Part shown: piece by piece, positions 1-64,000 of the stretch
How positions within the stretch are numbered: the first letter of the stretch is position 1
Layout: the number at the start of each line of letters is the position of its first letter
Assembly: GCA_964387845.1 (NCBI GenBank)
Contig: CAYLXA010000001.1
Location: forward strand, 320,001 to 384,000
Origin: an uncultured bacterium
GTDB taxonomy: Bacteria > Omnitrophota > Omnitrophia > Omnitrophales > Abzuiibacteriaceae
Direction of reading: 5' to 3'
Length of the DNA stretch: 64,000 nucleotides
The notes under the pieces: model-generated
The model's input: only the letters and a program-made list of their open reading frames with translations
Databases searched by the model: none
What the model was told of the DNA's origin: nothing
Position numbers and translations under genes: made by a program

Positions 1-1958
1 GGGAGGATAAACTTTTGAACAAAATCAGCGTAGGTAAAATTGAAACTTAAGAGAACCACATTCGCCAAAAGCCACGTGATAAAAATACTAATGGGAAAGC
101 CAAACCGTGAAAGACTTAGCTGCATAAGTGCCTGTTTAATGCTTGATAAAAAATGAGCTGCGAGTGGATAGGTTTTGGGGAATAGAAGCATTAAAATCAA
201 GGATCCCGACATTGCGGCTATCCCGTAAAATAAAAATGGAATAGCTTTCATCCCGATTTTTAATAGATGCTTCCGCTTTGCATCCGGGCTCCCGTTCTTG
301 AGTCTAGATTCAGCATGAATGACATCCCCGGTTACCCGCAATTCCGACCGAGGCGCGGTTGGCGACAAGTGCAATTCCGAGCGCGGCTCTGCGCTTGCGG
401 CAAACTCGTCAGGAATGACCGGCGATTCCAATAAGATATCCGATACATAATCGGCAGCAGTGCGGCGAACAACCGGGTCGGAATCACCAGCAGCAATAGC
501 CATAACGGAAACAGCGCGCCAGTCGTGGTGGCGCGTTTGGTACAAGTAATCAAGTAAATTCAGAAGTTTGATTTTAAATTTTTGGAGATGCGGGTTTGGG
601 GTGCTTGATCCCGATTGAAGTTCCAGAGCTTCTGAAAATGTGGCAAACAAAATATCGGGCGATACTTCATACAAAGAAAATTTTGAGTCGTAAGCCAGCA
701 AATGTTCAATTCGGTCGATGATTGCAAAATTTCCACTTTGATATGCATTATAGAAATTGATCATGATTTGGCCCGCAACAATTCGCTGAACTAATTTTGA
801 AACTTCCCCGCCCGTTACTTTAAAATAATATTTTTTTCTGGCTTTGAGCCCATCCAATTCGAATAACTCCCGCAGATTTTCTTCCACTTCCCTCTTGATT
901 CTTTCAAATTCTATCCTTTTTTCAGAAAGAACATCTTCGAGCGGTTTTTGAGCGGCTTCCAAATTTTCCGTGGCTGGTATTTTCAGCTTTGGTTCTTTTT
1001 GGCCGGGCTGAGTAGAAAACTGAGAACACCCGACCGAAGCTAGTCCGATTAAAGAGAACAACTGAATCAATTTCAATATTTTGAATGCGCGCAGCTCTGA
1101 GGATTGAGATATTTTTGTGTAAACTTGAAAACTGGAGGAGCTATCCGGATGGATCTTGACTGTAACGCGTGAAAAATCGGGAGATGAAAAATAAGGCATC
1201 AATTCATGCTCAACGCCATAGTTGACCAATTTTCCGCCGGCTTTGAGATTTCTTTTGATCGTACTGGCTAGCCGCGCACGATTAGCTGTGCCATAACTAT
1301 AATAATAGACAATATCAGCTTGCTGCAAAAGCGCGGTCCAGCGCGTGTCATTAAAATCTCCGCGCAAAAATTCTACTTGGCCTTTTTTGATAATCCCGCG
1401 CTCCTCGGCCACAGAAAGTAACCGGAGACTGTCTGCGTAGAGATCCGGATCATATTCGATGCCGGTGATTTTTAAATTCGGATAACGGTGAGCAAGCATC
1501 AATGCATAAGCGCCCTGGCCATGGCCCAAGTCCACCATGGTAACCGGCTGGTCATGCGGGATCGGAAATTTTTCGACCGTTGCATTTATCGAATCAAGCC
1601 GGGTCTGTAGGTGAACGCCTTTTTCCGTGCGCCGGAGCTGAGCTGAGCTAAAATCAACTCCGGAATTTCGGAACAAAAGGCCGAGCACTTCCCTTGGATC
1701 CCTGGCCAATTCGACTGCTCGCAATTCCGAGCGCGGCTGAGTGTTTAATTTAACTGTGCCGCGGGCGATGGTGGGTAAATCCAGATCCAGAATACCGCCA
1801 TGCTGATTGGCTAAGCGATGGACTCCGACGGTGGTGAAATTATTTTTGAAGGATTCCGCGATCACAGACGAATCGCCGTAAGCGATCGTGCTGGTAACTG
1901 AAAAGGTAAGGACAAGTGTCAGAGCAACACTTTTTAAAAGATATGAGTTTAACTTCAC
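1..1958 (-). CDS. Partial ORF running off the window start (over 650 codons). N-terminal signal-peptide-like segment, then a class I SAM-dependent methyltransferase-like domain, then a long C-terminal region with a lipobox-like hydrophobic segment. Possibly composite.
   Basis: Hand translation of the minus strand shows an open frame from a GTG near 1958 to position 1 with no stop. This is consistent with the ORF track listing no ORF here, because the frame has no in-window stop. The translation carries a glycine-rich MTase motif I-like segment (VDLGHGQGAYALMLA) and starts with MKLNSYLLKSVALTLVLTFS. Confidence 0.4.
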   Translation of the reverse strand, partial: MKLNSYLLKSVALTLVLTFSVTSTIAYGDSSVIAESFKNNFTTVGVHRLANQHGGILDLDLPTIARGTVKLNTQPRSELRAVELARDPREVLGLLFRNSGVDFSSAQLRRTEKGVHLQTRLDSINATVEKFPIPHDQPVTMVDLGHGQGAYALMLAHRYPNLKITGIEYDPDLYADSLRLLSVAEERGIIKKGQVEFLRGDFNDTRWTALLQQADIVYYYSYGTANRARLASTIKRNLKAGGKLVNYGVEHELMPYFSSPDFSRVTVKIHPDSSSSFQVYTKISQSSELRAFKILKLIQLFSLIGLASVGCSQFSTQPGQKEPKLKIPATENLEAAQKPLEDVLSEKRIEFERIKREVEENLRELFELDGLKARKKYYFKVTGGEVSKLVQRIVAGQIMINFYNAYQSGNFAIIDRIEHLLAYDSKFSLYEVSPDILFATFSEALELQSGSSTPNPHLQKFKIKLLNLLDYLYQTRHHDWRAVSVMAIAAGDSDPVVRRTAADYVSDILLESPVIPDEFAASAEPRSELHLSPTAPRSELRVTGDVIHAESRLKNGSPDAKRKHLLKIGMKAIPFLFYGIAAMSGSLILMLLFPKTYPLAAHFLSSIKQALMQLSLSRFGFPISIFITWLLANVVLLSFNFTYADFVQKFIL

Positions 1959-2084
1959 AGTTTGAGCGAGCTGCCTTTCAAAATCGGGAATGGATAGATA
2001 ATATCACAGATAAACTGATTTTCAAGTATAAGAGGGTTTTAATATAAAATAAGAAGATATATATAGAACTAATAAGTTCTATTA

Positions 2085-3578
2085 TTATCTGTTGGAAAGG
2101 GCTTCGACAAGCGCTTTTCCCTTGTGAAGCGTCTCTTGATACTCTGCGGCGGGTTTTGAATCATGCACAATACCGGCGCCGACTTGGAAGTAACCCTTTT
2201 GCTGATTAATCACGATTGTGCGGATCACAATGTTGAGATCCAGATCACCATCAAAACCAAAATAGCCAATGGAGCCGGTATAAATCCCGCGTTTGAAAGG
2301 TTCCAGCTCTTCGATAATTTCCATACAGCGAATCTTTGGGCATCCCGTGATAGTTCCGCCCGGGAACATCGCGCGTACCAAATCAAATTGATCCGCATCA
2401 TCACGAAGCTCGCCCTTTACGTTTGAGACAATGTGCACAACGTGTGAATATTCCTCAAGCGCCATCATCTCGCTCACGCGCACCGTGTGCGGCTTGCACA
2501 CGCGCCCCAAATCATTGCGTTCCAGATCTACTAGCATAATGTGCTCGGCGCGCTCTTTATCATTTGAGATAAGTTCACTGCGCAGTTTCTGATTTTGCAC
2601 TGCCGTTTTCCCGCGCGGCCGGGTCCCTGCAATCGGGCGCGTTTCGCACGCACTTCCCCGCTTTTTGATGAGGCGCTCCGGCGAAGAGCTAATCACCTGC
2701 AAATCGCCGAGACGAAAGAAACTGGAAAAAGGTGACGGATTGATATCCCGCAAACGTTCATAGAGTTTCTCAGAACTTCCTGAGAAATCAAACGAGAACC
2801 GCTGTGAAAGATTGGCTTGATAAATATCGCCTGCCTCTATGTAATCTTTGCCTTTTTTGACAATCGCTTCGAATTTTGATTTTTGAATATCAGATTTAAA
2901 ATTCTGAATTTGTATTTGTCCATTTTGATAAAGCGTTTGATTGAGTTTCGAGAGAGTCTCTTGAATCCAATTTTGACTTTCACTTAGCTGATCCTCAAAA
3001 CTCTTTCTCTCGGAAGGCATTAAATTGCTGATGAGATAAATCGCTTTCTTTGATTCATCGTAAGCGATCAAATTTCGGATGAATAGGAAAACAGCTTCAT
3101 CCAGTTTTTGGTCATTCTTCGCCCGGTTGGGCAGGCGTTCAAAATCCCACGCCAAATCATAGGAAAAATAACCAACCGCGCCGCCTAAAAATTCAGGGCC
3201 GGCGTTCCATTTTCTTCCGCGATAAGTTTTAAAGAGCTTGCGCATTTCCAGAAGAAAATCACCGCGTTTTTTTACGACCCTCACCCTGCCCTCTCCCTCA
3301 GGGAGAGGGAAACGCGAAGCGTGGGTGAGGGATTTTTCGATCGAAATATTTTTACCCTGCTTTCGCAAGATTAAAAACGGGTCGCTGGCCATATAGGAAA
3401 ATGTACCGGTTTTCTGGTGAAAGCGCGCGCTATCCAGGATAAACGAATTTTCGGAAGACTGGATCCTGCGGAAAGTTTCCCAGGAACTCAACGAAGCGGG
3501 GATTTTTTGGATCAGCGGAACAATGAAGCCTTTTTGGAAATATTTTCGAAGTGTCGTGATGGGCAGAACGTTATTCAT
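2085..3578 (-). CDS. Chorismate-binding enzyme, anthranilate synthase component I / aminodeoxychorismate synthase (TrpE/PabB) family.
   Basis: The 497 aa translation has the conserved C-terminal chorismate-binding core (MLVDLERNDLGRVC…, PGGTITGCPKIRCMEII, GIYTGSIGYFGFDGDLDLNIVIRT). It contains an in-frame copy of the CCCTCACCC/CCCTCTCCC repeat (see 3278–3331) that encodes PLPEGEGRVRV. Confidence 0.75.
   Translation of the reverse strand: MNNVLPITTLRKYFQKGFIVPLIQKIPASLSSWETFRRIQSSENSFILDSARFHQKTGTFSYMASDPFLILRKQGKNISIEKSLTHASRFPLPEGEGRVRVVKKRGDFLLEMRKLFKTYRGRKWNAGPEFLGGAVGYFSYDLAWDFERLPNRAKNDQKLDEAVFLFIRNLIAYDESKKAIYLISNLMPSERKSFEDQLSESQNWIQETLSKLNQTLYQNGQIQIQNFKSDIQKSKFEAIVKKGKDYIEAGDIYQANLSQRFSFDFSGSSEKLYERLRDINPSPFSSFFRLGDLQVISSSPERLIKKRGSACETRPIAGTRPRGKTAVQNQKLRSELISNDKERAEHIMLVDLERNDLGRVCKPHTVRVSEMMALEEYSHVVHIVSNVKGELRDDADQFDLVRAMFPGGTITGCPKIRCMEIIEELEPFKRGIYTGSIGYFGFDGDLDLNIVIRTIVINQQKGYFQVGAGIVHDSKPAAEYQETLHKGKALVEALSNR
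3278..3331. repeat. Family-1 nested palindromic repeat (ccctcaccc…ccctctccc tca gggagaggg…gggtgaggg), in frame inside the PabB-like CDS.
   Basis: Read directly: ccctcaccctgccctctccctcagggagagggaaacgcgaagcgtgggtgaggg. The same unit recurs at 8835–8900, 26927–27013 and 50755–50812. Confidence 0.8.
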
Positions 3579-4887
3579 GCCGGTACATCAAAAACCCTGA
3601 GCCCAACTTCGGGTAAAAATAAGTAGACTTTTGCGGCATCAATTCTCCCGAAGCGCAAATAGCCTGCATCACTTTGGCTTCAATCGGCGGCACAATCACA
3701 GCCGCGTCAAACTTCTTGGAGCGTACGCCTTCGAGTGCCTCATCCGAAAAGCGCGTGTATTCGAGAAAATGCTCGAGATTTTTATCATCAACACCAAGAT
3801 GTTTCAAAACCAAATGTGAAACCTGCGCGACTTCAAGCCGGTACCAAATGTCGGGTTTTCCGGCCGGCATCTCCGCGCGTGCTTTTTGAATGTCTTTGAT
3901 TTTAAATAAAATCGATTCACCGGGAAAACAAACCGCGAAAGCGTCCCTGATTTTTCCCTGCGCGAGTTCTTTTACTTCCGTCTCGGAAATTTTTCTCGAG
4001 TCAAATAAGGGCGAAAGGATTTGCGACAATTCTGACGCGCTTACTTTTTTGATGTTCTTGAGCTGCCGATGGATGGGAAAAATTAAAAGCCCTTCATCTT
4101 CCAATTCCACAAGCCCCATTAAGCAATAATCGGAAGGCTGCAAGCTGCCAGCTTCAGGCTTCAAGCTTGAAGTTTGCAATTTGGAGCCTGCAGCTTGAAG
4201 CTTGCGGCTTGCGGCTTGTTCTTGGCTATAGCGCAAAGCGGTTTCATAACGGTGATGGCCATCCGCGATTAAAACCTGCTTATCGGAAAACATTTTTGAA
4301 ATCTGCGTTTTGTCGGATGAATCCGAAACCGCCCAAAGTTTGTGCGCTTCACCGTCAGAAAATTTAAATTCGTATAACGGTTTTTGTTTCTCAAATTTCT
4401 TTCTCAGTTCCTGGGCGGTTCTTTCAGAATCTTGATAAAGCCCATAAACCGGCGAAATGTTGGTTTTGATTGCTGAGAGCAGCTTGAACCGATCTTCCTT
4501 CGGGCCGGAATGCGTTTTTTCGTGCGGCAAAATCACTTTTGATTCAAAAGGCTCCACTTGAAACAGACCAAAAATCACGACGCGCGTCTTGATGCGGCCC
4601 GATTCTGGGTCTTTGAAGATGGTTTCGTAAAGATAAAAACTCTCTTTTGTGTCTTTTTCGAGAATTTGCTTCCTCAGCCATTCGTTCAGAAATTCAGAAG
4701 CTTTTTGATATTTCACACTCGCATCTTCTTTACCGTATTCGATACGAATGATGTTGTAGGGACTTTTACCGTAAAGCGCTTCCTGCTCGGCAGGTGAAAT
4801 AATATCGTAAGGCGGAGCAACCACTTGATCCATTTTGACGGACCCGGAATTGTAACGCAGTGCGCGGAAAGGTTTGATAATAGCCAT
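3571..4887 (-). CDS. DUF1015 family protein (conserved hypothetical).
   Basis: The N-terminus, MAIIKPFRALRYN…VVAPPYDIISPAEQEALY, matches the characteristic DUF1015 start. It carries an in-frame low-complexity insertion (KLQAAGSKLQTSSLKPEAGSLQP) encoded by the family-6 repeat at 4136–4225. It overlaps the PabB-like gene by 8 nt. Confidence 0.6.
   Translation of the reverse strand: MAIIKPFRALRYNSGSVKMDQVVAPPYDIISPAEQEALYGKSPYNIIRIEYGKEDASVKYQKASEFLNEWLRKQILEKDTKESFYLYETIFKDPESGRIKTRVVIFGLFQVEPFESKVILPHEKTHSGPKEDRFKLLSAIKTNISPVYGLYQDSERTAQELRKKFEKQKPLYEFKFSDGEAHKLWAVSDSSDKTQISKMFSDKQVLIADGHHRYETALRYSQEQAASRKLQAAGSKLQTSSLKPEAGSLQPSDYCLMGLVELEDEGLLIFPIHRQLKNIKKVSASELSQILSPLFDSRKISETEVKELAQGKIRDAFAVCFPGESILFKIKDIQKARAEMPAGKPDIWYRLEVAQVSHLVLKHLGVDDKNLEHFLEYTRFSDEALEGVRSKKFDAAVIVPPIEAKVMQAICASGELMPQKSTYFYPKLGSGFLMYRHE
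4136..4225. repeat. Family-6 repeat (gcttgaagc / gcctgcagc / ttcaggcttcaagc units), in frame inside the DUF1015 CDS.
   Basis: Read directly: caagctgccagcttcaggcttcaagcttgaagtttgcaatttggagcctgcagcttgaagcttgcggcttgcggcttg. A related copy lies at 53690–53790. Confidence 0.65.
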
Positions 4888-4892
4888 ATTAA

Positions 4893-4976
4893 CGTAAATT
4901 CAAATCTCAAATTTCAAAATAATTTTGATATTTGAAATTTGAATTTGTTTTGAGATTTGATATTTGAATTTTGAAA
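4893..4976. repeat. Family-5 AT-rich palindromic repeat (aaattcaaatctcaaatttcaaaat … attttgaaatt), intergenic.
   Basis: It shares the motif taaattcaaatctcaaatttcaaaat and tttgatatttgaaatttgaattt with 54108–54212. It lies between the csaA-like stop and the DUF1015 start. Confidence 0.7.
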
Positions 4977-5321
4977 TTACTTAACAATTGCTCCAGACGG
5001 TAAATCTTTTTCGGGAGTTAGAAATGCGAGACTTGAATCCGTGCTTGCGGCCAGCAGCATGCCTTGTGATTCAACGCCGCGGATCACGGCCGGAGCCAGA
5101 TTTTTCACCACCACGATTTTTTTACCGACCAGCTCTTCAGGTTTATAGAATTGTTTAATACCGGCCACGATGGTCCGTTGCTCATCGGCAATCTTAATCC
5201 TCAAAACCCACAAACGGTCGGCGTTGGGATGCGGCTCCACTGCCAGGATTTCGGCCACCCGCAGCTCCAGCTTCTTAAAATCATCGTATGTAATGGTTTC
5301 AGTCGTCATTTGAGCCGCCAT
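4977..5321 (-). CDS. tRNA-binding domain protein (CsaA / Trbp111 / MetRS C-terminal-like).
   Basis: The core MAAQMTTETITYDDFKKLELRVAEILAVEPHPNADRLWVLRIK…VVVKNLAPAVIRGVESQGMLLAA is typical of the OB-fold tRNA-binding family. The track ORF extends a further 49 codons upstream across a structured inverted repeat, which is probably not translated. The start was placed at MAAQM by codon arithmetic. Confidence 0.65.
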   Translation of the reverse strand: MAAQMTTETITYDDFKKLELRVAEILAVEPHPNADRLWVLRIKIADEQRTIVAGIKQFYKPEELVGKKIVVVKNLAPAVIRGVESQGMLLAASTDSSLAFLTPEKDLPSGAIVK

Positions 5322-5361
5322 TCTATCACTAACCAAATAACGGTGGCAAGAAGGCTTCTCT

Positions 5362-5515
5362 AGCAGTATGGGATATCTCTTCCGGCACCAGCAGTTCGCA
5401 AGCTCCTGCGGCTTGCGCCTGCCTGCGCGCTCGCCCGTTGAACCCGCCGAAAAGCATGGCGGGGCCAAGCTTCAACGGGCTCCGCGAGCTGCCTTTAGAG
5501 ATATCCCATACTGCT
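5362..5515. repeat. Long-range perfect inverted repeat (agcagtatgggatatctct / agagatatcccatactgct) enclosing ~115 bp of GC-rich, internally palindromic sequence.
   Basis: The arms sit at 5362–5380 and 5497–5515. The interior contains cccgttgaa…ttcaacggg and gcaagc…gcttgc sub-hairpins. Confidence 0.7.
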
Positions 5516-5607
5516 TTACTTTAATAGCGGAAAACAGAAAATCGTTAAAGCTTACCTTCGGAGGGAATAATTTGCCGAATGCGGCTCACGGAACCACGAG
5601 GAGCTAG

Positions 5608-5690
5608 GCCCCCCGACTCTATTTCGCAAAGCGAGACAGCGGGGGTCCGAGTGGTGAGTGCGCAGGCGGCTTGACGCCGCAGCCCGTCAC
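5608..5690. repeat. Family-2 repeat (ccccc…tttcgcaaagcgagacagcgggggtccgag…gcgcaggcgg).
   Basis: It aligns by eye with 8965–9045 (ttcgcaaagcgaggcagcgggggtctgaag…gcgcaggcgg). Confidence 0.7.
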
Positions 5691-5892
5691 CTACATTGAA
5701 TTTCCTATTGAAGGTGAGGGCTGTCCCAATTCACCTATGAATAAACGTCTTAAGGCTTTAATGATAATTGGGACTGGAACGGCCGAAGTGCCGGTGCCGG
5801 CAGACAATCCTTGCCGGTGCTTAATAAAGATGGAAAACTAGTTTATTGTTGTAAGTTATTATAAATAAATGACTTATGGAATATAGTTTTTC

Positions 5893-5920
5893 TTGTCAGG
5901 TAGCGAAAAAATGATAGAAT
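5893..5920 (+). promoter_or_regulatory. Candidate sigma70-type promoter for ino1 (TTGTCA, 16 nt spacer, TAGAAT).
   Basis: The hexamers were read directly about 70 nt upstream of the TTG start. An SD-like aaagggagag lies immediately upstream of the start. Confidence 0.35.
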
Positions 5921-5987
5921 ATCGGTCTCATTTTTGACTTTGTATCCGCGAATGTGGCCCTCAGTAAGCGTCTAAAGGGAGAGAAAA

Positions 5988-7097
5988 TTGGGAAAGATTA
6001 AAATAGCAGTCGTCGGTGTCGGGAATTGCTGCGCTTCCCTGGTCCAGGGAATCGAGTTCTACCGCCATCAAAACGGCACCATTGCCAAGAGCCGTGAGCA
6101 TCTGGGTTTGATGCATTATAACCTAGGCGGCTACTTACCGGAAGACATCGAAATCGTCGCTGCGTTTGATATCGATAAACGTAAGGTCGGTGAACGCCTT
6201 GATGTCGCGCTAAAAGCCAAGCCCAATAATGTGCTCGAGCTTTTCGGCGATATTCCCCGCAGCCGTGTCGTGGTTCAAATGGGAACCGTGTTGGATGGGT
6301 ATTCGGAACACATGTCAGAATATCCTGTTGATCGCACATTTGTCCTCGCGAAACAAAAACCTGCCAATGTAGAACGCGTTCTGAAAGAGAGCGGCGCTGA
6401 AATTCTTTTGAATTATTTACCGGTTGGATCCGAGGAAGCCACACAATTCTACGCGGAAGCTTGCCTCAAAACGGGCGTGAGCTTCATTAATTGCATGCCT
6501 TCCTTTATTGTTTCAGATCCCAAATGGTCAAAGCGTTTTGAAGATAAGCGAATTCCCGTGATTGGCGATGATATTAAGGCTCAGCTGGGTGCTACAATTG
6601 TTCACCGCACGCTTGCGAAATTGTTTGCAGACCGCGGCGTCAAGATTGACCGCACCTATCAATTAAATACCGGCGGCAACACTGACTTTTTGAATATGCT
6701 CAACCGCAAACGCCTGGCATCCAAGCGCATTTCAAAGACGGAAGCCGTCCAAAGCCAGCTCGAAATTCCGCTGGATGAGGAAAATATTCACATCGGGCCT
6801 TCGGATTATGTCGCGTGGCAGAACGACAACAAAGTTTGTTATTTGCGCATGGAAGGCCGCGGATTTGCCGGTTTCCCGGTGAATGTCGAACTCAGGCTTT
6901 CTGTGGAAGATTCCCCCAATAGCGCCGGTGTCGCGATCGATGCGATCCGCTGCTGCAAGCTCGCGCGTGAACGCAATATCGGCGGGCCGCTCGTTTCAAT
7001 TTCAGCTTACGCGATGAAACATCCGCCGAAACAACTTCCCGATACCCAAGCCCGTGAACTCGTCGAAAAGTTCATCCAAGGCACTTGCCAGCGCTAA
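5988..7097 (+). CDS. ino1: myo-Inositol-1-phosphate synthase (inositol-3-phosphate synthase).
   Basis: MGKIKIAVVGVGNCCASLVQGIEFY… with an NAD-binding GxGxxG motif and the size (369 aa) typical of bacterial/archaeal MIPS. It has a TTG start. Confidence 0.85.
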   Translation: MGKIKIAVVGVGNCCASLVQGIEFYRHQNGTIAKSREHLGLMHYNLGGYLPEDIEIVAAFDIDKRKVGERLDVALKAKPNNVLELFGDIPRSRVVVQMGTVLDGYSEHMSEYPVDRTFVLAKQKPANVERVLKESGAEILLNYLPVGSEEATQFYAEACLKTGVSFINCMPSFIVSDPKWSKRFEDKRIPVIGDDIKAQLGATIVHRTLAKLFADRGVKIDRTYQLNTGGNTDFLNMLNRKRLASKRISKTEAVQSQLEIPLDEENIHIGPSDYVAWQNDNKVCYLRMEGRGFAGFPVNVELRLSVEDSPNSAGVAIDAIRCCKLARERNIGGPLVSISAYAMKHPPKQLPDTQARELVEKFIQGTCQR

Positions 7098-7098
7098 C

Positions 7099-7340
7099 CC
7101 GTCATTGCGAGGCGCTTAAATTGTCGCCGAAGCAATCTACGTTTTAAGCTTTGAAGAAGCCCTTCGCTCAGTGAATTCAACGTGAGAAATCTATTTGCTT
7201 AGGCATTGGAACACCTTCCACCGTTCCTACAATACTTAACGCTGTAGGCCGTCGGCTTTCCAACGCCTTCACACATGATTTCTCTCTCACGAATTCAATT
7301 CGCTTCGGCGCTTCTTCAAAGCTTTCCGCGCCACCCGCAT
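7099..7340. repeat. Family-3 palindromic element, expanded ~240 bp form (MITE-like). Outer arms gtcattgcgag…cgaagcaatctacgtt / gcttcggcg…; centre palindromic around 7230.
   Basis: The left end at 7099–7160 matches 14625–14665, and the right end at 7303–7340 matches the right half of the short copy. The inner ~140 bp is itself an imperfect palindrome (cctacaatacttaacgctgtagg). Confidence 0.6.
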
Positions 7341-7377
7341 CTAAATCCTAAGGCCGCAAATTGCGACCTTAGAATTT

Positions 7378-7917
7378 CTACCCAATCTTCCCGGGCCGAT
7401 GCGGATCCATCTCAAAACCAATCGCATCCGTAGTCGGCGGCGCCAAAAGCGGCCTAATCATTTTGAACAATCTCTGCAAAGCTCTGTCGTGATCGAGCAG
7501 AACCTTCTCAATTTCATCCAATCGTCCGTGCAGAATTTGATTCAGGTTGAAAACTTCTCTCAATCTCACAAAAGCACGGATCACGTAAACGCTCATACGG
7601 ACAGCTCGGTCACTGTTTAAAATGTTGGCTGCCATTAACGCCCCGTGTTCTGTGAAAGCAAAAGGAAGATACCGATCGCCACCCCGACCCTCTTTCTTTG
7701 AGGTCACAATCTGTGACCTCAAAAATTCTGCTTCCTCCAGAGTAAGCTGAAACATGAAATCTGCCGGAAAACGGCTTCGGTTACGTTTGACAGCTTGATT
7801 GAATGCTTTTGTGCTCACCCCATAAAGCTCCGCTAAGTCACGGTCAAGAATAACGCTCTGACTCCGGATGATGAGAACACGATTTTCTACAGCTAATTTA
7901 GGACCTCTTTTAGACAT
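7378..7917 (-). CDS. ORF6N domain protein (KilA-N-related, phage antirepressor-like DNA-binding family).
   Basis: ILDRDLAELYGVSTKAFNQAVKRNRSRFPADFMFQLTLEE is the hallmark ORF6N N-terminal block. Confidence 0.7.
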   Translation of the reverse strand: MSKRGPKLAVENRVLIIRSQSVILDRDLAELYGVSTKAFNQAVKRNRSRFPADFMFQLTLEEAEFLRSQIVTSKKEGRGGDRYLPFAFTEHGALMAANILNSDRAVRMSVYVIRAFVRLREVFNLNQILHGRLDEIEKVLLDHDRALQRLFKMIRPLLAPPTTDAIGFEMDPHRPGKIG

Positions 7918-8070
7918 GAAACACCCCTCTTATTGGTTTTAAATGGAGGGGGGATTTTAATTTTGTTTTTTACTGCGGGAGATATGGAATTATATATAAC
8001 TTTTACGATTAATCAACACTCAACTTCTAGCCTGTCCCCTTAGAAGGTGCCTGGCACTTTTTTTATGAGA

Positions 8071-8739
8071 TCAAATGACCCCTTTCATTAATGTTTCTTT
8101 AACTTTCTTGGCATTTTTTAGTCCTTCGTCAATCAAAGAAATAAAATACTCAATTTCTCCATTTAAAGTACTAGGATAAAAATCTCCAACCCGACAGCAT
8201 CCTTCACAAATTCCATCCATAGCTTGAACGTAAGCGGTTTCAGCAAATGTAAGCCATTCACGCGTTTCATTCCATGTTTCCTTCCCATCATGAGTACGCC
8301 AGGGGAAATTATGAACACGTTGAATATTCCGATGAGGATTTATCTTGTCACTAATATCTTTTATTTTTTCCTCGTACTCATCAAAATGAGATAAAAACTC
8401 TTTTCGTTGTTGTTTTAACCTATCTTTTGAGAAAGTCTGTCTTTCTAATTTTAGTTCAATATTTTCTTCTGAAACTTCTTTGCTTTTTTGCATTAAATTC
8501 CATAAACTAGCTTCACTAGAACGACCAAAAATCTTTCCTAAAGCGAGAATGTACTTTGTTTCCAAAGCATCTCGAATAAAGCTGAATAAGCCACCAAATT
8601 CTCGTTCAAATCCTTCTGATTGAACAAGCCCGTTATTCCATTTGAATAATAAAGCATGGAAAATGTTAGCCTCGCAAAGATCTCTGCTTACACAGGTTTC
8701 TATTACCTTCAGTGAATCTTGAACTTCATCCATCATCAA
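8071..8739 (-). CDS. Hypothetical protein, 222 aa, in an AT-rich (compositionally atypical) gene. It has an Rx5H motif (HRNIQRVH), so it may be a HEPN-like nuclease or abortive-infection-type protein.
   Basis: The ORF is visibly more AT-rich than its neighbours. Predicted product is largely helical. No family was recognised with confidence. It is co-directional with, and immediately upstream of, the ORF6N gene. Confidence 0.5.
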   Translation of the reverse strand: MMMDEVQDSLKVIETCVSRDLCEANIFHALLFKWNNGLVQSEGFEREFGGLFSFIRDALETKYILALGKIFGRSSEASLWNLMQKSKEVSEENIELKLERQTFSKDRLKQQRKEFLSHFDEYEEKIKDISDKINPHRNIQRVHNFPWRTHDGKETWNETREWLTFAETAYVQAMDGICEGCCRVGDFYPSTLNGEIEYFISLIDEGLKNAKKVKETLMKGVI

Positions 8740-8834
8740 CCTCCAATAAATTCATGATTCTGTACCAATTATAAAAGCATTCATATTTTATGCCCCCAAT
8801 TCGCAGAAGACAACCTGGTTCTCGAAATAGAACG

Positions 8835-8900
8835 CCCTCACCCCCTCCGGGCCTAAGGCCCGATAGGGCCGGAGGCTCACCCTACCCCTCTCCCAAAGGG
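8835..8900. repeat. Family-1 nested palindromic repeat (ccctcaccccctccgggcc…ggccggaggctcaccctacccctctcccaaagggagaggg).
   Basis: Read directly. It shares the ccctcaccc and ccctctccc-NNN-gggagaggg cores. Confidence 0.75.
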
Positions 8901-8964
8901 AGAGGGAAAAACAAAGGAAGAATCTGGCTTTGTGGAGGCGGCTCTCGGAATCCTTCAGAGCTTG

Positions 8965-9045
8965 GTCCCCCACCGTTTTGTTTCGCAAAGCGAGGCAGCG
9001 GGGGTCTGAAGGATGAGAGCGCAGGCGGTCGAGCCCGCGGGAGGC
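8965..9045. repeat. Family-2 repeat (second copy).
   Basis: ggtcccccaccgttttgtttcgcaaagcgaggcagcgggggtctgaaggatgagagcgcaggcggtcgagcccgcg aligns with 5608–5690. Confidence 0.7.
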
Positions 9046-9081
9046 GAGAACCGCCGGCGCCGGAACAAAGCTAGATTCTGA

Positions 9082-9963
9082 CTAAATTAGTGCTAATCCG
9101 ATTAATTTGTAAATAAGGCGCGCGACGAGGAAATTGGGGGCGTGAAGCTTTTCTATCGGTGATAATTCCATGACATCAAAACCAACAATTTTTCGTGACT
9201 TGGCGATTTCCCTAAAAAGCGCCATGGCTTCATGCCACAAAAGACCGTTGGGTTCCGGTGTTCCGGTTGCGGGCATAATCGAAGGGTCAAAACCATCTAC
9301 ATCGATCGTAATATAAACTTCATCCGTTAAATTGGTCAGCGCGGTGTGAATCCAATCTTGAATTGCCATCTTTTTGATTTCGTGCGCGTATAAAATGTTT
9401 ACGTTTTGCTTCTTGGCGACCCTGATTTGATCCGGTGAAATGCTGCGGATACCGACTTGCGAAAGCGGGCACTTTCCTGCAATGCGCGCCGCAATTGAGG
9501 CGTGCGAATAAGGCGTTCCCTCATAAGAATCGCGCAAATCCGCGTGAGCGTCGATCTGCAGAACGGACATTTTGGGATATTTCTTCAAGTGTGATTTGAT
9601 TAACGCGCTTGAAATAGAATGTTCACCGCCGATTCCGACCAGGAATTTATTTTCCGAGAGAATTTCATCCGATCGCTTTTCCAATCTTTCGATAAATTGC
9701 TTCGGGTCTTTTTCCTTTGCGGCAGGTTTGAAGCTTGGAAGTGTCGCAATCGATACCTTTTTACATGTTTCAACACCCAATTCCTCATCGTAATACTCCA
9801 CATAACGAGAAGCATCAATAACAGCTTTGGGGCCGCGGGATGTGCCTTTTCCGTAAGAGACCGTTCCTTCATAAGGAACCGGCAAAACAGCAACTTTGGA
9901 TTTGGTGTAAGCGGGTTCGGGATCCTGGCCTAAAAAGTTAAATGGGGCTTTTTCGTGCTGCAT
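9082..9963 (-). CDS. speB: Agmatinase (arginase/ureohydrolase family).
   Basis: The manganese-binding motifs GGEHSIS, DAHADL and SIDVDGFDP are present, and the size is 293 aa. It is adjacent to the pyruvoyl arginine decarboxylase gene. Confidence 0.8.
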   Translation of the reverse strand: MQHEKAPFNFLGQDPEPAYTKSKVAVLPVPYEGTVSYGKGTSRGPKAVIDASRYVEYYDEELGVETCKKVSIATLPSFKPAAKEKDPKQFIERLEKRSDEILSENKFLVGIGGEHSISSALIKSHLKKYPKMSVLQIDAHADLRDSYEGTPYSHASIAARIAGKCPLSQVGIRSISPDQIRVAKKQNVNILYAHEIKKMAIQDWIHTALTNLTDEVYITIDVDGFDPSIMPATGTPEPNGLLWHEAMALFREIAKSRKIVGFDVMELSPIEKLHAPNFLVARLIYKLIGLALI

Positions 9964-10013
9964 AGGTAATCCTTCGAGAAACTCAGGATGAGTGGGTCAG
10001 CAAGCTGACCTCC

Positions 10014-10559
10014 TCACACGATAAAAACGCAGGAAGCGAGAACGGTGGTCCAGCGGCCGTCTTTATCGCCTTCGGCGCTTTGCGTCACTTCCGTGGTACG
10101 GACGATTTGATTTGAAATTTTCCAGATTTCGCGCTTAGCGTCGTAACTAGAATCCGGATCAAACTTCACACCGGAGACCGTTGCCAACATTTCAGCCGCC
10201 AAGTCTTCGGCATAATCGCCCGTTTTTTTATCCGTCCAGCCGTAAGCGTGATGTTCTGACAAATAGCCGTGCTGGTTCGAGTCTTTTGGAATCGCAATGC
10301 CGACACTGGCTGAAATCAACCTGTTGGGCTCGTTCGTTGCATTGTCGCTCATCACGCAAAACACGATTTGGCCGGCTGAAAGATACTTCAAACCTTCTTT
10401 GCTCGGAATGATTTTGCAGTTGGGTGGGAAAATGCTCGATACTTTTACCAAATTATAGTTCGCAATACCGGCATCGCGCAGCGCAAGCTCAAAGCTGGCC
10501 AATTTTTCAAGATGAATGCCGACGCCTTTCGTCATAAAACATTTTTTGGGTAGAATCAC
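10014..10559 (-). CDS. pdaD: Pyruvoyl-dependent arginine decarboxylase.
   Basis: MILPKKCFMTKGVG…ALRDAGIANYNLVKVSSIFPP has the size (~180 aa) and N-terminal pattern of PdaD proenzymes, and it is adjacent to speB. Confidence 0.7.
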   Translation of the reverse strand: MILPKKCFMTKGVGIHLEKLASFELALRDAGIANYNLVKVSSIFPPNCKIIPSKEGLKYLSAGQIVFCVMSDNATNEPNRLISASVGIAIPKDSNQHGYLSEHHAYGWTDKKTGDYAEDLAAEMLATVSGVKFDPDSSYDAKREIWKISNQIVRTTEVTQSAEGDKDGRWTTVLASCVFIV

Positions 10560-10575
10560 GTTCGAGTCTCCTTAA

Positions 10576-11955
10576 TTAACGGTCCACAATATCGTCTGAA
10601 GCAACAATCGGAATCAAGCCGCCGTTCTGCATAATGTTAATCACAGTTTCATCGCCAAGTTTTGAAATACCGCCTGCGTATTTCCAATCAAACACAAAAG
10701 CGCCGACGCTCACGCGGCGATAAACCATCTCGAGTTTGTTATTCACGATGGCCGGAACGGTCATTTTGGGAACGCTCACATATTCCTGAATGATCCAATT
10801 GTTCTTGAGCGCCTTGTCGATCGCGGCGTTCCAATCTTCATCGCGTGTTTCGGCGCCGATCACGACATCGCCCCGGTTTCCGTAGCCGATGGTGGGTTTT
10901 AAAACCAAAGAATCCTTTTCATCTTTCAAAAAATCAATCAAATAGCTTTTCCGCCTGCCGTAAAAACGTTCGGCATCCGACACCTGGCGCGTCCACGGCA
11001 GATGATTTTGCTTAAACTCATTTTCTTTGTCCGTGAAATAACGGTCGTAATCGGGATTCGTTAAAATAGATATCAAGGCACGGCTCGAGGCGAGGCGCGA
11101 CCTTAAAGGATTAACCATGCACACCGCACGTTCACGGTAAGCCTTCAGAAAATCTTGGATTTCATCGGCTTTTTCGGCGAGCTCATGACAAACGACGCGG
11201 CGGTATACCAAATCAACCCTGAAATTACCATGATAAAGCTTTCCGGTCTTGAATTTAAGCTCTCTGGGGTCTGCAATGGTTGCCTTGTAGCCTTTGGACT
11301 CAAAAAATGCCTTTAGGATCTCAAATTCGGGGCGCGTGCGGACCGATTTCCAATCCACAATCGCAATATTGGGCGTCTCAAATCCGCCGAATTCCTCATA
11401 AGCGCTTAAAAGTGCCGAGAGAAGTCTCTCGAAGCGCTCTTCTTTCTTAAAATGAAACTCGGCAAAAAAATCTTTCAAATCCGGTGTTTCAAAAATGATT
11501 TTCTCAAGCTCATTGGCATAAGCCGTACCGGCCGGCGCATCGCAGTTGAGCTGAATAAACTTGAGTGCTTCGCCTTCTAAGAATCCATCCAGACGCATCA
11601 TCACGACATTGCGTGAATAACCGGGATCGATTTTGATTAATTCCTGGATTTCCGGCGTGTAGCGAAAGTGCTCCGCCACCACGGGATCCGTAAAATAAAG
11701 GTTGGTTGCTTTGTTGACAATGGAAAGAAAACTATCGGAAACCGTCCGAAGAATTTTTTCCTGCTTGGCCGTAATAAAATGCGGCTTCAGGAAAGCCGGA
11801 ACGATGAAGCGGCCGTACTTGATATTCTGCTTTTTGAGCTCTTCCTGGAAATGATTGATGGCTTTCGGGAAACTCTTTTCATGCGCCATCACGAATTGAT
11901 CGAAGGCGTAATCGATGCTTTTATTGGAATCAATGGATGAAGGTGTCCACGCCAT
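10576..11955 (-). CDS. ATP-grasp superfamily acid–amine ligase (glutathionylspermidine-synthase-like / circularly permuted ATP-grasp type).
   Basis: Its architecture and blocks (LVLKPTIGYGNRGDVVIG, ISILTNPDY…HLPWT) resemble YgiC/GspS-type ligases. It lies between sucD and pdaD, with 3–17 nt spacings. Confidence 0.4.
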   Translation of the reverse strand: MAWTPSSIDSNKSIDYAFDQFVMAHEKSFPKAINHFQEELKKQNIKYGRFIVPAFLKPHFITAKQEKILRTVSDSFLSIVNKATNLYFTDPVVAEHFRYTPEIQELIKIDPGYSRNVVMMRLDGFLEGEALKFIQLNCDAPAGTAYANELEKIIFETPDLKDFFAEFHFKKEERFERLLSALLSAYEEFGGFETPNIAIVDWKSVRTRPEFEILKAFFESKGYKATIADPRELKFKTGKLYHGNFRVDLVYRRVVCHELAEKADEIQDFLKAYRERAVCMVNPLRSRLASSRALISILTNPDYDRYFTDKENEFKQNHLPWTRQVSDAERFYGRRKSYLIDFLKDEKDSLVLKPTIGYGNRGDVVIGAETRDEDWNAAIDKALKNNWIIQEYVSVPKMTVPAIVNNKLEMVYRRVSVGAFVFDWKYAGGISKLGDETVINIMQNGGLIPIVASDDIVDR

Positions 11956-11958
11956 AGG

Positions 11959-12852
11959 TTATTTCTTTACCAGAATACCCGCTTCCTCAAGACGTTTCTG
12001 CATTGTATTGCCGATTTCGGCCGGGCTGTCTGCAACCGGAATTCCGAGTCCGCGCAACGTCTTGATTTTGTCAGCCGCAGTGCCGCTTCCTCCTGAAATA
12101 ATAGCACCTGCGTGGCCCATCCGCTTTCCGGGCGGTGCCGTTTGACCGGCTATAAAGGCAACGACCGGTTTTTTCATCTTTTTATTAATAAATTCTGCGG
12201 CCTTCTCCTCCGCCTCACCGCCGATTTCACCGATCATGAGCACGGCCTGCGTGCCGGGATCTTTCTCGAAAAGTTCGAGGCAATCAATAAAATTGGTTCC
12301 CAAAACAGGGTCTCCGCCGATTCCGATACAAGTCGATTGCCCAATACCGAGATTCGTGAGCTGCCAAACTGCTTCATAAGTGAGCGTTCCGCTGCGCGAA
12401 ACAACGCCGACAGCCCCGGCTTTATGAATATAGCCCGGCATAATGCCGATTTTGCAAGCACCCGGCGTGATGACACCCGGACAATTCGGTCCGATTAAAC
12501 GTACAGGCTTGCCCGCGAGTTTCTTTTTGACTTCGATCATATCTAATGTCGGAATGCCTTCTGTGATACACACCACAAGGCGAATTCCGCCGTCGGCAGC
12601 TTCTAAAATCGCGTCTTTGGCAAATTTTGCGGGAACATAAATAACACTCGCATCGGCTTTGGTGGCTTGAACGGCGTCTTTGACGGAATTAAAAACAGGA
12701 ATTTCATCAACCTTCTGGCCGCCTTTTCCGGGCGTGACGCCGCCGACAACTTTGGTGCCGTATTCCACCATCTGCTTAGCATGAAACGCGCCGTGCGTAC
12801 CGGTAATGCCCTGCACAATCACGCGCGTTTCGGAATTGACTAAAATAGACAT
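11959..12852 (-). CDS. sucD: Succinyl-CoA synthetase alpha subunit.
   Basis: [16 protein letters not shown]…, CoA-binding and phospho-His loop blocks (SRSGTLTYE), 297 aa. Confidence 0.9.
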
Positions 12853-14021
12853 TACTTCTTCCCTTGTGACGCCGCGACCACTTTTTTGGCAGCGTCCGTT
12901 AAATTTTCTGCGAGTGAAATATTGAGGCCCGAGCTCTTTAAAATCGCGAGGCCTTCTTTAACATTGGTGCCTTCGAGGCGAACGACAAGCGGCACTTTGA
13001 TCTGCACTTGCTTCGCCGCAGCCACGATTCCTTGCGCCACCACATCGCATTTCATGATCCCGCCAAAAATATTGACCAAAATGGCTTTTACATTCGGGTC
13101 CTGCAGGATGATTTTAAAAGCGGCCGATACTTTATCAACGCTCGCGCCGCCGCCCACGTCTAAAAAATTTGCCGGCTCTCCGCCGTGCAGCTTGATAAGA
13201 TCCATCGTCGCCATCGCAAGCCCGGCGCCGTTCACCATGCAGCCGATATTGCCGTCGAGGCCGACATAACTAAGATCAAATTTTTTAGCTTCCACTTCCC
13301 GTGCATCTTCTTGAGATGTGTCGCGCATTTCGGCAATTTCCGGATGCCGGAAAAGCGCATTATCATCGAAAACTGCTTTCGAATCGACGATAAACACATC
13401 GCCGCTTTCTAAAACGCCGAGCGGATTAATTTCCAGAAGAGAAATGTCCTTTTTAACAAACACCTGCGACAAAACCGAAATGATTTTGGCGATCTGCTTT
13501 TTCTGTGCTTCCGTTAGAGATGCTTTTTGAATCAGCTTCAAAGCATCGGCTTCCTTAACACCCGCCGCCGGATCAAAATGAAGCTTCATGATTTTATCCG
13601 GATGCGTTTTGGCGACTTCTTCTATGTCCATACCGCCCATTTCCGAAAAAACCACACACGGAAGTTCTTTTTCGCGATCCATCACGGCCGCCAAATAAAG
13701 TTCTTTTTTAAGAATACTCGCAGATTCTAATAATACAGAATTGATTGGCTGGCCCTTTCCGGCAGTCTGATATGTCACCAGCGATTTTCCGATAAGAGAC
13801 TGGGAAAACTCGAAAGCTTCTTTCACAGTCTTCACGATTTTAACGCCGCCGGCTTTTCCGCGGCCGCCGGCATGGACTTGGGCCTTCACAACCAGCGGCA
13901 ATTTGCCGATCGCGGCAATGTCGTTTTCCGACAAAGTGTCTTTGGTAAACACTTTCCCGGTCGGGACCGGAAGCCCTTCGGCTCTAAAAATTTCTTTGGC
14001 TTGATATTCGTGTACTTTCAT
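12852..14021 (-). CDS. sucC: Succinyl-CoA synthetase beta subunit (ADP-forming).
   Basis: [20 protein letters not shown]…, ATP-grasp N-domain, 389 aa. Its stop overlaps the sucD start. Confidence 0.9.
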
Positions 14022-14031
14022 TTTTTATCCA

Positions 14032-14100
14032 GTGTTAAGTTGTAAGTGATAAGTTTTAAGTTATTCAATTACTTACCACTTATAACTTATCACTTACCAC
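14032..14100. repeat. Family-4 heptad hairpin (tandem NNTAAGT heptamers on one arm, ACTTANN on the other).
   Basis: gtgttaagttgtaagtgataagttttaagt – tattcaatt – acttaccacttataacttatcacttaccac. It sits between the gamma-CA stop and the sucC start. Confidence 0.75.
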
Positions 14101-14104
14101 TATG

Positions 14105-14617
14105 TTACAAACTTACAAAACGTCCCCGCGCGTGTTCCGCTGCAAGCTGAGCGTACCGCTTGGCCCATTCGATCTGGCCTTTGACTTCTTTCTTGGTCAA
14201 TTTCCGCTTAAATTTAGCCGGCATTCCAAGATATAAACTCTCAGGTTTTACCTTCATCCCTTCCGTCACAAGCGCTCCGGCGCCCACGAGTGCGCCTTCG
14301 CCAATCACCGCGTCATTTAAAATAATCGCGCCCATTCCGATCAAGGCGCCCGATTTTACCGTACACGCATGCAAAATCACATTGTGCCCAACCACGCAAT
14401 AATCACCCACGTAACAGCCGCGCTCGCGCTCTAAATGTACGAGCGAGAGATCCTGAATGTTTGTGTATTTACCGATCACAATTTCATTAATGTCGCCGCG
14501 CAGCACCACGCCGGGCCAGATATTGGCATAATCCTTGAGCGTCACGCGCCCGATCACTTGCGCAGACGGATGAACCCAGACATTCTTCCCGAGTTTCGGC
14601 TTATAAGTAAAAGTCGT
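14105..14617 (-). CDS. Gamma-class carbonic anhydrase family / hexapeptide-repeat protein.
   Basis: Left-handed beta-helix hexapeptide repeats (VIGRVTL…, IWPGVVLRGDINEIVIGKYTNIQDLSLVH). The start was placed at MTTFTY because the upstream 11 codons fall inside the family-3 repeat. Confidence 0.65.
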   Translation of the reverse strand, partial: TTFTYKPKLGKNVWVHPSAQVIGRVTLKDYANIWPGVVLRGDINEIVIGKYTNIQDLSLVHLERERGCYVGDYCVVGHNVILHACTVKSGALIGMGAIILNDAVIGEGALVGAGALVTEGMKVKPESLYLGMPAKFKRKLTKKEVKGQIEWAKRYAQLAAEHARGRFVSL

Positions 14618-14624
14618 CATTGCG

Positions 14625-14702
14625 AGACATAGTGATTGGTGTCGAAGCAATCTACGTTCTGAGATTGCTTCGGCGAAGTTTTCAAAGCGCCTCGCAATGA
14701 CG
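14625..14702. repeat. Family-3 palindromic element, short form (gtcattgcgag…cgaagcaatctacgttctgagattgcttcg…ctcgcaatgac).
   Basis: It is a near-perfect palindrome read directly. Its left half is identical to 7100–7140. Confidence 0.75.
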
Positions 14703-14711
14703 GTATTTGCA

Positions 14712-15461
14712 TTATTTCTTCAAAAAATCCAATAGATTGACCGTGATCTGGCGGTTGACTTCGGCAATCGAAGTGACGAGCGGAATCTGCTTTGGGCAGG
14801 CCTTCACACAATTCTGCGCATTCCCACAATCTTCAATGCCGCCTTTTTCCATCAAAGCTTCTAAACGTTCTTTTTTCAGCACGGCGCCGGTCGGATGCGC
14901 ATTGAACAGCCTGACTTGGCTGATCACGGCAGCACCGACAAAATCCGAGCGGTCGTTAATCTGCGGACAAACTTCCATGCAGCAGCCGCAGGCAATACAG
15001 CGCGACAGTTCATAATTTTCGAGCGCTTGCTCGGGCTGAATCCGGGGCCCCGGCCCAAGCGCATAAGTTCCGTCAATCGGAACCCAGGTTTTTGTGCGTT
15101 TCAAACTTTTAAAAATGCGGCTTCGGTCGACCGCCAAATCACGCACGACCGGGAATTTGGTCATCGGTTCAATTGTGATTTCATCGCCCAAATGATCGAC
15201 GAGCGTTGAGCACGCCTGCCTGACTTTTCCGTTAATCACCATCGTGCACGTGCCGCACACTTCTTCAAGGCAGCTGGCTTCCCAGGTAATGACCGATGTT
15301 GCGCGGCCGTCAAAAGTTTTTGGATTTTTACGCAGATCCTGGAGGCACGTGATGATATTCATGTACGGGCGGTACTTGATTTTATACTCTTCCCAATACG
15401 GTTTCGTATTCGGCCCGTCCTGGCGCTTGATTTTGATTTTAATCGAATCAAATTTTGCCAT
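14712..15461 (-). CDS. sdhB: Succinate dehydrogenase / fumarate reductase iron–sulfur subunit.
   Basis: 2Fe-2S and 4Fe-4S cysteine clusters (CIACGCCMEVCP, CGNAQNCVKACPKQIP). Confidence 0.85.
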   Translation of the reverse strand: MAKFDSIKIKIKRQDGPNTKPYWEEYKIKYRPYMNIITCLQDLRKNPKTFDGRATSVITWEASCLEEVCGTCTMVINGKVRQACSTLVDHLGDEITIEPMTKFPVVRDLAVDRSRIFKSLKRTKTWVPIDGTYALGPGPRIQPEQALENYELSRCIACGCCMEVCPQINDRSDFVGAAVISQVRLFNAHPTGAVLKKERLEALMEKGGIEDCGNAQNCVKACPKQIPLVTSIAEVNRQITVNLLDFLKK

Positions 15462-17200
15462 TAATATTTCCGCTCTCGCGGCTCATAAAGTGATGTGTCT
15501 ACTTTTTCGTAACTTAATTCCGGAGCGTCCAGTTTATATTTTGCGATCGTGGTCTTGAGAAAATCTTTGTCGTTCCGGTCCGGAAATTCCGGCTTGTAAT
15601 GCGCGCCGCGGCTTTCATTGCGCTTTAAAGCGCCGATCGTGATCACGCGCGCAAGCTGAAGCATGTTGATCAGTTCCCGTGTAAACACAAGCGGCTGATT
15701 GGCCCAGTTTGACATGTCATGAATATTAACGTCATTTGTACGCTCAATCAGTTCAACTAATTTTTTATCCGTTTCCTCAAGCGTTTTGTTGACCCGGACA
15801 ACCGTCACATTATCCGTCATCACCTTTGCCATTTCTTCCCACAGCTGGTAAGGATTTTCTTTGCCGCGCGAGCGCATGACTTTTTCATTTAAATCTTTTT
15901 GCCTACTGACTTCCTCATCAAAAATTTTCTGGCTCGACGATTCAGAACTTTGCTCGAGCCCGCCCACATATTTCACAGCTGTTGTGGCCGCCACCGCGCC
16001 GCCATAAATGCACGACAACAAGGAATTTGCTCCGAGCCGGTTAGCGCCGTGATATTGATAATCGCACTCACCCGCCGCCAAAATACCTTTTACGTTTGTC
16101 ATGTGCTCGTCGTCGATATACATGCCGCCCATCGTGTAATGAACTGAGGGAAACACGCGCATCGGAACTTTGCGCGGATCGTCACCGACAAATTTTTCAT
16201 AAATTTCAATCACGCCGCCCAGTTTCGCTTCCAATGATTTGCGATCGAGATGCGAAATATCGAGATAGACGACATCTTTTCCGTCTAATCCGAGTTTCTG
16301 CTCACGGCAAACTTTGAAAATGGCGCGGCTTGCAATGTCGCGCGGCACGAGATTGCCGTATTTGGGATACATTTCTTCGAGAAAATACCAGGGTTTTCCA
16401 TTTTTATAAGTCCACACGCGCCCGCCTTCGCCGCGGATCGCCTCCGACATCAACCGGTTTTTATCTTCACCCGGAATCGCGGTCGGATGAACTTGAATGA
16501 ATTCGCCGTTTGCGTACCAAACACCTTGCTCAAAGAGCGCGCCCGCCGCGGAACCTGTGCAGATTGTAGAGTTGGTGCTGCGCCCATAAATCATCCCCAC
16601 GCCGCCCGTGGCCATCACAACCGCATCCGCGCGGAAAGCTTTGAGTTCGAGTGAAGCGAGATTGATCGCCGTAATTCCGCGCGCTACTTTTTGATCATCC
16701 AGAACAGCCGATAGAAATTCCCAGCCTTCATAGCGCGTGATAAGTCCGTCGGATTCAAAACGGCGGGTTTGTTCGTCGAGCGCGTAAAGCAGCTGTTGTC
16801 CTGTGGTGGCGCCTGCAAAAGCCGTCCGGTGAAACCGTGTGCCGCCGAAACGGCGGAAATCCAGCATGCCTTCGGCCGTCCGGTTAAACGGAACACCCAT
16901 CCGGTCAAACATGTGAACAATGCCGGGCGCTGCTTCGCACATGCCGAGCACAAGTTTTTGGTTTGCCAAAAAGTCGCCGCCGAAAATGGTTTCCTCAAAA
17001 TGAATGCGCGGCGAGTCGCCTTCACCTTTTGTATTGATAGAAGCATTGATGCCGCCTTGCGCGCATACAGAATGCGATCTTCGGCACGGAATAATGGAAA
17101 AAATATCAACCGCGAGGCCTTGCTCGGCCAGCTTTACGGCCGTCATCAGTCCCGCAAGACCGCCGCCAACTACGATGTATTTACCTTTCGCAACGCCCAT
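15461..17200 (-). CDS. sdhA: Succinate dehydrogenase / fumarate reductase flavoprotein subunit.
   Basis: FAD-binding GGGLAG N-terminus, RSHSVCAQGG (covalent FAD His), HYTMGG. Confidence 0.9.
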   Translation of the reverse strand: MGVAKGKYIVVGGGLAGLMTAVKLAEQGLAVDIFSIIPCRRSHSVCAQGGINASINTKGEGDSPRIHFEETIFGGDFLANQKLVLGMCEAAPGIVHMFDRMGVPFNRTAEGMLDFRRFGGTRFHRTAFAGATTGQQLLYALDEQTRRFESDGLITRYEGWEFLSAVLDDQKVARGITAINLASLELKAFRADAVVMATGGVGMIYGRSTNSTICTGSAAGALFEQGVWYANGEFIQVHPTAIPGEDKNRLMSEAIRGEGGRVWTYKNGKPWYFLEEMYPKYGNLVPRDIASRAIFKVCREQKLGLDGKDVVYLDISHLDRKSLEAKLGGVIEIYEKFVGDDPRKVPMRVFPSVHYTMGGMYIDDEHMTNVKGILAAGECDYQYHGANRLGANSLLSCIYGGAVAATTAVKYVGGLEQSSESSSQKIFDEEVSRQKDLNEKVMRSRGKENPYQLWEEMAKVMTDNVTVVRVNKTLEETDKKLVELIERTNDVNIHDMSNWANQPLVFTRELINMLQLARVITIGALKRNESRGAHYKPEFPDRNDKDFLKTTIAKYKLDAPELSYEKVDTSLYEPRERKY

Positions 17201-17815
17201 TTAGACTCTCACTAAGTGAATCAGCGAACTGAGGCCCATCGTGAAAACAATTACGCCAAGAAGCGCGGAAAACACGGCTGAGACTCTTTGTGATTTTGGC
17301 CCGACCGTAATGCCCCAGCTGATTGCAAATCCCCAAAGGCCGTTTGCAAAATGGAAACACACGGCAGCAAGACCAACGATGTAAAACCAAAATGTAAACG
17401 GATTCGCCATAAGTTCCTGCATCCGCGCAAAACTCACTTCCGTTCCGTAAAGCGCGTGCATAATGCGTGTTTCATAAACGTGGTACAAAATATAGGCAAA
17501 CGTAATCAAGCCCGTCCAGCGCTGAAGTACATAGAGAAAATTTTTTGTGTTCGGATAAGACGACAGGTTGGATTTTCCGCTAAACCAGACGTAGAAACCG
17601 TAACCGGCATGATACAAAATCGGAAGCGCGATAAAGATGATTTCAAGTGCAACCACAAACGGCAAACTTTGCAGGAATTCGATTTTTTCGTTGTAAGCTT
17701 CCGGGCCTTGTGTAATGAAGGAATTCGTGAACATGTGCTCCAGCAAAAAAGCGCCGATCGGAAATACGCCGGAAAGCGAGTGGAGCCTTCTAAGCCAGAA
17801 TGAGGATTTAGACAT
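17201..17815 (-). CDS. sdhC: Succinate dehydrogenase cytochrome b subunit (five-helix, dihaem type B-like).
   Basis: About 200 aa, five hydrophobic helices with conserved His residues. It sits immediately upstream of sdhA in the same strand block. Confidence 0.6.
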   Translation of the reverse strand: MSKSSFWLRRLHSLSGVFPIGAFLLEHMFTNSFITQGPEAYNEKIEFLQSLPFVVALEIIFIALPILYHAGYGFYVWFSGKSNLSSYPNTKNFLYVLQRWTGLITFAYILYHVYETRIMHALYGTEVSFARMQELMANPFTFWFYIVGLAAVCFHFANGLWGFAISWGITVGPKSQRVSAVFSALLGVIVFTMGLSSLIHLVRV

Positions 17816-17820
17816 TTTTC

Positions 17821-17910
17821 AGTCGTAAGTTGTAAGTGGTAAGTCGTAAGTTAATAAAATGGTAAGTTTTTGCTTCTTACTTACCACTTATCACTTACGA
17901 CTTACAACTG
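17821..17910. repeat. Family-4 heptad hairpin.
   Basis: cgtaagt tgtaagt ggtaagt cgtaagt … acttacc acttatc acttacg acttaca. The right arm begins at the mdh stop codon. Confidence 0.75.
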
Positions 17911-18831
17911 GAGTTTACCGATACTTTCTTTCACATGCGCAACCGACTTTTGAAGCGCTGCTTGATCAGCGGCAGAAATTTTAAGCTCGATCACTTTTCG
18001 GACGCCGCTTTTATCCAAACTCACCGGAACACCGCAATAAGTACCGGAAATTCCGTATTCACCGTTCAAAAGTACGCAGCACGGCAAAATTCGGCCTGAG
18101 TCATTCAAAATTGCTTCGACCATTGCAACTGCCGAACTTGACGGCGCATAATACGCGCTGCCTGTTTTAAGCAAATTCACAATTTCGATTCCGCCGTCGC
18201 GCGTGCGCTGATTAATTGCATCGATTCTTTCTTTCTTGATGAGCTGTGTAATCGGAACGCCGTTCACGGTCGAGAAATCAGGGACCGGAACCATCGAATC
18301 GCCGTGGCCGCCCAACACCATCGCGCGAACGTCTTTCGGTGATACTTTGAGTTCTTCGGCAATAAAATACGCATAACGCGAGGAATCCAGAACGCCCGCC
18401 ATACCGATCACGCGCTTTGAATCAAACCCTGATTTCTTCCACGCCAGATAAGCCATGACATCCAGCGGGTTTGTGACAATAACGAGAATTGCTTTTGGAG
18501 AATATTTGACAATTTCGGTGACGATACCGCCCACGATTTCGGCGTTTTTGGCCTGCAAATCATCACGGCTCATGCCGGGCTTTCGGGCGAGGCCTGCTGT
18601 GATCACAACGACGTCAGAATCTTTTGTATCAGCGTAGGAATTGGTGCCGACGATTTTGGTATCGAATTGCTCGAATGAGGAAGATTCCATCATATCAAGC
18701 GCTTTTCCCTGCGGCATTCCTTCAACCACATCGACTAAAACGACATCCGCCAATTCTTTTTCAAGGATTCTTTGAGCGCAAGTGGCTCCGACGAAACCTG
18801 CTCCGACTACGGTCACTTTTGAACGATTCAT
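17902..18831 (-). CDS. mdh: Malate dehydrogenase (LDH-like NAD-dependent type).
   Basis: KVTVVGAGFVGATCA Rossmann N-terminus, 309 aa, TNPLDVMAY block. Confidence 0.85.
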   Translation of the reverse strand: MNRSKVTVVGAGFVGATCAQRILEKELADVVLVDVVEGMPQGKALDMMESSSFEQFDTKIVGTNSYADTKDSDVVVITAGLARKPGMSRDDLQAKNAEIVGGIVTEIVKYSPKAILVIVTNPLDVMAYLAWKKSGFDSKRVIGMAGVLDSSRYAYFIAEELKVSPKDVRAMVLGGHGDSMVPVPDFSTVNGVPITQLIKKERIDAINQRTRDGGIEIVNLLKTGSAYYAPSSSAVAMVEAILNDSGRILPCCVLLNGEYGISGTYCGVPVSLDKSGVRKVIELKISAADQAALQKSVAHVKESIGKLQL

Positions 18832-18950
18832 ATAGACTCCAAGCTTAAAAGATGAGAAGAAACGCGTAAGCCAATATTATCTGTTATTTTGAAAAACATG
18901 CAAGAAGTTTTAGGTGTAGTAATTACGAGAAACAAAAGCAGAAATACAAA

Positions 18951-20150
18951 TTAACGGCCGGCGGCGAGAAGTAAATATCTTTGAAGATCGATCGGGTGCT
19001 GGCTGATGAGATTGTCCCACTGGCGGTGCGCGATTTCAAACTGTGCGCGGGCATCTTTCATTTTCTGGTGCGCCATTTCGTGAAAATCGTGCGAACGTTT
19101 ATCCCACTCATTGCGAATTACTTTTTGATATTCCATCGCGGCGCGCTCCCAAGTCACCAAACTGTGACGCAAATCTTCATAACGCTGCCGGAACACTTCG
19201 AAAACCGGCACCAACCCGTGATGATGCTCCGCGGTTTTTAAAAGATCGTGGGTTCTCTGATGTTCCGCCGCCAAACGCGCATGCAAAATCTGAAACCGAG
19301 AAACCGTTCTTAAATCATGCGTCAGCCCGACACGGCTTAAAAACGCGATCACCCATTTGCTCGGATCCCATTGATACCAACGAACGCCGTTGCGGTAATC
19401 CGACGGAAAACGGTGATGAAAATTGTGATAGCCTTCTCCGTAAGTCATCATCGCCACAAACCAATGGTCCTTCGCGGTTGCGTAAATATCGTACGTCGCC
19501 TTTCCGAACATGTGGCAGACAGAATTAATGCAGAACGTTGAATGATAAACAATTGTGATTCTGGCGCAAACCGCGAAAATAAACGCGCCGAGCGCGTGTC
19601 CTGTCATGGCGCCGATTGCAATGGGTAGTAAAATTCCGGATGTAAACGCCCAAAGTAAGAAATATTTGTGCTGATGCATCACGAGCTTGGATTTCTGAAG
19701 GTCTTTGACGTTATCAAAATTGTATTGGTGATGCCAGAAAATCAGCCAGCCGATGTGCGCGTAGAAAAAACCTTTTTTAATGCTGTAAGGGTCGTCATCC
19801 GTGTCCACATATTGATGATGATCGCGGTGCTGAGAAGCCCATTTGAGTGCCGATTGCTCGAAAGCGGCGGAACCAAAGAAGAGAAGTAAAAACTGAATAA
19901 TCGGATTTGCTTTGTAAGTCACATGGGCGAAAAGCCGGTGATAGCCAACCGTAATGCCTAAACCGCTGACCACCATATAAAAGGCAAACAGCCAAATTTC
20001 GGGCGCTGAAATACCATACTTATAGATGTAAATCGGTGCACCAATTAAGGTTACAAGCATCGTAATGGCGAAGAATATAATATTCTCCCAGACGTAACCC
20101 TTGGTGAGTTTGGCTTTCGGTGTCTCTTGCTTCATAGGATAAGTAGCCAT
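18951..20150 (-). CDS. Acyl-CoA (delta-9-type) fatty-acid desaturase, membrane-bound.
   Basis: Three histidine boxes (HRLFAH, HRDHHQY, HNFHHRF) and four TM segments. Confidence 0.8.
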   Translation of the reverse strand: MATYPMKQETPKAKLTKGYVWENIIFFAITMLVTLIGAPIYIYKYGISAPEIWLFAFYMVVSGLGITVGYHRLFAHVTYKANPIIQFLLLFFGSAAFEQSALKWASQHRDHHQYVDTDDDPYSIKKGFFYAHIGWLIFWHHQYNFDNVKDLQKSKLVMHQHKYFLLWAFTSGILLPIAIGAMTGHALGAFIFAVCARITIVYHSTFCINSVCHMFGKATYDIYATAKDHWFVAMMTYGEGYHNFHHRFPSDYRNGVRWYQWDPSKWVIAFLSRVGLTHDLRTVSRFQILHARLAAEHQRTHDLLKTAEHHHGLVPVFEVFRQRYEDLRHSLVTWERAAMEYQKVIRNEWDKRSHDFHEMAHQKMKDARAQFEIAHRQWDNLISQHPIDLQRYLLLAAGR

Positions 20151-20202
20151 ATTATCCAGTTTATCGGTCAGGATTGCAAGTTTTTTAGAAAAAAGACGGT
20201 TT

Positions 20203-22938
20203 TTAACCTGTGCTTTTCATGCCAAAAGCAATGCCATTTAGGGCTAATAAAAGCACGTCTTTTATCTGATTCTGGCGGACAGCACTTTGGTTTGTGCTCT
20301 TTTTTGATTCTTCTAAAAACCGGACTTGAAGAAAATTCAAGGGATCAACGTACGGATTCCGCAAACGAATTGACTCTTTGAGAACCGGATGAAACCCCAA
20401 TAAGTCGTCTTGCCCGGTAATTTCAAGAATTTGATCACAGCTCCGCGCATACTCTTCTTTGATCCGGCCGAAAATCTCAGACCGCACGGCCTCGGAATCC
20501 ACCAAAGCAGAATACCGTTCGGCAATATACATATCCGCTTTTGCGAGAGATACGCGCGCATTGTCAATCAACATATGAAAAAAGGGCCATTTTTGGTACA
20601 TTTCGCGAAGTTCGGCCAAACCTTTTTTGCCTGACTGCTTGATCTCCGCTTCAAGTGCATAGCCGATCCCATACCAGGCCGGTAAAATAAACCTCGACTG
20701 AACCCAGCTGAATACCCACGGAATCGCGCGCAGATCTTGAAATTCCCGCGAACGCTTGCGCGATGCCGGCCGTGAGCCGATCTGCGCAATCCCAAAAAGC
20801 TGAATAGGTGTTGCGGAATAAAAGAATTCTTTAAAACCGGGCGAATCAAAAACCAAATCGCGATAAAATCTGAGCGATGTTTGGCATAGTTCTTCCATCT
20901 TTTTCTCCCATTCGGCAATTTTACGGCTTCTTGCCCATTCATGCTTGCCGACTAAATTGGTCCAAATGACGGCAGTCGCCAGCTGCTCCAAATTTCTTTG
21001 CGCAATCATCAGGTTGGCATACTTCTGCGAAACGACTTCGCCCTGCTCCGTAATCCTGATCTTTCCGCCCACCGCCGCATACGGCTGCGCCAAAATGGCT
21101 TTATGCGACTGTCCGCCTCCGCGGTCGATGGTGCCGCCTTTGCCGTGGAAAAACCGGACGGCGACATTAAATTTCTCGGCCATTTCGACCATCCGCTTCT
21201 GTGCAAGGTACAACTTCCAATTCGCCGCAAAATATCCGCCGTCTTTGTTGCTATCCGAATAGCCGAACATGATTTCCTGCAAATTGCCTTGGCTTTGCAC
21301 ATAGGAACGGTAAAGCGGAAGTGAAAAAAGTTTTTGCATAATCAAATGAGCTTCTGCTAGCGATTCGATTTTTTCAAAAAGCGGCACAATCGCCAGACAG
21401 CTTTCAACGACTTTTTTGCCTTTAACTTTGATTAAGCCCGCACGAACCGCCAAATACATAAACCCAAGAATATCTTCGGGCTTTTCAGCCATGCTTAATA
21501 AATAATTCTTCACATAAGAGCGGCCCATTTTTTCCTGAATTTCTTTGATGAGCTCAAGCTGCCGGATGATATCTTTGGATTCGGCGGATAGCCGGCGCGC
21601 TTTTTTAAACTGCGCGTTTTTCTTCGTGATTGCGCCAATCAATTGCCCGGCGGTTGGTTCAAATCCGAAAAGCTCCTTGACCGCATGCATGATTTTCCGG
21701 CTGTCGTCCCGGAAATCCAAAGCGGCCAAATGAAAACCGAATACGCGCACCTGGCAAATTAAATTTTCTAAATCACCCGCCACCGCAAACCGGCCTTTGT
21801 TCTTCTGCAGACTTTCTTGAATAATCAAAAGATCCGCCAAGAATTCATCCGGCGATTGATACTGAACGGATTTTTGCTGATACGTGTTTGAAAGTTTTCG
21901 GTGAATAAAAGAAAGTTTTTTTCGATAGAGTTCGCTCGACTCATATTTGTCGAGTTCGGAAGCCAACTTGGGCATCAAGCGGCGGTCGTTGGCAAGCGAA
22001 GCCAAAAAGGAACGCCCGGCGCCGATCATTTGGTCTGATTGGCTGAATTTCAGCATCAGCGCTTCGCAAGCGTTCAGGTAGAGCGTAAAAATAAGCTCTC
22101 GGTGGCGCCTTGCGGTTTCTTCGGTCACCTGGCAAGTCACATTGGGATTACCGTCGCGGTCGGCACCGACCCAGGAGCCAAAACGCACCAGCGGCAAATC
22201 GCTGATTTTTCCCGTTGATTCATAAAATTCATCATGACTTTTTTGAACGATTCGATGAAAAGCCGGAATCAGGGGGAAAATGGTTTTCTCAAAGAAAAAG
22301 AGAGTTTGGTCCACTTCATCCAAAACCGAAACTTTTTTCGTGCGGGTTGGTTTTGTCTGCCATAAAATTTCGAGCAATTCCTTGATCTTTAATGTATGAG
22401 TTTCCTTTTCGAAATTGGTAGCGTCCGGGTGATTGATTTGAGACAAGCTCGACGCGATTTCTAGAATATGGCTCAGAATGGTCCGCCGTTTGACTTCGGT
22501 CGGGTGCGCCGTTAAAACCAATTCGATATCCAAGCGATTGACAAGCCGGCTGACTTTTCGCTCGGAAATTTTTCGCTTAGACAAATCATGAAATAGTTTC
22601 CGGACCGACATATGCTGCAGCTGATTGTGCTTATCATATGCGCGTAGGCGGCGGATTCTTTCTGCTTCTTCGGCGATATTCGCGAGCTGAAAATAAATGG
22701 TGAATGCGCGCGCGATTTTGTACGCTTCCGGCACACTGAGTGATTGAATCAGCCGCCTTTTTTTGGCAATGAACGCCGGCGCATGGCTCTTCCGGATTTG
22801 CTTCGCAAAATGCCGGATTTTCTCGATCTTATTTAATAACGCAACCCCCTCCTGATCCCGGATCACATCGCCCAGAATTTTTCCGAGAAACCGGACATCC
22901 TGCCGCAATAGACTGTTTGACATGTTTTTATTTCTCAT
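20203..22938 (-). CDS. ppc: Phosphoenolpyruvate carboxylase.
   Basis: 911 aa, with LVLTAHPTEVKRRT and the C-terminal …FHGKGGTIDRGGG / GYSDSNKDGG blocks. Confidence 0.9.
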   Translation of the reverse strand: MRNKNMSNSLLRQDVRFLGKILGDVIRDQEGVALLNKIEKIRHFAKQIRKSHAPAFIAKKRRLIQSLSVPEAYKIARAFTIYFQLANIAEEAERIRRLRAYDKHNQLQHMSVRKLFHDLSKRKISERKVSRLVNRLDIELVLTAHPTEVKRRTILSHILEIASSLSQINHPDATNFEKETHTLKIKELLEILWQTKPTRTKKVSVLDEVDQTLFFFEKTIFPLIPAFHRIVQKSHDEFYESTGKISDLPLVRFGSWVGADRDGNPNVTCQVTEETARRHRELIFTLYLNACEALMLKFSQSDQMIGAGRSFLASLANDRRLMPKLASELDKYESSELYRKKLSFIHRKLSNTYQQKSVQYQSPDEFLADLLIIQESLQKNKGRFAVAGDLENLICQVRVFGFHLAALDFRDDSRKIMHAVKELFGFEPTAGQLIGAITKKNAQFKKARRLSAESKDIIRQLELIKEIQEKMGRSYVKNYLLSMAEKPEDILGFMYLAVRAGLIKVKGKKVVESCLAIVPLFEKIESLAEAHLIMQKLFSLPLYRSYVQSQGNLQEIMFGYSDSNKDGGYFAANWKLYLAQKRMVEMAEKFNVAVRFFHGKGGTIDRGGGQSHKAILAQPYAAVGGKIRITEQGEVVSQKYANLMIAQRNLEQLATAVIWTNLVGKHEWARSRKIAEWEKKMEELCQTSLRFYRDLVFDSPGFKEFFYSATPIQLFGIAQIGSRPASRKRSREFQDLRAIPWVFSWVQSRFILPAWYGIGYALEAEIKQSGKKGLAELREMYQKWPFFHMLIDNARVSLAKADMYIAERYSALVDSEAVRSEIFGRIKEEYARSCDQILEITGQDDLLGFHPVLKESIRLRNPYVDPLNFLQVRFLEESKKSTNQSAVRQNQIKDVLLLALNGIAFGMKSTG

Positions 22939-24035
22939 AGATTAATCTTTGAACTTGGCTTGATTGAACGAATAAACAAAATGAAGATCGTCACGACTGT
23001 AATGGGTATTATAAATGCAAACATGATAGAACTAAAGATCGGCAGAGCGTCGTGTTGTGTCGATTGAAAAAGCAAATAACAAACATACGACACATAATAG
23101 CCGAAGAAAAGAGTCCCTTCCCATCTGGCAATCAAATGACCCGTAAAAAAAATGGGAAAGCAAGCAACAGATACTGCCACCATGACAGGTATGTCAAAAT
23201 TAAGCGCTGCTTTCGAAACTTGAATCCCCTCCGGAGCGAGCACAGCGGTTAAACCCACGACGGCAAGGATGTTATAAATATTCGAACCAACGATATTTCC
23301 TACCGCGATGTCACGCTCACCCCGCAATGTAGCAACAATAGATGTAGCGATTTCAGGCAAGCCGGTGCCAATCGCGACAACCGTGAGGCCTATCACGAGC
23401 TCGCTGATTCCAAAAAGTCTGGCAATCTGAACCGAACCATCCACAAACCATTTCGCCCCTAAAATTACGGCCAACAAACTTACAGCAATCCAGAGCAGCT
23501 TGGAAAAAATTATGGCTTTCTTGCTGTGGCTTGATGCTCTTTTTCCAAATTCCTTTTCATATTCCTCTTTGACTTGCCCAGCTTCTTTCTTGCTCATTTT
23601 TACGACAAACCAGGTATACAAAAAGATACCAGAAATCAGCAAAATACCGTCGAAACGGCCGATCGTTCCGTCCCATGCGGCAGCAAACAAAACACAAGAC
23701 ACCAGAATCATAACGGGAACATCCCAGCGCACAATCTGCTGAGCTACAAATAACGGAGCAATCATGGCGCAAGTCCCTAGAATTAGCAGCACATTCGATA
23801 TATTGCTTCCCACTACATTGCCGAGCGAAATATCAGATTGGCCGGAAAACCCGGTTTGAAGGCTCACAATGAGTTCGGGTGTGCTAGTTCCGTAAGCAAC
23901 CACCGTTAAACCAACCAACAAAGGCGAGATTCCCAATCGAACGGCAAGTTGCGATGAATGACGAACCAAAAGCTCAGCCCCTACAATGAGCAATCCAAGT
24001 CCGCCGCTTAAATAAAACCATGTTACGGCATTCAT
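22935..24035 (-). CDS. Sodium/calcium exchanger (CaCA family, YrbG-like).
   Basis: Two alpha-repeat motifs (GTSTPELIVSL… and GTGLPEIATSI) and about 10 TM helices. Confidence 0.7.
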   Translation of the reverse strand: MNAVTWFYLSGGLGLLIVGAELLVRHSSQLAVRLGISPLLVGLTVVAYGTSTPELIVSLQTGFSGQSDISLGNVVGSNISNVLLILGTCAMIAPLFVAQQIVRWDVPVMILVSCVLFAAAWDGTIGRFDGILLISGIFLYTWFVVKMSKKEAGQVKEEYEKEFGKRASSHSKKAIIFSKLLWIAVSLLAVILGAKWFVDGSVQIARLFGISELVIGLTVVAIGTGLPEIATSIVATLRGERDIAVGNIVGSNIYNILAVVGLTAVLAPEGIQVSKAALNFDIPVMVAVSVACFPIFFTGHLIARWEGTLFFGYYVSYVCYLLFQSTQHDALPIFSSIMFAFIIPITVVTIFILFIRSIKPSSKINL

Positions 24036-24038
24036 TAT

Positions 24039-25157
24039 TTATTTGCTCAATTTCGCGGCGGGAGGAGAAGAAGAAAGCCAGATAACAGCCGCAATGAAGA
24101 ACCCGGTCAAGAGCAAATTCAAGGCAAGGCTCATGCCGGCCAGTGCAATGGCAGAGCCGCTAATCCCGTAGCTTAAAGCAACCAATAAAACACCTGCACC
24201 GACTTCGCCGCGAGGGAACATCGCAACGCTTACCGCGATTCGCTCGCGGAGAGTTGCTTCTTTGCCGTAACAAAATATCGGAAAACATTTGCCCACATTT
24301 GAGAGCACCGTTAAAAGCAGGACATGGATCACGGCCATTCCGATTGTGATTTCTCCAAGCTGAACTTTGGGAAGCGAACACCCGACCAAAAACATGAAAC
24401 CCGCTTTAATCGTCGGATCCACCATCGATTCTATTTGCTGAGGCAAAGTTTGGCGCGAAGCAGCTTGCGGCGCATGATGATGGCCTGCATGAGGATGATA
24501 CAAAACACAACCCAGCACGAATGCCGGCAAAAGCACCTCAAGATGAACTCCGGCTACAATTTCTACAAGAGAGCAAATGGCTACTATAATGATCGAATAC
24601 AACAAAATCCAAAGATTGCCCACCGGGAATTTCAAACTATGCAAATACCGGTAAGCCAGAACCAAAAGAATGACAATAACGACTATGATCGCACCGAGTT
24701 CGGGTTTTGCGCCGACAATCATGATTTTCAGCGGAATCATTAACAAAATAGTATCTAAGTCATCAAAAATTGCCAATATTCGGACTTTTCGGAAGATCCA
24801 AGTCGCACCAAGACCTGCAGCTAATAACATCGTAAACAAAACGCCGGCTGAAGTTGGTGCCGCAAAACGCCCCGCCAGTAGAGATTCTTGCCAATCCATT
24901 CCAAAAATATATACAAAATATGCCGCGCAAAAAATCCATGGAAAAGCAGCGGCCGTGGCGGCAACCAAATAATCTGTGGCGTAGGATTTGAGATTATTTT
25001 TATCAATTGTAAATTCAAGCCCTACTTGAATCATGATGTAGGCCAGACAGGTCATCGTTACCGCGTATAACAGCCCCTGAACTTTGGCCAAATCAAGGAA
25101 TTGAGATATGCCCATCCCTAATACAAGTAATAGGCTGAAAATAAAAACTTTCTTCAT
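24039..25157 (-). CDS. Cation:proton antiporter family membrane protein.
   Basis: About 12 TM helices and CPA-like blocks. Family assignment is tentative. Confidence 0.45.
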   Translation of the reverse strand: MKKVFIFSLLLVLGMGISQFLDLAKVQGLLYAVTMTCLAYIMIQVGLEFTIDKNNLKSYATDYLVAATAAAFPWIFCAAYFVYIFGMDWQESLLAGRFAAPTSAGVLFTMLLAAGLGATWIFRKVRILAIFDDLDTILLMIPLKIMIVGAKPELGAIIVVIVILLVLAYRYLHSLKFPVGNLWILLYSIIIVAICSLVEIVAGVHLEVLLPAFVLGCVLYHPHAGHHHAPQAASRQTLPQQIESMVDPTIKAGFMFLVGCSLPKVQLGEITIGMAVIHVLLLTVLSNVGKCFPIFCYGKEATLRERIAVSVAMFPRGEVGAGVLLVALSYGISGSAIALAGMSLALNLLLTGFFIAAVIWLSSSPPAAKLSK

Positions 25158-25253
25158 TGTTACCCTGTCATGATTTTTAGATTACCACGGCACAAGCCGC
25201 ACAATTTATCAAATGCGCGGCGCGTCGTTACTAAAGCAAGCTTCTCAAAAAAT

Positions 25254-27038
25254 CTACGAACGAACTTTATGATAGCGGCTTCTTAATAGCAAGAGAAAAG
25301 CAACATCTGCCGCTACCACGGCGGAAACATACCCCACACCACCGCCGCCAAAACCATAACTATGAAGCCCGGCCGCTAAGACAAAATTCACGCCGTACCA
25401 GGCCATGATCACCGTCAAAAAGCAGACCGCGCACCAAAACGCGGTCGCGAATGAATCCAGCCAGCCGGCAGTTCGCCCATGCATAACCGCCAAATACGCA
25501 AGTAACGCAATCAAAGCCCAGGTTTCCTTCGGATCCCAGCCCCAAAACCGGCCCCATGAATAATTCGCCCAAACGCCGCCCAGGATTGTTCCGGCAGCGA
25601 GCAAAATAAGCCCAATTTGAAGCGAACGATAAAGAAAAGTAATAAGCTCATCTAACGTTTTATTATTTTTTTTCTTAAAAGCATAGTGAAACACAACCAC
25701 ATGCGCGACACCCCAATTGAGCAAAAACGCACCATAGCCGAGCGTAATCGTCAGCACATGAACTGTGAGCCAAAAATTGCTGCGCAAAACGGGAACCAAA
25801 GGCGAAATCGACTGGTCCAAAACCGCCGGTAAATTTTCGCTGATCAAGAGCGCCAGAATGGATACGGACGCTGCGATCATCGGAATCAAATAGGACCTGT
25901 AAAAAGCAAAAAGAATGAGCGAGAAAAGCACAACACTCCACGACACCCAAATGACTGACTCATACATGTTCGTCACGGGCGGACGCCCGGCGATTAAACA
26001 ACGCAGCACAAAACCCAACGTATGAACCGCAAAAGCCGCGGTAAAAAATGAGAAAGCGATTTTATTGGCGCGTTTTTTATTTCTCAGTGTCAGCCAGATC
26101 AGAAGGCTGCCTAAATAAATTGCCCATGCCGTATGAAACGGGCGAAATTTGAGATAGAAAAGCTCGTAATGAATCAACGTCCGGTCGATGATGATGTCGC
26201 GCGATTCCAGTAATTTTGTAAGCGCATTGGCGAAAAATGAAGCAGATACGCCGGCCATTTCGATTTTTTCATCCCGCAAGCGGCCGAGGAGAAATGAAAG
26301 TGAGTTACTCGCTTCCTTCACATTCGCCGCGGGATACATGGTTTCCAAAATGGAAATACCGTGATCGCTCGCAAGCCCCTCAAGCGGAACCCACCCCGCC
26401 TGTGGATCATCGGGATGCGGAATAAAGCCCGGCATTTCTCCGCGCCCGATAGCCTGAAACAGACGCGCTCTGCTTCCGAGTTCAATCATTGCCTTTTCGT
26501 ATTCGTTTAGTTTTTCTTTTCTGTCCTGCTTAGCCCTTACTTCACCTGTTCTTGCCGTAAAATTCAAATCGGCGAGAACAAGAGAAGGTGCGATTCTATT
26601 GTTTTCCAGATCCGCGGAGAAATCCTTTCGTAACTCGGGATTTGAAACAGGTAAAATAGCCTTCGCGCTCCAAATATCGGGGGCCGCAATCCATCGCCAC
26701 ACCAGTTCGGTTGGCTCCATTTTTTGAAAATGTGTTTTGCCGGTCATATAGAGGACGATTTCTTTCGCGAAACTCTCAAACGGCTTGACGCGGCCGCCCT
26801 GCTGAACCGGAATTCCACCCAAAACTTCGTGCGCATTACCTTCGGATTGATTGGCAAAGGATTGGGGCGAGAAAAACATCGCCAAGAGAATGACTAAAGA
26901 AAGACTGACAATAAATTTACAATACACCCCCTCACCCTTTCCCTCTCCCTGAGGGAGAGGGGAATTGTTTAACTCACTCCCTCTCCCGCTTGCGGGAGAG
27001 GGCTGGGGTGAGGGTTGATTATTTAGAAATTGTCTCAT
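25254..27038 (-). CDS. ccsA: Cytochrome c biogenesis protein CcsA (System II haem lyase subunit) with an N-terminal extension of about 280 aa.
   Basis: The C-terminal WWD domain (WGRFWGWDPKETWALIALLAY) and conserved His are present. The first ~37 codons of the track ORF are encoded by the family-1 repeat, so the true start is probably at GTG ~26927 or ATG ~26879. Either gives a signal-peptide-like N-terminus (YCKFIVSLSLVILLAMFFSPQSFA). Confidence 0.7.
   Translation of the reverse strand: MRQFLNNQPSPQPSPASGRGSELNNSPLPQGEGKGEGVYCKFIVSLSLVILLAMFFSPQSFANQSEGNAHEVLGGIPVQQGGRVKPFESFAKEIVLYMTGKTHFQKMEPTELVWRWIAAPDIWSAKAILPVSNPELRKDFSADLENNRIAPSLVLADLNFTARTGEVRAKQDRKEKLNEYEKAMIELGSRARLFQAIGRGEMPGFIPHPDDPQAGWVPLEGLASDHGISILETMYPAANVKEASNSLSFLLGRLRDEKIEMAGVSASFFANALTKLLESRDIIIDRTLIHYELFYLKFRPFHTAWAIYLGSLLIWLTLRNKKRANKIAFSFFTAAFAVHTLGFVLRCLIAGRPPVTNMYESVIWVSWSVVLFSLILFAFYRSYLIPMIAASVSILALLISENLPAVLDQSISPLVPVLRSNFWLTVHVLTITLGYGAFLLNWGVAHVVVFHYAFKKKNNKTLDELITFLYRSLQIGLILLAAGTILGGVWANYSWGRFWGWDPKETWALIALLAYLAVMHGRTAGWLDSFATAFWCAVCFLTVIMAWYGVNFVLAAGLHSYGFGGGGVGYVSAVVAADVAFLLLLRSRYHKVRS
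26927..27013. repeat. Family-1 nested palindromic repeat (two inner ccctctccc-loop-gggagaggg hairpins inside ccctcaccc…gggtgaggg).
   Basis: ccccctcaccctttccctctccctgagggagaggggaattgtttaactcactccctctcccgcttgcgggagagggctggggtgaggg. Confidence 0.8.
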
Positions 27039-28798
27039 TAGATTTTCCTCATTTTGGGGTCACTGGTCTTAAGCGTCGAATATTGTTTTAAATAGAATAA
27101 CAAAATAATTCCGACTATCATCACAATCGAACCCGCATATTTAACCGGGATACCGGGGTCGCGCGCAACTGTAAAGACGGAAATATCCGGCTCGCCGGGC
27201 GTCACTTGATACGCAGATTGATACACTTTGAAACTACGATGAACGAGCGGTTCATTCATCTGAATCAATTGATCGCGGCTGATTCCCTTCGCTACGTCTT
27301 TCAAAGTGACCTGGCTTTTGAAACTGGCGGGCCGGTTGGTGCCGGGATCCGTATCCATTAAAAAATCATTCAATTGAATCGTGAAGCCCAGCGGTTGCGT
27401 CTCAAGCCCATAAACAAAGTGCCAATCATGGCCGCCTAACTGAGTCCGTTCAACCTGGCCCTGCCGAAGCCATAAATTTTGAGATTCATTTCCGTCCGAT
27501 AGTTCGATTTGAATGACGCGAGTTGCGCCTGTGCGCTCTGAAGCGAGAGGAATCGGAGAAAATGAACGTTCTACTTCGGCATGATGATAAAAAGCATCAA
27601 CACTGAATTTAAAATCCATCCATCCGGTTTCAATTTGTTTGCCGATTTCGACAATGCCGTCCGTAAGCAAATCGCCCTTTTTAACTTGATAGCGCGGTAA
27701 ACCGTCCGGATTATAAATGAACCGAAGTTCGTTCTTTGAAGCCGCTTGATCCGCTTGGCCGGCCATTTTCATCGCAATCCGCATTCCGGAAGCGCTTGGC
27801 GCCATGCCATGCACAGTCGGAAAATCGGGAAAATTCGCGAAAATGGTATGCTGTTCGTTCAATCCATCGCCTTCCAAGATCAATTCCACCGCGGGGTTCC
27901 GCCACTCCTTGGAACGGTCAATCAATTTGTTTTGATCTACAATCGCATCACGCAAAATACGGTTGAGCTTAGCGCGGATTTTAGTGCCTTGAAGCGTAAA
28001 TGATTTTGGTTTGTCGGATTCCTTGATCGGAACCTGAATGATTTTACCCGATTTGAGCATAAATTCTAAATGCGCAAATTCATCTCCCGATTTTTTCTTC
28101 GGTTTCTCGATGTCAATCGGTTGGCGCGCAAAATGAATGACGGCGGCACCCATGGCTAGCTGATTTTTTTCGGGATTATCCAAGAAAAGCCAATCGTTGG
28201 TTTGCGCCATCGATCCGGATAGTGAAAATTGAATGGCGGGAGACCCTTTGGCGGATTCTTTGACAGATTCTCCCAAAACCGCTTTCGGGAAATCCTGCAA
28301 AACATGGATCTGAACGGAGCTTTTCGGCTTCAATTCCAATTTCCGGCGCCCGGACCACGGAAACACGCTTGGTTTATAATGCATGACAAAATGTTCTTTC
28401 AAATCGGGAGAGAAAATTTCAAGTATCGGATTCGCCAAAGTCATACGGCTTTCGGAATCGCCTTCCTGAATCGACACCTGCCCTTCAATCCCGAAACGCT
28501 GCGTGATCAAAGAACCAATGAGAATCAAGATGATTCCGAGATGGGTCAAAAGAAAACCGATGTGCTGCTTGCGCCACGGCCAACGGCTGATTGCGGATGC
28601 GGCTAAATTAATCGCCAGTAAAACCAAAACAATCGAAAACCAAGGAGTATAATAAATCAAGCGCTGGGCGGCTTCCGCACCGTGATACGACTCGATGAAG
28701 GTGCCGGCAGCCACAATAATCGCGACAGTTACAATAAGCAGAACCGCGCACCAAAGCGAAGCAAAAAATTTGAATAGGTCGGACAATAGATGATTCAT
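27038..28798 (-). CDS. resB: Cytochrome c biogenesis protein ResB/CcsB (System II).
   Basis: N-terminal TM pair, large periplasmic domain and C-terminal TM. The stop abuts the ccsA track start. Confidence 0.7.
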   Translation of the reverse strand: MNHLLSDLFKFFASLWCAVLLIVTVAIIVAAGTFIESYHGAEAAQRLIYYTPWFSIVLVLLAINLAASAISRWPWRKQHIGFLLTHLGIILILIGSLITQRFGIEGQVSIQEGDSESRMTLANPILEIFSPDLKEHFVMHYKPSVFPWSGRRKLELKPKSSVQIHVLQDFPKAVLGESVKESAKGSPAIQFSLSGSMAQTNDWLFLDNPEKNQLAMGAAVIHFARQPIDIEKPKKKSGDEFAHLEFMLKSGKIIQVPIKESDKPKSFTLQGTKIRAKLNRILRDAIVDQNKLIDRSKEWRNPAVELILEGDGLNEQHTIFANFPDFPTVHGMAPSASGMRIAMKMAGQADQAASKNELRFIYNPDGLPRYQVKKGDLLTDGIVEIGKQIETGWMDFKFSVDAFYHHAEVERSFSPIPLASERTGATRVIQIELSDGNESQNLWLRQGQVERTQLGGHDWHFVYGLETQPLGFTIQLNDFLMDTDPGTNRPASFKSQVTLKDVAKGISRDQLIQMNEPLVHRSFKVYQSAYQVTPGEPDISVFTVARDPGIPVKYAGSIVMIVGIILLFYLKQYSTLKTSDPKMRKI

Positions 28799-28898
28799 AA
28801 CAGTTTAAGATAAGGGGTAATTATACATGATTGGCATAGCACACGTCATTAGAAACCGAAATTAGTTTAAGCGGGAATTAATTAGACTGATTGAAGAA

Positions 28899-30986
28899 TC
28901 AGCCCCAAGCCAAGCTGATTTCGCAGGAAATTAAATGCGCAATGTAATCGCCAAATTCGGCGTTGGAATTGGCAAGATAGTAATAAAGTCCGTATTTTGG
29001 CTCAACAGTTACTTTTTCATTCACATTCCATTTCAAGCCCGCTTCCAAATCCAGTTTCCGATAATCAGATCCGATCGGCAAGCCTCTGGCAGTAAAATCA
29101 TTAAAATTATCAGCACGGGCATATTGCACCGATTGAATAAACGAAACATTTTCTTTCGGCATGTAGCTCGTACTCAATGTCCACGTATCCACATTCGCGT
29201 TAAAACCCGGCAGGTTACCGCTTAATGCGCCGGCGGCCGGAGTATTGGTGTTTGACATAAGCTTTGAATAGGAGCCCAGAATCATTACATTTTCAACGGG
29301 TTGCGATGTAAAATCAAAAATAAAATTATTTGAGGTTGTTTCCGTATCAACGCCTGCTAAATTTTCAATGTTCGTCCTGTAATTTGTATCGCGCCCGATA
29401 AACCGAAAAGACGGCTGAAGATATTTGGTTAATGTCAATGCCAACCTCATCATGAATTCATTAATATAGGTGTGCTGGCTGTCAAAAAATGCAGATTTTG
29501 AAACTCCTGATGAAACAGTTTCGTAAATATCATCGTAATCCGTCATTTTAAGAGTCCTTCGAAAATGCGAAGTAATCCGCACAAATGAAAACGGCGCTGC
29601 GTGCCCGCCTAAAGTCATCACGCCACGCTGGATGTTTGTAATCGTTTCGCGAATAAAAACTTCACTTGCACTCGCCCCCGACTGTCCGCCAACGCTATCC
29701 CGATTTTCAGACATCGGTAACCGGTCTTGTTCTAATTCCAATTCTGTATAAATAGCCGTCCGCGGAATCGCCGTAAATCTGGCCGTAATCCCTTGTCCCC
29801 ACCTGAAACCGCTCATACGCGTATCGCTGACGTCAAATCGGTTAATGCGATTATCGGGCGGATCTGTGGTCTCAACGTTATAAGTAGACTCTCCGCGGCG
29901 ATTTAAAAATTCTGACTTAACCTTTGCGCCGATATTGAACCATTTTGTGACCAGGGCCATCATATTAGCAACCCAGGTGTTGGAATGAAAATGGTTGGTT
30001 GCGATATTGCCAAAACGGTTTTCAGCATTTGCAAATGAACGCGGATTACCATTTTCGTCAAACTCTCGGATATCTTCCCATTCTTTGTTATGGATTTGTG
30101 CATATCGATACCCAGCCGAAGTGTACACTTTGTCCTTTAAAAACCACTTCGCGATTCCAAATATTGAGCTGAAAGTGTGTGCTTCCGGCTTTTGCTGCTG
30201 CTTTCTAATTAATTTATTACCAGCCGTAGCATCAGAGTCAGCGCCAAAATATTTCTCGACGCGTGTGTTATCGGATTTCACAATTTCAAATTTTTGCTCG
30301 CTTTTAAGTTCATAACCTTTAACGGTATGGTCGACTTTCAAGCCAAACGTATCCGCCACTTCGCTCACATCCTGATAGGAAGGCGCTATTTTCCGCGTCA
30401 CACCGCTCTGAACCACGTCTCCCCATGTTAATCTGGATTTTGCACCATTTTTAAATTCGCGCTCATACCCAATCATTACTTTTGGAAAATCCGGTATATC
30501 CAGCTCCGCTTCAACGCCGAAATGGCCGATGTCCAGTTCTAAATCTTTAACCGCGTCGCCAACCCGGAGTGTGTAGTCGCCCCGCGTTAGATTAAACGGA
30601 TGATAAACACCGCCCGTCCGGTCATAATATTTCCGGAACTCTTGGTAATCAAATTTGATTTGTCCCACTTCTTTTTTCTTGATGATGACAACGCCTTCGT
30701 AATCATTGTCCGCGGGGATTGCCTTGCCTTCCATTTTTACCGTAATATCATTCGGAAGCCTGTAAAAAGAATAAAATTCCTCAACGCCTGCGGCGTAATT
30801 GTTGCTCTTCCAATGATGCGCTCTGAATTTATCGGCTTCCCCGTCCACAAAAATATAACGGACCGGAAGAGGTGTGATATCAAGATGATTTTCTGAATTA
30901 TTTTCCGAAGCTGCGTATAGAGATTGAGTGACGGCCAAAGAGACATACGCTAAAACGAATATTAACTTCCAATATGAGCGTCTCAT
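28899..30986 (-). CDS. Outer-membrane beta-barrel protein (~695 aa) with a signal peptide; candidate porin component of a porin–cytochrome complex.
   Basis: MRRSYWKLIFVLAYVSLAVTQSLYA signal peptide, Y/G/T-rich amphipathic beta-strand pattern throughout. The start was chosen at the Met 58 codons into the track ORF. It has a consensus AGGAGG SD and begins 11 nt after the upstream cytochrome stop. Confidence 0.55.
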   Translation of the reverse strand: MRRSYWKLIFVLAYVSLAVTQSLYAASENNSENHLDITPLPVRYIFVDGEADKFRAHHWKSNNYAAGVEEFYSFYRLPNDITVKMEGKAIPADNDYEGVVIIKKKEVGQIKFDYQEFRKYYDRTGGVYHPFNLTRGDYTLRVGDAVKDLELDIGHFGVEAELDIPDFPKVMIGYEREFKNGAKSRLTWGDVVQSGVTRKIAPSYQDVSEVADTFGLKVDHTVKGYELKSEQKFEIVKSDNTRVEKYFGADSDATAGNKLIRKQQQKPEAHTFSSIFGIAKWFLKDKVYTSAGYRYAQIHNKEWEDIREFDENGNPRSFANAENRFGNIATNHFHSNTWVANMMALVTKWFNIGAKVKSEFLNRRGESTYNVETTDPPDNRINRFDVSDTRMSGFRWGQGITARFTAIPRTAIYTELELEQDRLPMSENRDSVGGQSGASASEVFIRETITNIQRGVMTLGGHAAPFSFVRITSHFRRTLKMTDYDDIYETVSSGVSKSAFFDSQHTYINEFMMRLALTLTKYLQPSFRFIGRDTNYRTNIENLAGVDTETTSNNFIFDFTSQPVENVMILGSYSKLMSNTNTPAAGALSGNLPGFNANVDTWTLSTSYMPKENVSFIQSVQYARADNFNDFTARGLPIGSDYRKLDLEAGLKWNVNEKVTVEPKYGLYYYLANSNAEFGDYIAHLISCEISLAWG

Positions 30987-30996
30987 GACGGCCTCC

Positions 30997-31779
30997 TTAA
31001 TATCGAAGATGATCGTCAAAATTGGAACCATGAACCGCCGTGTGGCACTTCGCGCTGAAGCAAGTGCCTTGCGCAAGGCGCGTAGCATGATTAGAACTTC
31101 CGATGAACGGAAAATTATCTTGTGTATGACAACGTAAACATAAATTACTGTCGCGGGCAATCAGCATTTTGTCAGTAATCGAGCCATGAACTTGATGACA
31201 TGTCGTGCAGCCTTCGCGCAGCGCTTCATGCTCCCACACAAACGGGCCGCGTTGTTCTTTATGACATTTAAAGCATGCTTCGTTGACATCTTCCATGGTT
31301 GTGGATGACCATGGCCTGACTTCCGGTCCGTGCGGACTATGGCAGTCCGAACAACTCATCTTTCCTTCGAGCACGGGATGGTGGTGCGGAAGATTAAATT
31401 CTACTTTTTTATCGGTATGACACGCAAAACAGACGGACGGATCTTTTCTGGGATTAATGATTTTCTTATCTTGGCTGGATTCTTTTAACTTATCATCCAT
31501 ATCGACATGTAGACTTCCGGGGCCATGACAAAGCTCGCAGCCTTGTACCGCCATATCTTTTCCGGGAATGCTGATACGGGAATGGGTCGAAAGTTCAAAC
31601 TCTTTGACTTCTTTTTCATGGCAAGCGGCGCAAGTATCCATACCGACATACTCCGCGCCTTCTATGTTATGAACTTCGAGAACTTTTTGGAGGGCTTCTT
31701 CGTCGTATTTGCAAGAAGTGACACTGAGAACGAGGGATAATACCGCAAAACTAACAAAAATGCTGGCTTTTTGATTCAT
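30997..31779 (-). CDS. Octaheme c-type cytochrome lipoprotein (seven CXXCH plus one CX4CH).
   Basis: Lipobox LSVTSC. Motifs: CAACH, CELCH, CFACH, CSDCH, CFKCH, CTTCH, CLRCH, CFSAKCH. Confidence 0.8.
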   Translation of the reverse strand: MNQKASIFVSFAVLSLVLSVTSCKYDEEALQKVLEVHNIEGAEYVGMDTCAACHEKEVKEFELSTHSRISIPGKDMAVQGCELCHGPGSLHVDMDDKLKESSQDKKIINPRKDPSVCFACHTDKKVEFNLPHHHPVLEGKMSCSDCHSPHGPEVRPWSSTTMEDVNEACFKCHKEQRGPFVWEHEALREGCTTCHQVHGSITDKMLIARDSNLCLRCHTQDNFPFIGSSNHATRLAQGTCFSAKCHTAVHGSNFDDHLRY

Positions 31780-31912
31780 GCTAGCGGTTTATGATTTGTG
31801 TTTGCGTACGAATTATATTGTTTTATTAAGAAATGACAATCGCTTTTATGGCAGTGAAATTATCGACATTTCCTGAAAAACTTTATGTGACATCTGTCAC
31901 TTAAATTGACGT

Positions 31913-33403
31913 TTATGCAGGGCCGCCGGTATGGCAATCCATGCACGATATTTCTTTCCATGATTCTTGATCGCCGTCGGGATGCTTAAATTCCAGCCCA
32001 TCTACCGAACTTTCCATAGCGCCAAATGGACCTTGAGCAATAATCCCGTGGCAAATTTTGCAATCATTTGAAATGATTTTACCCTGCGGGCTTTCATGCT
32101 TGCCGTCATGGCAACGGAAACAACCTGGCGCCATCATGTGCCCGATATTGTCCGGATACGCTTTCCAAGACACATTCATACCCGGGAAAAAGTTGGATTG
32201 ATAAATTTCAACAATGGCTTGAATAGAACGGTCTAACTTGTTTTTCTGATTCTGGAAAACTTCCGGATAATTATCCTCGTAAAATTTTTCCAACCGCGAC
32301 CGAATCTGAGCAGCCGCATCATCATGAGACTCGTATTTGCCGACCAAAACCTTGACGGCTTCGCGTTTCATATAAGGGAGCTCGGCGGCAATATCGCCTT
32401 TTCCCATTGCTTTATTGACAGACCTGGAAGGCGCTTCATATTGATGGCTGGGCCGATTGTGGCAATCGATGCAGTCCATTTTTCGGATTTCGCCTTGCGG
32501 CGGTTTGCTAGCAGAAAATTTTGACTCACTGTCTACAAAATATTCTTCGCGGCCATCCTCATAAACCACTTTGACCCATGGAATTATTTGACGTTTTTCG
32601 TCAGTTGAAACATAGTAAACTTTGTTCGCAGGGTTCACATGCCAATGGCTTCCATGCGCCTTTTCCCCGCCGCCCACATACATCAGCATGCGGGTGTTCC
32701 AAAGTGTGTTACTTTCGTCTGACATGAAATATTGATGATCCTTCTCAATGGCTCCAAAAAACTTCTCGGGCCAATGACAATGTTCGCATGTTTCTTGAGC
32801 GGGCCGTAAATTCTTGACCGGCGCCGGAATGGGTTTGGAATATTTCTTGAAAATAGATGAATAAATTTGATGGGCGCCGTTAATTTTAGACTTCAAATAA
32901 TAATCAGGCCCTGGGCCGACATGGCATTCAACGCAGGAAACGCGGGCATGCGGCGATTTGTGATACGCGGTAAATTCCGGATGCATGACTTGATGGCAGG
33001 TTTTTCCGCAAAATGTCACGGATTCCGAAAATTGATAAGCCTTGTAAGTTCCAAACATAGAAAAAATCAAGAAAACCGTGAAAAACCCAATGCCGATTAA
33101 CGCCCAGCGTTGATGGGCCGGATTATTAAAATCAATCTGCGGAAACTTGCGGACATAACCTCTTTTCCGGCGCGCCGAACGTTCCCGCCAAGCGCCAAAA
33201 AAAATTAAAAAAAGAGTGAGTATAAGGAAGGCCGGAAGCCCGACATAAGTGATGGATTGCGTGTAGGGATTAATTTCTTTTGAAAGGAATTCGAGGACAA
33301 TTAAAACTAAGATAGCAGAGAAAATGACAATGGAAAGAATTGCGCCGATAATGCTGAGCCAATTTTGAAAAAGGCTTTTGTTTGAATTTGGCAATTCAGA
33401 CAT
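31913..33403 (-). CDS. NapC/NirT-family inner-membrane multiheme cytochrome c (seven haems, ImcH-like quinol dehydrogenase candidate).
   Basis: Three N-terminal TM helices. Motifs: CGKTCH (CX3CH), CVECH, CEHCH, CIDCH, CFRCH, CKICH, CMDCH. Confidence 0.7.
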   Translation of the reverse strand: MSELPNSNKSLFQNWLSIIGAILSIVIFSAILVLIVLEFLSKEINPYTQSITYVGLPAFLILTLFLIFFGAWRERSARRKRGYVRKFPQIDFNNPAHQRWALIGIGFFTVFLIFSMFGTYKAYQFSESVTFCGKTCHQVMHPEFTAYHKSPHARVSCVECHVGPGPDYYLKSKINGAHQIYSSIFKKYSKPIPAPVKNLRPAQETCEHCHWPEKFFGAIEKDHQYFMSDESNTLWNTRMLMYVGGGEKAHGSHWHVNPANKVYYVSTDEKRQIIPWVKVVYEDGREEYFVDSESKFSASKPPQGEIRKMDCIDCHNRPSHQYEAPSRSVNKAMGKGDIAAELPYMKREAVKVLVGKYESHDDAAAQIRSRLEKFYEDNYPEVFQNQKNKLDRSIQAIVEIYQSNFFPGMNVSWKAYPDNIGHMMAPGCFRCHDGKHESPQGKIISNDCKICHGIIAQGPFGAMESSVDGLEFKHPDGDQESWKEISCMDCHTGGPA

Positions 33404-33440
33404 TTTTTACTTTTTTCCCGTATCGATACAGTGCCGACTG

Positions 33441-34004
33441 TTACGATTTCGGTTTTGGATGTGCAATCTTTGCTTGGCGCTCTTTGTAATCAAACGGCTT
33501 GTAGGTCGGGCTTTCCTGATTATGGCACTTCACGCACGTACTTTCATCCGGTAACAACAAACCATTTTCAATCGATGCCTGGCGGTCTTCCATAACACTT
33601 TTCTTCATATAATCCTTACCGGGCCCGTGACAGCTTTCGCAGGAAACACCTTCCTCTACCGGAATCGCATCAGAAACTTTTGTTTCGCCAAACCAATAAG
33701 CCGTTGAGTGGCATTTTAAACACTTGCCGCTGGTTTGAGGATCGCTAATACCTAATTTGGCAGCCGCTTCTTTCGCGGCGGGTGTGCCGAGTGTTTCAAA
33801 TGCTTTAGCATGCATGGATTCCTGCCAAATCCGGAATTGCTCACCTTCTTCCGGTTTTTTGTGGCACAGGGAACATTTTTTGGCTCCGATAAATTCATGT
33901 GCAGGCGCTGCTGCAAAAACAGGTTGATGGCTGAGAAAAAATACGGAAATAACAGCTAGGAAATATTTGAGAAAAATACCGGAATGAAACGAGTGCTTTG
34001 ACAT
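33441..34004 (-). CDS. Periplasmic tetraheme cytochrome c.
   Basis: Signal peptide (FLAVISVFFLSHQPVFAAA), then CSLCH, CLKCH, CESCH, CVKCH. The start was placed at the internal Met (MSKHSF) by codon arithmetic; the track ORF extends to 34076. Confidence 0.7.
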   Translation of the reverse strand: MSKHSFHSGIFLKYFLAVISVFFLSHQPVFAAAPAHEFIGAKKCSLCHKKPEEGEQFRIWQESMHAKAFETLGTPAAKEAAAKLGISDPQTSGKCLKCHSTAYWFGETKVSDAIPVEEGVSCESCHGPGKDYMKKSVMEDRQASIENGLLLPDESTCVKCHNQESPTYKPFDYKERQAKIAHPKPKS

Positions 34005-34277
34005 ATTTTGGTGGCTCCTGTTTAGCTTCCTACTTTGCACTCTTATATACGAAATGCCCGCTCGTGCATGTGACATTCATCACTGCCCCAGCGTAACTTT
34101 AAAACAAAAATCACACTCTAATTAGAACGCTGGGACTGGACTCATTTCCTCTAGACTCACGCTTTTCTCAATGAAAATGAGTCCTGCACGAATTTTATCA
34201 ATAAATGAAGATAGAAAGCAATTGCCAATAATTCTCACAAATTATCGTAATTTGCCGTCAATTTATGAAGAAAATAA

Positions 34278-34305
34278 TTGACCCATATCAGCGAAGTGCT
34301 AGAGT
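34278..34305 (+). promoter_or_regulatory. Candidate sigma70-type promoter (TTGACC, 16 nt spacer, TAGAGT) for the small Cys-rich protein gene. GGAGG SD at ~34320.
   Basis: Hexamers read directly. It lies in the AT-rich divergent region between the cytochrome operon and 34332. Confidence 0.35.
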
Positions 34306-34331
34306 AAACAAAAAGTTGAGGAGGTGCTCAC

Positions 34332-34658
34332 ATGCAAAGCGTGTTACTATTAATTGCTCTCGGTTTTGGCTTTAAAATATTCGCGGAAGCCAGTGAAAAG
34401 CAGAAAAAACCCATTAAACAGCTCGGCCGGTTGGTCGGTATTATCATCATGATTGTCAGCCTTTGCGGCGTTTTGTGCAGCATTTTCGCCTGCATGAAAG
34501 GCAGCCCCTGTGGTCCGGCGACGGCCGGCTATTGCCCTACTCATGGATCCGAAAAAGGAATGATGGGTTTCGGCCATTACGGGATGAAAAAGGATAAGGC
34601 GATGTGCCCCTTGTTTGGTTCAGCCGATAAGAATGCTGTTTCCGACGAGGCAAAATAA
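34332..34658 (+). CDS. Small two-TM, cysteine-rich membrane protein (hypothetical).
   Basis: 108 aa. Two hydrophobic helices, then CMKGSPCGPATAGYCPTHGSEK…MCPLFG. Strong SD. Confidence 0.45.
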   Translation: MQSVLLLIALGFGFKIFAEASEKQKKPIKQLGRLVGIIIMIVSLCGVLCSIFACMKGSPCGPATAGYCPTHGSEKGMMGFGHYGMKKDKAMCPLFGSADKNAVSDEAK

Positions 34659-34707
34659 CCCCTTATTTGCACTCATAACCTGGCTCAATACTGTTTATTC
34701 ATTTATG

Positions 34708-34737
34708 TTGACATCTGCAAATGAATCAGTAGTATAT
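34708..34737 (+). promoter_or_regulatory. Candidate sigma70 promoter (TTGACA, 16–18 nt spacer, TAGTAT/GTATAT). It drives either a ~90 nt small RNA or the long cspA leader.
   Basis: Consensus -35 at 34708–34713, -10 at ~34730–34737. Confidence 0.45.
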
Positions 34738-34791
34738 GAGCCAAGTTAGTTAATTGAACGAAGCTCTAAGGCCGGATAAAGTAATGTTTTA

Positions 34792-34830
34792 GCCCGCAAG
34801 CGCAATTAATGGCTCTGCGGGTTTTTTTTT
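34792..34830 (+). terminator. Intrinsic-terminator-like hairpin plus a 9-T run inside the cspA upstream region (attenuator or sRNA terminator).
   Basis: agcccgcaagcgcaattaatggctctgcgggttttttttt. Confidence 0.55.
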
Positions 34831-34919
34831 CGCCAAAAATCGTGGCGAATCCGCCATGCAGTTTGGCGGAATTTTTGAAAGCCCCTGCTTCTTATCGAAA
34901 TTGAAAGGAAAAAAAGAAA

Positions 34920-35126
34920 ATGGCACAAGGTACAGTCAAGTGGTTCAATAACGAAAAAGGTTATGGATTTATTGCTCCTTCATCTGGCGGAAAAGATGTG
35001 TTTGTTCATCATACCGCAATTCAAGGCGATGGTTACAAGACTTTGAATGAAGGCGAGCAAGTAAACTTTGAAGTCGTTAGCGGACCCAAAGGCGACCAAG
35101 CGTCTAACGTTGTCAGACAGCGTTAA
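34920..35126 (+). CDS. cspA: Cold-shock protein (CspA family).
   Basis: [20 protein letters not shown]…VFVHHTAIQ; RNP1/RNP2 motifs, 68 aa. Confidence 0.9.
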
Positions 35127-35151
35127 TTCGTCGTCACAATCTAGTAACATA

Positions 35152-35190
35152 AAACCCCGTTCTCTTAATTGAGGACGGGGTTTTATTTTT
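35152..35190 (+). terminator. Rho-independent terminator after cspA (probably bidirectional; also at the 3' end of the minus-strand 35183.. gene).
   Basis: aaaaccccgttctcttaattgaggacggggttttattttt. Confidence 0.7.
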
Positions 35191-36730
35191 CTTCAAACGA
35201 AAAAACTGTAAAGGCAGAGAGCTTAACGGAAGGGCTTTTCCAGGTATCGGCCGGCAACCCCGCTTTTTCGGAACAAAGCAGGTTCATAAATTCTTCTTTA
35301 TTTCCGTTCACATGTTCCCACACCTGCGGTAAAAAAAGACCTTTATTTCCATCTTTCTCGACAATCACGCCGCTTTGATTTGGAATGATGTCTTCGTGGC
35401 TCTTGATTTCTCGGATCGGCGAAAGTACGGAAATTTCGAACTTCACTTTCGAAAGCTCGCTCAAAGAAAGCTTCGCAAACCGGGGGTCCTGCGTTGCGGC
35501 AGCAATCGCGTAATCACGGACAGCTTGCAAAAGCGGTTTATCGGCATCCACGGTTCCGATGCAGCCGCGGAGTTCCCCGTTTTCCATCAATGTCACAAAC
35601 ACGGCGGACGGGACGGCAAGTTCGCCTTTTAAGGTTTTTGCGTCGATTTTTGTTTTCTCGCCGGATTTTAAATATTGCTCAACCGCCGAACGTGCTTCGG
35701 CTAAAAGTTTCTTTTGGCTCTCCGGAGAAACCGCAAATGCTTCCTCCGTTTTCAAACTGTGAAACGTTTGCGGCGAATCTTTTGTAAACATAACAGCGCC
35801 ATATCCGACTGTTTTGAGCGGCGTTCCGTATGGGCTGTCGGCGGAAGTGGCGTGATTCAAAACCGTTCCGCGCTTTGCGCCTAACTTGCGTGCCGCAGCC
35901 ATCACAGCAATCGTGGCGCCTTCGCCGCACAGTGTGACGTGAAGCTCCGGAATTTTCTTCGCCAAAATTTCTTCCGTTTTCTGCAAAAGCGCCTGCGCGT
36001 TCATGTCTTCGATGGTTTTTAGGATCAAAAGATCGGATTCATTGGCGTTTTTTGCGTGCGGATAATGCGCCATGTCGGTCGAGCCGATTAAAATCGTACG
36101 GATGCCTTCCGATTCATTTTCTTTGATAACATCAGCAATCACTTCTCCGATCCGTTCGGCCGTCGCCAAATCCGGATTGCCCATCACGATCGGGACAATT
36201 TTGAAATTTTGAAGGGTTTGCTGCAGAAACGGGATTTGTGTTTCGAGTGAATGTTCACCGCCATGCGCTTCCGGGTTGGCCTCCAAATCTTTTGAGCAGC
36301 TCAGAAGCTTCTGTGCCGTTTTTTCATCGACCGGAACATCGCCAAGCGGGCTTCTGAACGCGCCCTTCGGATACACCGCGCCGCCTTCAAGCGGATAAGA
36401 ATGCGCAAGCCCGAGCAAAATAACGGTATCAATTTTTCGGCCTTCGATTTGTTTATACACATGCGCCGCAACGGGGCCGGAAAACACGAAACCGGCATGC
36501 GGTGCGAGAAACGCGACAGATTTACCTTGCGTGTCAACTTTTCGGGCAGCATCCAGAAGAACCTTGATCATTCTCTGAAGCTCTTCCGGCTCAGCGGGAT
36601 AAAACTGATCGGCAACGGCGGGTTCTCGGATCATGTTGGCATTTTCCATGGCGTAAGCACTCGGGGAAATAAAACTCAAACAAACTGCTAAAATAAAAAA
36701 GCAAACACTTTCATTTCGAAAGTGCTTCAT
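35183..36730 (-). CDS. Fused AmmeMemoRadiSam system protein B (MEMO1-like) + protein A (AMMECR1 domain), with an N-terminal signal peptide.
   Basis: The N-terminal half has MEMO-like blocks (DQFYPAEPEEL…, FLAPHAGFVFSGPVAAHVY). The C-terminal half has the AMMECR1 LRGCIG motif (GELRGCIGTV). The signal peptide is VCFFILAVCLSFISPSAYA. The start was placed at MKHFR. No adjacent radical SAM gene. Confidence 0.6.
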   Translation of the reverse strand: MKHFRNESVCFFILAVCLSFISPSAYAMENANMIREPAVADQFYPAEPEELQRMIKVLLDAARKVDTQGKSVAFLAPHAGFVFSGPVAAHVYKQIEGRKIDTVILLGLAHSYPLEGGAVYPKGAFRSPLGDVPVDEKTAQKLLSCSKDLEANPEAHGGEHSLETQIPFLQQTLQNFKIVPIVMGNPDLATAERIGEVIADVIKENESEGIRTILIGSTDMAHYPHAKNANESDLLILKTIEDMNAQALLQKTEEILAKKIPELHVTLCGEGATIAVMAAARKLGAKRGTVLNHATSADSPYGTPLKTVGYGAVMFTKDSPQTFHSLKTEEAFAVSPESQKKLLAEARSAVEQYLKSGEKTKIDAKTLKGELAVPSAVFVTLMENGELRGCIGTVDADKPLLQAVRDYAIAAATQDPRFAKLSLSELSKVKFEISVLSPIREIKSHEDIIPNQSGVIVEKDGNKGLFLPQVWEHVNGNKEEFMNLLCSEKAGLPADTWKSPSVKLSAFTVFSFEEK

Positions 36731-37259
36731 TCTTCTTATCAGACGCTTTGCCCGGCTCTTCCGATTGCATCCAATGCTTAATCGTATCCGGCATCGGCGG
36801 CGATTCCTGCCAACTGCCGAGAAGCGCCAGGACTTGAGGTGTCGGCACATTCCCTTTCGGGCTTCTGAAAAGGCCCTTTACATACCCAACGGCCATGCAT
36901 TTTCCGTCGTGAATGAATGACTGCTTGATGAAAATCCATTTGTGGTCCCAGCAGATTACGCGGCTCACAAGCTGATAGCGCTGAAATAATTTTAAGGAAC
37001 GCTTGTAACGAACGTTGACGGATGCCACAAGCGGCGCCAGATGATTTTTCCGGCAGATTTCGCCGAAACCCATGCGAAGAATAATATCGTAACGGCCCAA
37101 ATCCATCACCGTCAAATAGCGGCCGTTGTTCATGTGGAAATAAATATCGAGATCGTTTGGGAAAACCCAAAGCGTTAAAACAGACGGATCGGATACTTTG
37201 AGAGGCTTTCTGAAAAATGAGGCGATTTTAACAAGCAGAATCCGGAAGAGTAGATTCAT
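36711..37259 (-). CDS. Hotdog-fold thioesterase-like protein.
   Basis: 182 aa with a 4HBT-like pattern (YFHMNNGRYLTVMDLGRYD…). Tentative. Confidence 0.4.
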   Translation of the reverse strand: MNLLFRILLVKIASFFRKPLKVSDPSVLTLWVFPNDLDIYFHMNNGRYLTVMDLGRYDIILRMGFGEICRKNHLAPLVASVNVRYKRSLKLFQRYQLVSRVICWDHKWIFIKQSFIHDGKCMAVGYVKGLFRSPKGNVPTPQVLALLGSWQESPPMPDTIKHWMQSEEPGKASDKKNEALSK

Positions 37260-37269
37260 TGCACGGGCA

Positions 37270-39531
37270 TTACTTCCCCTTCATTAAATTCAGCGCGCTG
37301 CCGGCCTTAAACCAGGCGACCTGCTCCTGTGTAAAAGAATGCACGAGCGGCGCGTTTTCGGTTTCGCCGTTTGCGTGCATAATCACAAGCTCCAGCAAAC
37401 TTTTGGGCGCCAAAATATCAACGCCTTCGATGCTGATGCGGTCATCCGCTTTGATTTTGTCATAATCAGACGGGTTTTTGAACTTAAGCGGCAGGAGGCC
37501 CTGCTTTTTTAAATTCGTTTCATGAATCCGCGCAAAACTTTTTGCAATCACGGCTGCGCAGCCCAAATACCGCGGGCTCATCGCGGCATGTTCGCGGCTT
37601 GAGCCTTCACCATAATTTTCATCGCCGACCACAACCCAACGGAGGTTATTCTTTTTATAATCGCGCGCCACTTCCGCCGGTGTCATTTTAGTACCCTTTT
37701 GAAGCTGATTCAGGGCTGTGCCTTGCGCACCGGAAAAATCATTGTTGGCTCCGAGAAACATGTTGTCTGAAATTTTATCCAGATGGCCTCGATATTTGAG
37801 CCATGGCCCGGCTGGCGAAATATGGTCCGTCGTACATTTCCCCTTCGCTTTGAGCAGCACCGGAAGATTTTCGAAATCGCTTTCCTTCCAGGGCTTAAAC
37901 GGCTCCAATTTCTGGAGGCGCTCGCTTTGCGCATCGATTGAAACTTGCACAAAAATTCTCTCTTTTTCGGAGAGCGGCGCCAGAAATCCCGCTTCGCCTG
38001 CGGCAAATCCGCTGGAAGGAAGTTCCGGTGCTTCGGGCGGCGTCAAAAGTATTTCCTTTCCGCCGGTTTTGATTTTGTCTTTAAGCGGATTGAAATCGAG
38101 GCGGCCTGCCAGTGCATAGGCCGTCACGATTTCGGGCGAGGCGATAAAAGCCAGAGTTTCGGGATTACTATCGTTTCTCGCAGGAAAATTACGGTTAAAG
38201 GATGTAATGATCGAATTTTTCTCGCCTTTTTTGATATCGTCACGTTTCCACTGGCCAATGCAGGGGCCGCAGGCATTTGCAAGAACCGTTCCGCCGATTT
38301 CTTCTAAGGCCTGAAGCTGGCCGTCTCGCTTAATGGTGTTTTGAATTTGGTCGGATCCCGGCGTGATTAAAAAGTAGCACTGGGCTTTAATGCCGGCTTC
38401 ACGGGCCTGTTCGGCCACCTGCGCAGCGCGGCCGATATCTTCATAAGAAGAATTGGTACAACTGCCGATGAGCGCAGCTTTGATCATCGCCGGATAACCT
38501 TTTTCTTTCACGTCCTTCGCCATCTCGGAAACCGGGCGTGCCAAATCCGGCGTATGTGGGCCCACAACATGCGGCTCTAGCGCGGACAAATCAATTTCAA
38601 TCACTTCGTCATAATAAAGTTCCGGGTTTTTATCGATTTCAGGATCTGCAGTCAGAAATTTTTTGTGCTGCTCGGCGATATCCGCAATTTCTTTGCGTTT
38701 TGTGCTGCGCAAATAAGTTACCATTCGCGAATCAAACGGAAAAACAGAAGTCGTTGCGCCCAGCTCTGCGCCCATATTGGCGATTGTGCCTTTTCCGGTA
38801 CAGCTGATAGACTGCGCGCCGGATCCAAAGTATTCGACGATCTTATCCGTTCCGCCTTTCGTTGTTAAAATCCCACAAAGTTTCAAAATCACGTCCTTGG
38901 CAGAAGCCCAGCCGTTCAATTTTCCCTTTAAATGAACGCCTATCAACTTCGGGCATTTGACTTCCCAGCTGAGGCCCGACATCACATCGGCTGCATCCGC
39001 GCCGCCGACACCGATCGCCAGCATGCCAAGGCCGCCTGCATTCGGCGTGTGGGAATCCGTCCCGATCATCAACCCGCCGGGAAACGCATAGTTTTCGAGC
39101 ACAACTTGATGAATAATCCCCGCGCCGGGTTTCCAAAATCCGATCCCGTAACGCTGCGCTGCGGTTTTCAGGAATTCGTAGACTTCCTTATTGGTTTGGA
39201 CTGCATTGAGCGTGTCTTCTGCGGCACCGATCCGGGCTTGGATCAAATGATCACAATGAATGGTTGTAGGAACCGCGACGGAATTGCGCTGAGCCAGCAT
39301 GAATTGCAGGATTGCCATTTGCGCTGTCGCATCCTGCATTGCCACGCGGTCCGGCCTGAGTGAAAGATAGCTTTCGCCGCGCACGAAATCCTGGGATTTG
39401 AGATCTGTCACGTGCGTTGCCAGGATTTTTTCGGTAAGCGTGAGCGGCCGGGCTAATTTTTTTCTGAGAAAATCAACTTTACCTTCGGCAGTTGCCAAAA
39501 GGCTCTTAATCATAAAAAGCGCATCGCTCAT
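37270..39531 (-). CDS. acn: Aconitate hydratase (mitochondrial-type AcnA, ~750 aa).
   Basis: Fe–S cluster cysteines (…GSCTNSS…, ANACGPCIGQW) and a C-terminal swivel domain with the SREHAA motif. Confidence 0.9.
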   Translation of the reverse strand: MSDALFMIKSLLATAEGKVDFLRKKLARPLTLTEKILATHVTDLKSQDFVRGESYLSLRPDRVAMQDATAQMAILQFMLAQRNSVAVPTTIHCDHLIQARIGAAEDTLNAVQTNKEVYEFLKTAAQRYGIGFWKPGAGIIHQVVLENYAFPGGLMIGTDSHTPNAGGLGMLAIGVGGADAADVMSGLSWEVKCPKLIGVHLKGKLNGWASAKDVILKLCGILTTKGGTDKIVEYFGSGAQSISCTGKGTIANMGAELGATTSVFPFDSRMVTYLRSTKRKEIADIAEQHKKFLTADPEIDKNPELYYDEVIEIDLSALEPHVVGPHTPDLARPVSEMAKDVKEKGYPAMIKAALIGSCTNSSYEDIGRAAQVAEQAREAGIKAQCYFLITPGSDQIQNTIKRDGQLQALEEIGGTVLANACGPCIGQWKRDDIKKGEKNSIITSFNRNFPARNDSNPETLAFIASPEIVTAYALAGRLDFNPLKDKIKTGGKEILLTPPEAPELPSSGFAAGEAGFLAPLSEKERIFVQVSIDAQSERLQKLEPFKPWKESDFENLPVLLKAKGKCTTDHISPAGPWLKYRGHLDKISDNMFLGANNDFSGAQGTALNQLQKGTKMTPAEVARDYKKNNLRWVVVGDENYGEGSSREHAAMSPRYLGCAAVIAKSFARIHETNLKKQGLLPLKFKNPSDYDKIKADDRISIEGVDILAPKSLLELVIMHANGETENAPLVHSFTQEQVAWFKAGSALNLMKGK

Positions 39532-39544
39532 AAATGGTCCTTTA

Positions 39545-39597
39545 GAAATAGAAAACCGCAGAGAGGAATATCTCTGCGGTTTCTATTTTACAACAAA
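39545..39597 (-). terminator. Long perfect hairpin (agaaatagaaaaccgcagagag / ctctgcggtttctattt) downstream of the TIGR04073-like gene.
   Basis: Read directly. It lies between the 39604 stop and the aconitase start. Confidence 0.4.
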
Positions 39598-39603
39598 ATC
39601 TGC

Positions 39604-39951
39604 TTATTTACAGCAGTCTAATACGATGCCGCCTTCCGGAAGCGGAATATCGACTGTTGTCAGCGGGAAAGTCACCAAATGAAGTGCGCCGCCAACCGTG
39701 TCTGCGATACCGTTCCAAAGCCCGCGTCCAACCCCTTCAATGAAGTTGCCGCCGCTTTTTGCAGCTTCGTAGGGCTCGGTGAAGATTTCGCTCCATCCAA
39801 GCACCACATTGGATAACCCATAAGTGAACTTATGGAACGCTTTCTTGCCGTATGAAGAATCGGCTTTGTTCCATGCGCTCATATCAGCAGCAAATGCTGA
39901 TGAGCTTAGGATTAATAAGCAAAGAACAAAAACTGCTATTTTTTTCATCAT
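39604..39951 (-). CDS. Exosortase-system-associated small secreted protein (TIGR04073-like).
   Basis: Signal peptide MMKKIAVFVLCLLILSSSAFA and the K…YGLSNVVLGWSEIFTEP block. A paralogue lies at 48295–48960. Confidence 0.5.
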   Translation of the reverse strand: MMKKIAVFVLCLLILSSSAFAADMSAWNKADSSYGKKAFHKFTYGLSNVVLGWSEIFTEPYEAAKSGGNFIEGVGRGLWNGIADTVGGALHLVTFPLTTVDIPLPEGGIVLDCCK

Positions 39952-40030
39952 GTTAACTTCCTCCTTGTGGTGGGGTTGCCACCAATTTTGTGTCTTTATA
40001 TATCGGAAGGGGGTCAAACGAACTCAAGCA

Positions 40031-40252
40031 CTAAAAACTGAGGGCAAGTTTCTTAAAGAATTCAATACCTGCAGGATAGACGTAAAGTATTATAATAAAA
40101 CAAGTTGGGATTAATATAAGCCAATTGATTAGGAGGCGGGTTTGAGGATTTTTGACCCGGATAGGCAAAATAGTGGATAAGGTAAGAGCCAGAGCAGCGA
40201 TCAGAGCCAAAACCCACGGATTAGATAAAATTTCATTCATTTGACACCTCAA
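40031..40252 (-). CDS. Small two-TM membrane protein (hypothetical).
   Basis: 73 aa hydrophobic ORF just downstream of dinB. Confidence 0.3.
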   Translation of the reverse strand: MRCQMNEILSNPWVLALIAALALTLSTILPIRVKNPQTRLLINWLILIPTCFIIILYVYPAGIEFFKKLALSF

Positions 40253-41336
40253 AAAGTTCGGCCTGAACCGCCTCAGCCGGCATCTCCCCCAATTCCCGAA
40301 GCCCGCTTAAACCCAACCCCAACAGTCTAACCGGTTTTTTGCCTGCCAGGGTCTTTTTTTGAAGAAGTTCGGCCGCTATTTGATAAATCTCGCGCCAGTT
40401 TTTGGGCTCATGCTGAAGGGTAAACGACCTGGTAATCAGCTCAAAATCATGATATTTCACCTTCAAAACCACCGTCCGGCCCATCCTGCCCTCTTGTTTG
40501 AGCTCGCTGAAAATATATTCCGCGTATTCTTCAAGCTTTGAACGAAGCGGCGCAAGTGCGGTGATATTTTTCTCGAACGTCTCTTCCGTGCTGAATTGCT
40601 TTGATTCCGTATAAGGCTCGACTTCCCGCTCATCGATTCCCTGCGCCGTTTGATAAAGCCAGCGGCCGGTTTTCCCGAATTTATTGATTAAGAACGAGAT
40701 ATCGGCACCGGCAAGCTCTCCGCAGGTTTTGATTCCCAGGCCCAAAAGCCGTGCTTCTGTTTTGGGGCCAACACCCGGAATCTTTCGGACCGGTAAATCT
40801 TCAAGAAAGCTCGTAATCTGATCGGGCCGAATCACAGTCAGTCCGTCCGGTTTTTTAAAATCAGAGGCGACTTTCGCCAAAAATAAATTAGGCGCTACAC
40901 CGGCAGACGCTGTCAGCTTGGTTACGGCAAAAATATTCTGCTTGATTAGTGACGCGATCACTTTCGGATCCTGGATATTTAATTTATGCTTCGTAACATC
41001 CAAATACGCTTCGTCAAGAGACATGGCTTCCATGAGATCAGTGTGCTGATGCAGAATTGACATGACTTGATCGGATGCTTTCCGATATTTTTCGAAATGA
41101 GGCCTGACAAATATCGCTTGCGGGCAAAGCCGGCGCGCTTGAGCTGCCGGCATCGCGGAGTGAATCCCGAATTTGCGCGCTTCATAAGAAGCCGTACTGA
41201 CCACGCCGCGGCCGAAAGGATCGCCGCCCACCACAACCGGTTTTCCGCGTAATTTTGGATTATCGCGTTGCTCGACAGACGCGAAAAACGCGTCCATATC
41301 AATGTGAATAATTTTTCTAGGCCAGATGGTCTTCAA
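40233..41336 (-). CDS. dinB: DNA polymerase IV (Y-family).
   Basis: IIHIDMDAFFASVEQRDNPKLRGKPVVVGG, 367 aa. Confidence 0.85.
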   Translation of the reverse strand: MKTIWPRKIIHIDMDAFFASVEQRDNPKLRGKPVVVGGDPFGRGVVSTASYEARKFGIHSAMPAAQARRLCPQAIFVRPHFEKYRKASDQVMSILHQHTDLMEAMSLDEAYLDVTKHKLNIQDPKVIASLIKQNIFAVTKLTASAGVAPNLFLAKVASDFKKPDGLTVIRPDQITSFLEDLPVRKIPGVGPKTEARLLGLGIKTCGELAGADISFLINKFGKTGRWLYQTAQGIDEREVEPYTESKQFSTEETFEKNITALAPLRSKLEEYAEYIFSELKQEGRMGRTVVLKVKYHDFELITRSFTLQHEPKNWREIYQIAAELLQKKTLAGKKPVRLLGLGLSGLRELGEMPAEAVQAELFEVSNE

Positions 41337-41352
41337 AGGAAGGTAATGCTAA

Positions 41353-41553
41353 TTAATCGTTTCTTAATTCGCCGCTTGCTACTTTTTGATTATGACGGTC
41401 AACCGCTTCATTGTAACCGTCAACCGACTGTTTGGCTTGATTGGCAATTTCGGGATGGTCTTCAAGATACTTTTCGGAAGCTTTCGCTATCCAAACAACC
41501 AAAATAATGACAATTAAAATCGAGATACCGACGCATATCCAAAATTGTTTCAT
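41353..41553 (-). CDS. Small membrane-anchored protein (hypothetical).
   Basis: 66 aa, N-terminal TM helix. Weak. Confidence 0.25.
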   Translation of the reverse strand: MKQFWICVGISILIVIILVVWIAKASEKYLEDHPEIANQAKQSVDGYNEAVDRHNQKVASGELRND

Positions 41554-41626
41554 AACGATCTCTCCGAAAGTAAAAGAATAATAGCATACTCATGGTTTTC
41601 CTGCAAAATCTAAGTTATAATTCGCC

Positions 41627-42634
41627 ATGCTTGTTCTAAAAACTCTTAAGCTAGACTCTCCCGCGATCCAATCTCCCATGGCGGGCTGCACAGACCTTGC
41701 GTTTCGCCTGATCGGACGCCAGCATGGGATGGAGCTTGCCTTCTGTGAAATGCTTTCATCGGAAGCGCTGATCCGAGACACCAAAGAGACTTACGAATTA
41801 ATGAAGCGCCTGCCGGAAGATAAGCCGCTCGGAGCGCAGATCGTAGGTGATAAACCGGCCTCGATGGCAGAGGCGGCGGCAAAACTCGAATCACTCGGGT
41901 TTGACATCATCGACATGAACCTCGGCTGCCCCGTTCCCAAAATCACATCCAAAGGCGGCGGCTCGGCGCTTCTCGTTAAGCCGGACCTTGCGAAAAAAAT
42001 TTTTGATGCTGTCGTGAGAGCCGTTAAAAATGTACCGGTCAGTGTCAAAGTCAGAGCTGGATATGAAGACGCCTCCGGAAAAGAAGCTGTCCTGATTGCC
42101 AAACTCGCGGAAGATGCCGGAATTTCGGCGGTAAGCGTTCATGGCCGCACGCGCGCACAGCGTTACGTCGGCCCTGCAGACTGGAGCACGATCACCAAAG
42201 TCAAGGAAGCCGTGAAAATCCCCGTGATCGGAAACGGTGATATATTTTCGTGGCACAATGCGGTCAAAATGAGGCAAGAAACAAACTGCGACGCCGTCAT
42301 GGTCAGCCGCGGCGGGCTTGGAAATCCCTGGATTTACAAACAAATCAAAGCGGCATTGTCGGGCGAGCCGGTCCCGAATGACCCGACCTTCGAAGAATTA
42401 AAAGAAACGCTCCTCAAACATATGGAGCTTGAAGTGGAGCACTACGGAGAACATTTCGGGCTTCTGCAAATGCGCAAAGTCGCGTGCTGGTTTTTCGATG
42501 AAATGCACGGGGTGTCGGAATTCCGGAAGCAGATTAATGTGTGTTCTGATTTGAATTTGATGCGGGAATTAATCGCAAAATTCGATCCACGAATTTCCGC
42601 ACATGCCGCTCAACCCAGGTCAGCTCTTCATTAA
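41627..42634 (+). CDS. dus: tRNA-dihydrouridine synthase.
   Basis: SPMAGCTDLAFR…, TIM-barrel FMN blocks (DMNLGCPVPK, VKVRAG, SVHGRTR). Confidence 0.8.
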   Translation: MLVLKTLKLDSPAIQSPMAGCTDLAFRLIGRQHGMELAFCEMLSSEALIRDTKETYELMKRLPEDKPLGAQIVGDKPASMAEAAAKLESLGFDIIDMNLGCPVPKITSKGGGSALLVKPDLAKKIFDAVVRAVKNVPVSVKVRAGYEDASGKEAVLIAKLAEDAGISAVSVHGRTRAQRYVGPADWSTITKVKEAVKIPVIGNGDIFSWHNAVKMRQETNCDAVMVSRGGLGNPWIYKQIKAALSGEPVPNDPTFEELKETLLKHMELEVEHYGEHFGLLQMRKVACWFFDEMHGVSEFRKQINVCSDLNLMRELIAKFDPRISAHAAQPRSALH

Positions 42635-43874
42635 TCGATAAATAAGGCAAAATCAGAAGAATCGAAAGCGAAAACAGCGCTGAAATCAAAATCAGCGGTT
42701 TCAGTCCGATGATAGTAAACAGAAACCCGCCCAAAACGTCGGAACCCATCAAACCTAAGTTTAGAAATGACGACAAAAACGCAAACACCGTTCCGCCGGC
42801 GTATAAGGGTGATACTTTTGCGGCCAAATTGAGAACTGCCAAGTACATAACCGCCTGAATTGCCGCAAGTAAAAATGTAGAAATAATGGTAATCTGCCGG
42901 GCAGCGCTCGGATTGCCGACGACAAACGGCGTGAAATAAATATAATAAAATAAAGTCACCGCAACGCCGAGAAAAATCGCAAGTACCAGCAGTTTCCGAA
43001 TGGGATATTCGGAAAATTTCCGGCCGAAAATAATAGCACCGATCAGGCTTGAAAAACCTGCCACCGCCTGAACCAGCCCCAAAAATTCGCCGTCGAATTT
43101 CAAAACATCCACTGAATAATAAAAGAAAGGTGACCCGAATGACGGTGAAAAGTTCCACAAAAAGAAAAAGGCCGCCAGCAGCCACAAATCTCTTTTCCGG
43201 AAAAGTTCTTTCAGGTGTGAATAATCCATTTTCTCAAGCCGGTCTGCTTTTTCTTCTTTGATTAAGAAAAAGGCCAGGACTGCGGTGATCAGCGGAAAAA
43301 TGGCGGTGATTTGAAAGATCGATTGATATGAAATGGTACCGCGCCGGGCTTGCTCCGAAATATAGCCGCCGAAAAGTGCGGTGAAAATGATTGCCGTGTA
43401 AACCGCCGACCACTGGATAGATTGAAACTTCCCCGTCAAATTAAACGGCTTGCCGCTTTCTACCATCAATCCGTCCGTCACGACATCCTGAAATGCGTAA
43501 GCCATGTACGAAAACGTGATGAAAGCCAATAAAATCAGCGCGCTGTATTGTTTGAGGGAAGCGAGAAAAATCCAAATGCAGCAAGCGACCAAAGAGGCTG
43601 CAATCAAGTAAGACTTCCGGCGGTAGCCGAAAATCGGATACGAATCCGAAAAATAGCCCCAAAGCGGTTTGATCACCCAAGCCAGGACGATGACAGCTTG
43701 AAAATACGACATGCCGGCCGGCGTAATATTCAGGACCTCTTTTAATAAAAATTTAATGGCTAAATTCGGGAGCGCCGCCAATCCGTTCGTTGAAAAAAAG
43801 TAGACGGCGGAAAAGAGAATGCAAAACTTCAGGTAGGTTTTCTTATCCATCAATCTAGCGGCGGGCGCCCTCAA
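42534..43874 (-). CDS. Folate-biopterin transporter (BT1/FBT) family MFS transporter.
   Basis: 12 TM segments with an FBT-like N-terminal block (LAIKFLLKEVLNITPAG…VIKPLWGYFSD). Its 3' end overlaps dus convergently by ~100 bp. Confidence 0.55.
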   Translation of the reverse strand: MRAPAARLMDKKTYLKFCILFSAVYFFSTNGLAALPNLAIKFLLKEVLNITPAGMSYFQAVIVLAWVIKPLWGYFSDSYPIFGYRRKSYLIAASLVACCIWIFLASLKQYSALILLAFITFSYMAYAFQDVVTDGLMVESGKPFNLTGKFQSIQWSAVYTAIIFTALFGGYISEQARRGTISYQSIFQITAIFPLITAVLAFFLIKEEKADRLEKMDYSHLKELFRKRDLWLLAAFFFLWNFSPSFGSPFFYYSVDVLKFDGEFLGLVQAVAGFSSLIGAIIFGRKFSEYPIRKLLVLAIFLGVAVTLFYYIYFTPFVVGNPSAARQITIISTFLLAAIQAVMYLAVLNLAAKVSPLYAGGTVFAFLSSFLNLGLMGSDVLGGFLFTIIGLKPLILISALFSLSILLILPYLSINEELTWVERHVRKFVDRILRLIPASNSNQNTH

Positions 43875-46026
43875 GTGCCCGCACTGCGGGAAGGTACATT
43901 TTTTCGATGTATTCGATCAGCATCCGCTCCATCGAAAAATCCTGCATCATCGTCTTCATAGAATCTTTCATCATCTTGACCCAGCCGGGCGAATAAGAAA
44001 GCTTCTTCGGCCGTTCAAAGTAAAGCGGCAGGACCGTATTCTCAAGCAACTGGAACAGTTCTTTGCGATCCTTCTCGCCGCTTGCTTCATCGCCTGAGCC
44101 GAAAATCCAGCCGTTTTCACCATGCCGGACCCCTTCGGCAACCCAGCCGTCCGAAATTGAAATATTCAGAATTCCATTGGCGCCTGCTTTCATACCGCTT
44201 GTGCCGCTGGCTTCCAACGGGCGAATCGGGTTGTTGAGCCAAACATCAACACCTGATACCAGCCGCCTGGCAAGTGCAATATCATAACCCTCCACAAACA
44301 TAATTTGAGCCTTAAACTTGCGCTGCTGAGCCCGCTTCCGAAGACGGCTTGATATTTCATAGATATGCTTGATCTGATCGCGGCCTTGATAATTGTTGGG
44401 GTGCGGTTTCCCGGCAAAAATAATATGCACCGGCTGTCCATATTTTTTGTATGCGTTTTCCAAAAATGAAAAAAGGCGTTCTTCATCGTCGAGAAAAAAT
44501 GTGATGCGTTTATACCCCGCGAAGCGGCGCGCAAAACCGATCACAAATGCATTTGGATCAAGAAGCGCATGAATTACGTCCGCGACTTCCTCGGGACTTT
44601 TGTTGGCACGCAGCAAATGATAGGCTAGTCTTTCGCGAAGCTCCACGATCATGCGCTCTTTCCGGTATAAATGGACTTTCCACAACACTTCATCGTCGAT
44701 GGAATTGATTTTTGCCGGCCCGCCTGCCTTATCGACAATTCCTTGAATCTCGGGAGATGTCCAATATGGAATATGAACGCCGTTTGTGATCGAATCAATC
44801 GGCGGCGTAAAAGATTTTCCGTCTTGATTGCCCCAGGCGTAATGCCACATCTTTCGGCATACCTCTCCGTGCAGCTTGCTGACACCATTTCTAAAAACAC
44901 CGGAAAATAAAAGAGATAGTTTGGTCATGTCGAATTCGTCTTTTTCGTTCCGCGCACAATTAAAAATAACTTCCTGTTCATCGGGTGATAAAAATTTAGC
45001 CAAGTAAGGCCCAAGCTGGCGGCGGACGAGCGCTTCATTGAAACGTTCATTACCTTCCGGAACCGGCGTATGGGTTGTGAAACCGATGATTTTTGCGGCG
45101 CGCTCGCGCGCTTCTTGAAATGGCAAATGATCGTTTGCCATGATCTGCCGGATTACTTCGAAAGCGGCAAACGCAACGTGGCCTTCGTTTAAATGATAAA
45201 CCGCAGGCTGATATCCGGCTGCTTCGAGTGCCCGGACACCGCCGATCCCGAGCACGAGCTCCTGCTCAATGCGGCGTTTGCGCTCATCATCGTATTGCTT
45301 TTCAGATGCATAAAGGCGCCTCGATAAATGCCTGTCGTGAACCGGATTTTGGCTGACGTTTGTATCGAGCAGCAAAAGCTCGACGCGGCCGACGCGCACT
45401 TTCCACACTTTGGCGTAAACAATCCGGTCATCGACTGTGATATCGATAAGCAAATCCTCTGTCGTGCCTTTTCGTTTAACTGCTTCAAGCGGCAAATATT
45501 CCCTCACGTGTGCACGCGGCGGAACAATGGAATCATAAGCCACCTGCATTTCGCCTTCATCCGTCACCTTTTGCTCGTAATATCCCTGAAGATAAAAAAG
45601 CCCGACAGCAACGAGCTTAATGCCCAAGTCACTTGCGCCGCGGACATGGTCACCCGAAAGGATTCCGAGGCCGCCGGAATAAATTTTGAGCGTATCAAAA
45701 CCGTACTCCATTGAAAAATAGGCCACGGTTTTATCTTTTAATTCGGGATAACGTTCGGAAACAATTGTTTTGGATGGATTGATATATTTTTGATACTCGT
45801 CTTTGACTTTCTCGAAAGTTCTTTGGTAGGACTTGTCGATCACAAGTTCGGCAAAACGTTTTTCATAATGAATCGGATTTTCGGCGCGAAGTGCTAAAAA
45901 ACGGTAGGGATTTTTATTGGCAAGCGACCAAATGTGCGGGCTGAAGCCGTGGAAAAGCTGTTTGGCGTCCGGACTCCACTCATTCCAAAGATTAGAAGCA
46001 ATTTCTTTTAGAAAGCGGTCCATCAA
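43855..46026 (-). CDS. glgP: Alpha-glucan phosphorylase (GT35, GlgP/MalP-like with DUF3417-type N-terminus).
   Basis: PLP-lysine motif EASGTSGMKAGANG, 723 aa. Confidence 0.85.
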   Translation of the reverse strand: MMDRFLKEIASNLWNEWSPDAKQLFHGFSPHIWSLANKNPYRFLALRAENPIHYEKRFAELVIDKSYQRTFEKVKDEYQKYINPSKTIVSERYPELKDKTVAYFSMEYGFDTLKIYSGGLGILSGDHVRGASDLGIKLVAVGLFYLQGYYEQKVTDEGEMQVAYDSIVPPRAHVREYLPLEAVKRKGTTEDLLIDITVDDRIVYAKVWKVRVGRVELLLLDTNVSQNPVHDRHLSRRLYASEKQYDDERKRRIEQELVLGIGGVRALEAAGYQPAVYHLNEGHVAFAAFEVIRQIMANDHLPFQEARERAAKIIGFTTHTPVPEGNERFNEALVRRQLGPYLAKFLSPDEQEVIFNCARNEKDEFDMTKLSLLFSGVFRNGVSKLHGEVCRKMWHYAWGNQDGKSFTPPIDSITNGVHIPYWTSPEIQGIVDKAGGPAKINSIDDEVLWKVHLYRKERMIVELRERLAYHLLRANKSPEEVADVIHALLDPNAFVIGFARRFAGYKRITFFLDDEERLFSFLENAYKKYGQPVHIIFAGKPHPNNYQGRDQIKHIYEISSRLRKRAQQRKFKAQIMFVEGYDIALARRLVSGVDVWLNNPIRPLEASGTSGMKAGANGILNISISDGWVAEGVRHGENGWIFGSGDEASGEKDRKELFQLLENTVLPLYFERPKKLSYSPGWVKMMKDSMKTMMQDFSMERMLIEYIEKMYLPAVRALEGARR

Positions 46027-46047
46027 AACTCGAAGGTTAGAATGAAA

Positions 46048-47145
46048 TCAGATTCTGACTTTTGTTTGAATCTTTTCGATAATGGCCTGCGCCATTTCTT
46101 TGGTGCCGACTGCCGTCGGGTCATCACGATTTTGTTTCAAATCATAGGTAACGCTCTTTCCTTCACGAATGACAGCTGCTACCGCATTTTCAAGTTTTTT
46201 TGCGGCTTCTTCTTCACCGAGATGCTGCAGCATCAAAACGCCTGACAGAATAACAGCGGTTGGGTTTACTTTGTTCAAGCCCGCATATTTCGGCGCAGAA
46301 CCATGCGTCGCTTCAAAAATCGCCGCGCCGCCGATTCCAATGTTAGCGCCCGGCGCAATCCCGAGCCCGCCGATAAGCCCCGCGCAAACGTCCGAAATAA
46401 TATCACCATAGAGATTCGGGAGCACGATTACATCATACAGCTCGGGTTTTTGAACGAGCTGCATGCACATATTGTCCACAATCCGGTCTTCAAATTCGAT
46501 ATTGGGATATTTTTTTGCCACTTCGCGCGAAACTTCAAGCCACAAACCGTCCGAATACTTCATGATGTTAGCTTTATGGACAGACGTCACTTTTTTGCGC
46601 TTATACTTCACGGCATAATCAAAAGCAAATTTGACGATACGCTCCGTTCCGGAAACAGAGATGGGCTTAATGCTCACGCCTGAATCCGGGCGAATCGGCT
46701 GCTTGGAAAGAGACGAGCAAAGATCGAGAACCTGCTTTGCTTCCGGCGTTCCCTTCTGGAACTCGATGCCGGCGTATAAATCTTCAGTATTTTCACGGAC
46801 AATTACCAAATCGATGTTTTTATATTTGGAACGGACGCCTTCATAAGATTTACAGGGACGAAGGCAAGCAAACAGGTCAAACTTTTTGCGGAGTGCTACA
46901 TTGACGGAACGAAAACCTTTTCCGACCGGGGTTGTAATGGGCGCTTTGATGGCAACTTTGTTCTTTTCGATGGATTTGAGAAGTTCATCGGGAAGCGGCG
47001 TTCCCACCTTCTCCATAATATCGACGCCGGCTTCTTGGATATCCCAATTGATTTTGACGCCCGTCGCATCAATGCAGCGCTTAGCAGCTTCGGCAAGCTC
47101 AGGGCCCGTTCCATCACCGCGGATGAGTGTAATATCGTAAGCCAT
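46048..47145 (-). CDS. NAD-dependent isocitrate dehydrogenase (isocitrate/isopropylmalate dehydrogenase family).
   Basis: [11 protein letters not shown]-terminus and NLYGDIISD block. The start was placed at MAYDITL. TCA-cycle gene context. Confidence 0.65.
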
Positions 47146-47229
47146 TTTTAATTTCCCTTCTCTTGCATGAATTGCTATGATGAGCGCTTCGGAAAGTGAA
47201 ATCGTAACAAATCTATGCGGGTATTTCAA

Positions 47230-47390
47230 CAGATTATCCGCCTACGCAGAAAATACTTTTGTCAGCCTGCGTAGGACGGATCCTACGAAGCTCCGCTGCT
47301 ATAGACGGAGCGTAGTAGGATTACCATTGCTTCGGCGGATTCCGCCGACAAGTAAGGTATCACGGGCCTTAAGCCCGCGAGGCTTCATAT
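47230..47390. repeat. Stack of three or four consecutive hairpins (cctacgcag…ctgcgtagg; atcctacgaagctccg…cggagcgtagtaggat; cggcggattccgccg).
   Basis: Read directly in the 160 nt divergent spacer between the IDH gene and suhB. Confidence 0.55.
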
Positions 47391-48204
47391 GAATAAAATA
47401 AAGACGACGTTAGAAAAAGCATTGCTCGCAGGCGGCGTTTTGGTTGAGAAAGCTTTTTATCAGCCAAAGAAAATCGAGTACAAAAGCCGCGCGAATTTAG
47501 TCACCGAAACGGATAAAGCAGCCGAACGAAAAATTTTGGACGTGATTTTGAATATATTTCCAAATCATACGATCCTCGCCGAAGAAACCGAGAGTAGAAA
47601 TCCGAAGTTTACATCGAATACTTTTATCAATCCGAATCCAAAATCCGCAAAATGGATCATTGATCCGATTGACGGAACGACCAACTTTGCGCACGGTCTT
47701 GCCCTGGTTAGTGTCAGTATTGGTTTTGAAGAAAACGGCGTTTTAAAATTAGGCGGCGTTTGGAATCCAATTTTGAAAGAAATGTTCTTCGCCGAAAAAG
47801 GAAAAGGCGCTTACTTAAATGGTAAACGGATCAGCGTATCAAAAACGCCCAAATTAGAATCGTCGCTGCTCGTCACCGGTTTTCCGTACGACAAATCCCG
47901 CTATACGCACAACACAATCATGAATGTGATGAAAGAATTTTTACTAGCATCGCACGGCATCCGCCGGCTCGGCTCAGCCGCAATTGACCTATGTTATGTT
48001 GCCTGCGGGCGCTTCGACGGTTATTGGGAATCCAAGCTTCAGCCCTGGGATCAGGCGGCAGGTGCATTAATCGCAGAAGAAGCCGGGGCGAAACTTTCTA
48101 ACTTTAAAGGAAAGCGTTACAGCATTTACGAGCAAGAAACGCTCGCGACAAACGGCAAAATTCATTCGGAGATGTTGAAGGTATTGAAGAAGTTGTGGAA
48201 ATAA
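47389..48204 (+). CDS. suhB: Inositol monophosphatase family protein.
   Basis: WIIDPIDGTTNFAHG and WDQAAG motifs. Confidence 0.85.
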   Translation: MNKIKTTLEKALLAGGVLVEKAFYQPKKIEYKSRANLVTETDKAAERKILDVILNIFPNHTILAEETESRNPKFTSNTFINPNPKSAKWIIDPIDGTTNFAHGLALVSVSIGFEENGVLKLGGVWNPILKEMFFAEKGKGAYLNGKRISVSKTPKLESSLLVTGFPYDKSRYTHNTIMNVMKEFLLASHGIRRLGSAAIDLCYVACGRFDGYWESKLQPWDQAAGALIAEEAGAKLSNFKGKRYSIYEQETLATNGKIHSEMLKVLKKLWK

Positions 48205-48290
48205 CTTAGTGCTAAGGGGTAAGTGATAAGTGGTAAGTAGAAAAACGATTTTACTTATCGCTTAGCACTTACCACTTATCACTCGTTAGT
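48205..48290. repeat. Family-4 heptad hairpin (convergent gene ends).
   Basis: cttagtgctaaggggtaagtgataagtggtaagtag … tacttatcgcttagcacttaccacttatcactcgttag. Confidence 0.75.
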
Positions 48291-48294
48291 CGAA

Positions 48295-48960
48295 TTAAAC
48301 GTTCGCTGCTAAATCAGACCACGGATATTCGCCGGTCCAATGATAACCGGGATTATCCACGTGATTTGGTACCAAGCATCCGTAGATGTTGCCCAAACCA
48401 TACACCATGCGGCTCCACCAGAACCACACGCCTTTTCCGATACCTTTGACCACATTGCCTTCTTTGCTTCCCTTGACAATCTGGCCCGGAACTTCCACGA
48501 TGCCCGTAAGGCCGTTGGCGAAACCATGTATCAATTTTCTGCCGTAAGGCTTCACGCCTTCTTTTAGATTCGGCTTGAAAATACTGTACGCGGTTCCCCA
48601 TTCCCACGAACGTTCGGCGTCAAACGGAATACCAACGCCCTGGTTGGATGCGGGGCTGGCAGCCCAGAATCCAAATAGCTCGGTGAATCCTGAAACTTCG
48701 CGGCCGGCAAAATGGCCAAAACCTTTGAAAAATCCAAGAATAGTGCCGACTGCTTTTGAAGCTGGTTTATTCTTGATCACACTCAAGCCTGTGTCATATC
48801 CTTTGTAAATCTGCACCGGTACTTCAACAATACCTGTGACGATATCAATGACACCGCGGACAGCTCGCTGACCCATTCCTTCGACAATTGGGCCTGCGCT
48901 AGCAATTCCGCACGGCAATACTAGTGAAAGTGCAAAAACAAGCGCAATAACTCTACGCAT
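48295..48960 (-). CDS. Exosortase-system-associated secreted protein (TIGR04073-like), internal tandem duplication of the domain.
   Basis: Signal peptide, then two repeats of the V/KxxxGxxNxxTGIVEVPxQI block (RAVRGVIDIVTGIVEVPVQI and KLIHGFANGLTGIVEVPGQI). Confidence 0.5.
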   Translation of the reverse strand: MRRVIALVFALSLVLPCGIASAGPIVEGMGQRAVRGVIDIVTGIVEVPVQIYKGYDTGLSVIKNKPASKAVGTILGFFKGFGHFAGREVSGFTELFGFWAASPASNQGVGIPFDAERSWEWGTAYSIFKPNLKEGVKPYGRKLIHGFANGLTGIVEVPGQIVKGSKEGNVVKGIGKGVWFWWSRMVYGLGNIYGCLVPNHVDNPGYHWTGEYPWSDLAANV

Positions 48961-49149
48961 GTTTCCTCCTCTTGGTTGGTTAATGAGTTAAATATAATCA
49001 GACCGTTTAATATTTTAAGATAAAGCCGGCCTACCTTAAATGACGGCTTTACGGCGCAAAACTTGAAAGAAAGGATTTTATGCTTTGATGACAACACTTA
49101 ATTCTTTACTTAATAAAAAGGCGGATTTTATCGTTATAGTAAGCTGACT

Positions 49150-50751
49150 ATGACATCTCTAAATAACCTAAAATCAGACGGAATCGAAATTAAAGGCGCT
49201 CTTACGCCTGCCTTCTCCGAAATCCTAACGCCTGAAGCCGTCAAATTTGTTGCGAGCCTTGAAAAAAAATTTGGGGCCCGTCGGCTTGAATTATTAGAAA
49301 AGCGCAAGGTCAGGCAAGCAGAAATCAACGCCGGCAAAATGCCGGACTTTCTAAGCGAAACCAAATCCGTCCGCGACAGCGACTGGAAAGTTGCACCGAT
49401 CCCGAAAGACCTCCTCGAACGCAAAGTCGAAATCACAGGGCCCGTGGAACGCAAAATGATGATTAATGCGCTTAATTCCGGCGCCAATGTGTTCATGGCC
49501 GATTTCGAAGATTCCAACTCACCGACTTGGCAGAACAACATCGAGGGGCATATAAATTTGCGCGACGCCGTCAATCGTACGATATCATTCAAAAACCCTG
49601 ACGGAAAAGAATACCAACTGAACGATAAAATCGCGACTTTGCTGGTTCGGCCGCGCGGCTGGCATTTAAACGAGAAACACATGACTGTGAGCGGCAAAGA
49701 AATCTCCGCTTCCTTGTTTGATTTTGGGTTTTTCTTTTTCCATAACGCGAAAACTTTGATCCAAAAAGGAACAGGCCCCTATTTTTATTTACCCAAAATG
49801 GAAAGCCACTTGGAAGCGCGTTTGTGGAATGATGTGTTTAATTTCGCACAGGATGAAATCAAAATCCCGCGCAGCTCAATTCGCGCGACGGTTTTGATTG
49901 AAACCATCTTAGCTTCGTTCGAAATGGATGAAATTTTGTACGAACTGAAAGATCACTCCGCAGGCCTCAATTGCGGACGCTGGGATTATATTTTCAGCTT
50001 CATCAAGAAATTCCGAGAGAAACCGGATTTCCTGCTTCCCGACCGTGCGCAAGTGACAATGGATAAGGCTTTCCTGAAGGCCTATGTCGAACTTTTGATC
50101 AAAACATGCCACCGCCGCGGCATTCACGCGATGGGCGGCATGGCGGCACAGATTCCTATTAAATCTGACCCCATTGCCAATGAAGCGGCGCTCGAAAAGG
50201 TCCGTCAGGACAAGCTTCGCGAAGTAAAAGCTGGCCACGACGGCACTTGGGTTGCGCATCCGGGACTTATTCCGATCGCCATGGATGCCTTCAATCAAAA
50301 TATGAAAGGTGCTAATCAATTAAATGTCGCACGTTCCGAAGTTCAAATTACGGCAAAAGATTTGCTCACCGTTCCAAAAGGCGATATCACCGAAGCCGGC
50401 CTCCGCAAAAATGTGAATGTCGGAATTCTCTACATCGAATCGTGGCTGCGCGGCTTGGGATGTGTACCACTTTATTACTTGATGGAAGACGCTGCAACTG
50501 CGGAAATCTCGCGCACGCAAGTGTGGCAATGGATCCGGCATCACGCGAAAATGACAAACGGTGTTCAAGTGACAGCTGAGTTGGTACAGAAAATCGTGAA
50601 GGAAGAACTTGCCGATATGGAAAAATCGGTTGGTGTTGAGAAATTTAAATCCGGAAAATTTAAACTTGCTTCAGAAATTTTCTACGAAATGAGTACTCGA
50701 AAAGAATGTCCTGACTTTTTAACGATCGAAGCTTATAAACATTTAGATTAA
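49150..50751 (+). CDS. aceB: Malate synthase A.
   Basis: 533 aa with malate synthase A blocks (…DFEDS…, catalytic Arg/Asp region GLNCGRWDYIFS). Confidence 0.9.
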   Translation: MTSLNNLKSDGIEIKGALTPAFSEILTPEAVKFVASLEKKFGARRLELLEKRKVRQAEINAGKMPDFLSETKSVRDSDWKVAPIPKDLLERKVEITGPVERKMMINALNSGANVFMADFEDSNSPTWQNNIEGHINLRDAVNRTISFKNPDGKEYQLNDKIATLLVRPRGWHLNEKHMTVSGKEISASLFDFGFFFFHNAKTLIQKGTGPYFYLPKMESHLEARLWNDVFNFAQDEIKIPRSSIRATVLIETILASFEMDEILYELKDHSAGLNCGRWDYIFSFIKKFREKPDFLLPDRAQVTMDKAFLKAYVELLIKTCHRRGIHAMGGMAAQIPIKSDPIANEAALEKVRQDKLREVKAGHDGTWVAHPGLIPIAMDAFNQNMKGANQLNVARSEVQITAKDLLTVPKGDITEAGLRKNVNVGILYIESWLRGLGCVPLYYLMEDAATAEISRTQVWQWIRHHAKMTNGVQVTAELVQKIVKEELADMEKSVGVEKFKSGKFKLASEIFYEMSTRKECPDFLTIEAYKHLD

Positions 50752-50754
50752 CTT

Positions 50755-50812
50755 CCCTCACCCCTCCCTCTCCCTCAGGGAGAGGGATAAAGGGAGAGGG
50801 GAATTAAGGGAG
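50755..50812. repeat. Family-1 palindromic repeat filling the aceB–aceA spacer.
   Basis: ccctcacccctccctctccctcagggagagggataaagggagaggggaattaagggag. Confidence 0.8.
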
Positions 50813-50817
50813 ACGCC

Positions 50818-52125
50818 ATGCAAAATATACCGCACATAATGGAAAAAGATAAATTCATTCAATGGCTCCATGCCGAATGGAAGAACGAGTCCCGCTGGAA
50901 AGGCATTGTCAGACCTTACAGCGCTGAAGACGTTTGGAAATTAAAAGGGAGTGTTTACCGGATTCATTCACTCGCGAAGGCAGGCGCCAAACGGCTTTGG
51001 TCGCTTTTCAGCGAAGAAAAATATGTGAACACGCTGAGCGCCATCACCGGCAACCAGGCCATTCAGCAAGTGAAGGCCGGCCTCAAGGCGATTTACGTCA
51101 GCGGATGGCAAGTCGCGGCAGACGGCAATAATTCCCTGCGCATGTACCCCGATCAAAGCCTTTATCCTTCGGACAGCGTTCCTTATTTATTAAAACGCAT
51201 CAACCATTCATTGATACGAGCTGACCAAATCCACCACTTAAAGGGCGACAATTCTATTTATTGGATGGCGCCTCTTGTGGCCGATGCCGAAGCCGGATTC
51301 GGCGGTCCCTTAAATGCCTTTGAAGTGATGAAGATGATGATTGAAGAAGGCGCTGCGGGCGTTCACTTTGAAGATCAGCTTGCGTCCGTTAAGAAGTGCG
51401 GCCATTTGGGCGGAAAAGTGCTGGTGCCGACGCGTGAATTTATTACCAAATTGATTGCCGCCCGGCTCGCAGCAGATACTTCCGGTGTCGCCACGATTTT
51501 AGTCGCAAGGACCGACGCACACAGCGCTTCCCTTTTGACGAGCGACATTGATCCTAACGACACACCCTTCATCGATAAAAAGAAGGAGCGCACGCATGAA
51601 GGCTTTTATCATGTGAAAGCCGGGCTTGAACAAGCCATCGCGCGCGCGCTGGCCTATGCGCCTTATGCAGATTTGCTGTGGTTTGAAACTTCAACACCGG
51701 ATTTAAAAGAGGCGAAGGAATTTGCGGAAGCGATTCATAAAAAATTCCCTGGAAAATATTTGGCTTACAACTGTTCGCCCTCATTTAATTGGCGCGCCAA
51801 ACTCGATGAAAAAACAATCGCCAAATTCCAGAGCGCACTCGGCGATATGGGTTACAAATTCCAGTTTGTAACTCTGTCAGCATTCCACGCGCTCAACTAC
51901 AGCATGTTCAGCCTCGCAAAAGGCTATAAAGAATCGGGGATGGCGGCTTATTCGAAATTGCAAGAAGCGGAATTCGATGCGGAAAAACTGGGCTACGAAG
52001 CTATCAAGCACCAAGAATTTGTGGGAACAGGCTATTTTGACGCAGTTACTGATGTTGCTTCACAAGGCACCGGCTCGACGCAAGCGATGAAAGGCTCCAC
52101 CGAAGCCGAGCAGTTTCATAAGTAG
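50818..52125 (+). CDS. aceA: Isocitrate lyase.
   Basis: Signature KKCGHLGGK, 435 aa. Confidence 0.9.
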
Positions 52126-52129
52126 AGCG

Positions 52130-53632
52130 CTACTTCCTCAAAAACTCACACAACAGACGCACGCCGTAGCCGGTGGCGCCGCGGAAGTTGTAAGGACGCG
52201 CGGAATCAACCCATGCGGTTCCCGCGATATCGAGATGCGCCCATGATTTACAATCCACAAATGCTTCGAGGAATTTCGCGGCTGTGATGGTTCCGCCGTA
52301 GCCGGAGCCGGCATTTAGAATGTCTGAATGGTGTCCCTTGATAATGTCGAAATACTCTTCCCACATCGGAAGCTGCCACAAGCGCTCGCCGACCGACTCG
52401 CCTGTTTTAATGAGCTGATCAATCAACTTTTGATCATTGCCCATCACGCCGGCACATTTGTCGGCAAGCGCCACAACGCAGGCGCCCGTCAAGGTCGCAA
52501 GGTCAATCATGGCTTTCGGTTTGTAATTTTCGCAGGCGTAAATCAATGCATCCGCCAGAATCAAACGGCCTTCAGCGTCGGTGTTGATGATTTCAACCGA
52601 TTTTCCGTTGTTGTAAGTGATGATATCGCCCGGACGCGACGCGGTTCCGCTCGGCATATTTTCAACCAAGGGCGTGATGCCGACTACATGCACATGCGGC
52701 TTCAATTTGGCAAGCGCAAGCATGGTTCCCGCAACAGTTGCAGCACCCGACATATCGTATTTCATTTTTTCCATGTCTTTCGACGGCTTAATTGAAATGC
52801 CGCCCGAATCAAAACACACGCCTTTGCCGACTAAGCAAACAGTTCCTTTATTTTTATAGGATGCACCGTATTCGATAATCATAAATCGAGGCGCCTCTGA
52901 GGAACCTTGGCAAACCGCGATCACACCGGCCATTTTGCGGCGCTTGATTTCGGCCTCTTCCATCACTTTAACTTTAAGTCCTGCTTTTCGCGCAGCCTCA
53001 CTGGCCTTGGCGGCAAATGCTTTTGGCGAGATCACATTCGCGGGTTCGTTAATCAAATTACGCGTAAAATTGACGGATTCGGCAATCACCTGCGCACGCT
53101 TCAAACCTTCTTCAACAGTTTTCGCGCTTTTCTTTTGTTCATAAATGATTGTGACTTCTTCAACGGAAAGCTTGGGATCGTCTTTCTTCTTCTGCAGATA
53201 TTTATCAAACTTATAATCGGCGAGTAAAAATGTCTCCGGAATTAATTCGGAAACTTGGTTAAGGCTCAATTTTCCGGAAACAAACTGATCAGCAATAATC
53301 ACAACCGATTTTGCCTTTTGGCTTTTTGCTAAACCCAACAAACTACCGATCGCGCGGCGCAATGTTTCAATTTTAAGCGACTCTTTCTTCCCTAACCCGA
53401 CAAACAAAACGTCGCTCGCGGCTTTGTAGGCATTAGTTCCGTAGGAAGGCAAGGTTTCGCAGCATTTACCCTCAAAACGCTTCTTCTGGATCGCGCGGCT
53501 CAGCGCTTCATAAGCTACCGGGTCAATGTCTTTTAAAGATTTAGGGGGTTGTTTGGCGCCTTCAAAAAGGGCTACGATTAATAGATCGGAGGGTTTTCTT
53601 TTGTCGGTTAAATGGCTGGCTGCGATTTTCAT
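52130..53632 (-). CDS. pepA: Leucyl aminopeptidase (M17 family).
   Basis: NTDAEGRLILADAL signature. The start was placed at MKIAASH. Confidence 0.85.
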   Translation of the reverse strand: MKIAASHLTDKRKPSDLLIVALFEGAKQPPKSLKDIDPVAYEALSRAIQKKRFEGKCCETLPSYGTNAYKAASDVLFVGLGKKESLKIETLRRAIGSLLGLAKSQKAKSVVIIADQFVSGKLSLNQVSELIPETFLLADYKFDKYLQKKKDDPKLSVEEVTIIYEQKKSAKTVEEGLKRAQVIAESVNFTRNLINEPANVISPKAFAAKASEAARKAGLKVKVMEEAEIKRRKMAGVIAVCQGSSEAPRFMIIEYGASYKNKGTVCLVGKGVCFDSGGISIKPSKDMEKMKYDMSGAATVAGTMLALAKLKPHVHVVGITPLVENMPSGTASRPGDIITYNNGKSVEIINTDAEGRLILADALIYACENYKPKAMIDLATLTGACVVALADKCAGVMGNDQKLIDQLIKTGESVGERLWQLPMWEEYFDIIKGHHSDILNAGSGYGGTITAAKFLEAFVDCKSWAHLDIAGTAWVDSARPYNFRGATGYGVRLLCEFLRK

Positions 53633-53689
53633 GACGTTCCTTTCTCCTAAAACAAGATGAAATAATAGGTAAAATAACGACTGCGCATT

Positions 53690-53790
53690 ATACAAGCTAC
53701 AGGCCACAAGCTACAAGCTTAAAAGCCTGAAGCTTGCAGCCTGTGGCTTGAGACTTGAGGCTTGAAGCCTGCAGCCTGAAGCAATGCTTG
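53690..53790. repeat. Family-6 repeat (gcctgaagcttgcagcctg / cttgaagcctgcagcctgaagc), intergenic copy.
   Basis: Related to 4136–4225. It lies upstream of rpmB. Confidence 0.6.
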
Positions 53791-53849
53791 CACTTAAAGA
53801 GGCTTTCACGTATAATGCACGCTCTTTGACGAAAGGAATAGGATTTATC

Positions 53850-54107
53850 ATGCAAAAGTGCGCAGTTTGTGAAAAAGGCCCCATCAGCGGCAACTCCATT
53901 GCCCGCCGTGGTATGGCCAAGAAAAAAGGCGGGGTCGGTAAGAAAATTACAGGGATTAAACGCCGCCGGTTTTTACCGAATCTTCAGCGTGTTAAGGCCA
54001 TTATTGGCAACGGGACAGTTCGCCGAATTTGGGTTTGTTCGGCTTGCCTTCAGGCCGGAAGAGTTAAAAAAGCGGTTTCCCGGAAATCACTCCAAACCGT
54101 AGCTTAA
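53850..54107 (+). CDS. rpmB: 50S ribosomal protein L28.
   Basis: MQKCAVCEKGPISGNSIARRG…RRFLPNLQ. The start was moved to the internal Met at codon 23 of the track ORF. Confidence 0.75.
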   Translation: MQKCAVCEKGPISGNSIARRGMAKKKGGVGKKITGIKRRRFLPNLQRVKAIIGNGTVRRIWVCSACLQAGRVKKAVSRKSLQTVA

Positions 54108-54212
54108 ATTCAAATCTCAAATTTCAAAATTCAAAATAATTCAAATTACTAAATTCCAAATTGAAACATTTGAATTTAGAATTTGTTTTGATATTTGAAA
54201 TTTGAATTTAAA
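54108..54212. repeat. Family-5 AT-rich palindromic repeat (second copy), between convergent rpmB and recJ.
   Basis: taaattcaaatctcaaatttcaaaat…ttgatatttgaaatttgaattt. Confidence 0.7.
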
Positions 54213-55881
54213 ATTGTCTCAAATCTTTCACTTCCAGAACGACTGACTCGATTCCATCCCATTCTTTTAATTTCGGGGAATATACAATTTCATAAGCCCC
54301 GCTCTCAGGGATCTGCTTAGGTTGAGGGTCTTTCTGTGTCCAATTGGCTTCAAACGTCGCACCATCAGCGCTCACCCACCAACGCAACGTTTGCGGGCTT
54401 GCCTGCGTAATTTTGGTTTTGGTCTGAACATTCCGAGTTAAAAATGACGGCCGCGGATTTCCGGCGCCGAAAGGCTCAAATAATTCGATTTCGCGCAAAA
54501 CCGTCGGCGTTAAATCCGAAAATAAAATTTCGAGATCATACCGAATTGATTTAGTGAAAATCACCGGCGGAATTTGCGCTGCATACTCATTGATCTTTTG
54601 CCTGAAATTCCGCAACTCACCCTCTAATATCGAAAAACCGGCTGCCAGCTCATGGCCTCCGAACTCTTCCACGTGATCTTTGCTGAACTCAAGCGCTTCG
54701 AATAAATGAAATCCGCGCACGGAGCGGCCCGATGCCTTCCCTTTTCCATTTTCAAGCGCGATCACCAGGCTCGGGCGGTTGAAACGTTCGACCAAACGCT
54801 GCGCCACAATTCCAATCACGCCCTGATGCCAGCCTTCGGACCAAATGACAATGACTTTATCGCGGTTAAAATTAATTTCCTTCTCAACTTTTGCTATCGC
54901 CTGCCTTAAAACTTCGCGTTCTTCCTGCTGGCGTGCTTTATTTTCAGTATCCAATAATTTTGCAAGCTCATCGGCTCTTTGTTCGTCCTGAGAAATCAAA
55001 AGCTCGAGCGCTTTATCGCCCGAACTCATGCGCCCGCTGGCATTAATTCTGGGCCCAAGCATAAATCCGAGATGCGCGGAATTGATCTTGCGGGATTTGA
55101 TCTTTGCCACATTGCAAAGCTTTGATAATCCGACAGAATTTCTTTTGGATATCAATTCCATGCCGAATTTAACGATCAAACGGTTTTCATCCACAAGCGG
55201 CGCCACATCGCAAATCGATGAAAGCGCGGCCAAATCCAGAAGCGAAAGCGCAAAGCGGCCCACAAGCGCCTGCGACAATTTAAACGCAAGCCCCGCTGCG
55301 GAAAGCTCCTTAAATGGATACTGGCAGCCTTCCTGAAGTGGATTAATGATTGCGAAAGCTTCGGGCAAATTCCCGCCGTGAATCTGGTGGTGATCAATCA
55401 CAATCGAATCGATGCCGGCGTTTTTTGCGGTTTTGACTTCGTCAATCGCGGTGATGCCGCAATCTACCGTGATGATGAGCTTGGTGCCGTTTTGTGTCGC
55501 GGCTTGAACAGCATCTTCGCTGACCCCGTAGCCGTCTTTCTTGCGGTGCGGAATGAACGTATAAAATTTAGCACCGAGCTTCTTCAGGGTCAGCGCCATA
55601 ATCGCAGCGCCCGTCACGCCGTCTACGTCATAATCGCCGTGAACCATGATGAGCTCTTTGCGCTCGGCAGCCTGCAGAATGCGTTTCGAAGCTTCTTTAA
55701 CACCCTTCATTAAAAAAGGGTCATAAAATTGATCGAGTGCGGGAAATAAAAATTTGGAGGAGGCGGCTTCCGTATGAATCGATCGGAGCGCGAGTAATTT
55801 CGTAACAAGCGGTGAATACGACAGGGTTTCGGACGGTAAAGCAGAGCCGGAAACTTCTTTTTGCTGCCAAATGGTATGCAT
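54208..55881 (-). CDS. recJ: Single-stranded-DNA-specific exonuclease RecJ.
   Basis: DHH motifs (HGDYDVDGVTG, DHH at VIDHHQ), 557 aa. Confidence 0.85.
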   Translation of the reverse strand: MHTIWQQKEVSGSALPSETLSYSPLVTKLLALRSIHTEAASSKFLFPALDQFYDPFLMKGVKEASKRILQAAERKELIMVHGDYDVDGVTGAAIMALTLKKLGAKFYTFIPHRKKDGYGVSEDAVQAATQNGTKLIITVDCGITAIDEVKTAKNAGIDSIVIDHHQIHGGNLPEAFAIINPLQEGCQYPFKELSAAGLAFKLSQALVGRFALSLLDLAALSSICDVAPLVDENRLIVKFGMELISKRNSVGLSKLCNVAKIKSRKINSAHLGFMLGPRINASGRMSSGDKALELLISQDEQRADELAKLLDTENKARQQEEREVLRQAIAKVEKEINFNRDKVIVIWSEGWHQGVIGIVAQRLVERFNRPSLVIALENGKGKASGRSVRGFHLFEALEFSKDHVEEFGGHELAAGFSILEGELRNFRQKINEYAAQIPPVIFTKSIRYDLEILFSDLTPTVLREIELFEPFGAGNPRPSFLTRNVQTKTKITQASPQTLRWWVSADGATFEANWTQKDPQPKQIPESGAYEIVYSPKLKEWDGIESVVLEVKDLRQF

Positions 55882-55889
55882 TTTTTCAG

Positions 55890-55960
55890 CGCTAAGTGAT
55901 AAGTGGTAAGTGTTAAGTAAATCGAATGACTTAACACTTATGACTTACCACTTATCACTA
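55890..55960. repeat. Family-4 heptad hairpin.
   Basis: gctaagtgataagtggtaagtgttaagt … acttaacacttatgacttaccacttatcac. Confidence 0.75.
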
Positions 55961-58228
55961 ACTTTTAGAGGATGAATCCACCACGAGCGGCCCGGCAACA
56001 AACACGGTCGAGTAAACACCGATTGCAAAACCGACTAATAAAATAAACGAAAAATCATTCAGCGCGGGCCCGCCGAACAAGAAAATAGAGCTCACGACCA
56101 ATAAAGTCGTCACGGTTGTGAGCAAACTTCGCGCAAACGTTTGATTGATGCTGAGATTAAACACTTCGGCAATCGACAGTTTGCGCATCGATTTTAAATT
56201 TTCGCGCGCACGGTCATAAATAACGATCGTATCATTGACCGAAAAACCGATGATGGTCAAAATCGCGGCGATCGTCTGCAGAGAAATTTCGCGGCCGCTC
56301 AACAAATAAATTCCGAGTGCAATTGTGGCGTCGTGAAAAACCATTAAAGTCGCGAAAATACCGAACCTAAAATTAAACCGGTACCAAATATAAACCAGAA
56401 TCAAAAGCAGTGAAAGCGCGATGGCTTTGACGCCTTTTGTAAACAATTCCTTGCCGGCTGCAGGTCCCAAAACGTCAGACCTTCTGACCTCAAAATTTCC
56501 GGCACCGACCGATTGAGTCAGGGCATCAAAAATCGGTTTTGAATCTTCGTTTTTAGACCGAATGATGATCATATTGTCCGCAGGATCGCCGTAACGCTGA
56601 AGCTGGGCCGTCGTGACGCCTGATTGCTCAAGTGCGCTGCGGATTTTTGAAAGATCAGGAGCCGAATTCAACTTAATTTCCTGTAAAGATCCGCCCGTAA
56701 AATCAATGCCCAGGTTCTGCTCTTCGCGAGTAATAATCACAAACAAGCTGACACCGATTAAAACCGCAGATAAAATGTAGCCGATGAACCGTTTTCCGAT
56801 CCAATCAAAAGTCGGCTGCTTAATAAGCTCTATCATATGAAGATTGAGATTGCTTTTGCCGCGCGTTAAAACGTCAAAAATGACGCGCGTCAAAAAGAGC
56901 GCCGTAAAAAGACTCGCCACAAGGCCGAGTATGAGCGTCACCGAGAAACCCCGGATTGGGCCCGAGCCGAACCATAAAAGAATCGCGGCAGCCAAAATTG
57001 TGGTCGCGTTGGAATCAAAAATTGCGGAAAACGCTTTGTGATAGCCCGCGGAAATCACGGAACGAACGGCTTTTCCGAGCTTCATTTCTTCGCGCATGCG
57101 TTCATTGATGAGCACATTCGCGTCGACAGCCATGCCGATCGTTAAAATGATACCGGCAATACCTGGCAGCGTGAGCGACACATTGAACGCCGCAAGCAGC
57201 CCGATCAAAATAAATAAATTGGTCAGCACTGCGAAACTGGCGATAAAACCGGAGACGCGGTAATAAATGAGCATAAATAAAATGACGAGAATTGCACCGC
57301 CGATCGATGCTTTAATGCCTTTTTCAATTGAATCTCGGCCGAGCGTGGGGCCGATTGTGCGCTGTTCAATCACCTTCACCGGAGCAGGCAAGGCGCCGGC
57401 CCTGAGAACCAGCGCAAGGTCGCTGGCCTGAGCGTTGGTGAAATTGCCGGAAATCTGGCCTTTACCGCCCGGAATCCGGTCGCGGATAACAGGCGCCGAG
57501 CGTACTTTACCGTCCAAAACAATCGCAAGCCGGCGGCCGATATTGCGGAATGTAACATCATCAAAAATTTTAGCACCTTCCCCGTCGAGCTGAAACTCCA
57601 CGACCGGCTGGCCGTATTGATCAAAACCGACGGACGCGCTTTCCAAATGTTCGCCGGTCAAAACCGGTGCTTCTTCCAATAGAACCGATTCACTCGGACG
57701 CTGGTCTTCTTCCAGCTCCGCCAACTCGTAACCTGAAGGCATTGCAGCAGGAATTGATTCGGCGACTTTTTCAACTTCGGCTTTTGCGGAATCGGCAGGA
57801 TTTTCTTGAGGTTTCTCATCCGCTTTTTCGGGATTTGCAGCCGCAATGGCTTGCCTTAAGAGTGCATCATCATCGCTGACAAGTTTGAATTCCAAATGCG
57901 CCGTTTGCGAAACAATGTCGCGTGCACGCAATTCATCGGTAAGGCCAGGCAGCTGGACCACAATTTCTTCGCGGCCCTGCCTCGTGATACTGGGTTCGCG
58001 GACGCCGAATTGATCAACGCGGTTCCGGATAATTTCAACGGCACGGTCAATGGCGCCTTCGTGCTGTTTTTCCGGCAGCTTCTCCGTATCAACGCGCAGT
58101 AATAAGTGGATACCGCCTTTTAAATCAAGGCCGAGATGGATTTTTTCTTGAGGTGGGTAAGCTGCCCACAAACATCCGCCGATCACGGCGAGTATCAGAA
58201 TGACTTTCCATTTAAAATTTTTATCCAT
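55958..58228 (-). CDS. secDF: Protein translocase subunit SecDF (fused).
   Basis: 756 aa; SecD periplasmic domain followed by two six-TM bundles. Confidence 0.9.
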   Translation of the reverse strand: MDKNFKWKVILILAVIGGCLWAAYPPQEKIHLGLDLKGGIHLLLRVDTEKLPEKQHEGAIDRAVEIIRNRVDQFGVREPSITRQGREEIVVQLPGLTDELRARDIVSQTAHLEFKLVSDDDALLRQAIAAANPEKADEKPQENPADSAKAEVEKVAESIPAAMPSGYELAELEEDQRPSESVLLEEAPVLTGEHLESASVGFDQYGQPVVEFQLDGEGAKIFDDVTFRNIGRRLAIVLDGKVRSAPVIRDRIPGGKGQISGNFTNAQASDLALVLRAGALPAPVKVIEQRTIGPTLGRDSIEKGIKASIGGAILVILFMLIYYRVSGFIASFAVLTNLFILIGLLAAFNVSLTLPGIAGIILTIGMAVDANVLINERMREEMKLGKAVRSVISAGYHKAFSAIFDSNATTILAAAILLWFGSGPIRGFSVTLILGLVASLFTALFLTRVIFDVLTRGKSNLNLHMIELIKQPTFDWIGKRFIGYILSAVLIGVSLFVIITREEQNLGIDFTGGSLQEIKLNSAPDLSKIRSALEQSGVTTAQLQRYGDPADNMIIIRSKNEDSKPIFDALTQSVGAGNFEVRRSDVLGPAAGKELFTKGVKAIALSLLLILVYIWYRFNFRFGIFATLMVFHDATIALGIYLLSGREISLQTIAAILTIIGFSVNDTIVIYDRARENLKSMRKLSIAEVFNLSINQTFARSLLTTVTTLLVVSSIFLFGGPALNDFSFILLVGFAIGVYSTVFVAGPLVVDSSSKS

Positions 58229-58231
58229 GAT

Positions 58232-58504
58232 TTACTTCCTCATATCGCTGACATGGGTGCGCAAAATTTCAAGCTTTGATTCACCTTCTCCGACTTTTAT
58301 GACAACATAGTCATCTTGAAGCGTATGGATAGTTCCGATGATACCGCCGGCCGTGACGACTTTGTCGCCCTTTTTCAGGCCCTTGATCATGTTCTGGTGC
58401 TCTTTTTGCTTCTTTTGCTGCGGGCGTATTAATAGGAAGTAAAAAATAACAAAAATAAAAATCATCGGCGCGAAGGCCATGATCGGATTTGCCTGCTGCT
58501 CCAT
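58232..58504 (-). CDS. yajC: Preprotein translocase subunit YajC.
   Basis: 90 aa, single TM, then …KGDKVVTAGGIIGTI…. Confidence 0.8.
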   Translation of the reverse strand: MEQQANPIMAFAPMIFIFVIFYFLLIRPQQKKQKEHQNMIKGLKKGDKVVTAGGIIGTIHTLQDDYVVIKVGEGESKLEILRTHVSDMRK

Positions 58505-58516
58505 TTTAAAGTCCTT

Positions 58517-60036
<1,520 letters not shown>

Positions 60037-60042
60037 TTTTTC

Positions 60043-60118
60043 AGTTGTAAGTCGTAAGTGGCAAGTGTTAAGTTGATTGATTAACTTAGCACTTACAACT
60101 TACCACTTATCACTCGTT
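60043..60118. repeat. Family-4 heptad hairpin.
   Basis: ttgtaagtcgtaagtggcaagtgttaagt … acttagcacttacaacttaccacttatcactcgtta. Its terminal motif is identical to the copy at 48205–48290. Confidence 0.75.
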
Positions 60119-60120
60119 AA

Positions 60121-61191
60121 TCAAATAATCAGCATCGCATCGCCATAGGAATAAAACCGGTAACGATTTTGAATGGCTGTTTGATACGCCTGTTTTAAAT
60201 TTTCAACACCGCAAAATGCCGACACGAGCATGAGCAGCGTTGTCTTCGGTAAATGAAAGTTTGTGATCATCGCATCCACGATTTTAAATTCATACGGCGG
60301 ATAAATAAACAAGTTTGTATCGCCCCGCTTTGGCTCCACTTCGCACGGAATTGAATTTTTGGCGGCCGATTCGAGCGTCCGGACAACCGTTGTACCGCAG
60401 GCAATGACACGCCGGCCGGCAGTTTTGGCGAAATTAATGAGCTCCGCGGTTTCATCCGGAATTTCAAAATATTCCGAATGCATTTGATGCTGCTCGATTT
60501 GGTCGTGAGCAACCGGCTGAAATGTTCCGTAGCCGACATGCAGTGTCACATAAGCAATTTGAATTCCTTTCGCTTCGATTTTTTTCAAAAGCGCTTCATC
60601 AAAATGAAGGCCGGCTGTCGGGCTTGCAACCGCACCCGGCTTACGCGCAAAAACCGTTTGATAAAGATCGCGGTCAATTTCGGAATCGGGCCTATCGATA
60701 TAAGGCGGCAGCGGCACGCAGCCGATTTTATCGAGCTTTGTCTTTAAATCTCCTGTACCCTGAAATTCGAGATGGCGAATTCCGGTTGTGCCGTCAGCCG
60801 AATCTAAGACTTTTGCTTTTAGTTCAATTCCATCTGCAGAAAAATTCAAAACATGAGTTTCTTTCACGCGGCCCGAAGGTTTGAGCAGCGCTTCCCATCG
60901 ATTGTTGCCTTGGTCTTTCAGCAAAAGCACTTCGACCGATCCGCCGGATTCTTTTTTGGCAAAAAGCCGTGCCGGCAGAACTTTGGTGTCGTTTAGAATC
61001 AAAAGATCGCCAGGAATCAAATAATCGAGAAGATTTGAAAAATGGCGATGCTCGATTTTGCCGCCTTCGCGGCCCAAAACCAAAAGCCGGGCTGCGGAAC
61101 GTTCCGGATTGGCTTCTTGCGCAATCAACTCCTGCGGTAAAGCGTAATCGAAATCGCTTAATTTCAGCGGATAGCGTTTAGCGGATAGCAT
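60121..61191 (-). CDS. queA: S-adenosylmethionine:tRNA ribosyltransferase-isomerase.
   Basis: DFDYALPQELIAQ N-terminus, 356 aa. Confidence 0.9.
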   Translation of the reverse strand: MLSAKRYPLKLSDFDYALPQELIAQEANPERSAARLLVLGREGGKIEHRHFSNLLDYLIPGDLLILNDTKVLPARLFAKKESGGSVEVLLLKDQGNNRWEALLKPSGRVKETHVLNFSADGIELKAKVLDSADGTTGIRHLEFQGTGDLKTKLDKIGCVPLPPYIDRPDSEIDRDLYQTVFARKPGAVASPTAGLHFDEALLKKIEAKGIQIAYVTLHVGYGTFQPVAHDQIEQHQMHSEYFEIPDETAELINFAKTAGRRVIACGTTVVRTLESAAKNSIPCEVEPKRGDTNLFIYPPYEFKIVDAMITNFHLPKTTLLMLVSAFCGVENLKQAYQTAIQNRYRFYSYGDAMLII

Positions 61192-61350
61192 ATAGGAAAG
61201 AAAGGTGTTTCATAAATAAAACATTTTTTGGTCGATTTTTTTGATTTTTTTCTATACGCTGTACGCTATCCGCTACTCATAACGCGCCCGCCCCACAGGG
61301 GCTGGCGCTTAACTTTGATAAATAACCGTCTTGAAATCCTAGAGTAGTTA

Positions 61351-61424
<74 letters not shown>

Positions 61425-61581
61425 ATAGCTACATTATATTGCTATTTGATTATTAATAAAAGCTATGCGCCAGTCCTGACTACATCAGAAAAGATTTTCA
61501 AAGTCAGGGCGGGCGACAACTTACATGGCACTTGCACCGATGCGCAAGTGCCTGTAGTGCGAGGGTCAATGATACCCTCGC

Positions 61582-62835
61582 CTACAGGTCTAACAACTCA
61601 GACAACTTATCAATTCCCTTCTCAGCCATCGAGACAAGGCCTTCCGATTTATACATTTTCTTATAAGAACTGCCGGGATAATAAAATTCGGTGATTTCTT
61701 TGTAGGTTTTGCCGAAATCCGACATGTTTTTGGCCCCCCACTGGCAAAACCCGACACCGTGCCCCCATCCGAAACCTTCGATACGAATCTCGCCGCCTTG
61801 AAGCGACAGCTTGGCTTTTGTGCTGCGAATCACTTCCGGCCCGACGAACACACGAAAATCATTCGCCATTAACTTCAAAACGCCTTTTTCATGGTCAATC
61901 ACGGCAAATTTGGCGCGCCCGGAGTCATCATAATCTCTAAATTCGATATTCGAAATCGGGCTCATGGTGTAACCGCGCGCCGCAATCTTGGATTCGATTT
62001 CCTTTAATGAAACTGAATTTTGCCAATGATAATGCTTGGTTCCGACACAATAAGGGCACGGCGTTCCTTCAAGCACTTGATTACGTTCAATCCGCCACAC
62101 ATTTTCCGCGCGCGTTGTGTGTCCGCCGCAGCAAGAATGAAAAAAAGCCGGGAATATGTTTCCCTTAAAAGTGAGCACTTCCCCGCGCGTCGCATCCACC
62201 GCCATACTTGTGTTTACTTTTTCCGTGCTTTTTCCTTTATAAACCTGGCTCATGACATCCGACTCCAAAAAATAAAGATCTTTTTGTTTATCAAGCGACC
62301 GGAAAAGCGCGTAGGTCCTTGAAATAACGGCATGCGCTTTCAAAACTTCCTGTGACCACTCAGGATTCGCTTCCCAGGGCAAAACGCCCTTGATGTAATT
62401 TTCGATATCAATTTCATTGATAACCATTAGTTTTCCGCTTTGATCCCGCACGATGTGCAAATGGTCGCGGTATTCGCGGTTTTTATTGATTTTGAAATAG
62501 CCATGATCGGTGGAGATGCGGATATGCGATCCGGCGTAAAACCTGGAACCGACTTCAATGCCGCCTGCAGCTGGTTTCACCAAAACATCGGGCATCGAGT
62601 TGCCGCGCCCAATCATTAAAAAAGACGGCATTTTGGAAATTGTGTACGGAAAAGGCGTCGACAAGCTGAAACTATTTTGATCGCGCAAAATCGCGACTTT
62701 GACATAAAAAGGCTCCGGAATTGTTACGGGAAACAGGATAGAGGAACGCAAAAGCGGGGTTTCCTGCGGAATCGTAGCGCCAAACTGTAAAACAATTAAG
62801 AAAACGGCCAGAGCTCCCTTTGCCAGTTTTTTCAT
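61582..62835 (-). CDS. SpoIID/LytB domain protein (peptidoglycan lytic / amidase-enhancer family).
   Basis: Signal peptide; SpoIID blocks (EEYLKGVLPWEANPEW…, GFGWGHGVGFCQWGA). Confidence 0.8.
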   Translation of the reverse strand: MKKLAKGALAVFLIVLQFGATIPQETPLLRSSILFPVTIPEPFYVKVAILRDQNSFSLSTPFPYTISKMPSFLMIGRGNSMPDVLVKPAAGGIEVGSRFYAGSHIRISTDHGYFKINKNREYRDHLHIVRDQSGKLMVINEIDIENYIKGVLPWEANPEWSQEVLKAHAVISRTYALFRSLDKQKDLYFLESDVMSQVYKGKSTEKVNTSMAVDATRGEVLTFKGNIFPAFFHSCCGGHTTRAENVWRIERNQVLEGTPCPYCVGTKHYHWQNSVSLKEIESKIAARGYTMSPISNIEFRDYDDSGRAKFAVIDHEKGVLKLMANDFRVFVGPEVIRSTKAKLSLQGGEIRIEGFGWGHGVGFCQWGAKNMSDFGKTYKEITEFYYPGSSYKKMYKSEGLVSMAEKGIDKLSELLDL

Positions 62836-62882
62836 ACTGACAACTTATCCGCTAAAAAGATAAATTTCAAGGCAAAAGATGT

Positions 62883-63437
62883 TTAAACTTTGGCTATGAG
62901 GACAGCGTGATGATTTTCGAGGACGTCTTTCGTTTCTTGAAGGCCAAGCTGGTGGATGGGGTAAGAACAAAGCCCGATGCACGGAAATTGATGAATGATA
63001 GACTGGCCCTTTCGTTCATATTCGCGGAGCTCGGGCCATAAATGCGGCTTGAAACCGCTGCCGTCCCCTGCGGCTCGGACAATTTTAAATCCTTTTTGAA
63101 GCGCTTCGGCAACTTTCTTTTGATACTTTTCCAAAACTAAATCACCATCAAAGGTTTCGCCGTCGCCATACCAGGCAATGTGGGGCACAATTTCGAAACC
63201 GCCTGCGAGTGAATGTTCATGAAAATTCCGGAGCTGGCCTGAAATAATTTCGCGCGCATGCTTGACTGTCATGTAATCGGGAACAACCCAAAAGCAAAAA
63301 TTTCCCTTATCGATGCCGGCCTGCCAATACGGCAGCAATACTTTGATAAGGTCTTCTTGGGTTTTGTAAAATTGGTAGAAATGTTTGCCAGGCGCTACAT
63401 CATGCAGCAAATCAAAGTCGTCAGTGAACGGGACCAT
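62883..63437 (-). CDS. MEDS domain protein (putative sensory/regulatory domain).
   Basis: The GKHFYQFYKTQEDLIKVLLPYWQAGIDKGNFCFWV pattern resembles the MEDS N-terminal block. Tentative. Confidence 0.45.
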   Translation of the reverse strand: MVPFTDDFDLLHDVAPGKHFYQFYKTQEDLIKVLLPYWQAGIDKGNFCFWVVPDYMTVKHAREIISGQLRNFHEHSLAGGFEIVPHIAWYGDGETFDGDLVLEKYQKKVAEALQKGFKIVRAAGDGSGFKPHLWPELREYERKGQSIIHQFPCIGLCSYPIHQLGLQETKDVLENHHAVLIAKV

Positions 63438-63578
63438 TTTATTTTGGCGGTTGAGAGTTTTTATCTATATTTAAATAGTAGCACTCCTAGCATCAAATAC
63501 TAGGACGCGCAATAAATTATCGTAAGTTATTTATTTACAATAGCTTACGCATACTTAAAGAACCACCACAGATACAAT

Positions 63579-63626
63579 ACAAAAACAAAATGCCCGAGCT
63601 TATGAGATATAAACTCGGGCATTTGT
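63579..63626 (-). terminator. Rho-independent terminator (stem gcccgag/ctcgggc) downstream of the 63652 gene.
   Basis: aaaatgcccgagcttatgagatataaactcgggcattt. The minus-strand reading is followed by a T-rich tract. Confidence 0.5.
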
Positions 63627-63651
63627 CAAAGACTGGCGTAGAGTTCGAAGC

Positions 63652-63987
63652 TTACTTAATCACTGATGAGCCGCTGGGAAGATAAGCCTTCAACTTATCC
63701 CAGGTTTTCTTGCCGACAACACCATCCGCATGGAGTCCGTTGTCCTGCTGAAAGCGGCGGACAGCTTCGCGGCTTGTAGAACCGATTTCACCGTCAATCG
63801 CCCCGTCATAATAACCGGCCGCTTTTAAAGCTTGCTGAATGTCGGCTGCCGGAAGTTCAAATCCGGAAGGTGTCCGGTACATAATCGATCCGCCGCGAGA
63901 AGCAGAAACAGGCTTTGAACCAAAAAAGGACGGCCGCTGCTGATTTTGAGCGTCCAACCGTGCGACTTCACCGGACAAAGTCGTCAC
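63652..63987 (-). CDS. Peptidoglycan-binding domain (PG_binding_1) protein; may extend beyond the window end.
   Basis: LKAAGYYDGAIDGEIGSTSREAVRRFQQDNGLHADGVVGKKTW. GTG start. The frame is still open at 64000. Confidence 0.55.
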   Translation of the reverse strand: MTTLSGEVARLDAQNQQRPSFFGSKPVSASRGGSIMYRTPSGFELPAADIQQALKAAGYYDGAIDGEIGSTSREAVRRFQQDNGLHADGVVGKKTWDKLKAYLPSGSSVIK

Positions 63988-64000
63988 TTGAGCTTGTAAA

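What the first reader, a model, noticed from the sequence alone, without database searches (positions are those of the whole stretch)
3278..50812. CCCTCACCC / CCCTCTCCC nested-palindrome repeat family, including in-frame copies inside two coding sequences
There are four copies, at 3278–3331, 8835–8900, 26927–27013 and 50755–50812. They share an outer ccctcaccc…gggtgaggg stem that encloses one or two perfect ccctctccc-N3–6-gggagaggg hairpins.

- One copy exactly fills the aceB–aceA spacer.
- One copy is intergenic in the islet described above.
- One copy forms the 5' end of the ccsA ORF, contributing the SPLPQGEGKGEG-type peptide and probably supplying the start codon.
- One copy sits in frame in the middle of the PabB/TrpE-like gene, encoding PLPEGEGRVRV without breaking the frame.

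In-frame tolerated REP insertions of this kind are unusual. The element length appears to be constrained to multiples of three where it lands in genes.
Basis: seen in the sequence. Interest (0 to 1): 0.5.

Follow-up and report, generated by a model that had tools for sequence, protein, structure and literature searches.

The report
BoxC/triplex-motif repeats inserted inside genes
The four repeats are copies of an already described bacterial repeat (BoxC, also called the "triplex motif"), here in an Omnitrophota genome. One copy sits harmlessly in frame in a surface loop of an enzyme, which is a tolerated piece of selfish DNA rather than a new kind of system.

Summary
The repeat family is real: CCCTCTCCC occurs 11 times and CCCTCACCC 6 times, against 0.2 expected for each.

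The family is not new. It matches the BoxC / PIT / TM(ECO) "intrastrand triplex motif" pattern (CCCTCNCCC-N3-6-GGGNGAGGG-N3-GGGNGAGGG; Holder et al. 2015). One copy equals an E. coli copy except in one loop.

- **PabB-like gene:** the copy is a true in-frame insertion. 21 of 23 orthologues lack it, including the closest (87% identity). It forms the only low-confidence segment of the AlphaFold model, at the tip of a beta-hairpin.
- **ccsA:** the copy is 87 nt (29 codons), in frame. It lies downstream of a conserved start codon that overlaps the resB stop, so it does not supply that start.
- **aceB-aceA:** the spacer is 66 nt here and 11 nt in a relative.

In-frame tolerance is largely explained by the motif itself, which has no stop codon in 5 of 6 frames in most copies. 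Intragenic palindromic repeats are already documented.

One unexpected lead came up. The motif flanks DUF559 (Vsr-like) endonuclease genes: 50 of 80 metagenomic DUF559 loci carry it within 200 nt, as does E. coli ycjD. This resembles the REP/RAYT arrangement.

The parts
3278..3331 (-). BoxC/TM copy 1, in frame inside the PabB-like gene. On the coding strand it reads CCCTCACCC, a 13-nt remnant, CCCTCTCCC-TGA-GGGAGAGGG, CA, GGGTGAGGG. It is 54 nt and encodes SLTHASRFPLPEGEGRVR.
   Evidence: Absent from the closest orthologue. AlphaFold pLDDT is below 50 only at residues 87-96.
2085..3578 (-). PabB/TrpE-like aminodeoxychorismate/anthranilate synthase component I gene that hosts copy 1.
   Evidence: Pfam Chorismate_bind E=5.8e-95 and Anth_synt_I_N E=7.5e-27. 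Best solved-structure match is B. subtilis PabB 7pi1.
8835..8906 (+). BoxC/TM copy 2, intergenic, at the edge of a variable islet between the arginase-family gene and the HEPN/AbiU2 gene. It has a CCCTCACCC block, a nested foreign 32-nt palindrome (8844-8875) flanked by CTCACCC direct repeats, then CCCTCTCCC-AAA-GGGAGAGGG. There is no closing GGGTGAGGG.
   Evidence: The syntenic relative L002 has a different gene here and no motif.
26929..27014 (-). BoxC/TM copy 3. It is a full palindromic pair: two exact TM(ECO)-pattern matches in inverted orientation, separated by a 17-nt A/T-rich spacer. It is 87 nt (29 codons) counted in frame from the Pro at codon 9, and lies between the conserved ccsA start and the signal-peptide hydrophobic core.
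25254..27038 (-). ccsA (cytochrome c assembly) ORF. Its ATG at 27038-27036 overlaps the resB stop as TAATG.
   Evidence: Orthologue P0122 (89% identity) begins MRKVIAITT with no insert. P0123 carries a different repeat family at the same place.
26925..26927 (-). Alternative in-frame GTG start, one base after the element's GGGTGAGGG block. It would give a normal-length signal peptide, (M)YCKFIVSLSLVILLAMFFSPQSFA.
   Evidence: Sequence read. Whether it is used was not tested.
50755..50801 (+). BoxC/TM copy 4 in the aceB-aceA intercistronic spacer: CCCTCACCC-CT-CCCTCTCCC-TCA-GGGAGAGGG-ATAAA-GGGAGAGGG. The aceA ribosome-binding site (AAGGGAGA) follows it.
   Evidence: The spacer is 11 nt in relative L208.
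49150..52125 (+). aceB (49150-50751) and aceA (50818-52125), the genes that flank copy 4.
   Evidence: Pfam malate synthase and isocitrate lyase.

Best explanation
The four elements are copies of the BoxC / PIT / TM ("intrastrand triplex motif") repeat family, in a Candidatus Omnitrophota genome.

**Structure.** Each unit is a perfect 9-bp G/C hairpin (CCCTCTCCC-loop-GGGAGAGGG) with a third block, GGGTGAGGG or CCCTCACCC, beside it. Units occur singly or as inverted pairs.

**What they are.** They carry no gene. They are best read as non-autonomous, selfish or neutral DNA that survives only where it does no harm:
- an intercistronic spacer (aceB-aceA);
- the edge of a variable islet;
- the tip of a beta-hairpin loop in the N-terminal domain of a PabB-like enzyme;
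- the N-terminal region of the CcsA signal peptide.

**Why in-frame survival is easy.** The motif has no stop codon in most frames. Any copy whose length keeps the frame therefore just adds about 18-29 Pro/Gly/Glu/Ser-rich residues.

**What is shown.** Family identity, insertion polymorphism against orthologues, and the loop location.

**What is inferred.** The copies are generated or homogenised by a DUF559 (Vsr-like PD-(D/E)xK) endonuclease encoded elsewhere. Genes of that family are typically flanked by these motifs as hairpin-GGGTGAGGG, gene, CCCTCACCC-hairpin, much as RAYT genes are flanked by REPs. Spread appears to involve replacement of a short patch rather than clean cut-and-paste, because no target-site duplication is visible and the flanks change together with the element.
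For: **Family identity**
- Two exact matches to the published TM(ECO) pattern. Four more appear if loop 2 is allowed to be 2-13 nt. Chance expectation is 0.
- Copy 1 equals E. coli TMECO no. 17 except in loop 2 (Table 1 of PMC4666352).

**Insertion status**
- PabB alignment and DNA comparison.
- ccsA junctions.
- aceB-aceA spacer 11 nt against 66 nt.
- Islet variable against the syntenic contig.
- Not an assembly artefact: the same insertion site is occupied in independent JGI and Logan assemblies, and the window's inserted CcsA protein is on record from two sources.

**Tolerance**
- The only segment with pLDDT below 50 is residues 87-96, between strands 77-83 and 99-105.
- The motif is open in 5 of 6 frames in 102 of 167 copies.
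- In-frame copies split the LigA adenylation domain, sit between Mfd domains, and sit in MetRS in other phyla.

**DUF559 link**
- 7 of 7 DUF559 hits in 120 motif-selected genome loci lie within about 110 nt of a motif. The same holds for 3 of 3 in viral contigs.
- Converse test: 50 of 80 loci chosen only by a DUF559 peptide pattern have the hairpin within 200 nt, and 25 have it on both sides.
- Motif density is 2.97 per kb near the gene and 0.13 per kb further away.
- Orientation is biased. Upstream of the gene, 30 loci have hairpin-GGGNGAGGG and 6 have CCCTCNCCC-hairpin. Downstream, 17 have CCCTCNCCC-hairpin and 6 have hairpin-GGGNGAGGG.
- The 3' end of E. coli ycjD runs into a degenerate motif. 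TMECO no. 9 follows a duplicated ycjD 3' remnant.

**Maintenance**
- The PabB inserts in the window and in P0003 share 36 of 36 stem bases, while the loops differ and the flanks are about 76% identical.
Against: - No DUF559 gene lies in the 64-kb window, and the rest of this genome could not be searched.
- The window's arrangement (CCCTCACCC-hairpin-spacer-hairpin-GGGTGAGGG) is the opposite permutation of the DUF559 cassette. It is also the opposite of the E. coli BoxC pair TMECO 1+2, judged from the Table 1 coordinates and strands.
- 30 of 80 DUF559 loci show no exact motif within 200 nt.
- No target-site duplication or clean empty site was found. In the E. coli adk-hemH spacer the motif lies in a replaced patch.
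- Nuclease activity of DUF559 on this motif has never been shown, as far as I could find. Holder et al. found no link to mobile elements.
- The perfect stem conservation could instead reflect a host function.
Confidence: 0.7

Rival explanations
1. Classical REP/REPIN elements mobilised by a RAYT (IS200/IS605-type tyrosine transposase).
For: They are short G/C-rich palindromes, multi-copy, partly in inverted pairs and mostly between genes, like REPs. Intragenic REPs are known (PMC3733652).
Against: - No GTAG or CGTC tag at the ends of the copies (read). That tag sorts most REPs (PMC3733652).
- No RAYT-like ORF among the small ORFs of the window.
- E. coli RayT finds no relative in 1.93 Mb of motif-bearing loci plus the window. 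DUF559 finds 10, all adjacent to motifs.
Confidence: 0.04
2. Each copy is kept by the host for a local function of its DNA or RNA structure. Possible roles are an mRNA-stabilising or translation-modulating hairpin between aceB and aceA, a ribosome-binding or start-site context for ccsA, or triplex/quadruplex-driven local variability.
For: - 36 of 36 stem bases are conserved between two lineages whose flanks are about 76% identical.
- Folding is strong.
- The G-rich half, GGGAGAGGG-N2-3-GGGTGAGGG, also fits a four-tract G-quadruplex pattern (read from the sequence).
- In the upstream DUF559 flanks, several loci have an ATG about 8-16 nt after the GGGTGAGGG block, where a ribosome-binding site would sit.
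- Holder et al. link the motif to local genomic variability.
Against: - The closest relatives lack the copies at three of the four sites and keep the genes intact.
- PIT elements showed no promoter or terminator activity, and no triplex signal by in vivo footprinting in E. coli (PMC4666352).
- The contexts are unrelated: a coding loop, a signal peptide, a spacer and an islet.
Confidence: 0.15
3. Only the PabB copy is truly intragenic. The ccsA copy lies in a 5' leader: translation starts at the GTG just after the element, and the long ORF is an annotation artefact.
For: - A GTG directly follows the element and gives a canonical 25-residue signal peptide, the same length as in the uninserted orthologue.
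- The relative with a different repeat at this site likewise has an in-frame ATG just before the hydrophobic core.
- Di Nocera et al. warn that most N-terminal 'intragenic' REPs are misannotations.
Against: - The ATG overlapping the resB stop, and its GAGGA, are conserved in all three lineages. It is the only plausible start in the uninserted gene.
- Two independent insertions of different families at this site both keep the frame and are free of stops. The chance of both keeping the frame is about 1 in 9.
Confidence: 0.4
4. Assembly or binning artefact: repeat-induced chimeric joins that create false in-frame insertions.
For: The source is a metagenome-assembled genome, and short repeats can mis-join contigs.
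Against: - Gene order on both sides is collinear with an independent 86-kb contig.
- The reading frames are intact.
- The same PabB site carries the element in JGI and Logan assemblies of a different lineage.
- The inserted CcsA protein is recorded from two sources.
Confidence: 0.02

Closest known systems
BoxC / PIT / TM(ECO) intrastrand triplex motif of E. coli and other Proteobacteria (Holder et al. 2015, PMC4666352; earlier work by Bachellier et al. and Hoyne/Maher as cited there)
   Same: - The same three 9-nt blocks, the same order and the same loop sizes.
- Two window copies match the published pattern exactly, and one equals an E. coli copy apart from one loop.
- Multi-copy and found in both orientations.
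- Inverted pairs occur.
- Sits in regions that differ between relatives.
   Different: - The host is Omnitrophota, about 46% G+C. The paper reported Proteobacteria for this exact pattern.
- Two of four copies lie inside ORFs, whereas the E. coli K-12 copies are all intergenic.
- The pairs here have the third blocks on the outside (nested stem), not between the hairpins.
REP/REPIN-RAYT systems (PMC3116915, PMC3337134, PMC3733652)
   Same: These are short palindromic repeats, often in inverted doublets, many per genome. A single-copy enzyme gene is flanked by them in inverted orientation. DUF559 genes show that geometry with this motif.
   Different: The motif has no GTAG/CGTC tag. The associated gene is a PD-(D/E)xK Vsr-like nuclease, not a Y1 transposase. 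The same sequence is shared across many phyla. The REPIN/RAYT abstracts seen describe those systems as mostly vertically inherited.
Rickettsia palindromic elements and other intragenic REPs/MITEs (PMC10969869; PMC3733652)
   Same: In-frame insertion of a palindromic repeat into conserved housekeeping genes. It is absent from orthologues, lies in loops or linkers and adds 20-30 residues.
   Different: The sequence family is unrelated and much shorter than RPE-1 (about 150 bp). The motif is found far beyond one genus.
Vsr-fold homing endonucleases (the VSR/DUF559/DUF2726 group in PMC3424549, which lists a group I intron homing endonuclease, structure 3r3p)
   Same: They show that this nuclease fold can drive copying of its own gene into new sites. 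In two Betaproteobacteria a motif-DUF559-motif cassette sits in frame inside MetRS.
   Different: No intron or intein is involved here. Activity of DUF559 on the motif is untested. The window holds only the short repeats.

Membership tests
BoxC / PIT / TM(ECO) repeat | Sequence pattern CCCTCNCCC-N3-6-GGGNGAGGG-N3-GGGNGAGGG (Holder et al. 2015) | tested here: met
   There are 2 exact matches (26929-26961 on the minus strand, 26979-27014 on the plus strand) against 0 expected. With loop 2 relaxed to 1-14 nt there are 6 matches covering copies 1, 3 and 4. Copy 2 has a degenerate third block.
BoxC / PIT / TM(ECO) repeat | Near-identity to the described E. coli copies | tested here: met
   Window sequence CCCTCTCCCTGAGGGAGAGGG-CA-GGGTGAGGG against TMECO no. 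17 CCCTCTCCCTGAGGGAGAGGG-TTA-GGGTGAGGG.
BoxC / PIT / TM(ECO) repeat | Interspersed, over-represented and found in both orientations, sometimes as inverted pairs | tested here: met
   The pair at ccsA is inverted but in the permutation opposite to E. coli pair 1+2.
BoxC / PIT / TM(ECO) repeat | Intergenic location (a property reported for E. coli K-12, not a definition) | tested here: not met
   Copies 1 and 3 lie inside ORFs. Copy 1 is certainly coding.
BoxC / PIT / TM(ECO) repeat | The single strand folds into a purine-motif intrastrand triplex | not testable with these tools
   Only hairpin folding could be computed. The block composition is the same as the oligonucleotides shown to form triplexes in vitro (PMC4666352).
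REP/REPIN-RAYT | GTAG or CGTC tag at one end of the palindrome | tested here: not met
   The flanks read have no such tag. The criterion is from PMC3733652.
REP/REPIN-RAYT | A RAYT (Y1 transposase) gene flanked by the repeats | tested here: not met
   There is no Y1_Tnp among the ORFs scanned with Pfam (the large ORFs were not all scanned). tblastn with E. coli RayT finds nothing in the window plus 240 motif-bearing loci, 1.93 Mb in all. This rests on a single query, so distant RAYTs could be missed.
MITE (transposon-derived) | Terminal inverted repeats plus a target-site duplication, with clean empty sites | tested here: inconclusive
   The elements are palindromic. Filled and empty alleles differ in the flanks as well, and no consistent duplication is seen.
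In-frame intragenic palindromic elements (RPE-like behaviour) | The insert is absent from orthologues, keeps the frame and lies in a loop or linker | tested here: met
   for PabB. For ccsA the frame is kept but the start site is uncertain.
DUF559-flanking repeat (proposed here) | A DUF559 gene flanked by the motif in the same genome | not testable with these tools
   There is none in the 64-kb window. The remaining contigs of this genome could not be searched. The association itself was tested elsewhere and met.

The most novel reading that the evidence does not exclude
The BoxC/triplex-motif repeat has had no known origin or mobilising enzyme since the 1990s. It may be the cognate repeat of DUF559 (YcjD-type, Vsr-like) endonuclease genes, in a pan-bacterial system analogous to REPIN/RAYT but built on a PD-(D/E)xK nuclease. 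On this reading, the enzyme's specificity explains why an identical motif of about 33 nt is found from E. coli to Omnitrophota, Chloroflexota, Planctomycetota and Cyanobacteria, and in phage contigs. The window's in-frame copies would be its non-autonomous offspring. I found no paper that makes this link in the library searched.
Probability: 0.45. Interest if true: 0.75.

Novelty: new member of a known kind. Interest (0 to 1): 0.45.

Why it matters
As reported, the finding is a tidy example of a known repeat family behaving as tolerated selfish DNA inside genes. It extends that family to a poorly studied phylum.

It also matters for annotation. PLPEGEG / SPxxGRG-type peptides in predicted proteins are repeat-derived, and N-terminal extensions made of them should be distrusted.

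The wider value lies in the lead it opened. A strong, oriented association between this motif and DUF559 endonuclease genes gives a directly testable candidate for two open questions: who makes and maintains BoxC/triplex-motif repeats, and why their sequence is so conserved across bacteria.

Tried and rejected
- **Rfam at gathering thresholds:** only a tRNA in the window, nothing at the repeats.
- **RAYT hypothesis:** rejected.
- **Clean empty sites or target-site duplications:**
  - The PabB, ccsA and aceBA sites show changed A/T-rich flanks rather than clean insertions.
  - The E. coli adk-hemH spacer shows a replaced patch. 2,917 of 5,426 genomes have the K-12 form.
  - No conclusion on the insertion mechanism could be drawn.
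- **Precise excision in the closest PabB orthologue:** considered and judged unlikely.
  - That allele has the ancestral-type residues (ERGGKV...) at the site.
  - The gene is a mosaic of blocks at 94-97% and 55-73% identity, which points to recombination.
- **Locating the window's own record:** attempted through the exact PabB protein, which is not on record. The genome could therefore not be counted for copies or for DUF559.
- **ORF-spanning survey of motif copies in other genomes:** it gave 48 candidates, but many are spurious long ORFs in high-G+C DNA. Only the four checked with Pfam and supported by it are claimed: LigA, Mfd and two MetRS. The fifth, the PrmC-like ORF in L020, matched Pfam only upstream of the insert and is not claimed.
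- **Literature searches** for DUF559, ycjD and BoxC found no paper linking them.


Full report
**1. Observation**

The window holds 11 exact CCCTCTCCC and 6 exact CCCTCACCC nonamers, counting both strands. Dinucleotide-preserving shuffles give 0.2 of each, and no shuffle reaches the observed count. All of them lie in four places: 3278-3331, 8835-8906, 26929-27014 and 50755-50801.

Each place has at least one perfect 9-bp hairpin, CCCTCTCCC-N3-6-GGGAGAGGG. As single-stranded DNA the four stretches fold far better than shuffles, with z from -2.9 to -6.7.

- Only copies 1 and 3 have both outer arms (CCCTCACCC and GGGTGAGGG).
- Copy 2 extends to 8906. It contains an unrelated 32-nt palindrome between two CTCACCC repeats.
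- Copy 4 ends near 50801, and the aceA ribosome-binding site follows it.

**2. Host and gene contexts**

The best protein relatives are from Candidatus Omnitrophica/Omnitrophota assemblies. Pfam confirms the following genes:
- the PabB/TrpE-like enzyme, 2085-3578 on the minus strand;
- ResB, 27038-28798 on the minus strand;
- CcsA, 25254-27038 on the minus strand;
- malate synthase, 49150-50751;
- isocitrate lyase, 50818-52125;
- a HEPN/AbiU2 protein beside copy 2.

**3. PabB copy**

- In an alignment of 24 orthologues, only the window protein and P0003 (74% identity) have extra residues at this point. The closest orthologue, P0002 (87% identity), and 20 others do not.
- At the DNA level the window and P0003 carry the element at the same site. 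P0003 has the longer two-hairpin form.
- P0002 has ancestral-type codons there. Identity between the window gene and P0002 is mosaic, with blocks at 0.94-0.97 and blocks at 0.55-0.73. The presence/absence pattern is therefore best explained by recombination between alleles, not precise excision.
- The four 9-nt stem blocks are identical (36 of 36 bases) between the window and P0003. The loops differ and the flanks are about 76% identical. This points either to constraint on the stems or to gene conversion among copies.
- An AlphaFold model has mean pLDDT 89.4. Its only segment below 50 is residues 87-96, between strands 77-83 and 99-105. The insert therefore lengthens a beta-hairpin tip.
- The fold matches solved PabB and TrpE structures, with B. 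subtilis PabB 7pi1 best.

**4. ccsA copy**

In the window and in two relatives, the resB stop overlaps an ATG (TAATG or TGATG) preceded by GAGGA.
- The uninserted orthologue starts MRKVIAITT...SPQSFA.
- In the window, 87 nt (29 codons) of element plus short A/T-rich flanks lie between codon 8 and the hydrophobic core, in frame.
- In the other relative, a different repeat family (GTCATTCCCG...CGGGAATC) occupies the same place, also in frame.

The element therefore does not provide the conserved start codon. A GTG directly after it (26927-26925) could serve as an alternative start, and I cannot decide between the two.

**5. Other two copies**

- The aceB-aceA spacer is 66 nt here and 11 nt in an 81%-identical relative.
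- Copy 2 lies at the border of an islet that holds a different gene in the syntenic 86-kb contig. That contig carries only one element in about 40 kb.

**6. What the family is**

A full-text search for the two nonamers led to Holder et al. 2015 (PMC4666352).
- The motif is their TM(ECO), earlier called BoxC and PIT. Its pattern is CCCTCNCCC-N3-6-GGGNGAGGG-N3-GGGNGAGGG.
- They found it 3,610 times in 262 proteobacterial genomes.
[quoted passage not shown] In vivo footprinting gave no triplex signal, and it has no promoter or terminator activity.
- It is associated with locally variable regions.
- It is always intergenic in E. coli K-12.

The ccsA copy is two exact pattern matches in inverted orientation. 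Copies 1 and 4 match if loop 2 is relaxed. Copy 1 equals E. coli copy no. 17 apart from that loop.

The hits came from Proteobacteria, Chloroflexota, Planctomycetota, Cyanobacteria, Acidobacteriota, Verrucomicrobiota, Omnitrophota and others. The same scan also hit the limit of 120 viral contigs.

**7. Why in-frame copies are tolerated**

- Of 167 motif copies in those loci, 102 are free of stop codons in 5 of 6 frames.
- Pfam-checked examples in other phyla:
  - a copy that splits the LigA adenylation domain in a Planctomycetota genome;
  - a copy between the UvrB-interaction and D3 domains of Mfd;
  - MetRS genes of two Betaproteobacteria.
- Intragenic REPs, often in repair genes, and Rickettsia palindromic elements are established precedents (PMC3733652; PMC10969869).
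- The multiple-of-three lengths (54 and 87 nt) are what survivorship predicts. They do not show a constraint on the element itself.

**8. An unexpected association**

In the two MetRS genes, what sits in frame between two inverted motifs is a DUF559 endonuclease domain. The association was then tested in several ways:
- **Motif-selected loci.** tblastn with that domain found 7 DUF559 genes in the 120 genome loci and 3 in the 120 viral loci. All lie within about 110 nt of a motif, and several are flanked on both sides.
- **Converse test.** 80 metagenomic loci were retrieved only by a DUF559 peptide pattern, with G+C from 28 to 71%.
  - 50 have the hairpin within 200 nt, and 25 have it on both sides.
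  - Motif density is 2.97 per kb near the gene and 0.13 per kb beyond.
  - Orientation is biased. Upstream of the gene, 30 loci have hairpin-GGGNGAGGG and 6 have CCCTCNCCC-hairpin. Downstream, 17 have CCCTCNCCC-hairpin and 6 have hairpin-GGGNGAGGG.
- **E. coli K-12.** The single DUF559 gene, ycjD, ends in a degenerate motif. A duplicated ycjD 3' remnant and TMECO no. 9 follow it.
- **Control.** E. coli RayT finds nothing in the same 1.93 Mb.

I found no paper that links DUF559 or ycjD with BoxC. The Vsr/DUF559 fold does include a homing endonuclease (PMC3424549).

**9. Mechanism, with its limits**

*Shown:*
- the family identity;
- the insertion polymorphism;
- the loop location;
- the stop-poor composition;
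- the DUF559 association in other genomes.

*Inferred:*
- The window's copies are non-autonomous relatives of DUF559 cassettes.
- A DUF559 nuclease creates or homogenises them.

*Against or open:*
- The window's nested arrangement is the opposite permutation of the cassette.
- There are no target-site duplications. Filled and empty alleles differ by replaced patches, both here and in the E. coli adk-hemH spacer.

**10. Verdict**

The element is a new member, in a new phylum and partly intragenic, of a known repeat family, and in-frame tolerance has an ordinary explanation. The most novel reading that remains open is the DUF559 link.

Noticed in passing
L008:1307-1800, L025:2111-2660, L056:5594-6030; L128-L207; L127:1540-2330 (E. 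coli ycjD): DUF559 (Vsr-like) endonuclease genes are flanked by the BoxC/TM motif in a fixed orientation. 50 of 80 metagenomic DUF559 loci have it within 200 nt. All 10 DUF559 hits in motif-selected loci are adjacent to it. The 3' end of E. coli ycjD runs into one.
   Followed up: yes
L025:1777-4515 (-), L008:2-2161 (+): In two Betaproteobacteria a motif-DUF559-motif cassette lies in frame inside methionyl-tRNA synthetase, between the anticodon-binding part and the C-terminal tRNA-binding domain. The result is one long ORF.
   Followed up: partly
L084:3173-6157 (-), L011:1065-4649 (-): In-frame copies of the same motif split the LigA adenylation domain (Planctomycetota). Another sits between the UvrB-interaction and D3 domains of Mfd, in a contig labelled Bordetella.
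   Followed up: partly
window 14031-14101, 17821-17909, 48208-48283, 55888-55959, 60043-60114: A second, unrelated repeat family. It consists of inverted arrays of 7-nt units (AGTGATA AGTGGTA AGT...) that fill five intergenic spacers. There are 30 matches to a 17-mer against 0.05 expected.
   Followed up: partly
L005:10022-10105 (and L006): In the closest syntenic relative, the same position at the 5' end of ccsA is occupied, in frame, by a different palindromic repeat (GTCATTCCCG..CGGGAATC / TCCCCGC..GCGGGGA). It encodes SLRDAKIVIPVNAGIYNPDPRSKYAG.
   Followed up: partly
window 8844-8875: A unique 32-nt palindrome (CCTCCGGGCC...GGGCCGGAGG) lies inside the CCCTCACCC block of copy 2, flanked by a 7-nt direct repeat, CTCACCC. 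It looks like a nested insertion.
   Followed up: partly
window 4137-4218 (inside the DUF1015 gene, 3571-4887, minus strand): A palindromic AAGCTTGAAGC-type segment encodes KLQAAGSKLQTSSLKPEAGSLQ. The syntenic relative has a similar segment of the same length. It may be an older in-frame repeat insertion.
   Followed up: partly
Alignment A1 (P0004, P0008, P0022, P0042): Other Omnitrophota PabB orthologues carry their own odd lineage-specific segments, for example ...GRPPRLPVTSGRPQGVAPT..., and C-terminal tails ...EIASSSLR..SSQ. These look like products of other repeat families.
   Followed up: no
window 2085-3578 against L001:260-1705: The PabB gene is a mosaic relative to its closest orthologue, with 120-nt blocks at 94-97% identity alternating with blocks at 55-73%. 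This indicates recombination between diverged lineages.
   Followed up: partly
L209-L328 (IMG/VR contigs): The exact composite motif occurs in at least 120 viral or proviral contigs. That is a possible route for its spread between phyla. Holder et al. reported no link to phages.
   Followed up: partly
window 8071-8739 against L002:4837-5946: The gene between the arginase-family gene and the ORF6N gene differs between the window (HEPN/AbiU2, 222 aa) and the syntenic relative (a 369-aa protein with no Pfam match). This is a small variable islet bordered by copy 2.
   Followed up: partly

What the first reader, a model, noticed from the sequence alone, without database searches (positions are those of the whole stretch)
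7099..9075. Repeat-bracketed AT-rich islet: ORF6N (KilA-N-like) gene plus an orphan 222 aa protein with an Rx5H motif
The islet sits between two ordinary metabolic genes, ino1 and speB. Two co-directional minus-strand genes are flanked on the left by a ~240 bp palindromic MITE-like element (family 3). On the right they are flanked by family-1 and family-2 repeats.

The 222 aa gene is conspicuously more AT-rich than the surrounding genome. It encodes a helical protein with an HRNIQRVH (Rx4-6H, HEPN-like) motif. Its downstream partner is an ORF6N DNA-binding protein of the phage antirepressor type.

The arrangement (foreign composition, repeat flanks, nucleic-acid-binding partner) suggests a horizontally acquired two-gene module. 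It could be an abortive-infection / toxin-like defence pair or a mobile-element remnant. I could not assign the 222 aa protein to any family.
Basis: partly seen in the sequence, partly recalled or inferred. Interest (0 to 1): 0.65.

Follow-up and report, generated by a model that had tools for sequence, protein, structure and literature searches.

The report
Solo AbiU2-type HEPN gene in islet
A 2 kb insert between two metabolic genes carries a foreign, AT-rich gene for a predicted RNA-cutting anti-phage protein (AbiU2-type HEPN) beside an independent ORF6N gene; both belong to known kinds, and they are neighbours rather than a matched pair.

Summary
Window 7099-9075 is a real insert: the closest relative found (about 88% nt identity) joins speB to ino1 with a 178-bp spacer and has neither gene.

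The "orphan" 222 aa protein is not an orphan. It scores above Pfam's threshold for HEPN_AbiU2 (PF18734). Its R137-N-x4-H143-N motif is invariant in 42 homologues. It models as an all-helical bundle (pLDDT 93). Its gene is foreign in composition (34.5% GC, GC3 26%, against 47%).

The ORF6N gene has native composition and matches the PADLOC candidate family PDC-S05.

The two genes are not a conserved module:
- None of 80 ORF6N loci holds an AbiU2-like gene.
- None of about 8 distinct AbiU2-like loci holds ORF6N.
- Each gene has its own promoter-like site.
- A more distant relative keeps ORF6N and the hairpin but has an unrelated AT-rich 369 aa gene in the HEPN slot.

The flanking repeats are genome-wide REP-like families, not the ends of an element.

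Best reading: a small flexible islet whose cargo here is a solo HEPN RNase of abortive-infection type. RNase activity and defence are inferred, not shown. This is a new member of a known kind, of modest interest.

The parts
7100..7143 (.). One unit of a short REP-like repeat (CGTCATTGCGAG..N19..GAAGCAATC), immediately after the ino1 stop codon
   Evidence: Repeat family D10. A palindromic pair of the same unit lies at 14615-14702. The unit is conserved in relative L004.
7146..7324 (.). Long imperfect hairpin in the convergent ino1/ORF6N intergenic region. It is a single copy in this window.
   Evidence: Perfect 15-nt arms at 7146-7160 and 7310-7324. The fold of 7095-7380 gives -93.6 kcal/mol, z = -7.8. 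It is largely conserved with L004 outside one indel, while synonymous sites of core genes are only 50-57% identical. It is absent from L101. No Rfam match.
7378..7917 (-). Stand-alone ORF6N-domain gene (179 aa): N-terminal ORF6N DNA-binding domain plus a roughly 80 aa C-terminal region. It belongs to the PADLOC candidate family PDC-S05.
   Evidence: Pfam PF10543, E 7.7e-32. PADLOC PDC-S05, E 7.4e-49, and nearly full length on PDLC04856. PHROG anti-repressor, 2e-22. GC 46.9%; 96.1% aa identity to relative L004. More than 1900 homologues at E<=1e-40.
7697..7723 (.). Perfect 12+3+12 palindrome inside the ORF6N coding sequence (it encodes LRSQIVTSK)
   Evidence: It is identical in L004-L008. It is not palindromic in 37 other ORF6N homologues.
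7989..8016 (-). Promoter-like site of ORF6N (TTGATT-16-TATAAT, 10/12)
   Evidence: The -10 box and part of the -35 region align with L004. Homology to L004 stops just upstream.
7998..8789 (.). AT-rich foreign segment (34.5% GC). In relative L004 this slot holds a different AT-rich gene.
8071..8739 (-). Gene for a divergent AbiU2-family HEPN protein (222 aa from TTG 8739; more likely 220 aa from ATG 8733, 6 nt after GGAGG). Predicted metal-independent RNase.
8311..8334 (-). H136-R137-N138-I-Q-R-V-H143: the Rx5H motif, with Asn after the Arg
   Evidence: Translation. R137 and H143 are invariant in 42 sequences down to about 20% identity; N138 and N144 are conserved in at least 90%.
8785..8813 (-). 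Promoter-like site upstream of the HEPN gene (TTGTCT-17-TAAAAT, 9/12)
   Evidence: This is a consensus match only.
8790..9075 (.). GC-rich (60.6%) block of native REP-like repeats between the HEPN gene and the speB stop codon
   Evidence: Family D4 copy at 8886-8916 and family D8 copy at 8968-9028, with other copies elsewhere in the window and in relatives at other sites. GC.

Best explanation
Window 7099-9075 is a small flexible-genome islet at the speB-ino1 junction, built in layers.

(1) An ORF6N gene and an adjacent long hairpin. This pair is shared with a more distant relative, absent from the closest one, and less diverged than the surrounding core genes. It therefore behaves as flexible DNA circulating within this clade.

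(2) A cargo slot just upstream of the ORF6N promoter. In this genome the slot holds a recently acquired AT-rich single gene with its own promoter-like site. The gene encodes a divergent AbiU2-family HEPN protein.

(3) Native REP-like repeats that fill the remaining intergenic DNA.

The HEPN protein is predicted to be a metal-independent endoribonuclease that uses R137, N138 and H143. It would act as a stand-alone abortive-infection or toxin-type defence effector: inactive in normal growth, and cleaving RNA to halt translation once a phage triggers it.

The ORF6N protein is a separate stand-alone DNA-binding protein of a candidate defence family (PDC-S05). The two genes are co-located, not co-dependent.

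Shown: family assignment, motif conservation, foreign composition, presence/absence among relatives, and lack of co-occurrence. Inferred: RNase activity, the defence role, the mode of activation, and separate transcription.
For: HEPN assignment:
- Pfam HEPN_AbiU2 above its gathering score.
- 24 of 42 relatives hit the same family.
- In homologues the Pfam matches run to profile positions 134-135, just past RNxQRxHN.
- R137 and H143 are invariant.
- The defining features of the family are taken from PMC3710099.

Foreign origin:
- GC 34.5% and GC3 25.6% against 47%.
- The subfamily is rare: 45 representatives among 1.84 billion proteins.

Islet:
- Empty site in L101.
- Alternative AT-rich 369 aa gene (GC 32%) in L004 at the same slot.
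- ORF6N third-codon identity between window and L004 is 73%, against 50-57% for core genes.

Independence of the two genes:
- 0 of 80 ORF6N loci have an AbiU2-like ORF.
- AbiU2-like genes occur alone among defence/toxin genes or between housekeeping genes, never with ORF6N.
- Neighbours of ORF6N homologues are mostly housekeeping genes.
- The two genes are separated by 153 bp, and each has a promoter-like site.

Defence link of ORF6N:
- PDC-S05 match.
- PDC families were defined by embedding in RM/BREX/DISARM systems (10.1101/2024.01.29.577857).
- One PDC-S05 representative, of the RhuM type, reduced plating of T7 and T5 about 1000-fold (10.1101/2024.09.26.614923).
Against: - No biochemical or phage data exist for this subfamily.
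- The Pfam score exceeds the threshold by only about 4 bits.
- No antitoxin or sensor is evident, so how a solo RNase would be kept inactive is unknown.
- Several homologues sit between plain housekeeping genes with no defence neighbours, so island context is suggestive only.
- The tested PDC-S05 protein carries a RhuM domain that the window protein lacks.
- ORF6N's low synonymous divergence could reflect constraint rather than transfer.
Confidence: 0.62

Rival explanations
1. Obligate two-gene module. The HEPN protein is a toxin or effector, and the downstream ORF6N protein is its antitoxin, sensor or transcriptional regulator. The pair was acquired together.
For: The two genes are adjacent, co-directional and absent together from L101. 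ORF6N belongs to a candidate defence family. HEPN toxins commonly have partners (PMC3710099).
Against: - 0 of 80 ORF6N loci carry an AbiU2-like ORF.
- No AbiU2-like locus carries ORF6N.
- The same ORF6N (96% aa identity) sits behind an unrelated gene in L004.
- The two genes differ in composition: 34.5% against 46.9% GC.
- There is a 153-bp spacer containing a promoter-like site that is conserved in L004.
Confidence: 0.08
2. ORF6N-anchored cargo hotspot. The conserved ORF6N gene and its hairpin form a carrier or landing pad into which different AT-rich single-gene cargoes are swapped, so the association is structural rather than functional.
For: Two different AT-rich cargoes (HEPN; a 369 aa TM/Zn-ribbon gene) end at the same point just upstream of the ORF6N promoter. 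ORF6N and the hairpin are less diverged than the core genome and are missing from the closest relative. Another ORF6N homologue borders a HicB/Vsr/Dcm/HNH islet.
Against: - Only two cargo states have been seen.
- No integrase, target-site duplication or recombination site was found.
- Most ORF6N homologues sit directly between housekeeping genes.
- Downstream hairpins are not a general feature of ORF6N loci: median z is -0.69 downstream against -0.61 upstream.
Confidence: 0.12
3. The HEPN-like gene is not a defence gene. It is either a catalytically unrelated helical protein that keeps an R/H motif for another role (for example ligand or RNA binding, as in non-catalytic HEPN domains), or a selfish or decaying remnant with no current function.
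For: The fold search is not specific. The Pfam score is marginal. Some homologues lie among housekeeping genes.
Against: The ORF is intact and full length relative to all homologues, and 31 columns are invariant among the 14 closest sequences. The catalytic-type R-N...H-N motif is invariant over 42 sequences. Two homologues sit in clear defence/toxin contexts.
Confidence: 0.1

Closest known systems
AbiU2 family of HEPN domains (Pfam PF18734; defined by Anantharaman et al. 2013, PMC3710099, from the Lactococcus lactis AbiU abortive-infection locus)
   Same: The sequence match is above Pfam's threshold. The protein is all alpha-helical. The Rx4-6H motif is conserved, with Asn after the Arg. Family members occur in or near R-M and defence operons, as the paper's Table 1 notes for AbiU2.
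   Different: This is a divergent and rare subfamily: 45 representatives at 50% identity, and scores of only 25-35 bits for the ten members scanned individually (best in the family E 1.4e-11). It is a solo gene here. No Sel1-repeat gene, R-M operon or second large Abi gene lies beside it. No homologues were found in the plasmid or phage collections.
HEPN toxins of HEPN-MNT type II/VII toxin-antitoxin systems (e.g. SO_3166, PDB 5yep; AMPylated HEPN toxin, PDB 8xdj)
   Different: No adjacent MNT nucleotidyltransferase antitoxin is present. The protein is about 90 aa longer, with extra helices. Sequence similarity to these toxins is below detection. One distant subfamily member (L091) does sit beside an NTP_transf_2 gene.
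PADLOC phage defence candidate PDC-S05 (single-gene candidate; Payne et al., bioRxiv 10.1101/2024.01.29.577857)
   Same: The ORF6N protein matches all three PDC-S05 models, at E 7e-49 to 2e-35, and nearly full length on the 177-position and 183-position models.
   Different: Here the gene is not embedded in an RM, BREX or DISARM system. The one experimentally tested representative carries a RhuM domain, which this protein lacks. Most close homologues lie among housekeeping genes.
Phage ORF6N/KilA-N/Rha-type antirepressors
   Same: Both have an N-terminal ORF6N DNA-binding domain. The protein hits the PHROG anti-repressor family at 2e-22.
   Different: The gene is chromosomal and stand-alone, with no prophage genes nearby. 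Similar genes are stable at one locus across species in other clades; for example, 9 of the upstream neighbours scanned are methylmalonyl-CoA mutase genes.

Membership tests
HEPN superfamily | Conserved Rx4-6H motif with a polar residue (N/D/H) directly after the Arg (PMC3710099) | tested here: met
   R137-N138-I-Q-R-V-H143 is an Rx5H motif. R137 and H143 are invariant, and N138 is conserved in at least 90% of 42 sequences down to about 20% identity.
HEPN superfamily | Four-helix up-and-down bundle core, specifically similar to solved HEPN domains | tested here: inconclusive
HEPN superfamily | Metal-independent endoribonuclease activity that depends on the Arg and His | not testable with these tools
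   Requires biochemistry.
Pfam HEPN_AbiU2 (PF18734) | Whole-protein score at or above the curated gathering score (26.8 bits) | tested here: met
   30.7 bits, E 2.7e-7. 24 of 42 subfamily members match at E<=0.01, best 1.4e-11. In homologues the matches extend through the RNxQRxHN motif to profile positions 134-163.
AbiU-like two-gene abortive-infection locus (the original Lactococcus arrangement, recalled from the literature rather than verified here; PMC3710099 lists Sel1-repeat partners and R-M operons for the family) | A partner gene in the same operon: a second Abi gene, a Sel1-repeat protein or R-M genes | tested here: not met
   The only neighbours are ORF6N and speB. No Sel1, methylase or nuclease domains were found.
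HEPN-MNT toxin-antitoxin system | An adjacent minimal nucleotidyltransferase (NTP_transf_2) antitoxin gene | tested here: not met
   No such domain occurs in the islet ORFs. It is present only beside the distant homologue in L091.
   0 of 80 ORF6N loci with 6-kb flanks contain an AbiU2-like ORF. No ORF6N was found in L002, L003, L089, L091-L098.
PADLOC PDC-S05 | Match to the family's HMMs | tested here: met
   E 7.4e-49, 3.2e-45 and 1.6e-35 on the three models.
PADLOC PDC-S05 | Embedding in, or adjacency to, RM/BREX/DISARM systems (the basis on which PDC families were proposed) | tested here: not met
   In the window the gene is flanked by ino1 and the HEPN gene. Among 116 immediate neighbours of homologues, only about 10 are PADLOC defence proteins.
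PADLOC PDC-S05 | Anti-phage activity | not testable with these tools
   One RhuM-type representative was reported active (10.1101/2024.09.26.614923). It is not this short form.
MITE / mobile element bracketing the islet | Matching terminal inverted repeats at both ends of the islet, a target-site duplication, and multiple genomic copies | tested here: not met
   The left and right flanks belong to different repeat families. No repeat links the two ends. The 180-nt hairpin is a single copy in the window. The short units are REP-like and scattered through intergenic DNA.
Horizontally acquired genomic islet | Absence from close relatives at a conserved junction, plus deviant composition | tested here: met
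   L101 has an empty site. The HEPN segment is 34.5% GC against 47%. Deviant composition holds only for 7998-8789.

The most novel reading that the evidence does not exclude
The conserved ORF6N gene and its long hairpin form a clade-specific mobile carrier or landing pad. Single AT-rich cargo genes are exchanged at a fixed point just upstream of the ORF6N promoter: here an AbiU2-type HEPN gene, in a relative a 369 aa membrane/Zn-ribbon gene. This would be a minimal, integrase-free gene-swapping hotspot for defence cargo.
Probability: 0.1. Interest if true: 0.55.

Novelty: new member of a known kind. Interest (0 to 1): 0.3.

Why it matters
It assigns a family, with testable catalytic residues (R137, N138, H143), to a protein that first looked like an orphan. 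It adds a rare and uncharacterised branch to the AbiU2 HEPN family, for which no structure or biochemistry exists.

It also gives a clean three-state natural comparison at one chromosomal junction: empty, ORF6N plus HEPN, and ORF6N plus an unrelated gene. That comparison shows how single defence-type genes come and go between housekeeping genes in an uncultured lineage.

Beyond that it is ordinary. Solo HEPN genes and ORF6N genes in variable islets are expected features of bacterial genomes.

Tried and rejected
- Pair hypothesis. A profile of 42 AbiU2-like proteins, searched against all ORFs of 80 ORF6N loci, gave no hit.
- Phage or plasmid origin. No relatives were found in IMG/VR, the INPHARED phages or the PLSDB plasmids. 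BFVD gave no structural match.
- Known RNA in the intergenic hairpin or repeats. No Rfam match at E<=1.
- Hairpin as a general companion of ORF6N genes. The 250 nt downstream of 70 homologues fold no better than the upstream DNA.
- The palindrome inside the ORF6N CDS as a family-wide site. It is absent in 37 homologues and single-copy in the window.
- Repeats as element termini. The two flanks belong to different genome-wide families.
- Integron cassette, integrase or target-site duplication. Inspection of the junctions showed nothing.
- Sequence match to solved structures. None, for either protein.
- First structure prediction, from 14 sequences. It was poor (pLDDT 67) and was replaced by the 42-sequence model.
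- The afdb50 fold library was unavailable.
- The organism could not be named. The cluster look-ups carry no names, and the window's own genome was not among the loci returned from the species-representative genomes.
Full report
**What is there**

The ORF map confirms ino1 (5988-7097, +) and speB (9082-9963, -). Between them, on the minus strand, lie an ORF6N gene (7378-7917, 179 aa) and a 222 aa ORF (8071-8739). The public gene call for the second ORF is 220 aa, from the ATG at 8733, which lies 6 nt after a GGAGG.

HRNIQRVH is encoded at 8311-8334.

The composition profile drops to 33-36% GC over about 7950-8700. By gene:
- The HEPN gene is 34.5% GC, with GC3 of 25.6%.
- ORF6N is 46.9% GC, with GC3 of 47%.
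- The window as a whole is 46.8% GC.
- The block 8790-9081 is 60.6% GC.

Only the 222 aa gene and its immediate flanks are therefore compositionally foreign.

**The repeats**

The left element has two parts.
- A 44-nt unit (7100-7143). The same unit occurs as an inverted pair at 14615-14702.
- A long hairpin (7146-7324). It folds far better than shuffled sequence (z = -7.8) and is a single copy in the window.

The right flank holds copies of two families found in other intergenic regions of the window (3289, 26941 and 50766; 5609).

These are genome-wide REP-like repeats. Nothing links the two ends of the islet. No Rfam family matches.

**The 222 aa protein**

Pfam assigns it to HEPN_AbiU2 (PF18734): 30.7 bits against a gathering score of 26.8, E 2.7e-7. 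PADLOC and NCBIfam have no model for it.

It belongs to a rare subfamily:
- 14 clusters among 5.8 billion sequences.
- 45 representatives among 1.84 billion proteins.

In an alignment of 42 members, some only about 20% identical, R137 and H143 are invariant, and N138 and N144 are conserved in at least 90%. Of these 42 members, 24 hit PF18734, the best at 1.4e-11. In homologues the Pfam matches run through the motif, to profile positions 134-163.

This meets the sequence definition of an active HEPN domain: Rx4-6H with a polar residue after the Arg. In other HEPN families these residues are required for metal-independent RNase activity (PMC3710099).

With the 42-sequence alignment, AlphaFold gives a confident all-helical model (pLDDT 93.2, pTM 0.88). 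The 14-sequence attempt was poor.

- Unrelated helical bundles score as high or higher.
- Foldseek finds nothing significant.

The fold is compatible with HEPN but does not prove it. No solved structure matches by sequence.

**Is it a pair?**

*Contexts of AbiU2-like genes.* None of the loci below has an ORF6N gene.
- L002: the gene follows a DISARM-like SNF2/PLD gene, a type IIG RM gene and a T1RH-like gene.
- L003: it lies among DUF4411 (PIN), RHH and DUF1016_N genes.
- L089: it is again followed by a DUF1016_N (+SNase) gene.
- L091-L093: it lies with an NTP_transf_2 gene and an HSDR_N_2 gene inside a purine operon.
- L094-L096: it lies next to a NYN gene, after rpoD.
- L097-L098: it lies next to gatCAB.

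*Contexts of ORF6N genes.* I fetched 80 loci encoding ORF6N homologues (48-61% identity, many phyla) with 6-kb flanks.
- The AbiU2-like profile hits no ORF in them.
- Their immediate neighbours are mostly housekeeping genes, for example methylmalonyl-CoA mutase in 9 loci.
- About 10 of 116 neighbours are PADLOC defence proteins, and 4 are tandem ORF6N copies.

*In the window.* The two genes are 153 bp apart, and each is preceded by a promoter-like site.

The pair is not a conserved module.

**Relatives at the same junction**

Three states exist.

| Genome | Similarity to window | speB-ino1 junction |
|---|---|---|
| L101-L103 | about 88% nt; third-codon identity 66-72% | speB directly followed by ino1, 178-bp unrelated spacer (empty site matching the finding's coordinates) |
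| Window | - | REP-like repeats, HEPN gene, ORF6N, hairpin |
| L004-L008 | about 80% nt; third-codon identity 50-57% | ORF6N (96.1% aa identity), its promoter region and the hairpin, plus an unrelated AT-rich 369 aa gene in the HEPN slot |

The 369 aa gene in L004 is 32% GC and has transmembrane segments and a C-terminal zinc-ribbon-like CxxC pair.

Homology between the window and L004 ends just upstream of the ORF6N promoter.

Between the window and L004, ORF6N is 73% identical at third codon positions, and the hairpin is largely conserved outside one indel. That is clearly less diverged than the flanking core genes.

Together with its absence from L101, this suggests that ORF6N and the hairpin are themselves flexible DNA exchanged within the clade. 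Deletion in L101 combined with extra sequence constraint on ORF6N cannot be excluded.

**ORF6N**

It matches Pfam ORF6N and PHROG anti-repressor families. It also matches all three PADLOC PDC-S05 models (E down to 7e-49).

PDC families were proposed because members are embedded in RM, BREX or DISARM loci (10.1101/2024.01.29.577857). One PDC-S05 representative, described as carrying a RhuM domain, reduced plating of T7 and T5 about 1000-fold (10.1101/2024.09.26.614923).

The window protein is the short form and gave no Virulence_RhuM hit at E<=0.1, so that result transfers only loosely. One 66%-identical homologue borders a HicB/Vsr/Dcm/HNH islet.

**Mechanism proposed**

Shown:
- A foreign single gene of the AbiU2 HEPN family with an intact catalytic-type motif.
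- It sits in a presence/absence islet next to an independent ORF6N gene.

Inferred:
- The protein is a metal-independent RNase acting as a stand-alone abortive-infection or toxin-type effector.
- It is transcribed from its own promoter.
- It is held inactive by an unknown mechanism until infection.

I put about 0.85 on the family assignment, about 0.8 on the two genes not being an obligate pair, and about 0.5-0.6 on RNase-based defence.

**Novelty**

Both proteins fall in described families, so this is a new member of a known kind.

The one less ordinary aspect is the apparent fixed cargo boundary in front of ORF6N, seen with two different AT-rich genes. With only two states observed and no recombination machinery found, I give the hotspot reading about 0.1.

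Noticed in passing
window 7697-7723: A perfect 27-nt palindrome (12+3+12) lies inside the ORF6N coding sequence, encoding LRSQIVTSK. It is identical in relatives L004-L008, single-copy in the window, and not palindromic in 37 other ORF6N homologues. It also scores as a terminator-like site on the antisense strand.
   Followed up: partly
L004 6718-7827 (also L005/L006 929-2044): In a related genome the slot occupied here by the HEPN gene holds an AT-rich (32% GC) 369-371 aa gene. It has predicted membrane segments, a weak CBM_4_9-like stretch and a C-terminal CxxC...CxxC zinc-ribbon-like end. It matches no Pfam family above threshold and no PADLOC model.
   Followed up: partly
window 14025-14113, 17815-17914, 48202-48295, 55882-55971, 60037-60126: A five-copy intergenic family of roughly 90-nt palindromes built from repeated (G/A)TAAGT hexamers and their complements. 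Each copy sits between genes.
   Followed up: no
window 3271-3319, 8886-8916, 26923-26971, 50748-50796: A REP-like family centred on the palindrome CCCTCTCCC-NNN-GGGAGAGGG. Copies also occur at different intergenic positions in relatives (for example L101 4136-4168).
   Followed up: partly
window 4890-4984 and 54100-54247: AT-rich repeats made of AAATTTGAA-like units at two distant intergenic sites, partly palindromic.
   Followed up: no
L003 3683-4630 and L089 2339-3559: The two closest AbiU2-like homologues with readable context (60-63% identity) are both followed by a DUF1016_N gene (in L089 fused to an SNase domain). This may be a recurrent neighbour that the window lacks.
   Followed up: partly
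L091 7382-9304 (also L092, L093): A distant AbiU2-like gene sits with an NTP_transf_2 (MNT-type) gene, a 53 aa ORF and a stand-alone HSDR_N_2 gene as a small islet inserted in the middle of a purine biosynthesis operon (purL/purQ ... purM).
   Followed up: no
L010, L011, L015, L018, L020, L021, L023, L030, L061 and similar Acidobacteriaceae loci: Nine of the upstream neighbours of ORF6N homologues scanned are methylmalonyl-CoA mutase genes, apparently in the Acidobacteriaceae loci. This suggests stable vertical inheritance there. Four loci elsewhere have tandem ORF6N paralogues.
   Followed up: partly
window 4977-5468: The mechanical ORF for the tRNA-binding-domain protein is 163 aa from a TTG. 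Relatives-110 aa, so the true start is probably near 5303. The upstream part overlaps GC-rich repeat DNA (5400-5700, 58% GC).
   Followed up: no

Follow-up and report, generated by a model that had tools for sequence, protein, structure and literature searches.

Probable REP-type hairpin units at two intergenic loci of an uncultured Omnitrophota bacterium

CGTC REPs are repeats with unpaired CGTC or TGTC tags, AT at stem positions 1-2 and 3-nt tails (Di Nocera 2013, PMC3733652), which occur mostly as head-to-head dimers without an associated transposase (PMC3733652). Their families CGTC-1 to -4 take in dRS3 of Neisseria and RPE-4/RPE-6 of Rickettsia (Di Nocera, De Gregorio and Rocco 2013, PMC3733652), and have stems of 8-9 bp, loops of 4-5 nt, the tail consensus CCA and a range of 5 phyla (PMC3733652). 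How they move was left open by their definers, according to whom bulged classes may have escaped the search (PMC3733652). Here we analyse two repeat-bearing loci of an uncultured member of the Omnitrophota, both contained in a window of 64 kb, by which we mean the whole stretch of DNA that was analysed. We think it likely that the shorter of them is a tags-outward inverted dimer of a REP-type unit, which would have spread to this place and would couple the translation of its flanking genes, and that the longer one is an old composite.

The repeated unit is 25-45 nt long, is often found alone and follows the formula YGTC-ATTGC-GA-(own small hairpin)-GAA-GCAAT-C. An unpaired YGTC tag leads into a 5-bp stem starting with AT, a GA/GAA purine internal loop and a second stem, which can have any sequence and carries a variable tip, very often a GCGNAGC minihairpin; a short tail closes the unit. 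Exact occurrences of GTCATTGCGAG in the window number three (7101 and 14616 on the plus strand, 14701 on the minus strand), and the pattern GTCATTGCGAG-N(0-30)-CGAAGCAATC likewise matched three times, as against 0 of 100 dinucleotide shuffles. These are the only three units in the window. All carry CGTC, with the tag outside the stem in the folds, and in 150 of 157 dimers GTC is preceded by C (78) or T (72).

Comparison among copies suggests that the unit folds as a hairpin with covarying stems. For the first stem, the combinations ATTGC..GCAAT and ATTCT..AGAAT were each observed in at least 120 stretches, and the mixed combinations 1 and 7 times. Of 71 distinct variants, 34 close the inner segment with at least 3 pairs (about 3 in shuffles), and 436 or 439 of 671 units by two counts, about 65%, have the GA/GAA loop. 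Besides ATTGC/GCAAT, the stem starts ATTCT, ATCCT, ATCGC and ATTCC were observed; all open with AT, which is partly a product of sampling because the search patterns already contained GTCAT. In the window copies the closing C is followed by TA or TC, and tails of the CCAG type and the T type are common in the collections. Nearest-neighbour folding of single units was not better than that of shuffles (-2.7 to -6.4 kcal/mol, z -1.5 to +0.5), and it is the covariation which argues for the fold. The DNA fold of the intact unit at the long locus has the expected architecture, that of unit B has the expected 5-bp stem with an inner stem of 4 bp, and the variable segment of unit A is closed by the stem ACA...TGT (Table 1).

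Table 1. Position and composition of the repeat units and of the neighbouring features in the window
Feature	Position	Strand	Composition and context
Intact unit, long locus	7100..7138	+	CGTC, ATTGC, GA, GCGCTTAAATTGTCGC, CGAA, GCAAT, CT; pattern match 7101-7137
Long imperfect hairpin, locus-specific	7146..7324 (179 nt)	.	between convergent Ino1 and ORF6N genes
Decayed inverted partner unit (inner arm and variable segment)	7298..7322	-	in right arm of long hairpin
Hexapeptide-repeat (gamma-CA-like) gene	14105-14620	-	flanks short copy
ATG of gamma-CA-like gene	14618..14620	-	within terminal repeat of unit A (GCAATGAC, minus strand)
Short copy	14615..14702 (88 bp)	.	two REP-type units in inverted order, tags facing outward
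Unit A	14615..14653	+	CGTC tag, ATTGC, GA, variable ACATAGTGATTGGTGT, CGAA, GCAAT, CT; pattern match 14616-14652
Spacer ACGTTCTG	14654..14661 (8 nt)	.	separates units A and B
Unit B	14662..14702	-	CGTC, ATTGC, GA, variable GCGCTTTGAAAACTTCGC, CGAA, GCAAT, CT; pattern match 14663-14701
sdhB	14712-15461	-	flanks short copy; stop codon 14712..14714

Features of the CGTC superfamily were found in the unit, namely an unpaired C/TGTC tag at one end, a stem starting with AT, a short tail that appears unpaired, a mostly intergenic location, a predominance of inverted dimers (the tags-outward arrangement being assumed to equal the HH arrangement of PMC3733652), no transposase among the neighbouring genes and an occurrence in several phyla with many copies in alphaproteobacteria. 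In addition, a CGTC-1-type dimer fills the same sdhB/gamma-CA junction in the lineage of two relatives, L124 and L374. The published stems are continuous, whereas the unit has a 5-bp Watson-Crick stem, the GA/GAA internal loop and a freely varying second hairpin. Its tail in the window copies is CTA or CTC rather than CCA, and its range is more than 15 phyla among the matches listed, against the 5 reported. The dimensions of CGTC-1 to -4 were tried as a description of the unit and rejected, since its stem is 5 bp and its second-hairpin loops are 10-12 nt in the window copies, as compared with 8-9 bp and 4-5 nt. Neither the sequence of the subfamily nor its would-be peptides turned up in that paper and its supplementary files. 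By its traits, the unit would belong to the CGTC/TGTC-tagged REP superfamily (Di Nocera 2013) or adjoin it; these traits do not match a classical MITE.

A preliminary description of this DNA had placed the short copy at 14625-14702 (78 bp), between sdhB and the gamma-CA gene. The element is real and lies at that junction; its extent is greater, as given in Table 1. Nor is it a near-perfect palindrome, as had been proposed: only the outer 12-bp and inner 11-bp arms pair (each 100% complementary), and the 16-nt and 18-nt stretches between them are without mutual complementarity. As RNA, the element folds with -43.5 kcal/mol (plus strand) and -40.9 kcal/mol (minus strand), with z of -5.8 and -7.8. 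The ATG of the gamma-CA-like gene is the start from which a 171-aa product is called in identical contigs, and the N-termini align. In the minus-strand fold this start codon is paired in the outer stem, and on the mRNA strand pairing in the element sets in 9 nt after the sdhB stop.

Once inserted, the short element would be co-transcribed within the sdh-suc operon. The predicted RNA hairpin, of about -41 kcal/mol, would begin 9 nt past the sdhB stop and sequester the gamma-CA AUG in its stem; translation of gamma-CA should therefore depend on opening of the stem by ribosomes finishing sdhB. We thus infer from the modelled fold that the element would couple the translation of gamma-CA to that of sdhB. 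Termination of sdhB may also be slowed, as ribosome stalling is reported for E. coli REPs near stop codons (Liang et al. 2015, as cited in PMC12306157).

The sdhB/gamma-CA junction was observed to vary among relatives. In L121 (93.5% DNA identity) the same element is inverted, with 74/89 positions identical as reverse complement and 64/92 in direct orientation. L124 and L374 carry another dimer, GTCATCCCCGC.../...GCGGGAATGAC, of a different CGTC subfamily (textbook CGTC-1-type), and in L253, L127 and L130 the junction is empty; L130 has about ten units at other junctions of its sdh-suc operon. Since the element is present, absent, replaced or inverted among relatives, it is an insertion that turns over, and not an ancient regulatory structure, which the preliminary description had named as the condition speaking against a mobile element. 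At one and the same intergenic junction, closely related lineages gain units, exchange them or turn them round.

These observations bear on the alternative that selection keeps the element chiefly as a cis-acting RNA structure of the sdh-suc operon, i.e. an intercistronic stabiliser, a processing site or a coupler, whose resemblance to repeats is secondary. Its position between co-transcribed genes, with the next AUG in its stem just past a stop, would suit such a role, as would the stalling reported for E. coli REPs in the work cited above. Other junctions of the operon also bear hairpins, in the window at 14038-14101 and 17813-17910, of a family unrelated to the unit, and in L130 at the counterpart junctions, from different sequence families; these repeated hairpins could reflect selection for RNA structure there. 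Against this alternative stand the three relatives with an empty junction, the different subfamily in L124 and the inversion in L121, which alters the RNA sequence of the unpaired parts. Moreover, single units show no strand bias relative to co-directional genes (26 sense, 23 antisense), and the same units occur in unrelated contexts in more than 15 phyla among the matches listed. We consider the alternative distinctly unlikely, and retain the inserted REP-type dimer as our reading of the short copy.

The long locus has a different history. Its intact unit begins 2 nt past the stop codon of the inositol-1-phosphate synthase gene, and the left terminus, as had been noted, matches that of the short copy: 7099-7141 agrees with the minus strand of the latter in 39/43 columns with one 3-nt gap (score 61; shuffles, mean 13 and maximum 26), and CGAAGCAATCTACGTT is identical with the plus strand. 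The right terminus that had been recognised in the preliminary description is weak. The stretch ATT(C)GCTTCGGCG..TTCAAAGC at about 7298-7322 scores above chance in local alignment (27, where 500 shuffles reached at most 23), and the outermost right repeat, CTCGCAATGAC, is missing. The additional sequence is itself palindromic, as claimed: it forms an imperfect hairpin with a perfect 15-bp stem at its base and arms roughly 70% alike by eye, folding with -80.7 kcal/mol on the plus and -99.6 kcal/mol on the minus strand (z -7.3 and -6.4).

No second copy of this 179-nt core was found in all the data searched. The whole composite is kept at the same position in L374, the sole relative sharing that gene junction, where the orthologous stretch of the long hairpin is 85% identical (88% without gap columns), above the 83% of the Ino1 CDS and the roughly 60% of the spacer past the hairpin. 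With its core unique and the composite conserved in position, the long locus is orthologously conserved and is not an expanded form of the family. It is an old composite of one unit, a decayed partner and a unique hairpin, which appears from the alignment to have been retained from before the split with the L374 lineage. "Nested REP insertions", which the preliminary description had offered beside the MITE, comes close for this locus. At this place, the composite probably provides structure at the 3' ends of both convergent transcripts.

Among the units collected, about half occur alone; the paired arrangements comprise 164 tags-outward dimers, 12 tags-inward dimers and 20 tandem pairs. These data allow us to weigh the proposal of a MITE, by which the element would be an IS derivative shortened by deletion, with the 12-bp ends as terminal inverted repeats, a DDE transposase encoded elsewhere and the long copy less deleted. 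MITEs such as the Correia elements of Neisseria and those of Coxiella are, like the unit, small, non-coding and dispersed with inverted ends, and can be co-transcribed and reshape gene starts. The inverted ends of the short copy are perfect over 12 bp, and a few composites have two units around an 80-140-nt core, e.g. in L076 (twice), L151 and L290. However, MITEs have terminal inverted repeats matching an IS as well as target-site duplications, and neither was found for the unit. In 157/164 dimers the ends are free of direct repeats of at least 2 nt, also when the boundary was shifted by 1-2 nt. A full-length autonomous element with matching ends, which the preliminary description had envisaged, was not found among the neighbouring genes or the pairs of units enclosing 300-2500 nt: such pairs are not in excess (137 tags-outward, 134 tags-inward), the ORFs that they enclose are ordinary phage or housekeeping genes, and no transposase recurs among about 1750 ORFs neighbouring units. 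The many unpaired units, the uniqueness and conserved position of the long-copy core, and the fact that a hairpin with covarying stems rather than a terminal sequence is conserved also count against a MITE, which we regard as very improbable. The least probable alternative, with a very small chance of being right, is a structured non-coding RNA or small self-cleaving ribozyme: the conserved purine internal loop between covarying helices is reminiscent of a hammerhead core on its stem II side, and single units lie just upstream of ribosome-binding sites in some viral contigs, but the motif read from the sequence is a two-way junction without the hammerhead CUGANGA strand, units show no preference for either strand with respect to transcription, GCGNAGC as the most frequent tip makes an unusually stable DNA minihairpin and a much weaker RNA one (PMC13037366), and Rfam matched no family in 14 repeat-rich loci (gathering threshold or E up to 10), with Rfam 15 giving a tRNA as its single match in the window and nothing at the short or long locus (E up to 10).

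The REP-type unit can further be compared with the GTAG REPs and REPINs of E. coli and Pseudomonas, which are mobilised by RAYTs (HUH/Y1). Both are short imperfect hairpins with an unpaired 5' tetranucleotide tag, commonly form inverted doublets, have no target-site duplication and lie in intergenic regions, often with convergent or co-directional genes on either side. They differ in tag and sequence, and GTAG families are largely species-specific, whereas the unit retains more than 20 identical bases across phyla. Furthermore, phmmer found no IS200-like or RAYT protein in the window or near 373 sampled unit loci (about 3 Mb), with an approximate query and RAYTs being divergent. Folded single-stranded DNA is also what is recognised at two kinds of recombination site, the attC sites of integrons and the sub-terminal hairpins of IS200/IS605. 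By analogy, the unit seems to share with them a basal stem that is conserved, bases left unpaired or extrahelical, a variable terminal structure and a structure more conserved than its sequence; the likeness is one of architecture only, as the unit is without the R-box (GTTRRRY) and without a nearby integrase or TnpA. The unit would spread as folded single-stranded DNA handled in trans by some enzyme, in a manner resembling the action of RAYT/IS200-type HUH enzymes on GTAG REPs. Since no mobilising enzyme was found at the loci searched, this mechanism is one that we infer.

The distribution of the unit bears out the earlier view of the short copy as a member of a dispersed, non-autonomous palindromic family. 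The unit pattern gave at least 120 matches in viral contigs, and among the matches listed the dimer core occurs in genome contigs of more than 15 phyla, among them Omnitrophota, Chloroflexota, Bacteroidota, Planctomycetota, Patescibacteria, Proteobacteria and Gemmatimonadota. Matches in annotated plasmids are mostly alphaproteobacterial (Novosphingobium, Methylobacterium, Methylosinus and Methylocystis).

Overall, the short element is a fairly ordinary repeat of a known REP kind, as a subfamily variant. In annotation, the unit accounts for many spurious short ORFs and for some shifted gene starts, and here it donates the ATG of the gamma-CA-like gene; it also flags junctions that are variable between close strains. 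The architecture, the absence of target-site duplications and of strand bias, and the inversion and replacement in place sharpen the question of how CGTC REPs move, without answering it. Of wider interest is a hairpin module of about 30 nt which keeps more than 20 identical bases, with covarying stems, over more than 15 phyla among the matches listed and in many viral contigs. With low confidence, we put forward that a conserved, unrecognised non-RAYT enzyme could read this module as a single-stranded-DNA signal throughout bacteria and in phages, and that Omnitrophota would also recruit such modules as intercistronic translational couplers. The candidate kinds of enzyme are a nuclease, a transposase or a primase. 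If this were true, CGTC-type repeats would constitute a second and much wider-spread REP system with its own mobiliser.

The short copy, which lies between sdhB and a gene for a gamma-CA-like protein (gCA), had been described as a near-perfect palindrome starting at 14625. We observed that the element starts at 14615 and is 88 bp long, and that complementarity is limited to its outer 12-bp and inner 11-bp arms. The 16-nt and 18-nt segments between these arms are self-closing (ACA...TGT and GCG...CGC) rather than paired together, and because of this the short copy is to be seen as two inverted copies of one small hairpin unit. The unit pattern GTCATTGCGAG-N(0-30)-CGAAGCAATC matched three times in the window and in none of 100 shuffles. 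Promoter and terminator scans of both the short copy and the long locus gave nothing beyond shuffle expectation, and no U-tract was seen.

Coordinates of the repeat units, hairpins and adjoining genes (window positions unless a contig is named)
Feature	Position	Strand	Remark
Outer left arm CGTCATTGCGAG	14615-14626	plus	short copy
Segment ACATAGTGATTGGTGT, 16 nt	between outer and inner left arms	plus	short copy
Inner left arm CGAAGCAATCT	14643-14653	plus	short copy
Spacer ACGTTCTG	between the inner arms	plus	short copy
Inner right arm AGATTGCTTCG	14662-14672	plus	short copy
Segment GCGAAGTTTTCAAAGCGC, 18 nt	between inner and outer right arms	plus	short copy
Outer right arm CTCGCAATGACG	14691-14702	plus	short copy
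sdhB stop codon	14712-14714		9 nt upstream of short copy on coding strand
gamma-CA-like gene (hexapeptide-repeat)	14105-14620	minus	
ATG of gamma-CA-like gene	14618-14620		within terminal repeat of short copy
gamma-CA-like genes with N-terminal extension	L127:10779-11336; L130:10753-11325		relatives without the element
Intact unit, long locus	7100-7138		begins 2 nt past stop codon of inositol-1-phosphate synthase (Ino1) gene
Imperfect 179-nt hairpin, long locus	7146-7324		
AGTNNTA heptamer hairpins	14038-14101, 17813-17910, 48222-48283, 55888-55959, 60043-60100		
Short-tandem-motif hairpins, three types	4896-4971 and 54104-54215; 61166-61274; 4137-4218		

Named SdhB and Ino1 homologues assign the source organism to Omnitrophota. 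The sdhB/gamma-CA junction was compared among its relatives. An identical element was found in L122, which is from the same strain, while L121 (93.5% DNA identity to the window) carries it as its reverse complement, with 74 of 89 positions identical in that orientation against 64 of 92 in the direct one; a few flanking bases differ too. L124 and L374 (approximately 80-83% DNA identity) have another dimer, of the classic CGTC-1 shape (GTCATCCCCGC...GCGGGGATC plus GATTCCCGCTTTCGCGGGAATGAC). The junction is without an element in L253, whose SdhB falls in the 90%-identity cluster of the window's (approximately 75% DNA identity), and in L127 and L130, whose SdhB is 79-80% identical. Since the state of the junction varies between same, inverted, replaced and empty, these sequence comparisons argue that the short copy is an insertion with turnover, and not a conserved ancient structure. 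The genome of L374 has a second CGTC-1-type dimer 4.5 kb from the first. At L374:14279-14310, CCGCAATGACGG directly adjoins a CGTC-1-type dimer and is apparently what is left of an ATTGC-type unit, which suggests that the same insertion site has been used repeatedly. The called gamma-CA-like protein has an N-terminal extension of 15-20 residues in the element-free L127 and L130, which is absent where the element is present; in genomes with the element the protein starts at an ATG within or adjoining the terminal repeat. The present start codon may have been created by the insertion.

In L130 we observed about 10 units within 20 kb, including dimers at the mdh-sdhC, sdhA-sdhB, gCA-sucC and sucC-sucD junctions. 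The window also has intergenic hairpins of another family, unrelated to the first and made of tandem AGTNNTA heptamers (e.g. AGTGATAAGTGGTAAGT / ACTTACCACTTATCACT); two of its members occupy junctions of the operon that holds the short copy, gCA-sucC and mdh-sdhC. Since L130 has CGTC-type dimers at these heptamer-hairpin junctions, the position of 'some hairpin' has been kept and the sequence family swapped. Three more hairpin types in the window are built of the short tandem motifs AAATTCAAATCTCAAATTTCAAAA, AGCGGATAGCG and CAAGCTGCCAGCTTCAGGCTTCAAGCTT.

Each unit opens with a YGTC tag and a 5-bp stem whose first bases are AT; GA and GAA then enclose an inner hairpin, and the stem's return strand, C and a short tail follow. 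Covariation in the stem was strong: ATTGC..GCAAT and ATTCT..AGAAT were each found in at least 120 stretches, and the two mixed combinations in 1 and 7. Of 71 distinct variants, 34 have an inner segment with at least three closing pairs, as against approximately 3 in shuffles, and the others are of the nested form GA-[GCGNAGC]-GA. GCGNAGC is the most frequent tip of the unit; as DNA it is an extraordinarily stable minihairpin, its RNA version being much less so, and it is found at single-strand replication and transcription signals (2026 review, PMC13037366). On nearest-neighbour folding single units scored no better than shuffles. The proposed fold is hence supported by comparison between sequences and not by thermodynamics. 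Sequence inspection eliminated three readings of the GA/GAA loop, as the CUGANGA strand of a hammerhead, the 3-nt bulge of a K-turn and the AGUA strand of a loop-E motif are all absent. Rfam was searched with the whole window, with 14 repeat-rich loci and, at E up to 10, with the short and long loci; a tRNA was the sole match.

The unit, a structured module, is distributed very widely. The dimer core (CGAAGCAATCT, 4-12 nt, AGATTGCTTCG) was sought in species-representative genomes; the matches listed, which are a lower bound, came from Omnitrophota (about 20 loci), Chloroflexota, Bacteroidota, Planctomycetota, Patescibacteria, Alpha-, Gamma- and Deltaproteobacteria, Gemmatimonadota, Nitrospirae, Ignavibacteria and others. 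On annotated plasmids the canonical dimer was mostly alphaproteobacterial and every time outside the listed genes. Viral contigs gave at least 120 matches to the unit pattern and cultured phages gave a match in only 4 of 50,697 records; the 'viral' matches are therefore environmental contigs, some of which may be bacterial DNA. One viral contig (L046:2695-2818) has four head-to-tail minimal units (GTCATTGCGAGCCTGCGAAGCAATC plus 8 nt, period 33) within a long ORF, and the loci L020 and L021 have two tandem minimal-unit copies apiece. A contig labelled as from a Klebsiella pneumoniae MAG (L147, CAMBFS010000006.1) carries three dimers in 8 kb, which is unusual for the species, and so its label or binning may be wrong.

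The preliminary description read the repeats as a MITE-like family. Among 671 units in 252 loci (matches listed from two pattern scans, together with 12 orthologous contigs), 164 dimers had their tags outward, 12 had them inward and 20 were in tandem. Spacers within pairs were mostly below 45 nt, with a thin tail up to about 140 nt, and some long-spaced pairs were nested composites. At L076:8244-8375 and 9036-9165 lie two elements of about 130 bp, in each of which a pair of inverted units encloses a core of about 83 nt; the cores are loosely alike, and these elements are the nearest to a true 'long form'. The target-site duplication expected of a MITE was not borne out, since a flanking direct repeat was absent at 157 of the 164 tags-outward dimers. 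The same holds for an autonomous element with matching ends and a transposase: unit pairs enclosing 300-2500 nt showed no excess of outward tags (137 outward vs 134 inward) and had ordinary genes inside. When the ORFs of the first 240 pattern-match loci (1754 in all) were clustered, no transposase recurred near the units, the only recurrent genes being phage structural genes, a histidine kinase and an ABC transporter. A phmmer search for IS200 TnpA in the window and in 373 loci with units was without a match, the query being an approximate sequence and the test hence weak. A small GIY-YIG nuclease gene with units on either side was seen in Flavihumibacter soli (L148:2140-2589), but only one other of the 373 loci has a homologue, so there is no general association. 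Single units showed no strand bias relative to neighbouring co-directional genes (26 sense, 23 antisense). In filled-versus-empty comparisons (the phage group L003/L036/L119 and the agmatinase-PvlArgDC junction of L374) the flanks were too diverged for exact boundaries.

The long locus had been taken for an expanded form of the family. The variable segment of its intact unit is similar to that of unit B of the short copy, and the 16 nt that follow are similar to the opposite strand of the short copy. A decayed inverted unit was detected at approximately 7298-7322, in the right arm of the hairpin (alignment score 27, maximum 23 in 500 shuffles), and the outermost repeat has been lost. A convergent ORF6N-domain gene and then an HEPN_AbiU2 gene lie downstream. 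L374 retains the Ino1-ORF6N junction and the entire composite, with an identity of 85% for the hairpin (88% without gap columns), 83% for the Ino1 coding sequence, 88.5% for that of ORF6N and approximately 60% for the spacer past the hairpin; its unit is present with GAA changed to GTG. No further copies of the long hairpin were found in the window or the compared loci, and in the JGI metagenomes a 24-mer from it matched only the L374 contig. When the hairpin was examined for covariation between these two sequences alone, the minus strand had as many preserved as disrupted varying pairs (5 each), and the plus strand had 2 preserved against 5 disrupted. Being kept in place in L374, with a hairpin for which these searches gave no other copy, the long locus is an old single-copy composite rather than another version of a mobile family. 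The ORF6N and HEPN_AbiU2 genes beside it (7378-8739, minus strand) are both absent from L127, L130 and L253, where gene order between PvlArgDC and Ino1 differs; L374 retains ORF6N, and another gene, of 369 aa, stands where AbiU2 does in the window. The region resembles a small accessory or defence spot of variable content.

Of the MITE reading, what stands is that the short copy is of a dispersed, non-autonomous kind whose position is not conserved; the hallmarks of a MITE are lacking, and the long copy is no expanded member. The unit resembles the CGTC/TGTC-tagged REPs of Di Nocera et al. (PMC3733652) in its unpaired tag, AT-first stems, short tails and mostly inverted dimers, as well as in being intergenic, present in several phyla and without a transposase. 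However, it does not match their published stem and loop dimensions, and the authors note that bulged classes were possibly missed. Given these shared traits, we treat the unit as a probable variant of this kind. The text and supplements of that study hold neither the repeat sequence nor its would-be peptides, and literature searches with both strands gave only chance primer matches.

The mRNA hairpin predicted for the short copy (-40.9 kcal/mol) would begin 9 nt past the sdhB stop and contain the gamma-CA AUG. Such a hairpin would couple gamma-CA translation to that of sdhB, and might impede termination at sdhB, a reported effect of E. coli REPs that lie near stop codons (Liang et al. 2015, as cited in PMC12306157). 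The absence of strand bias and of target-site duplication, and a common tip favouring DNA over RNA, point to spread at the level of DNA: by analogy with the REP/RAYT and IS200/IS605 systems, the unit would be processed as a single strand in its folded form. The unit touches on the question of what moves CGTC-type repeats.
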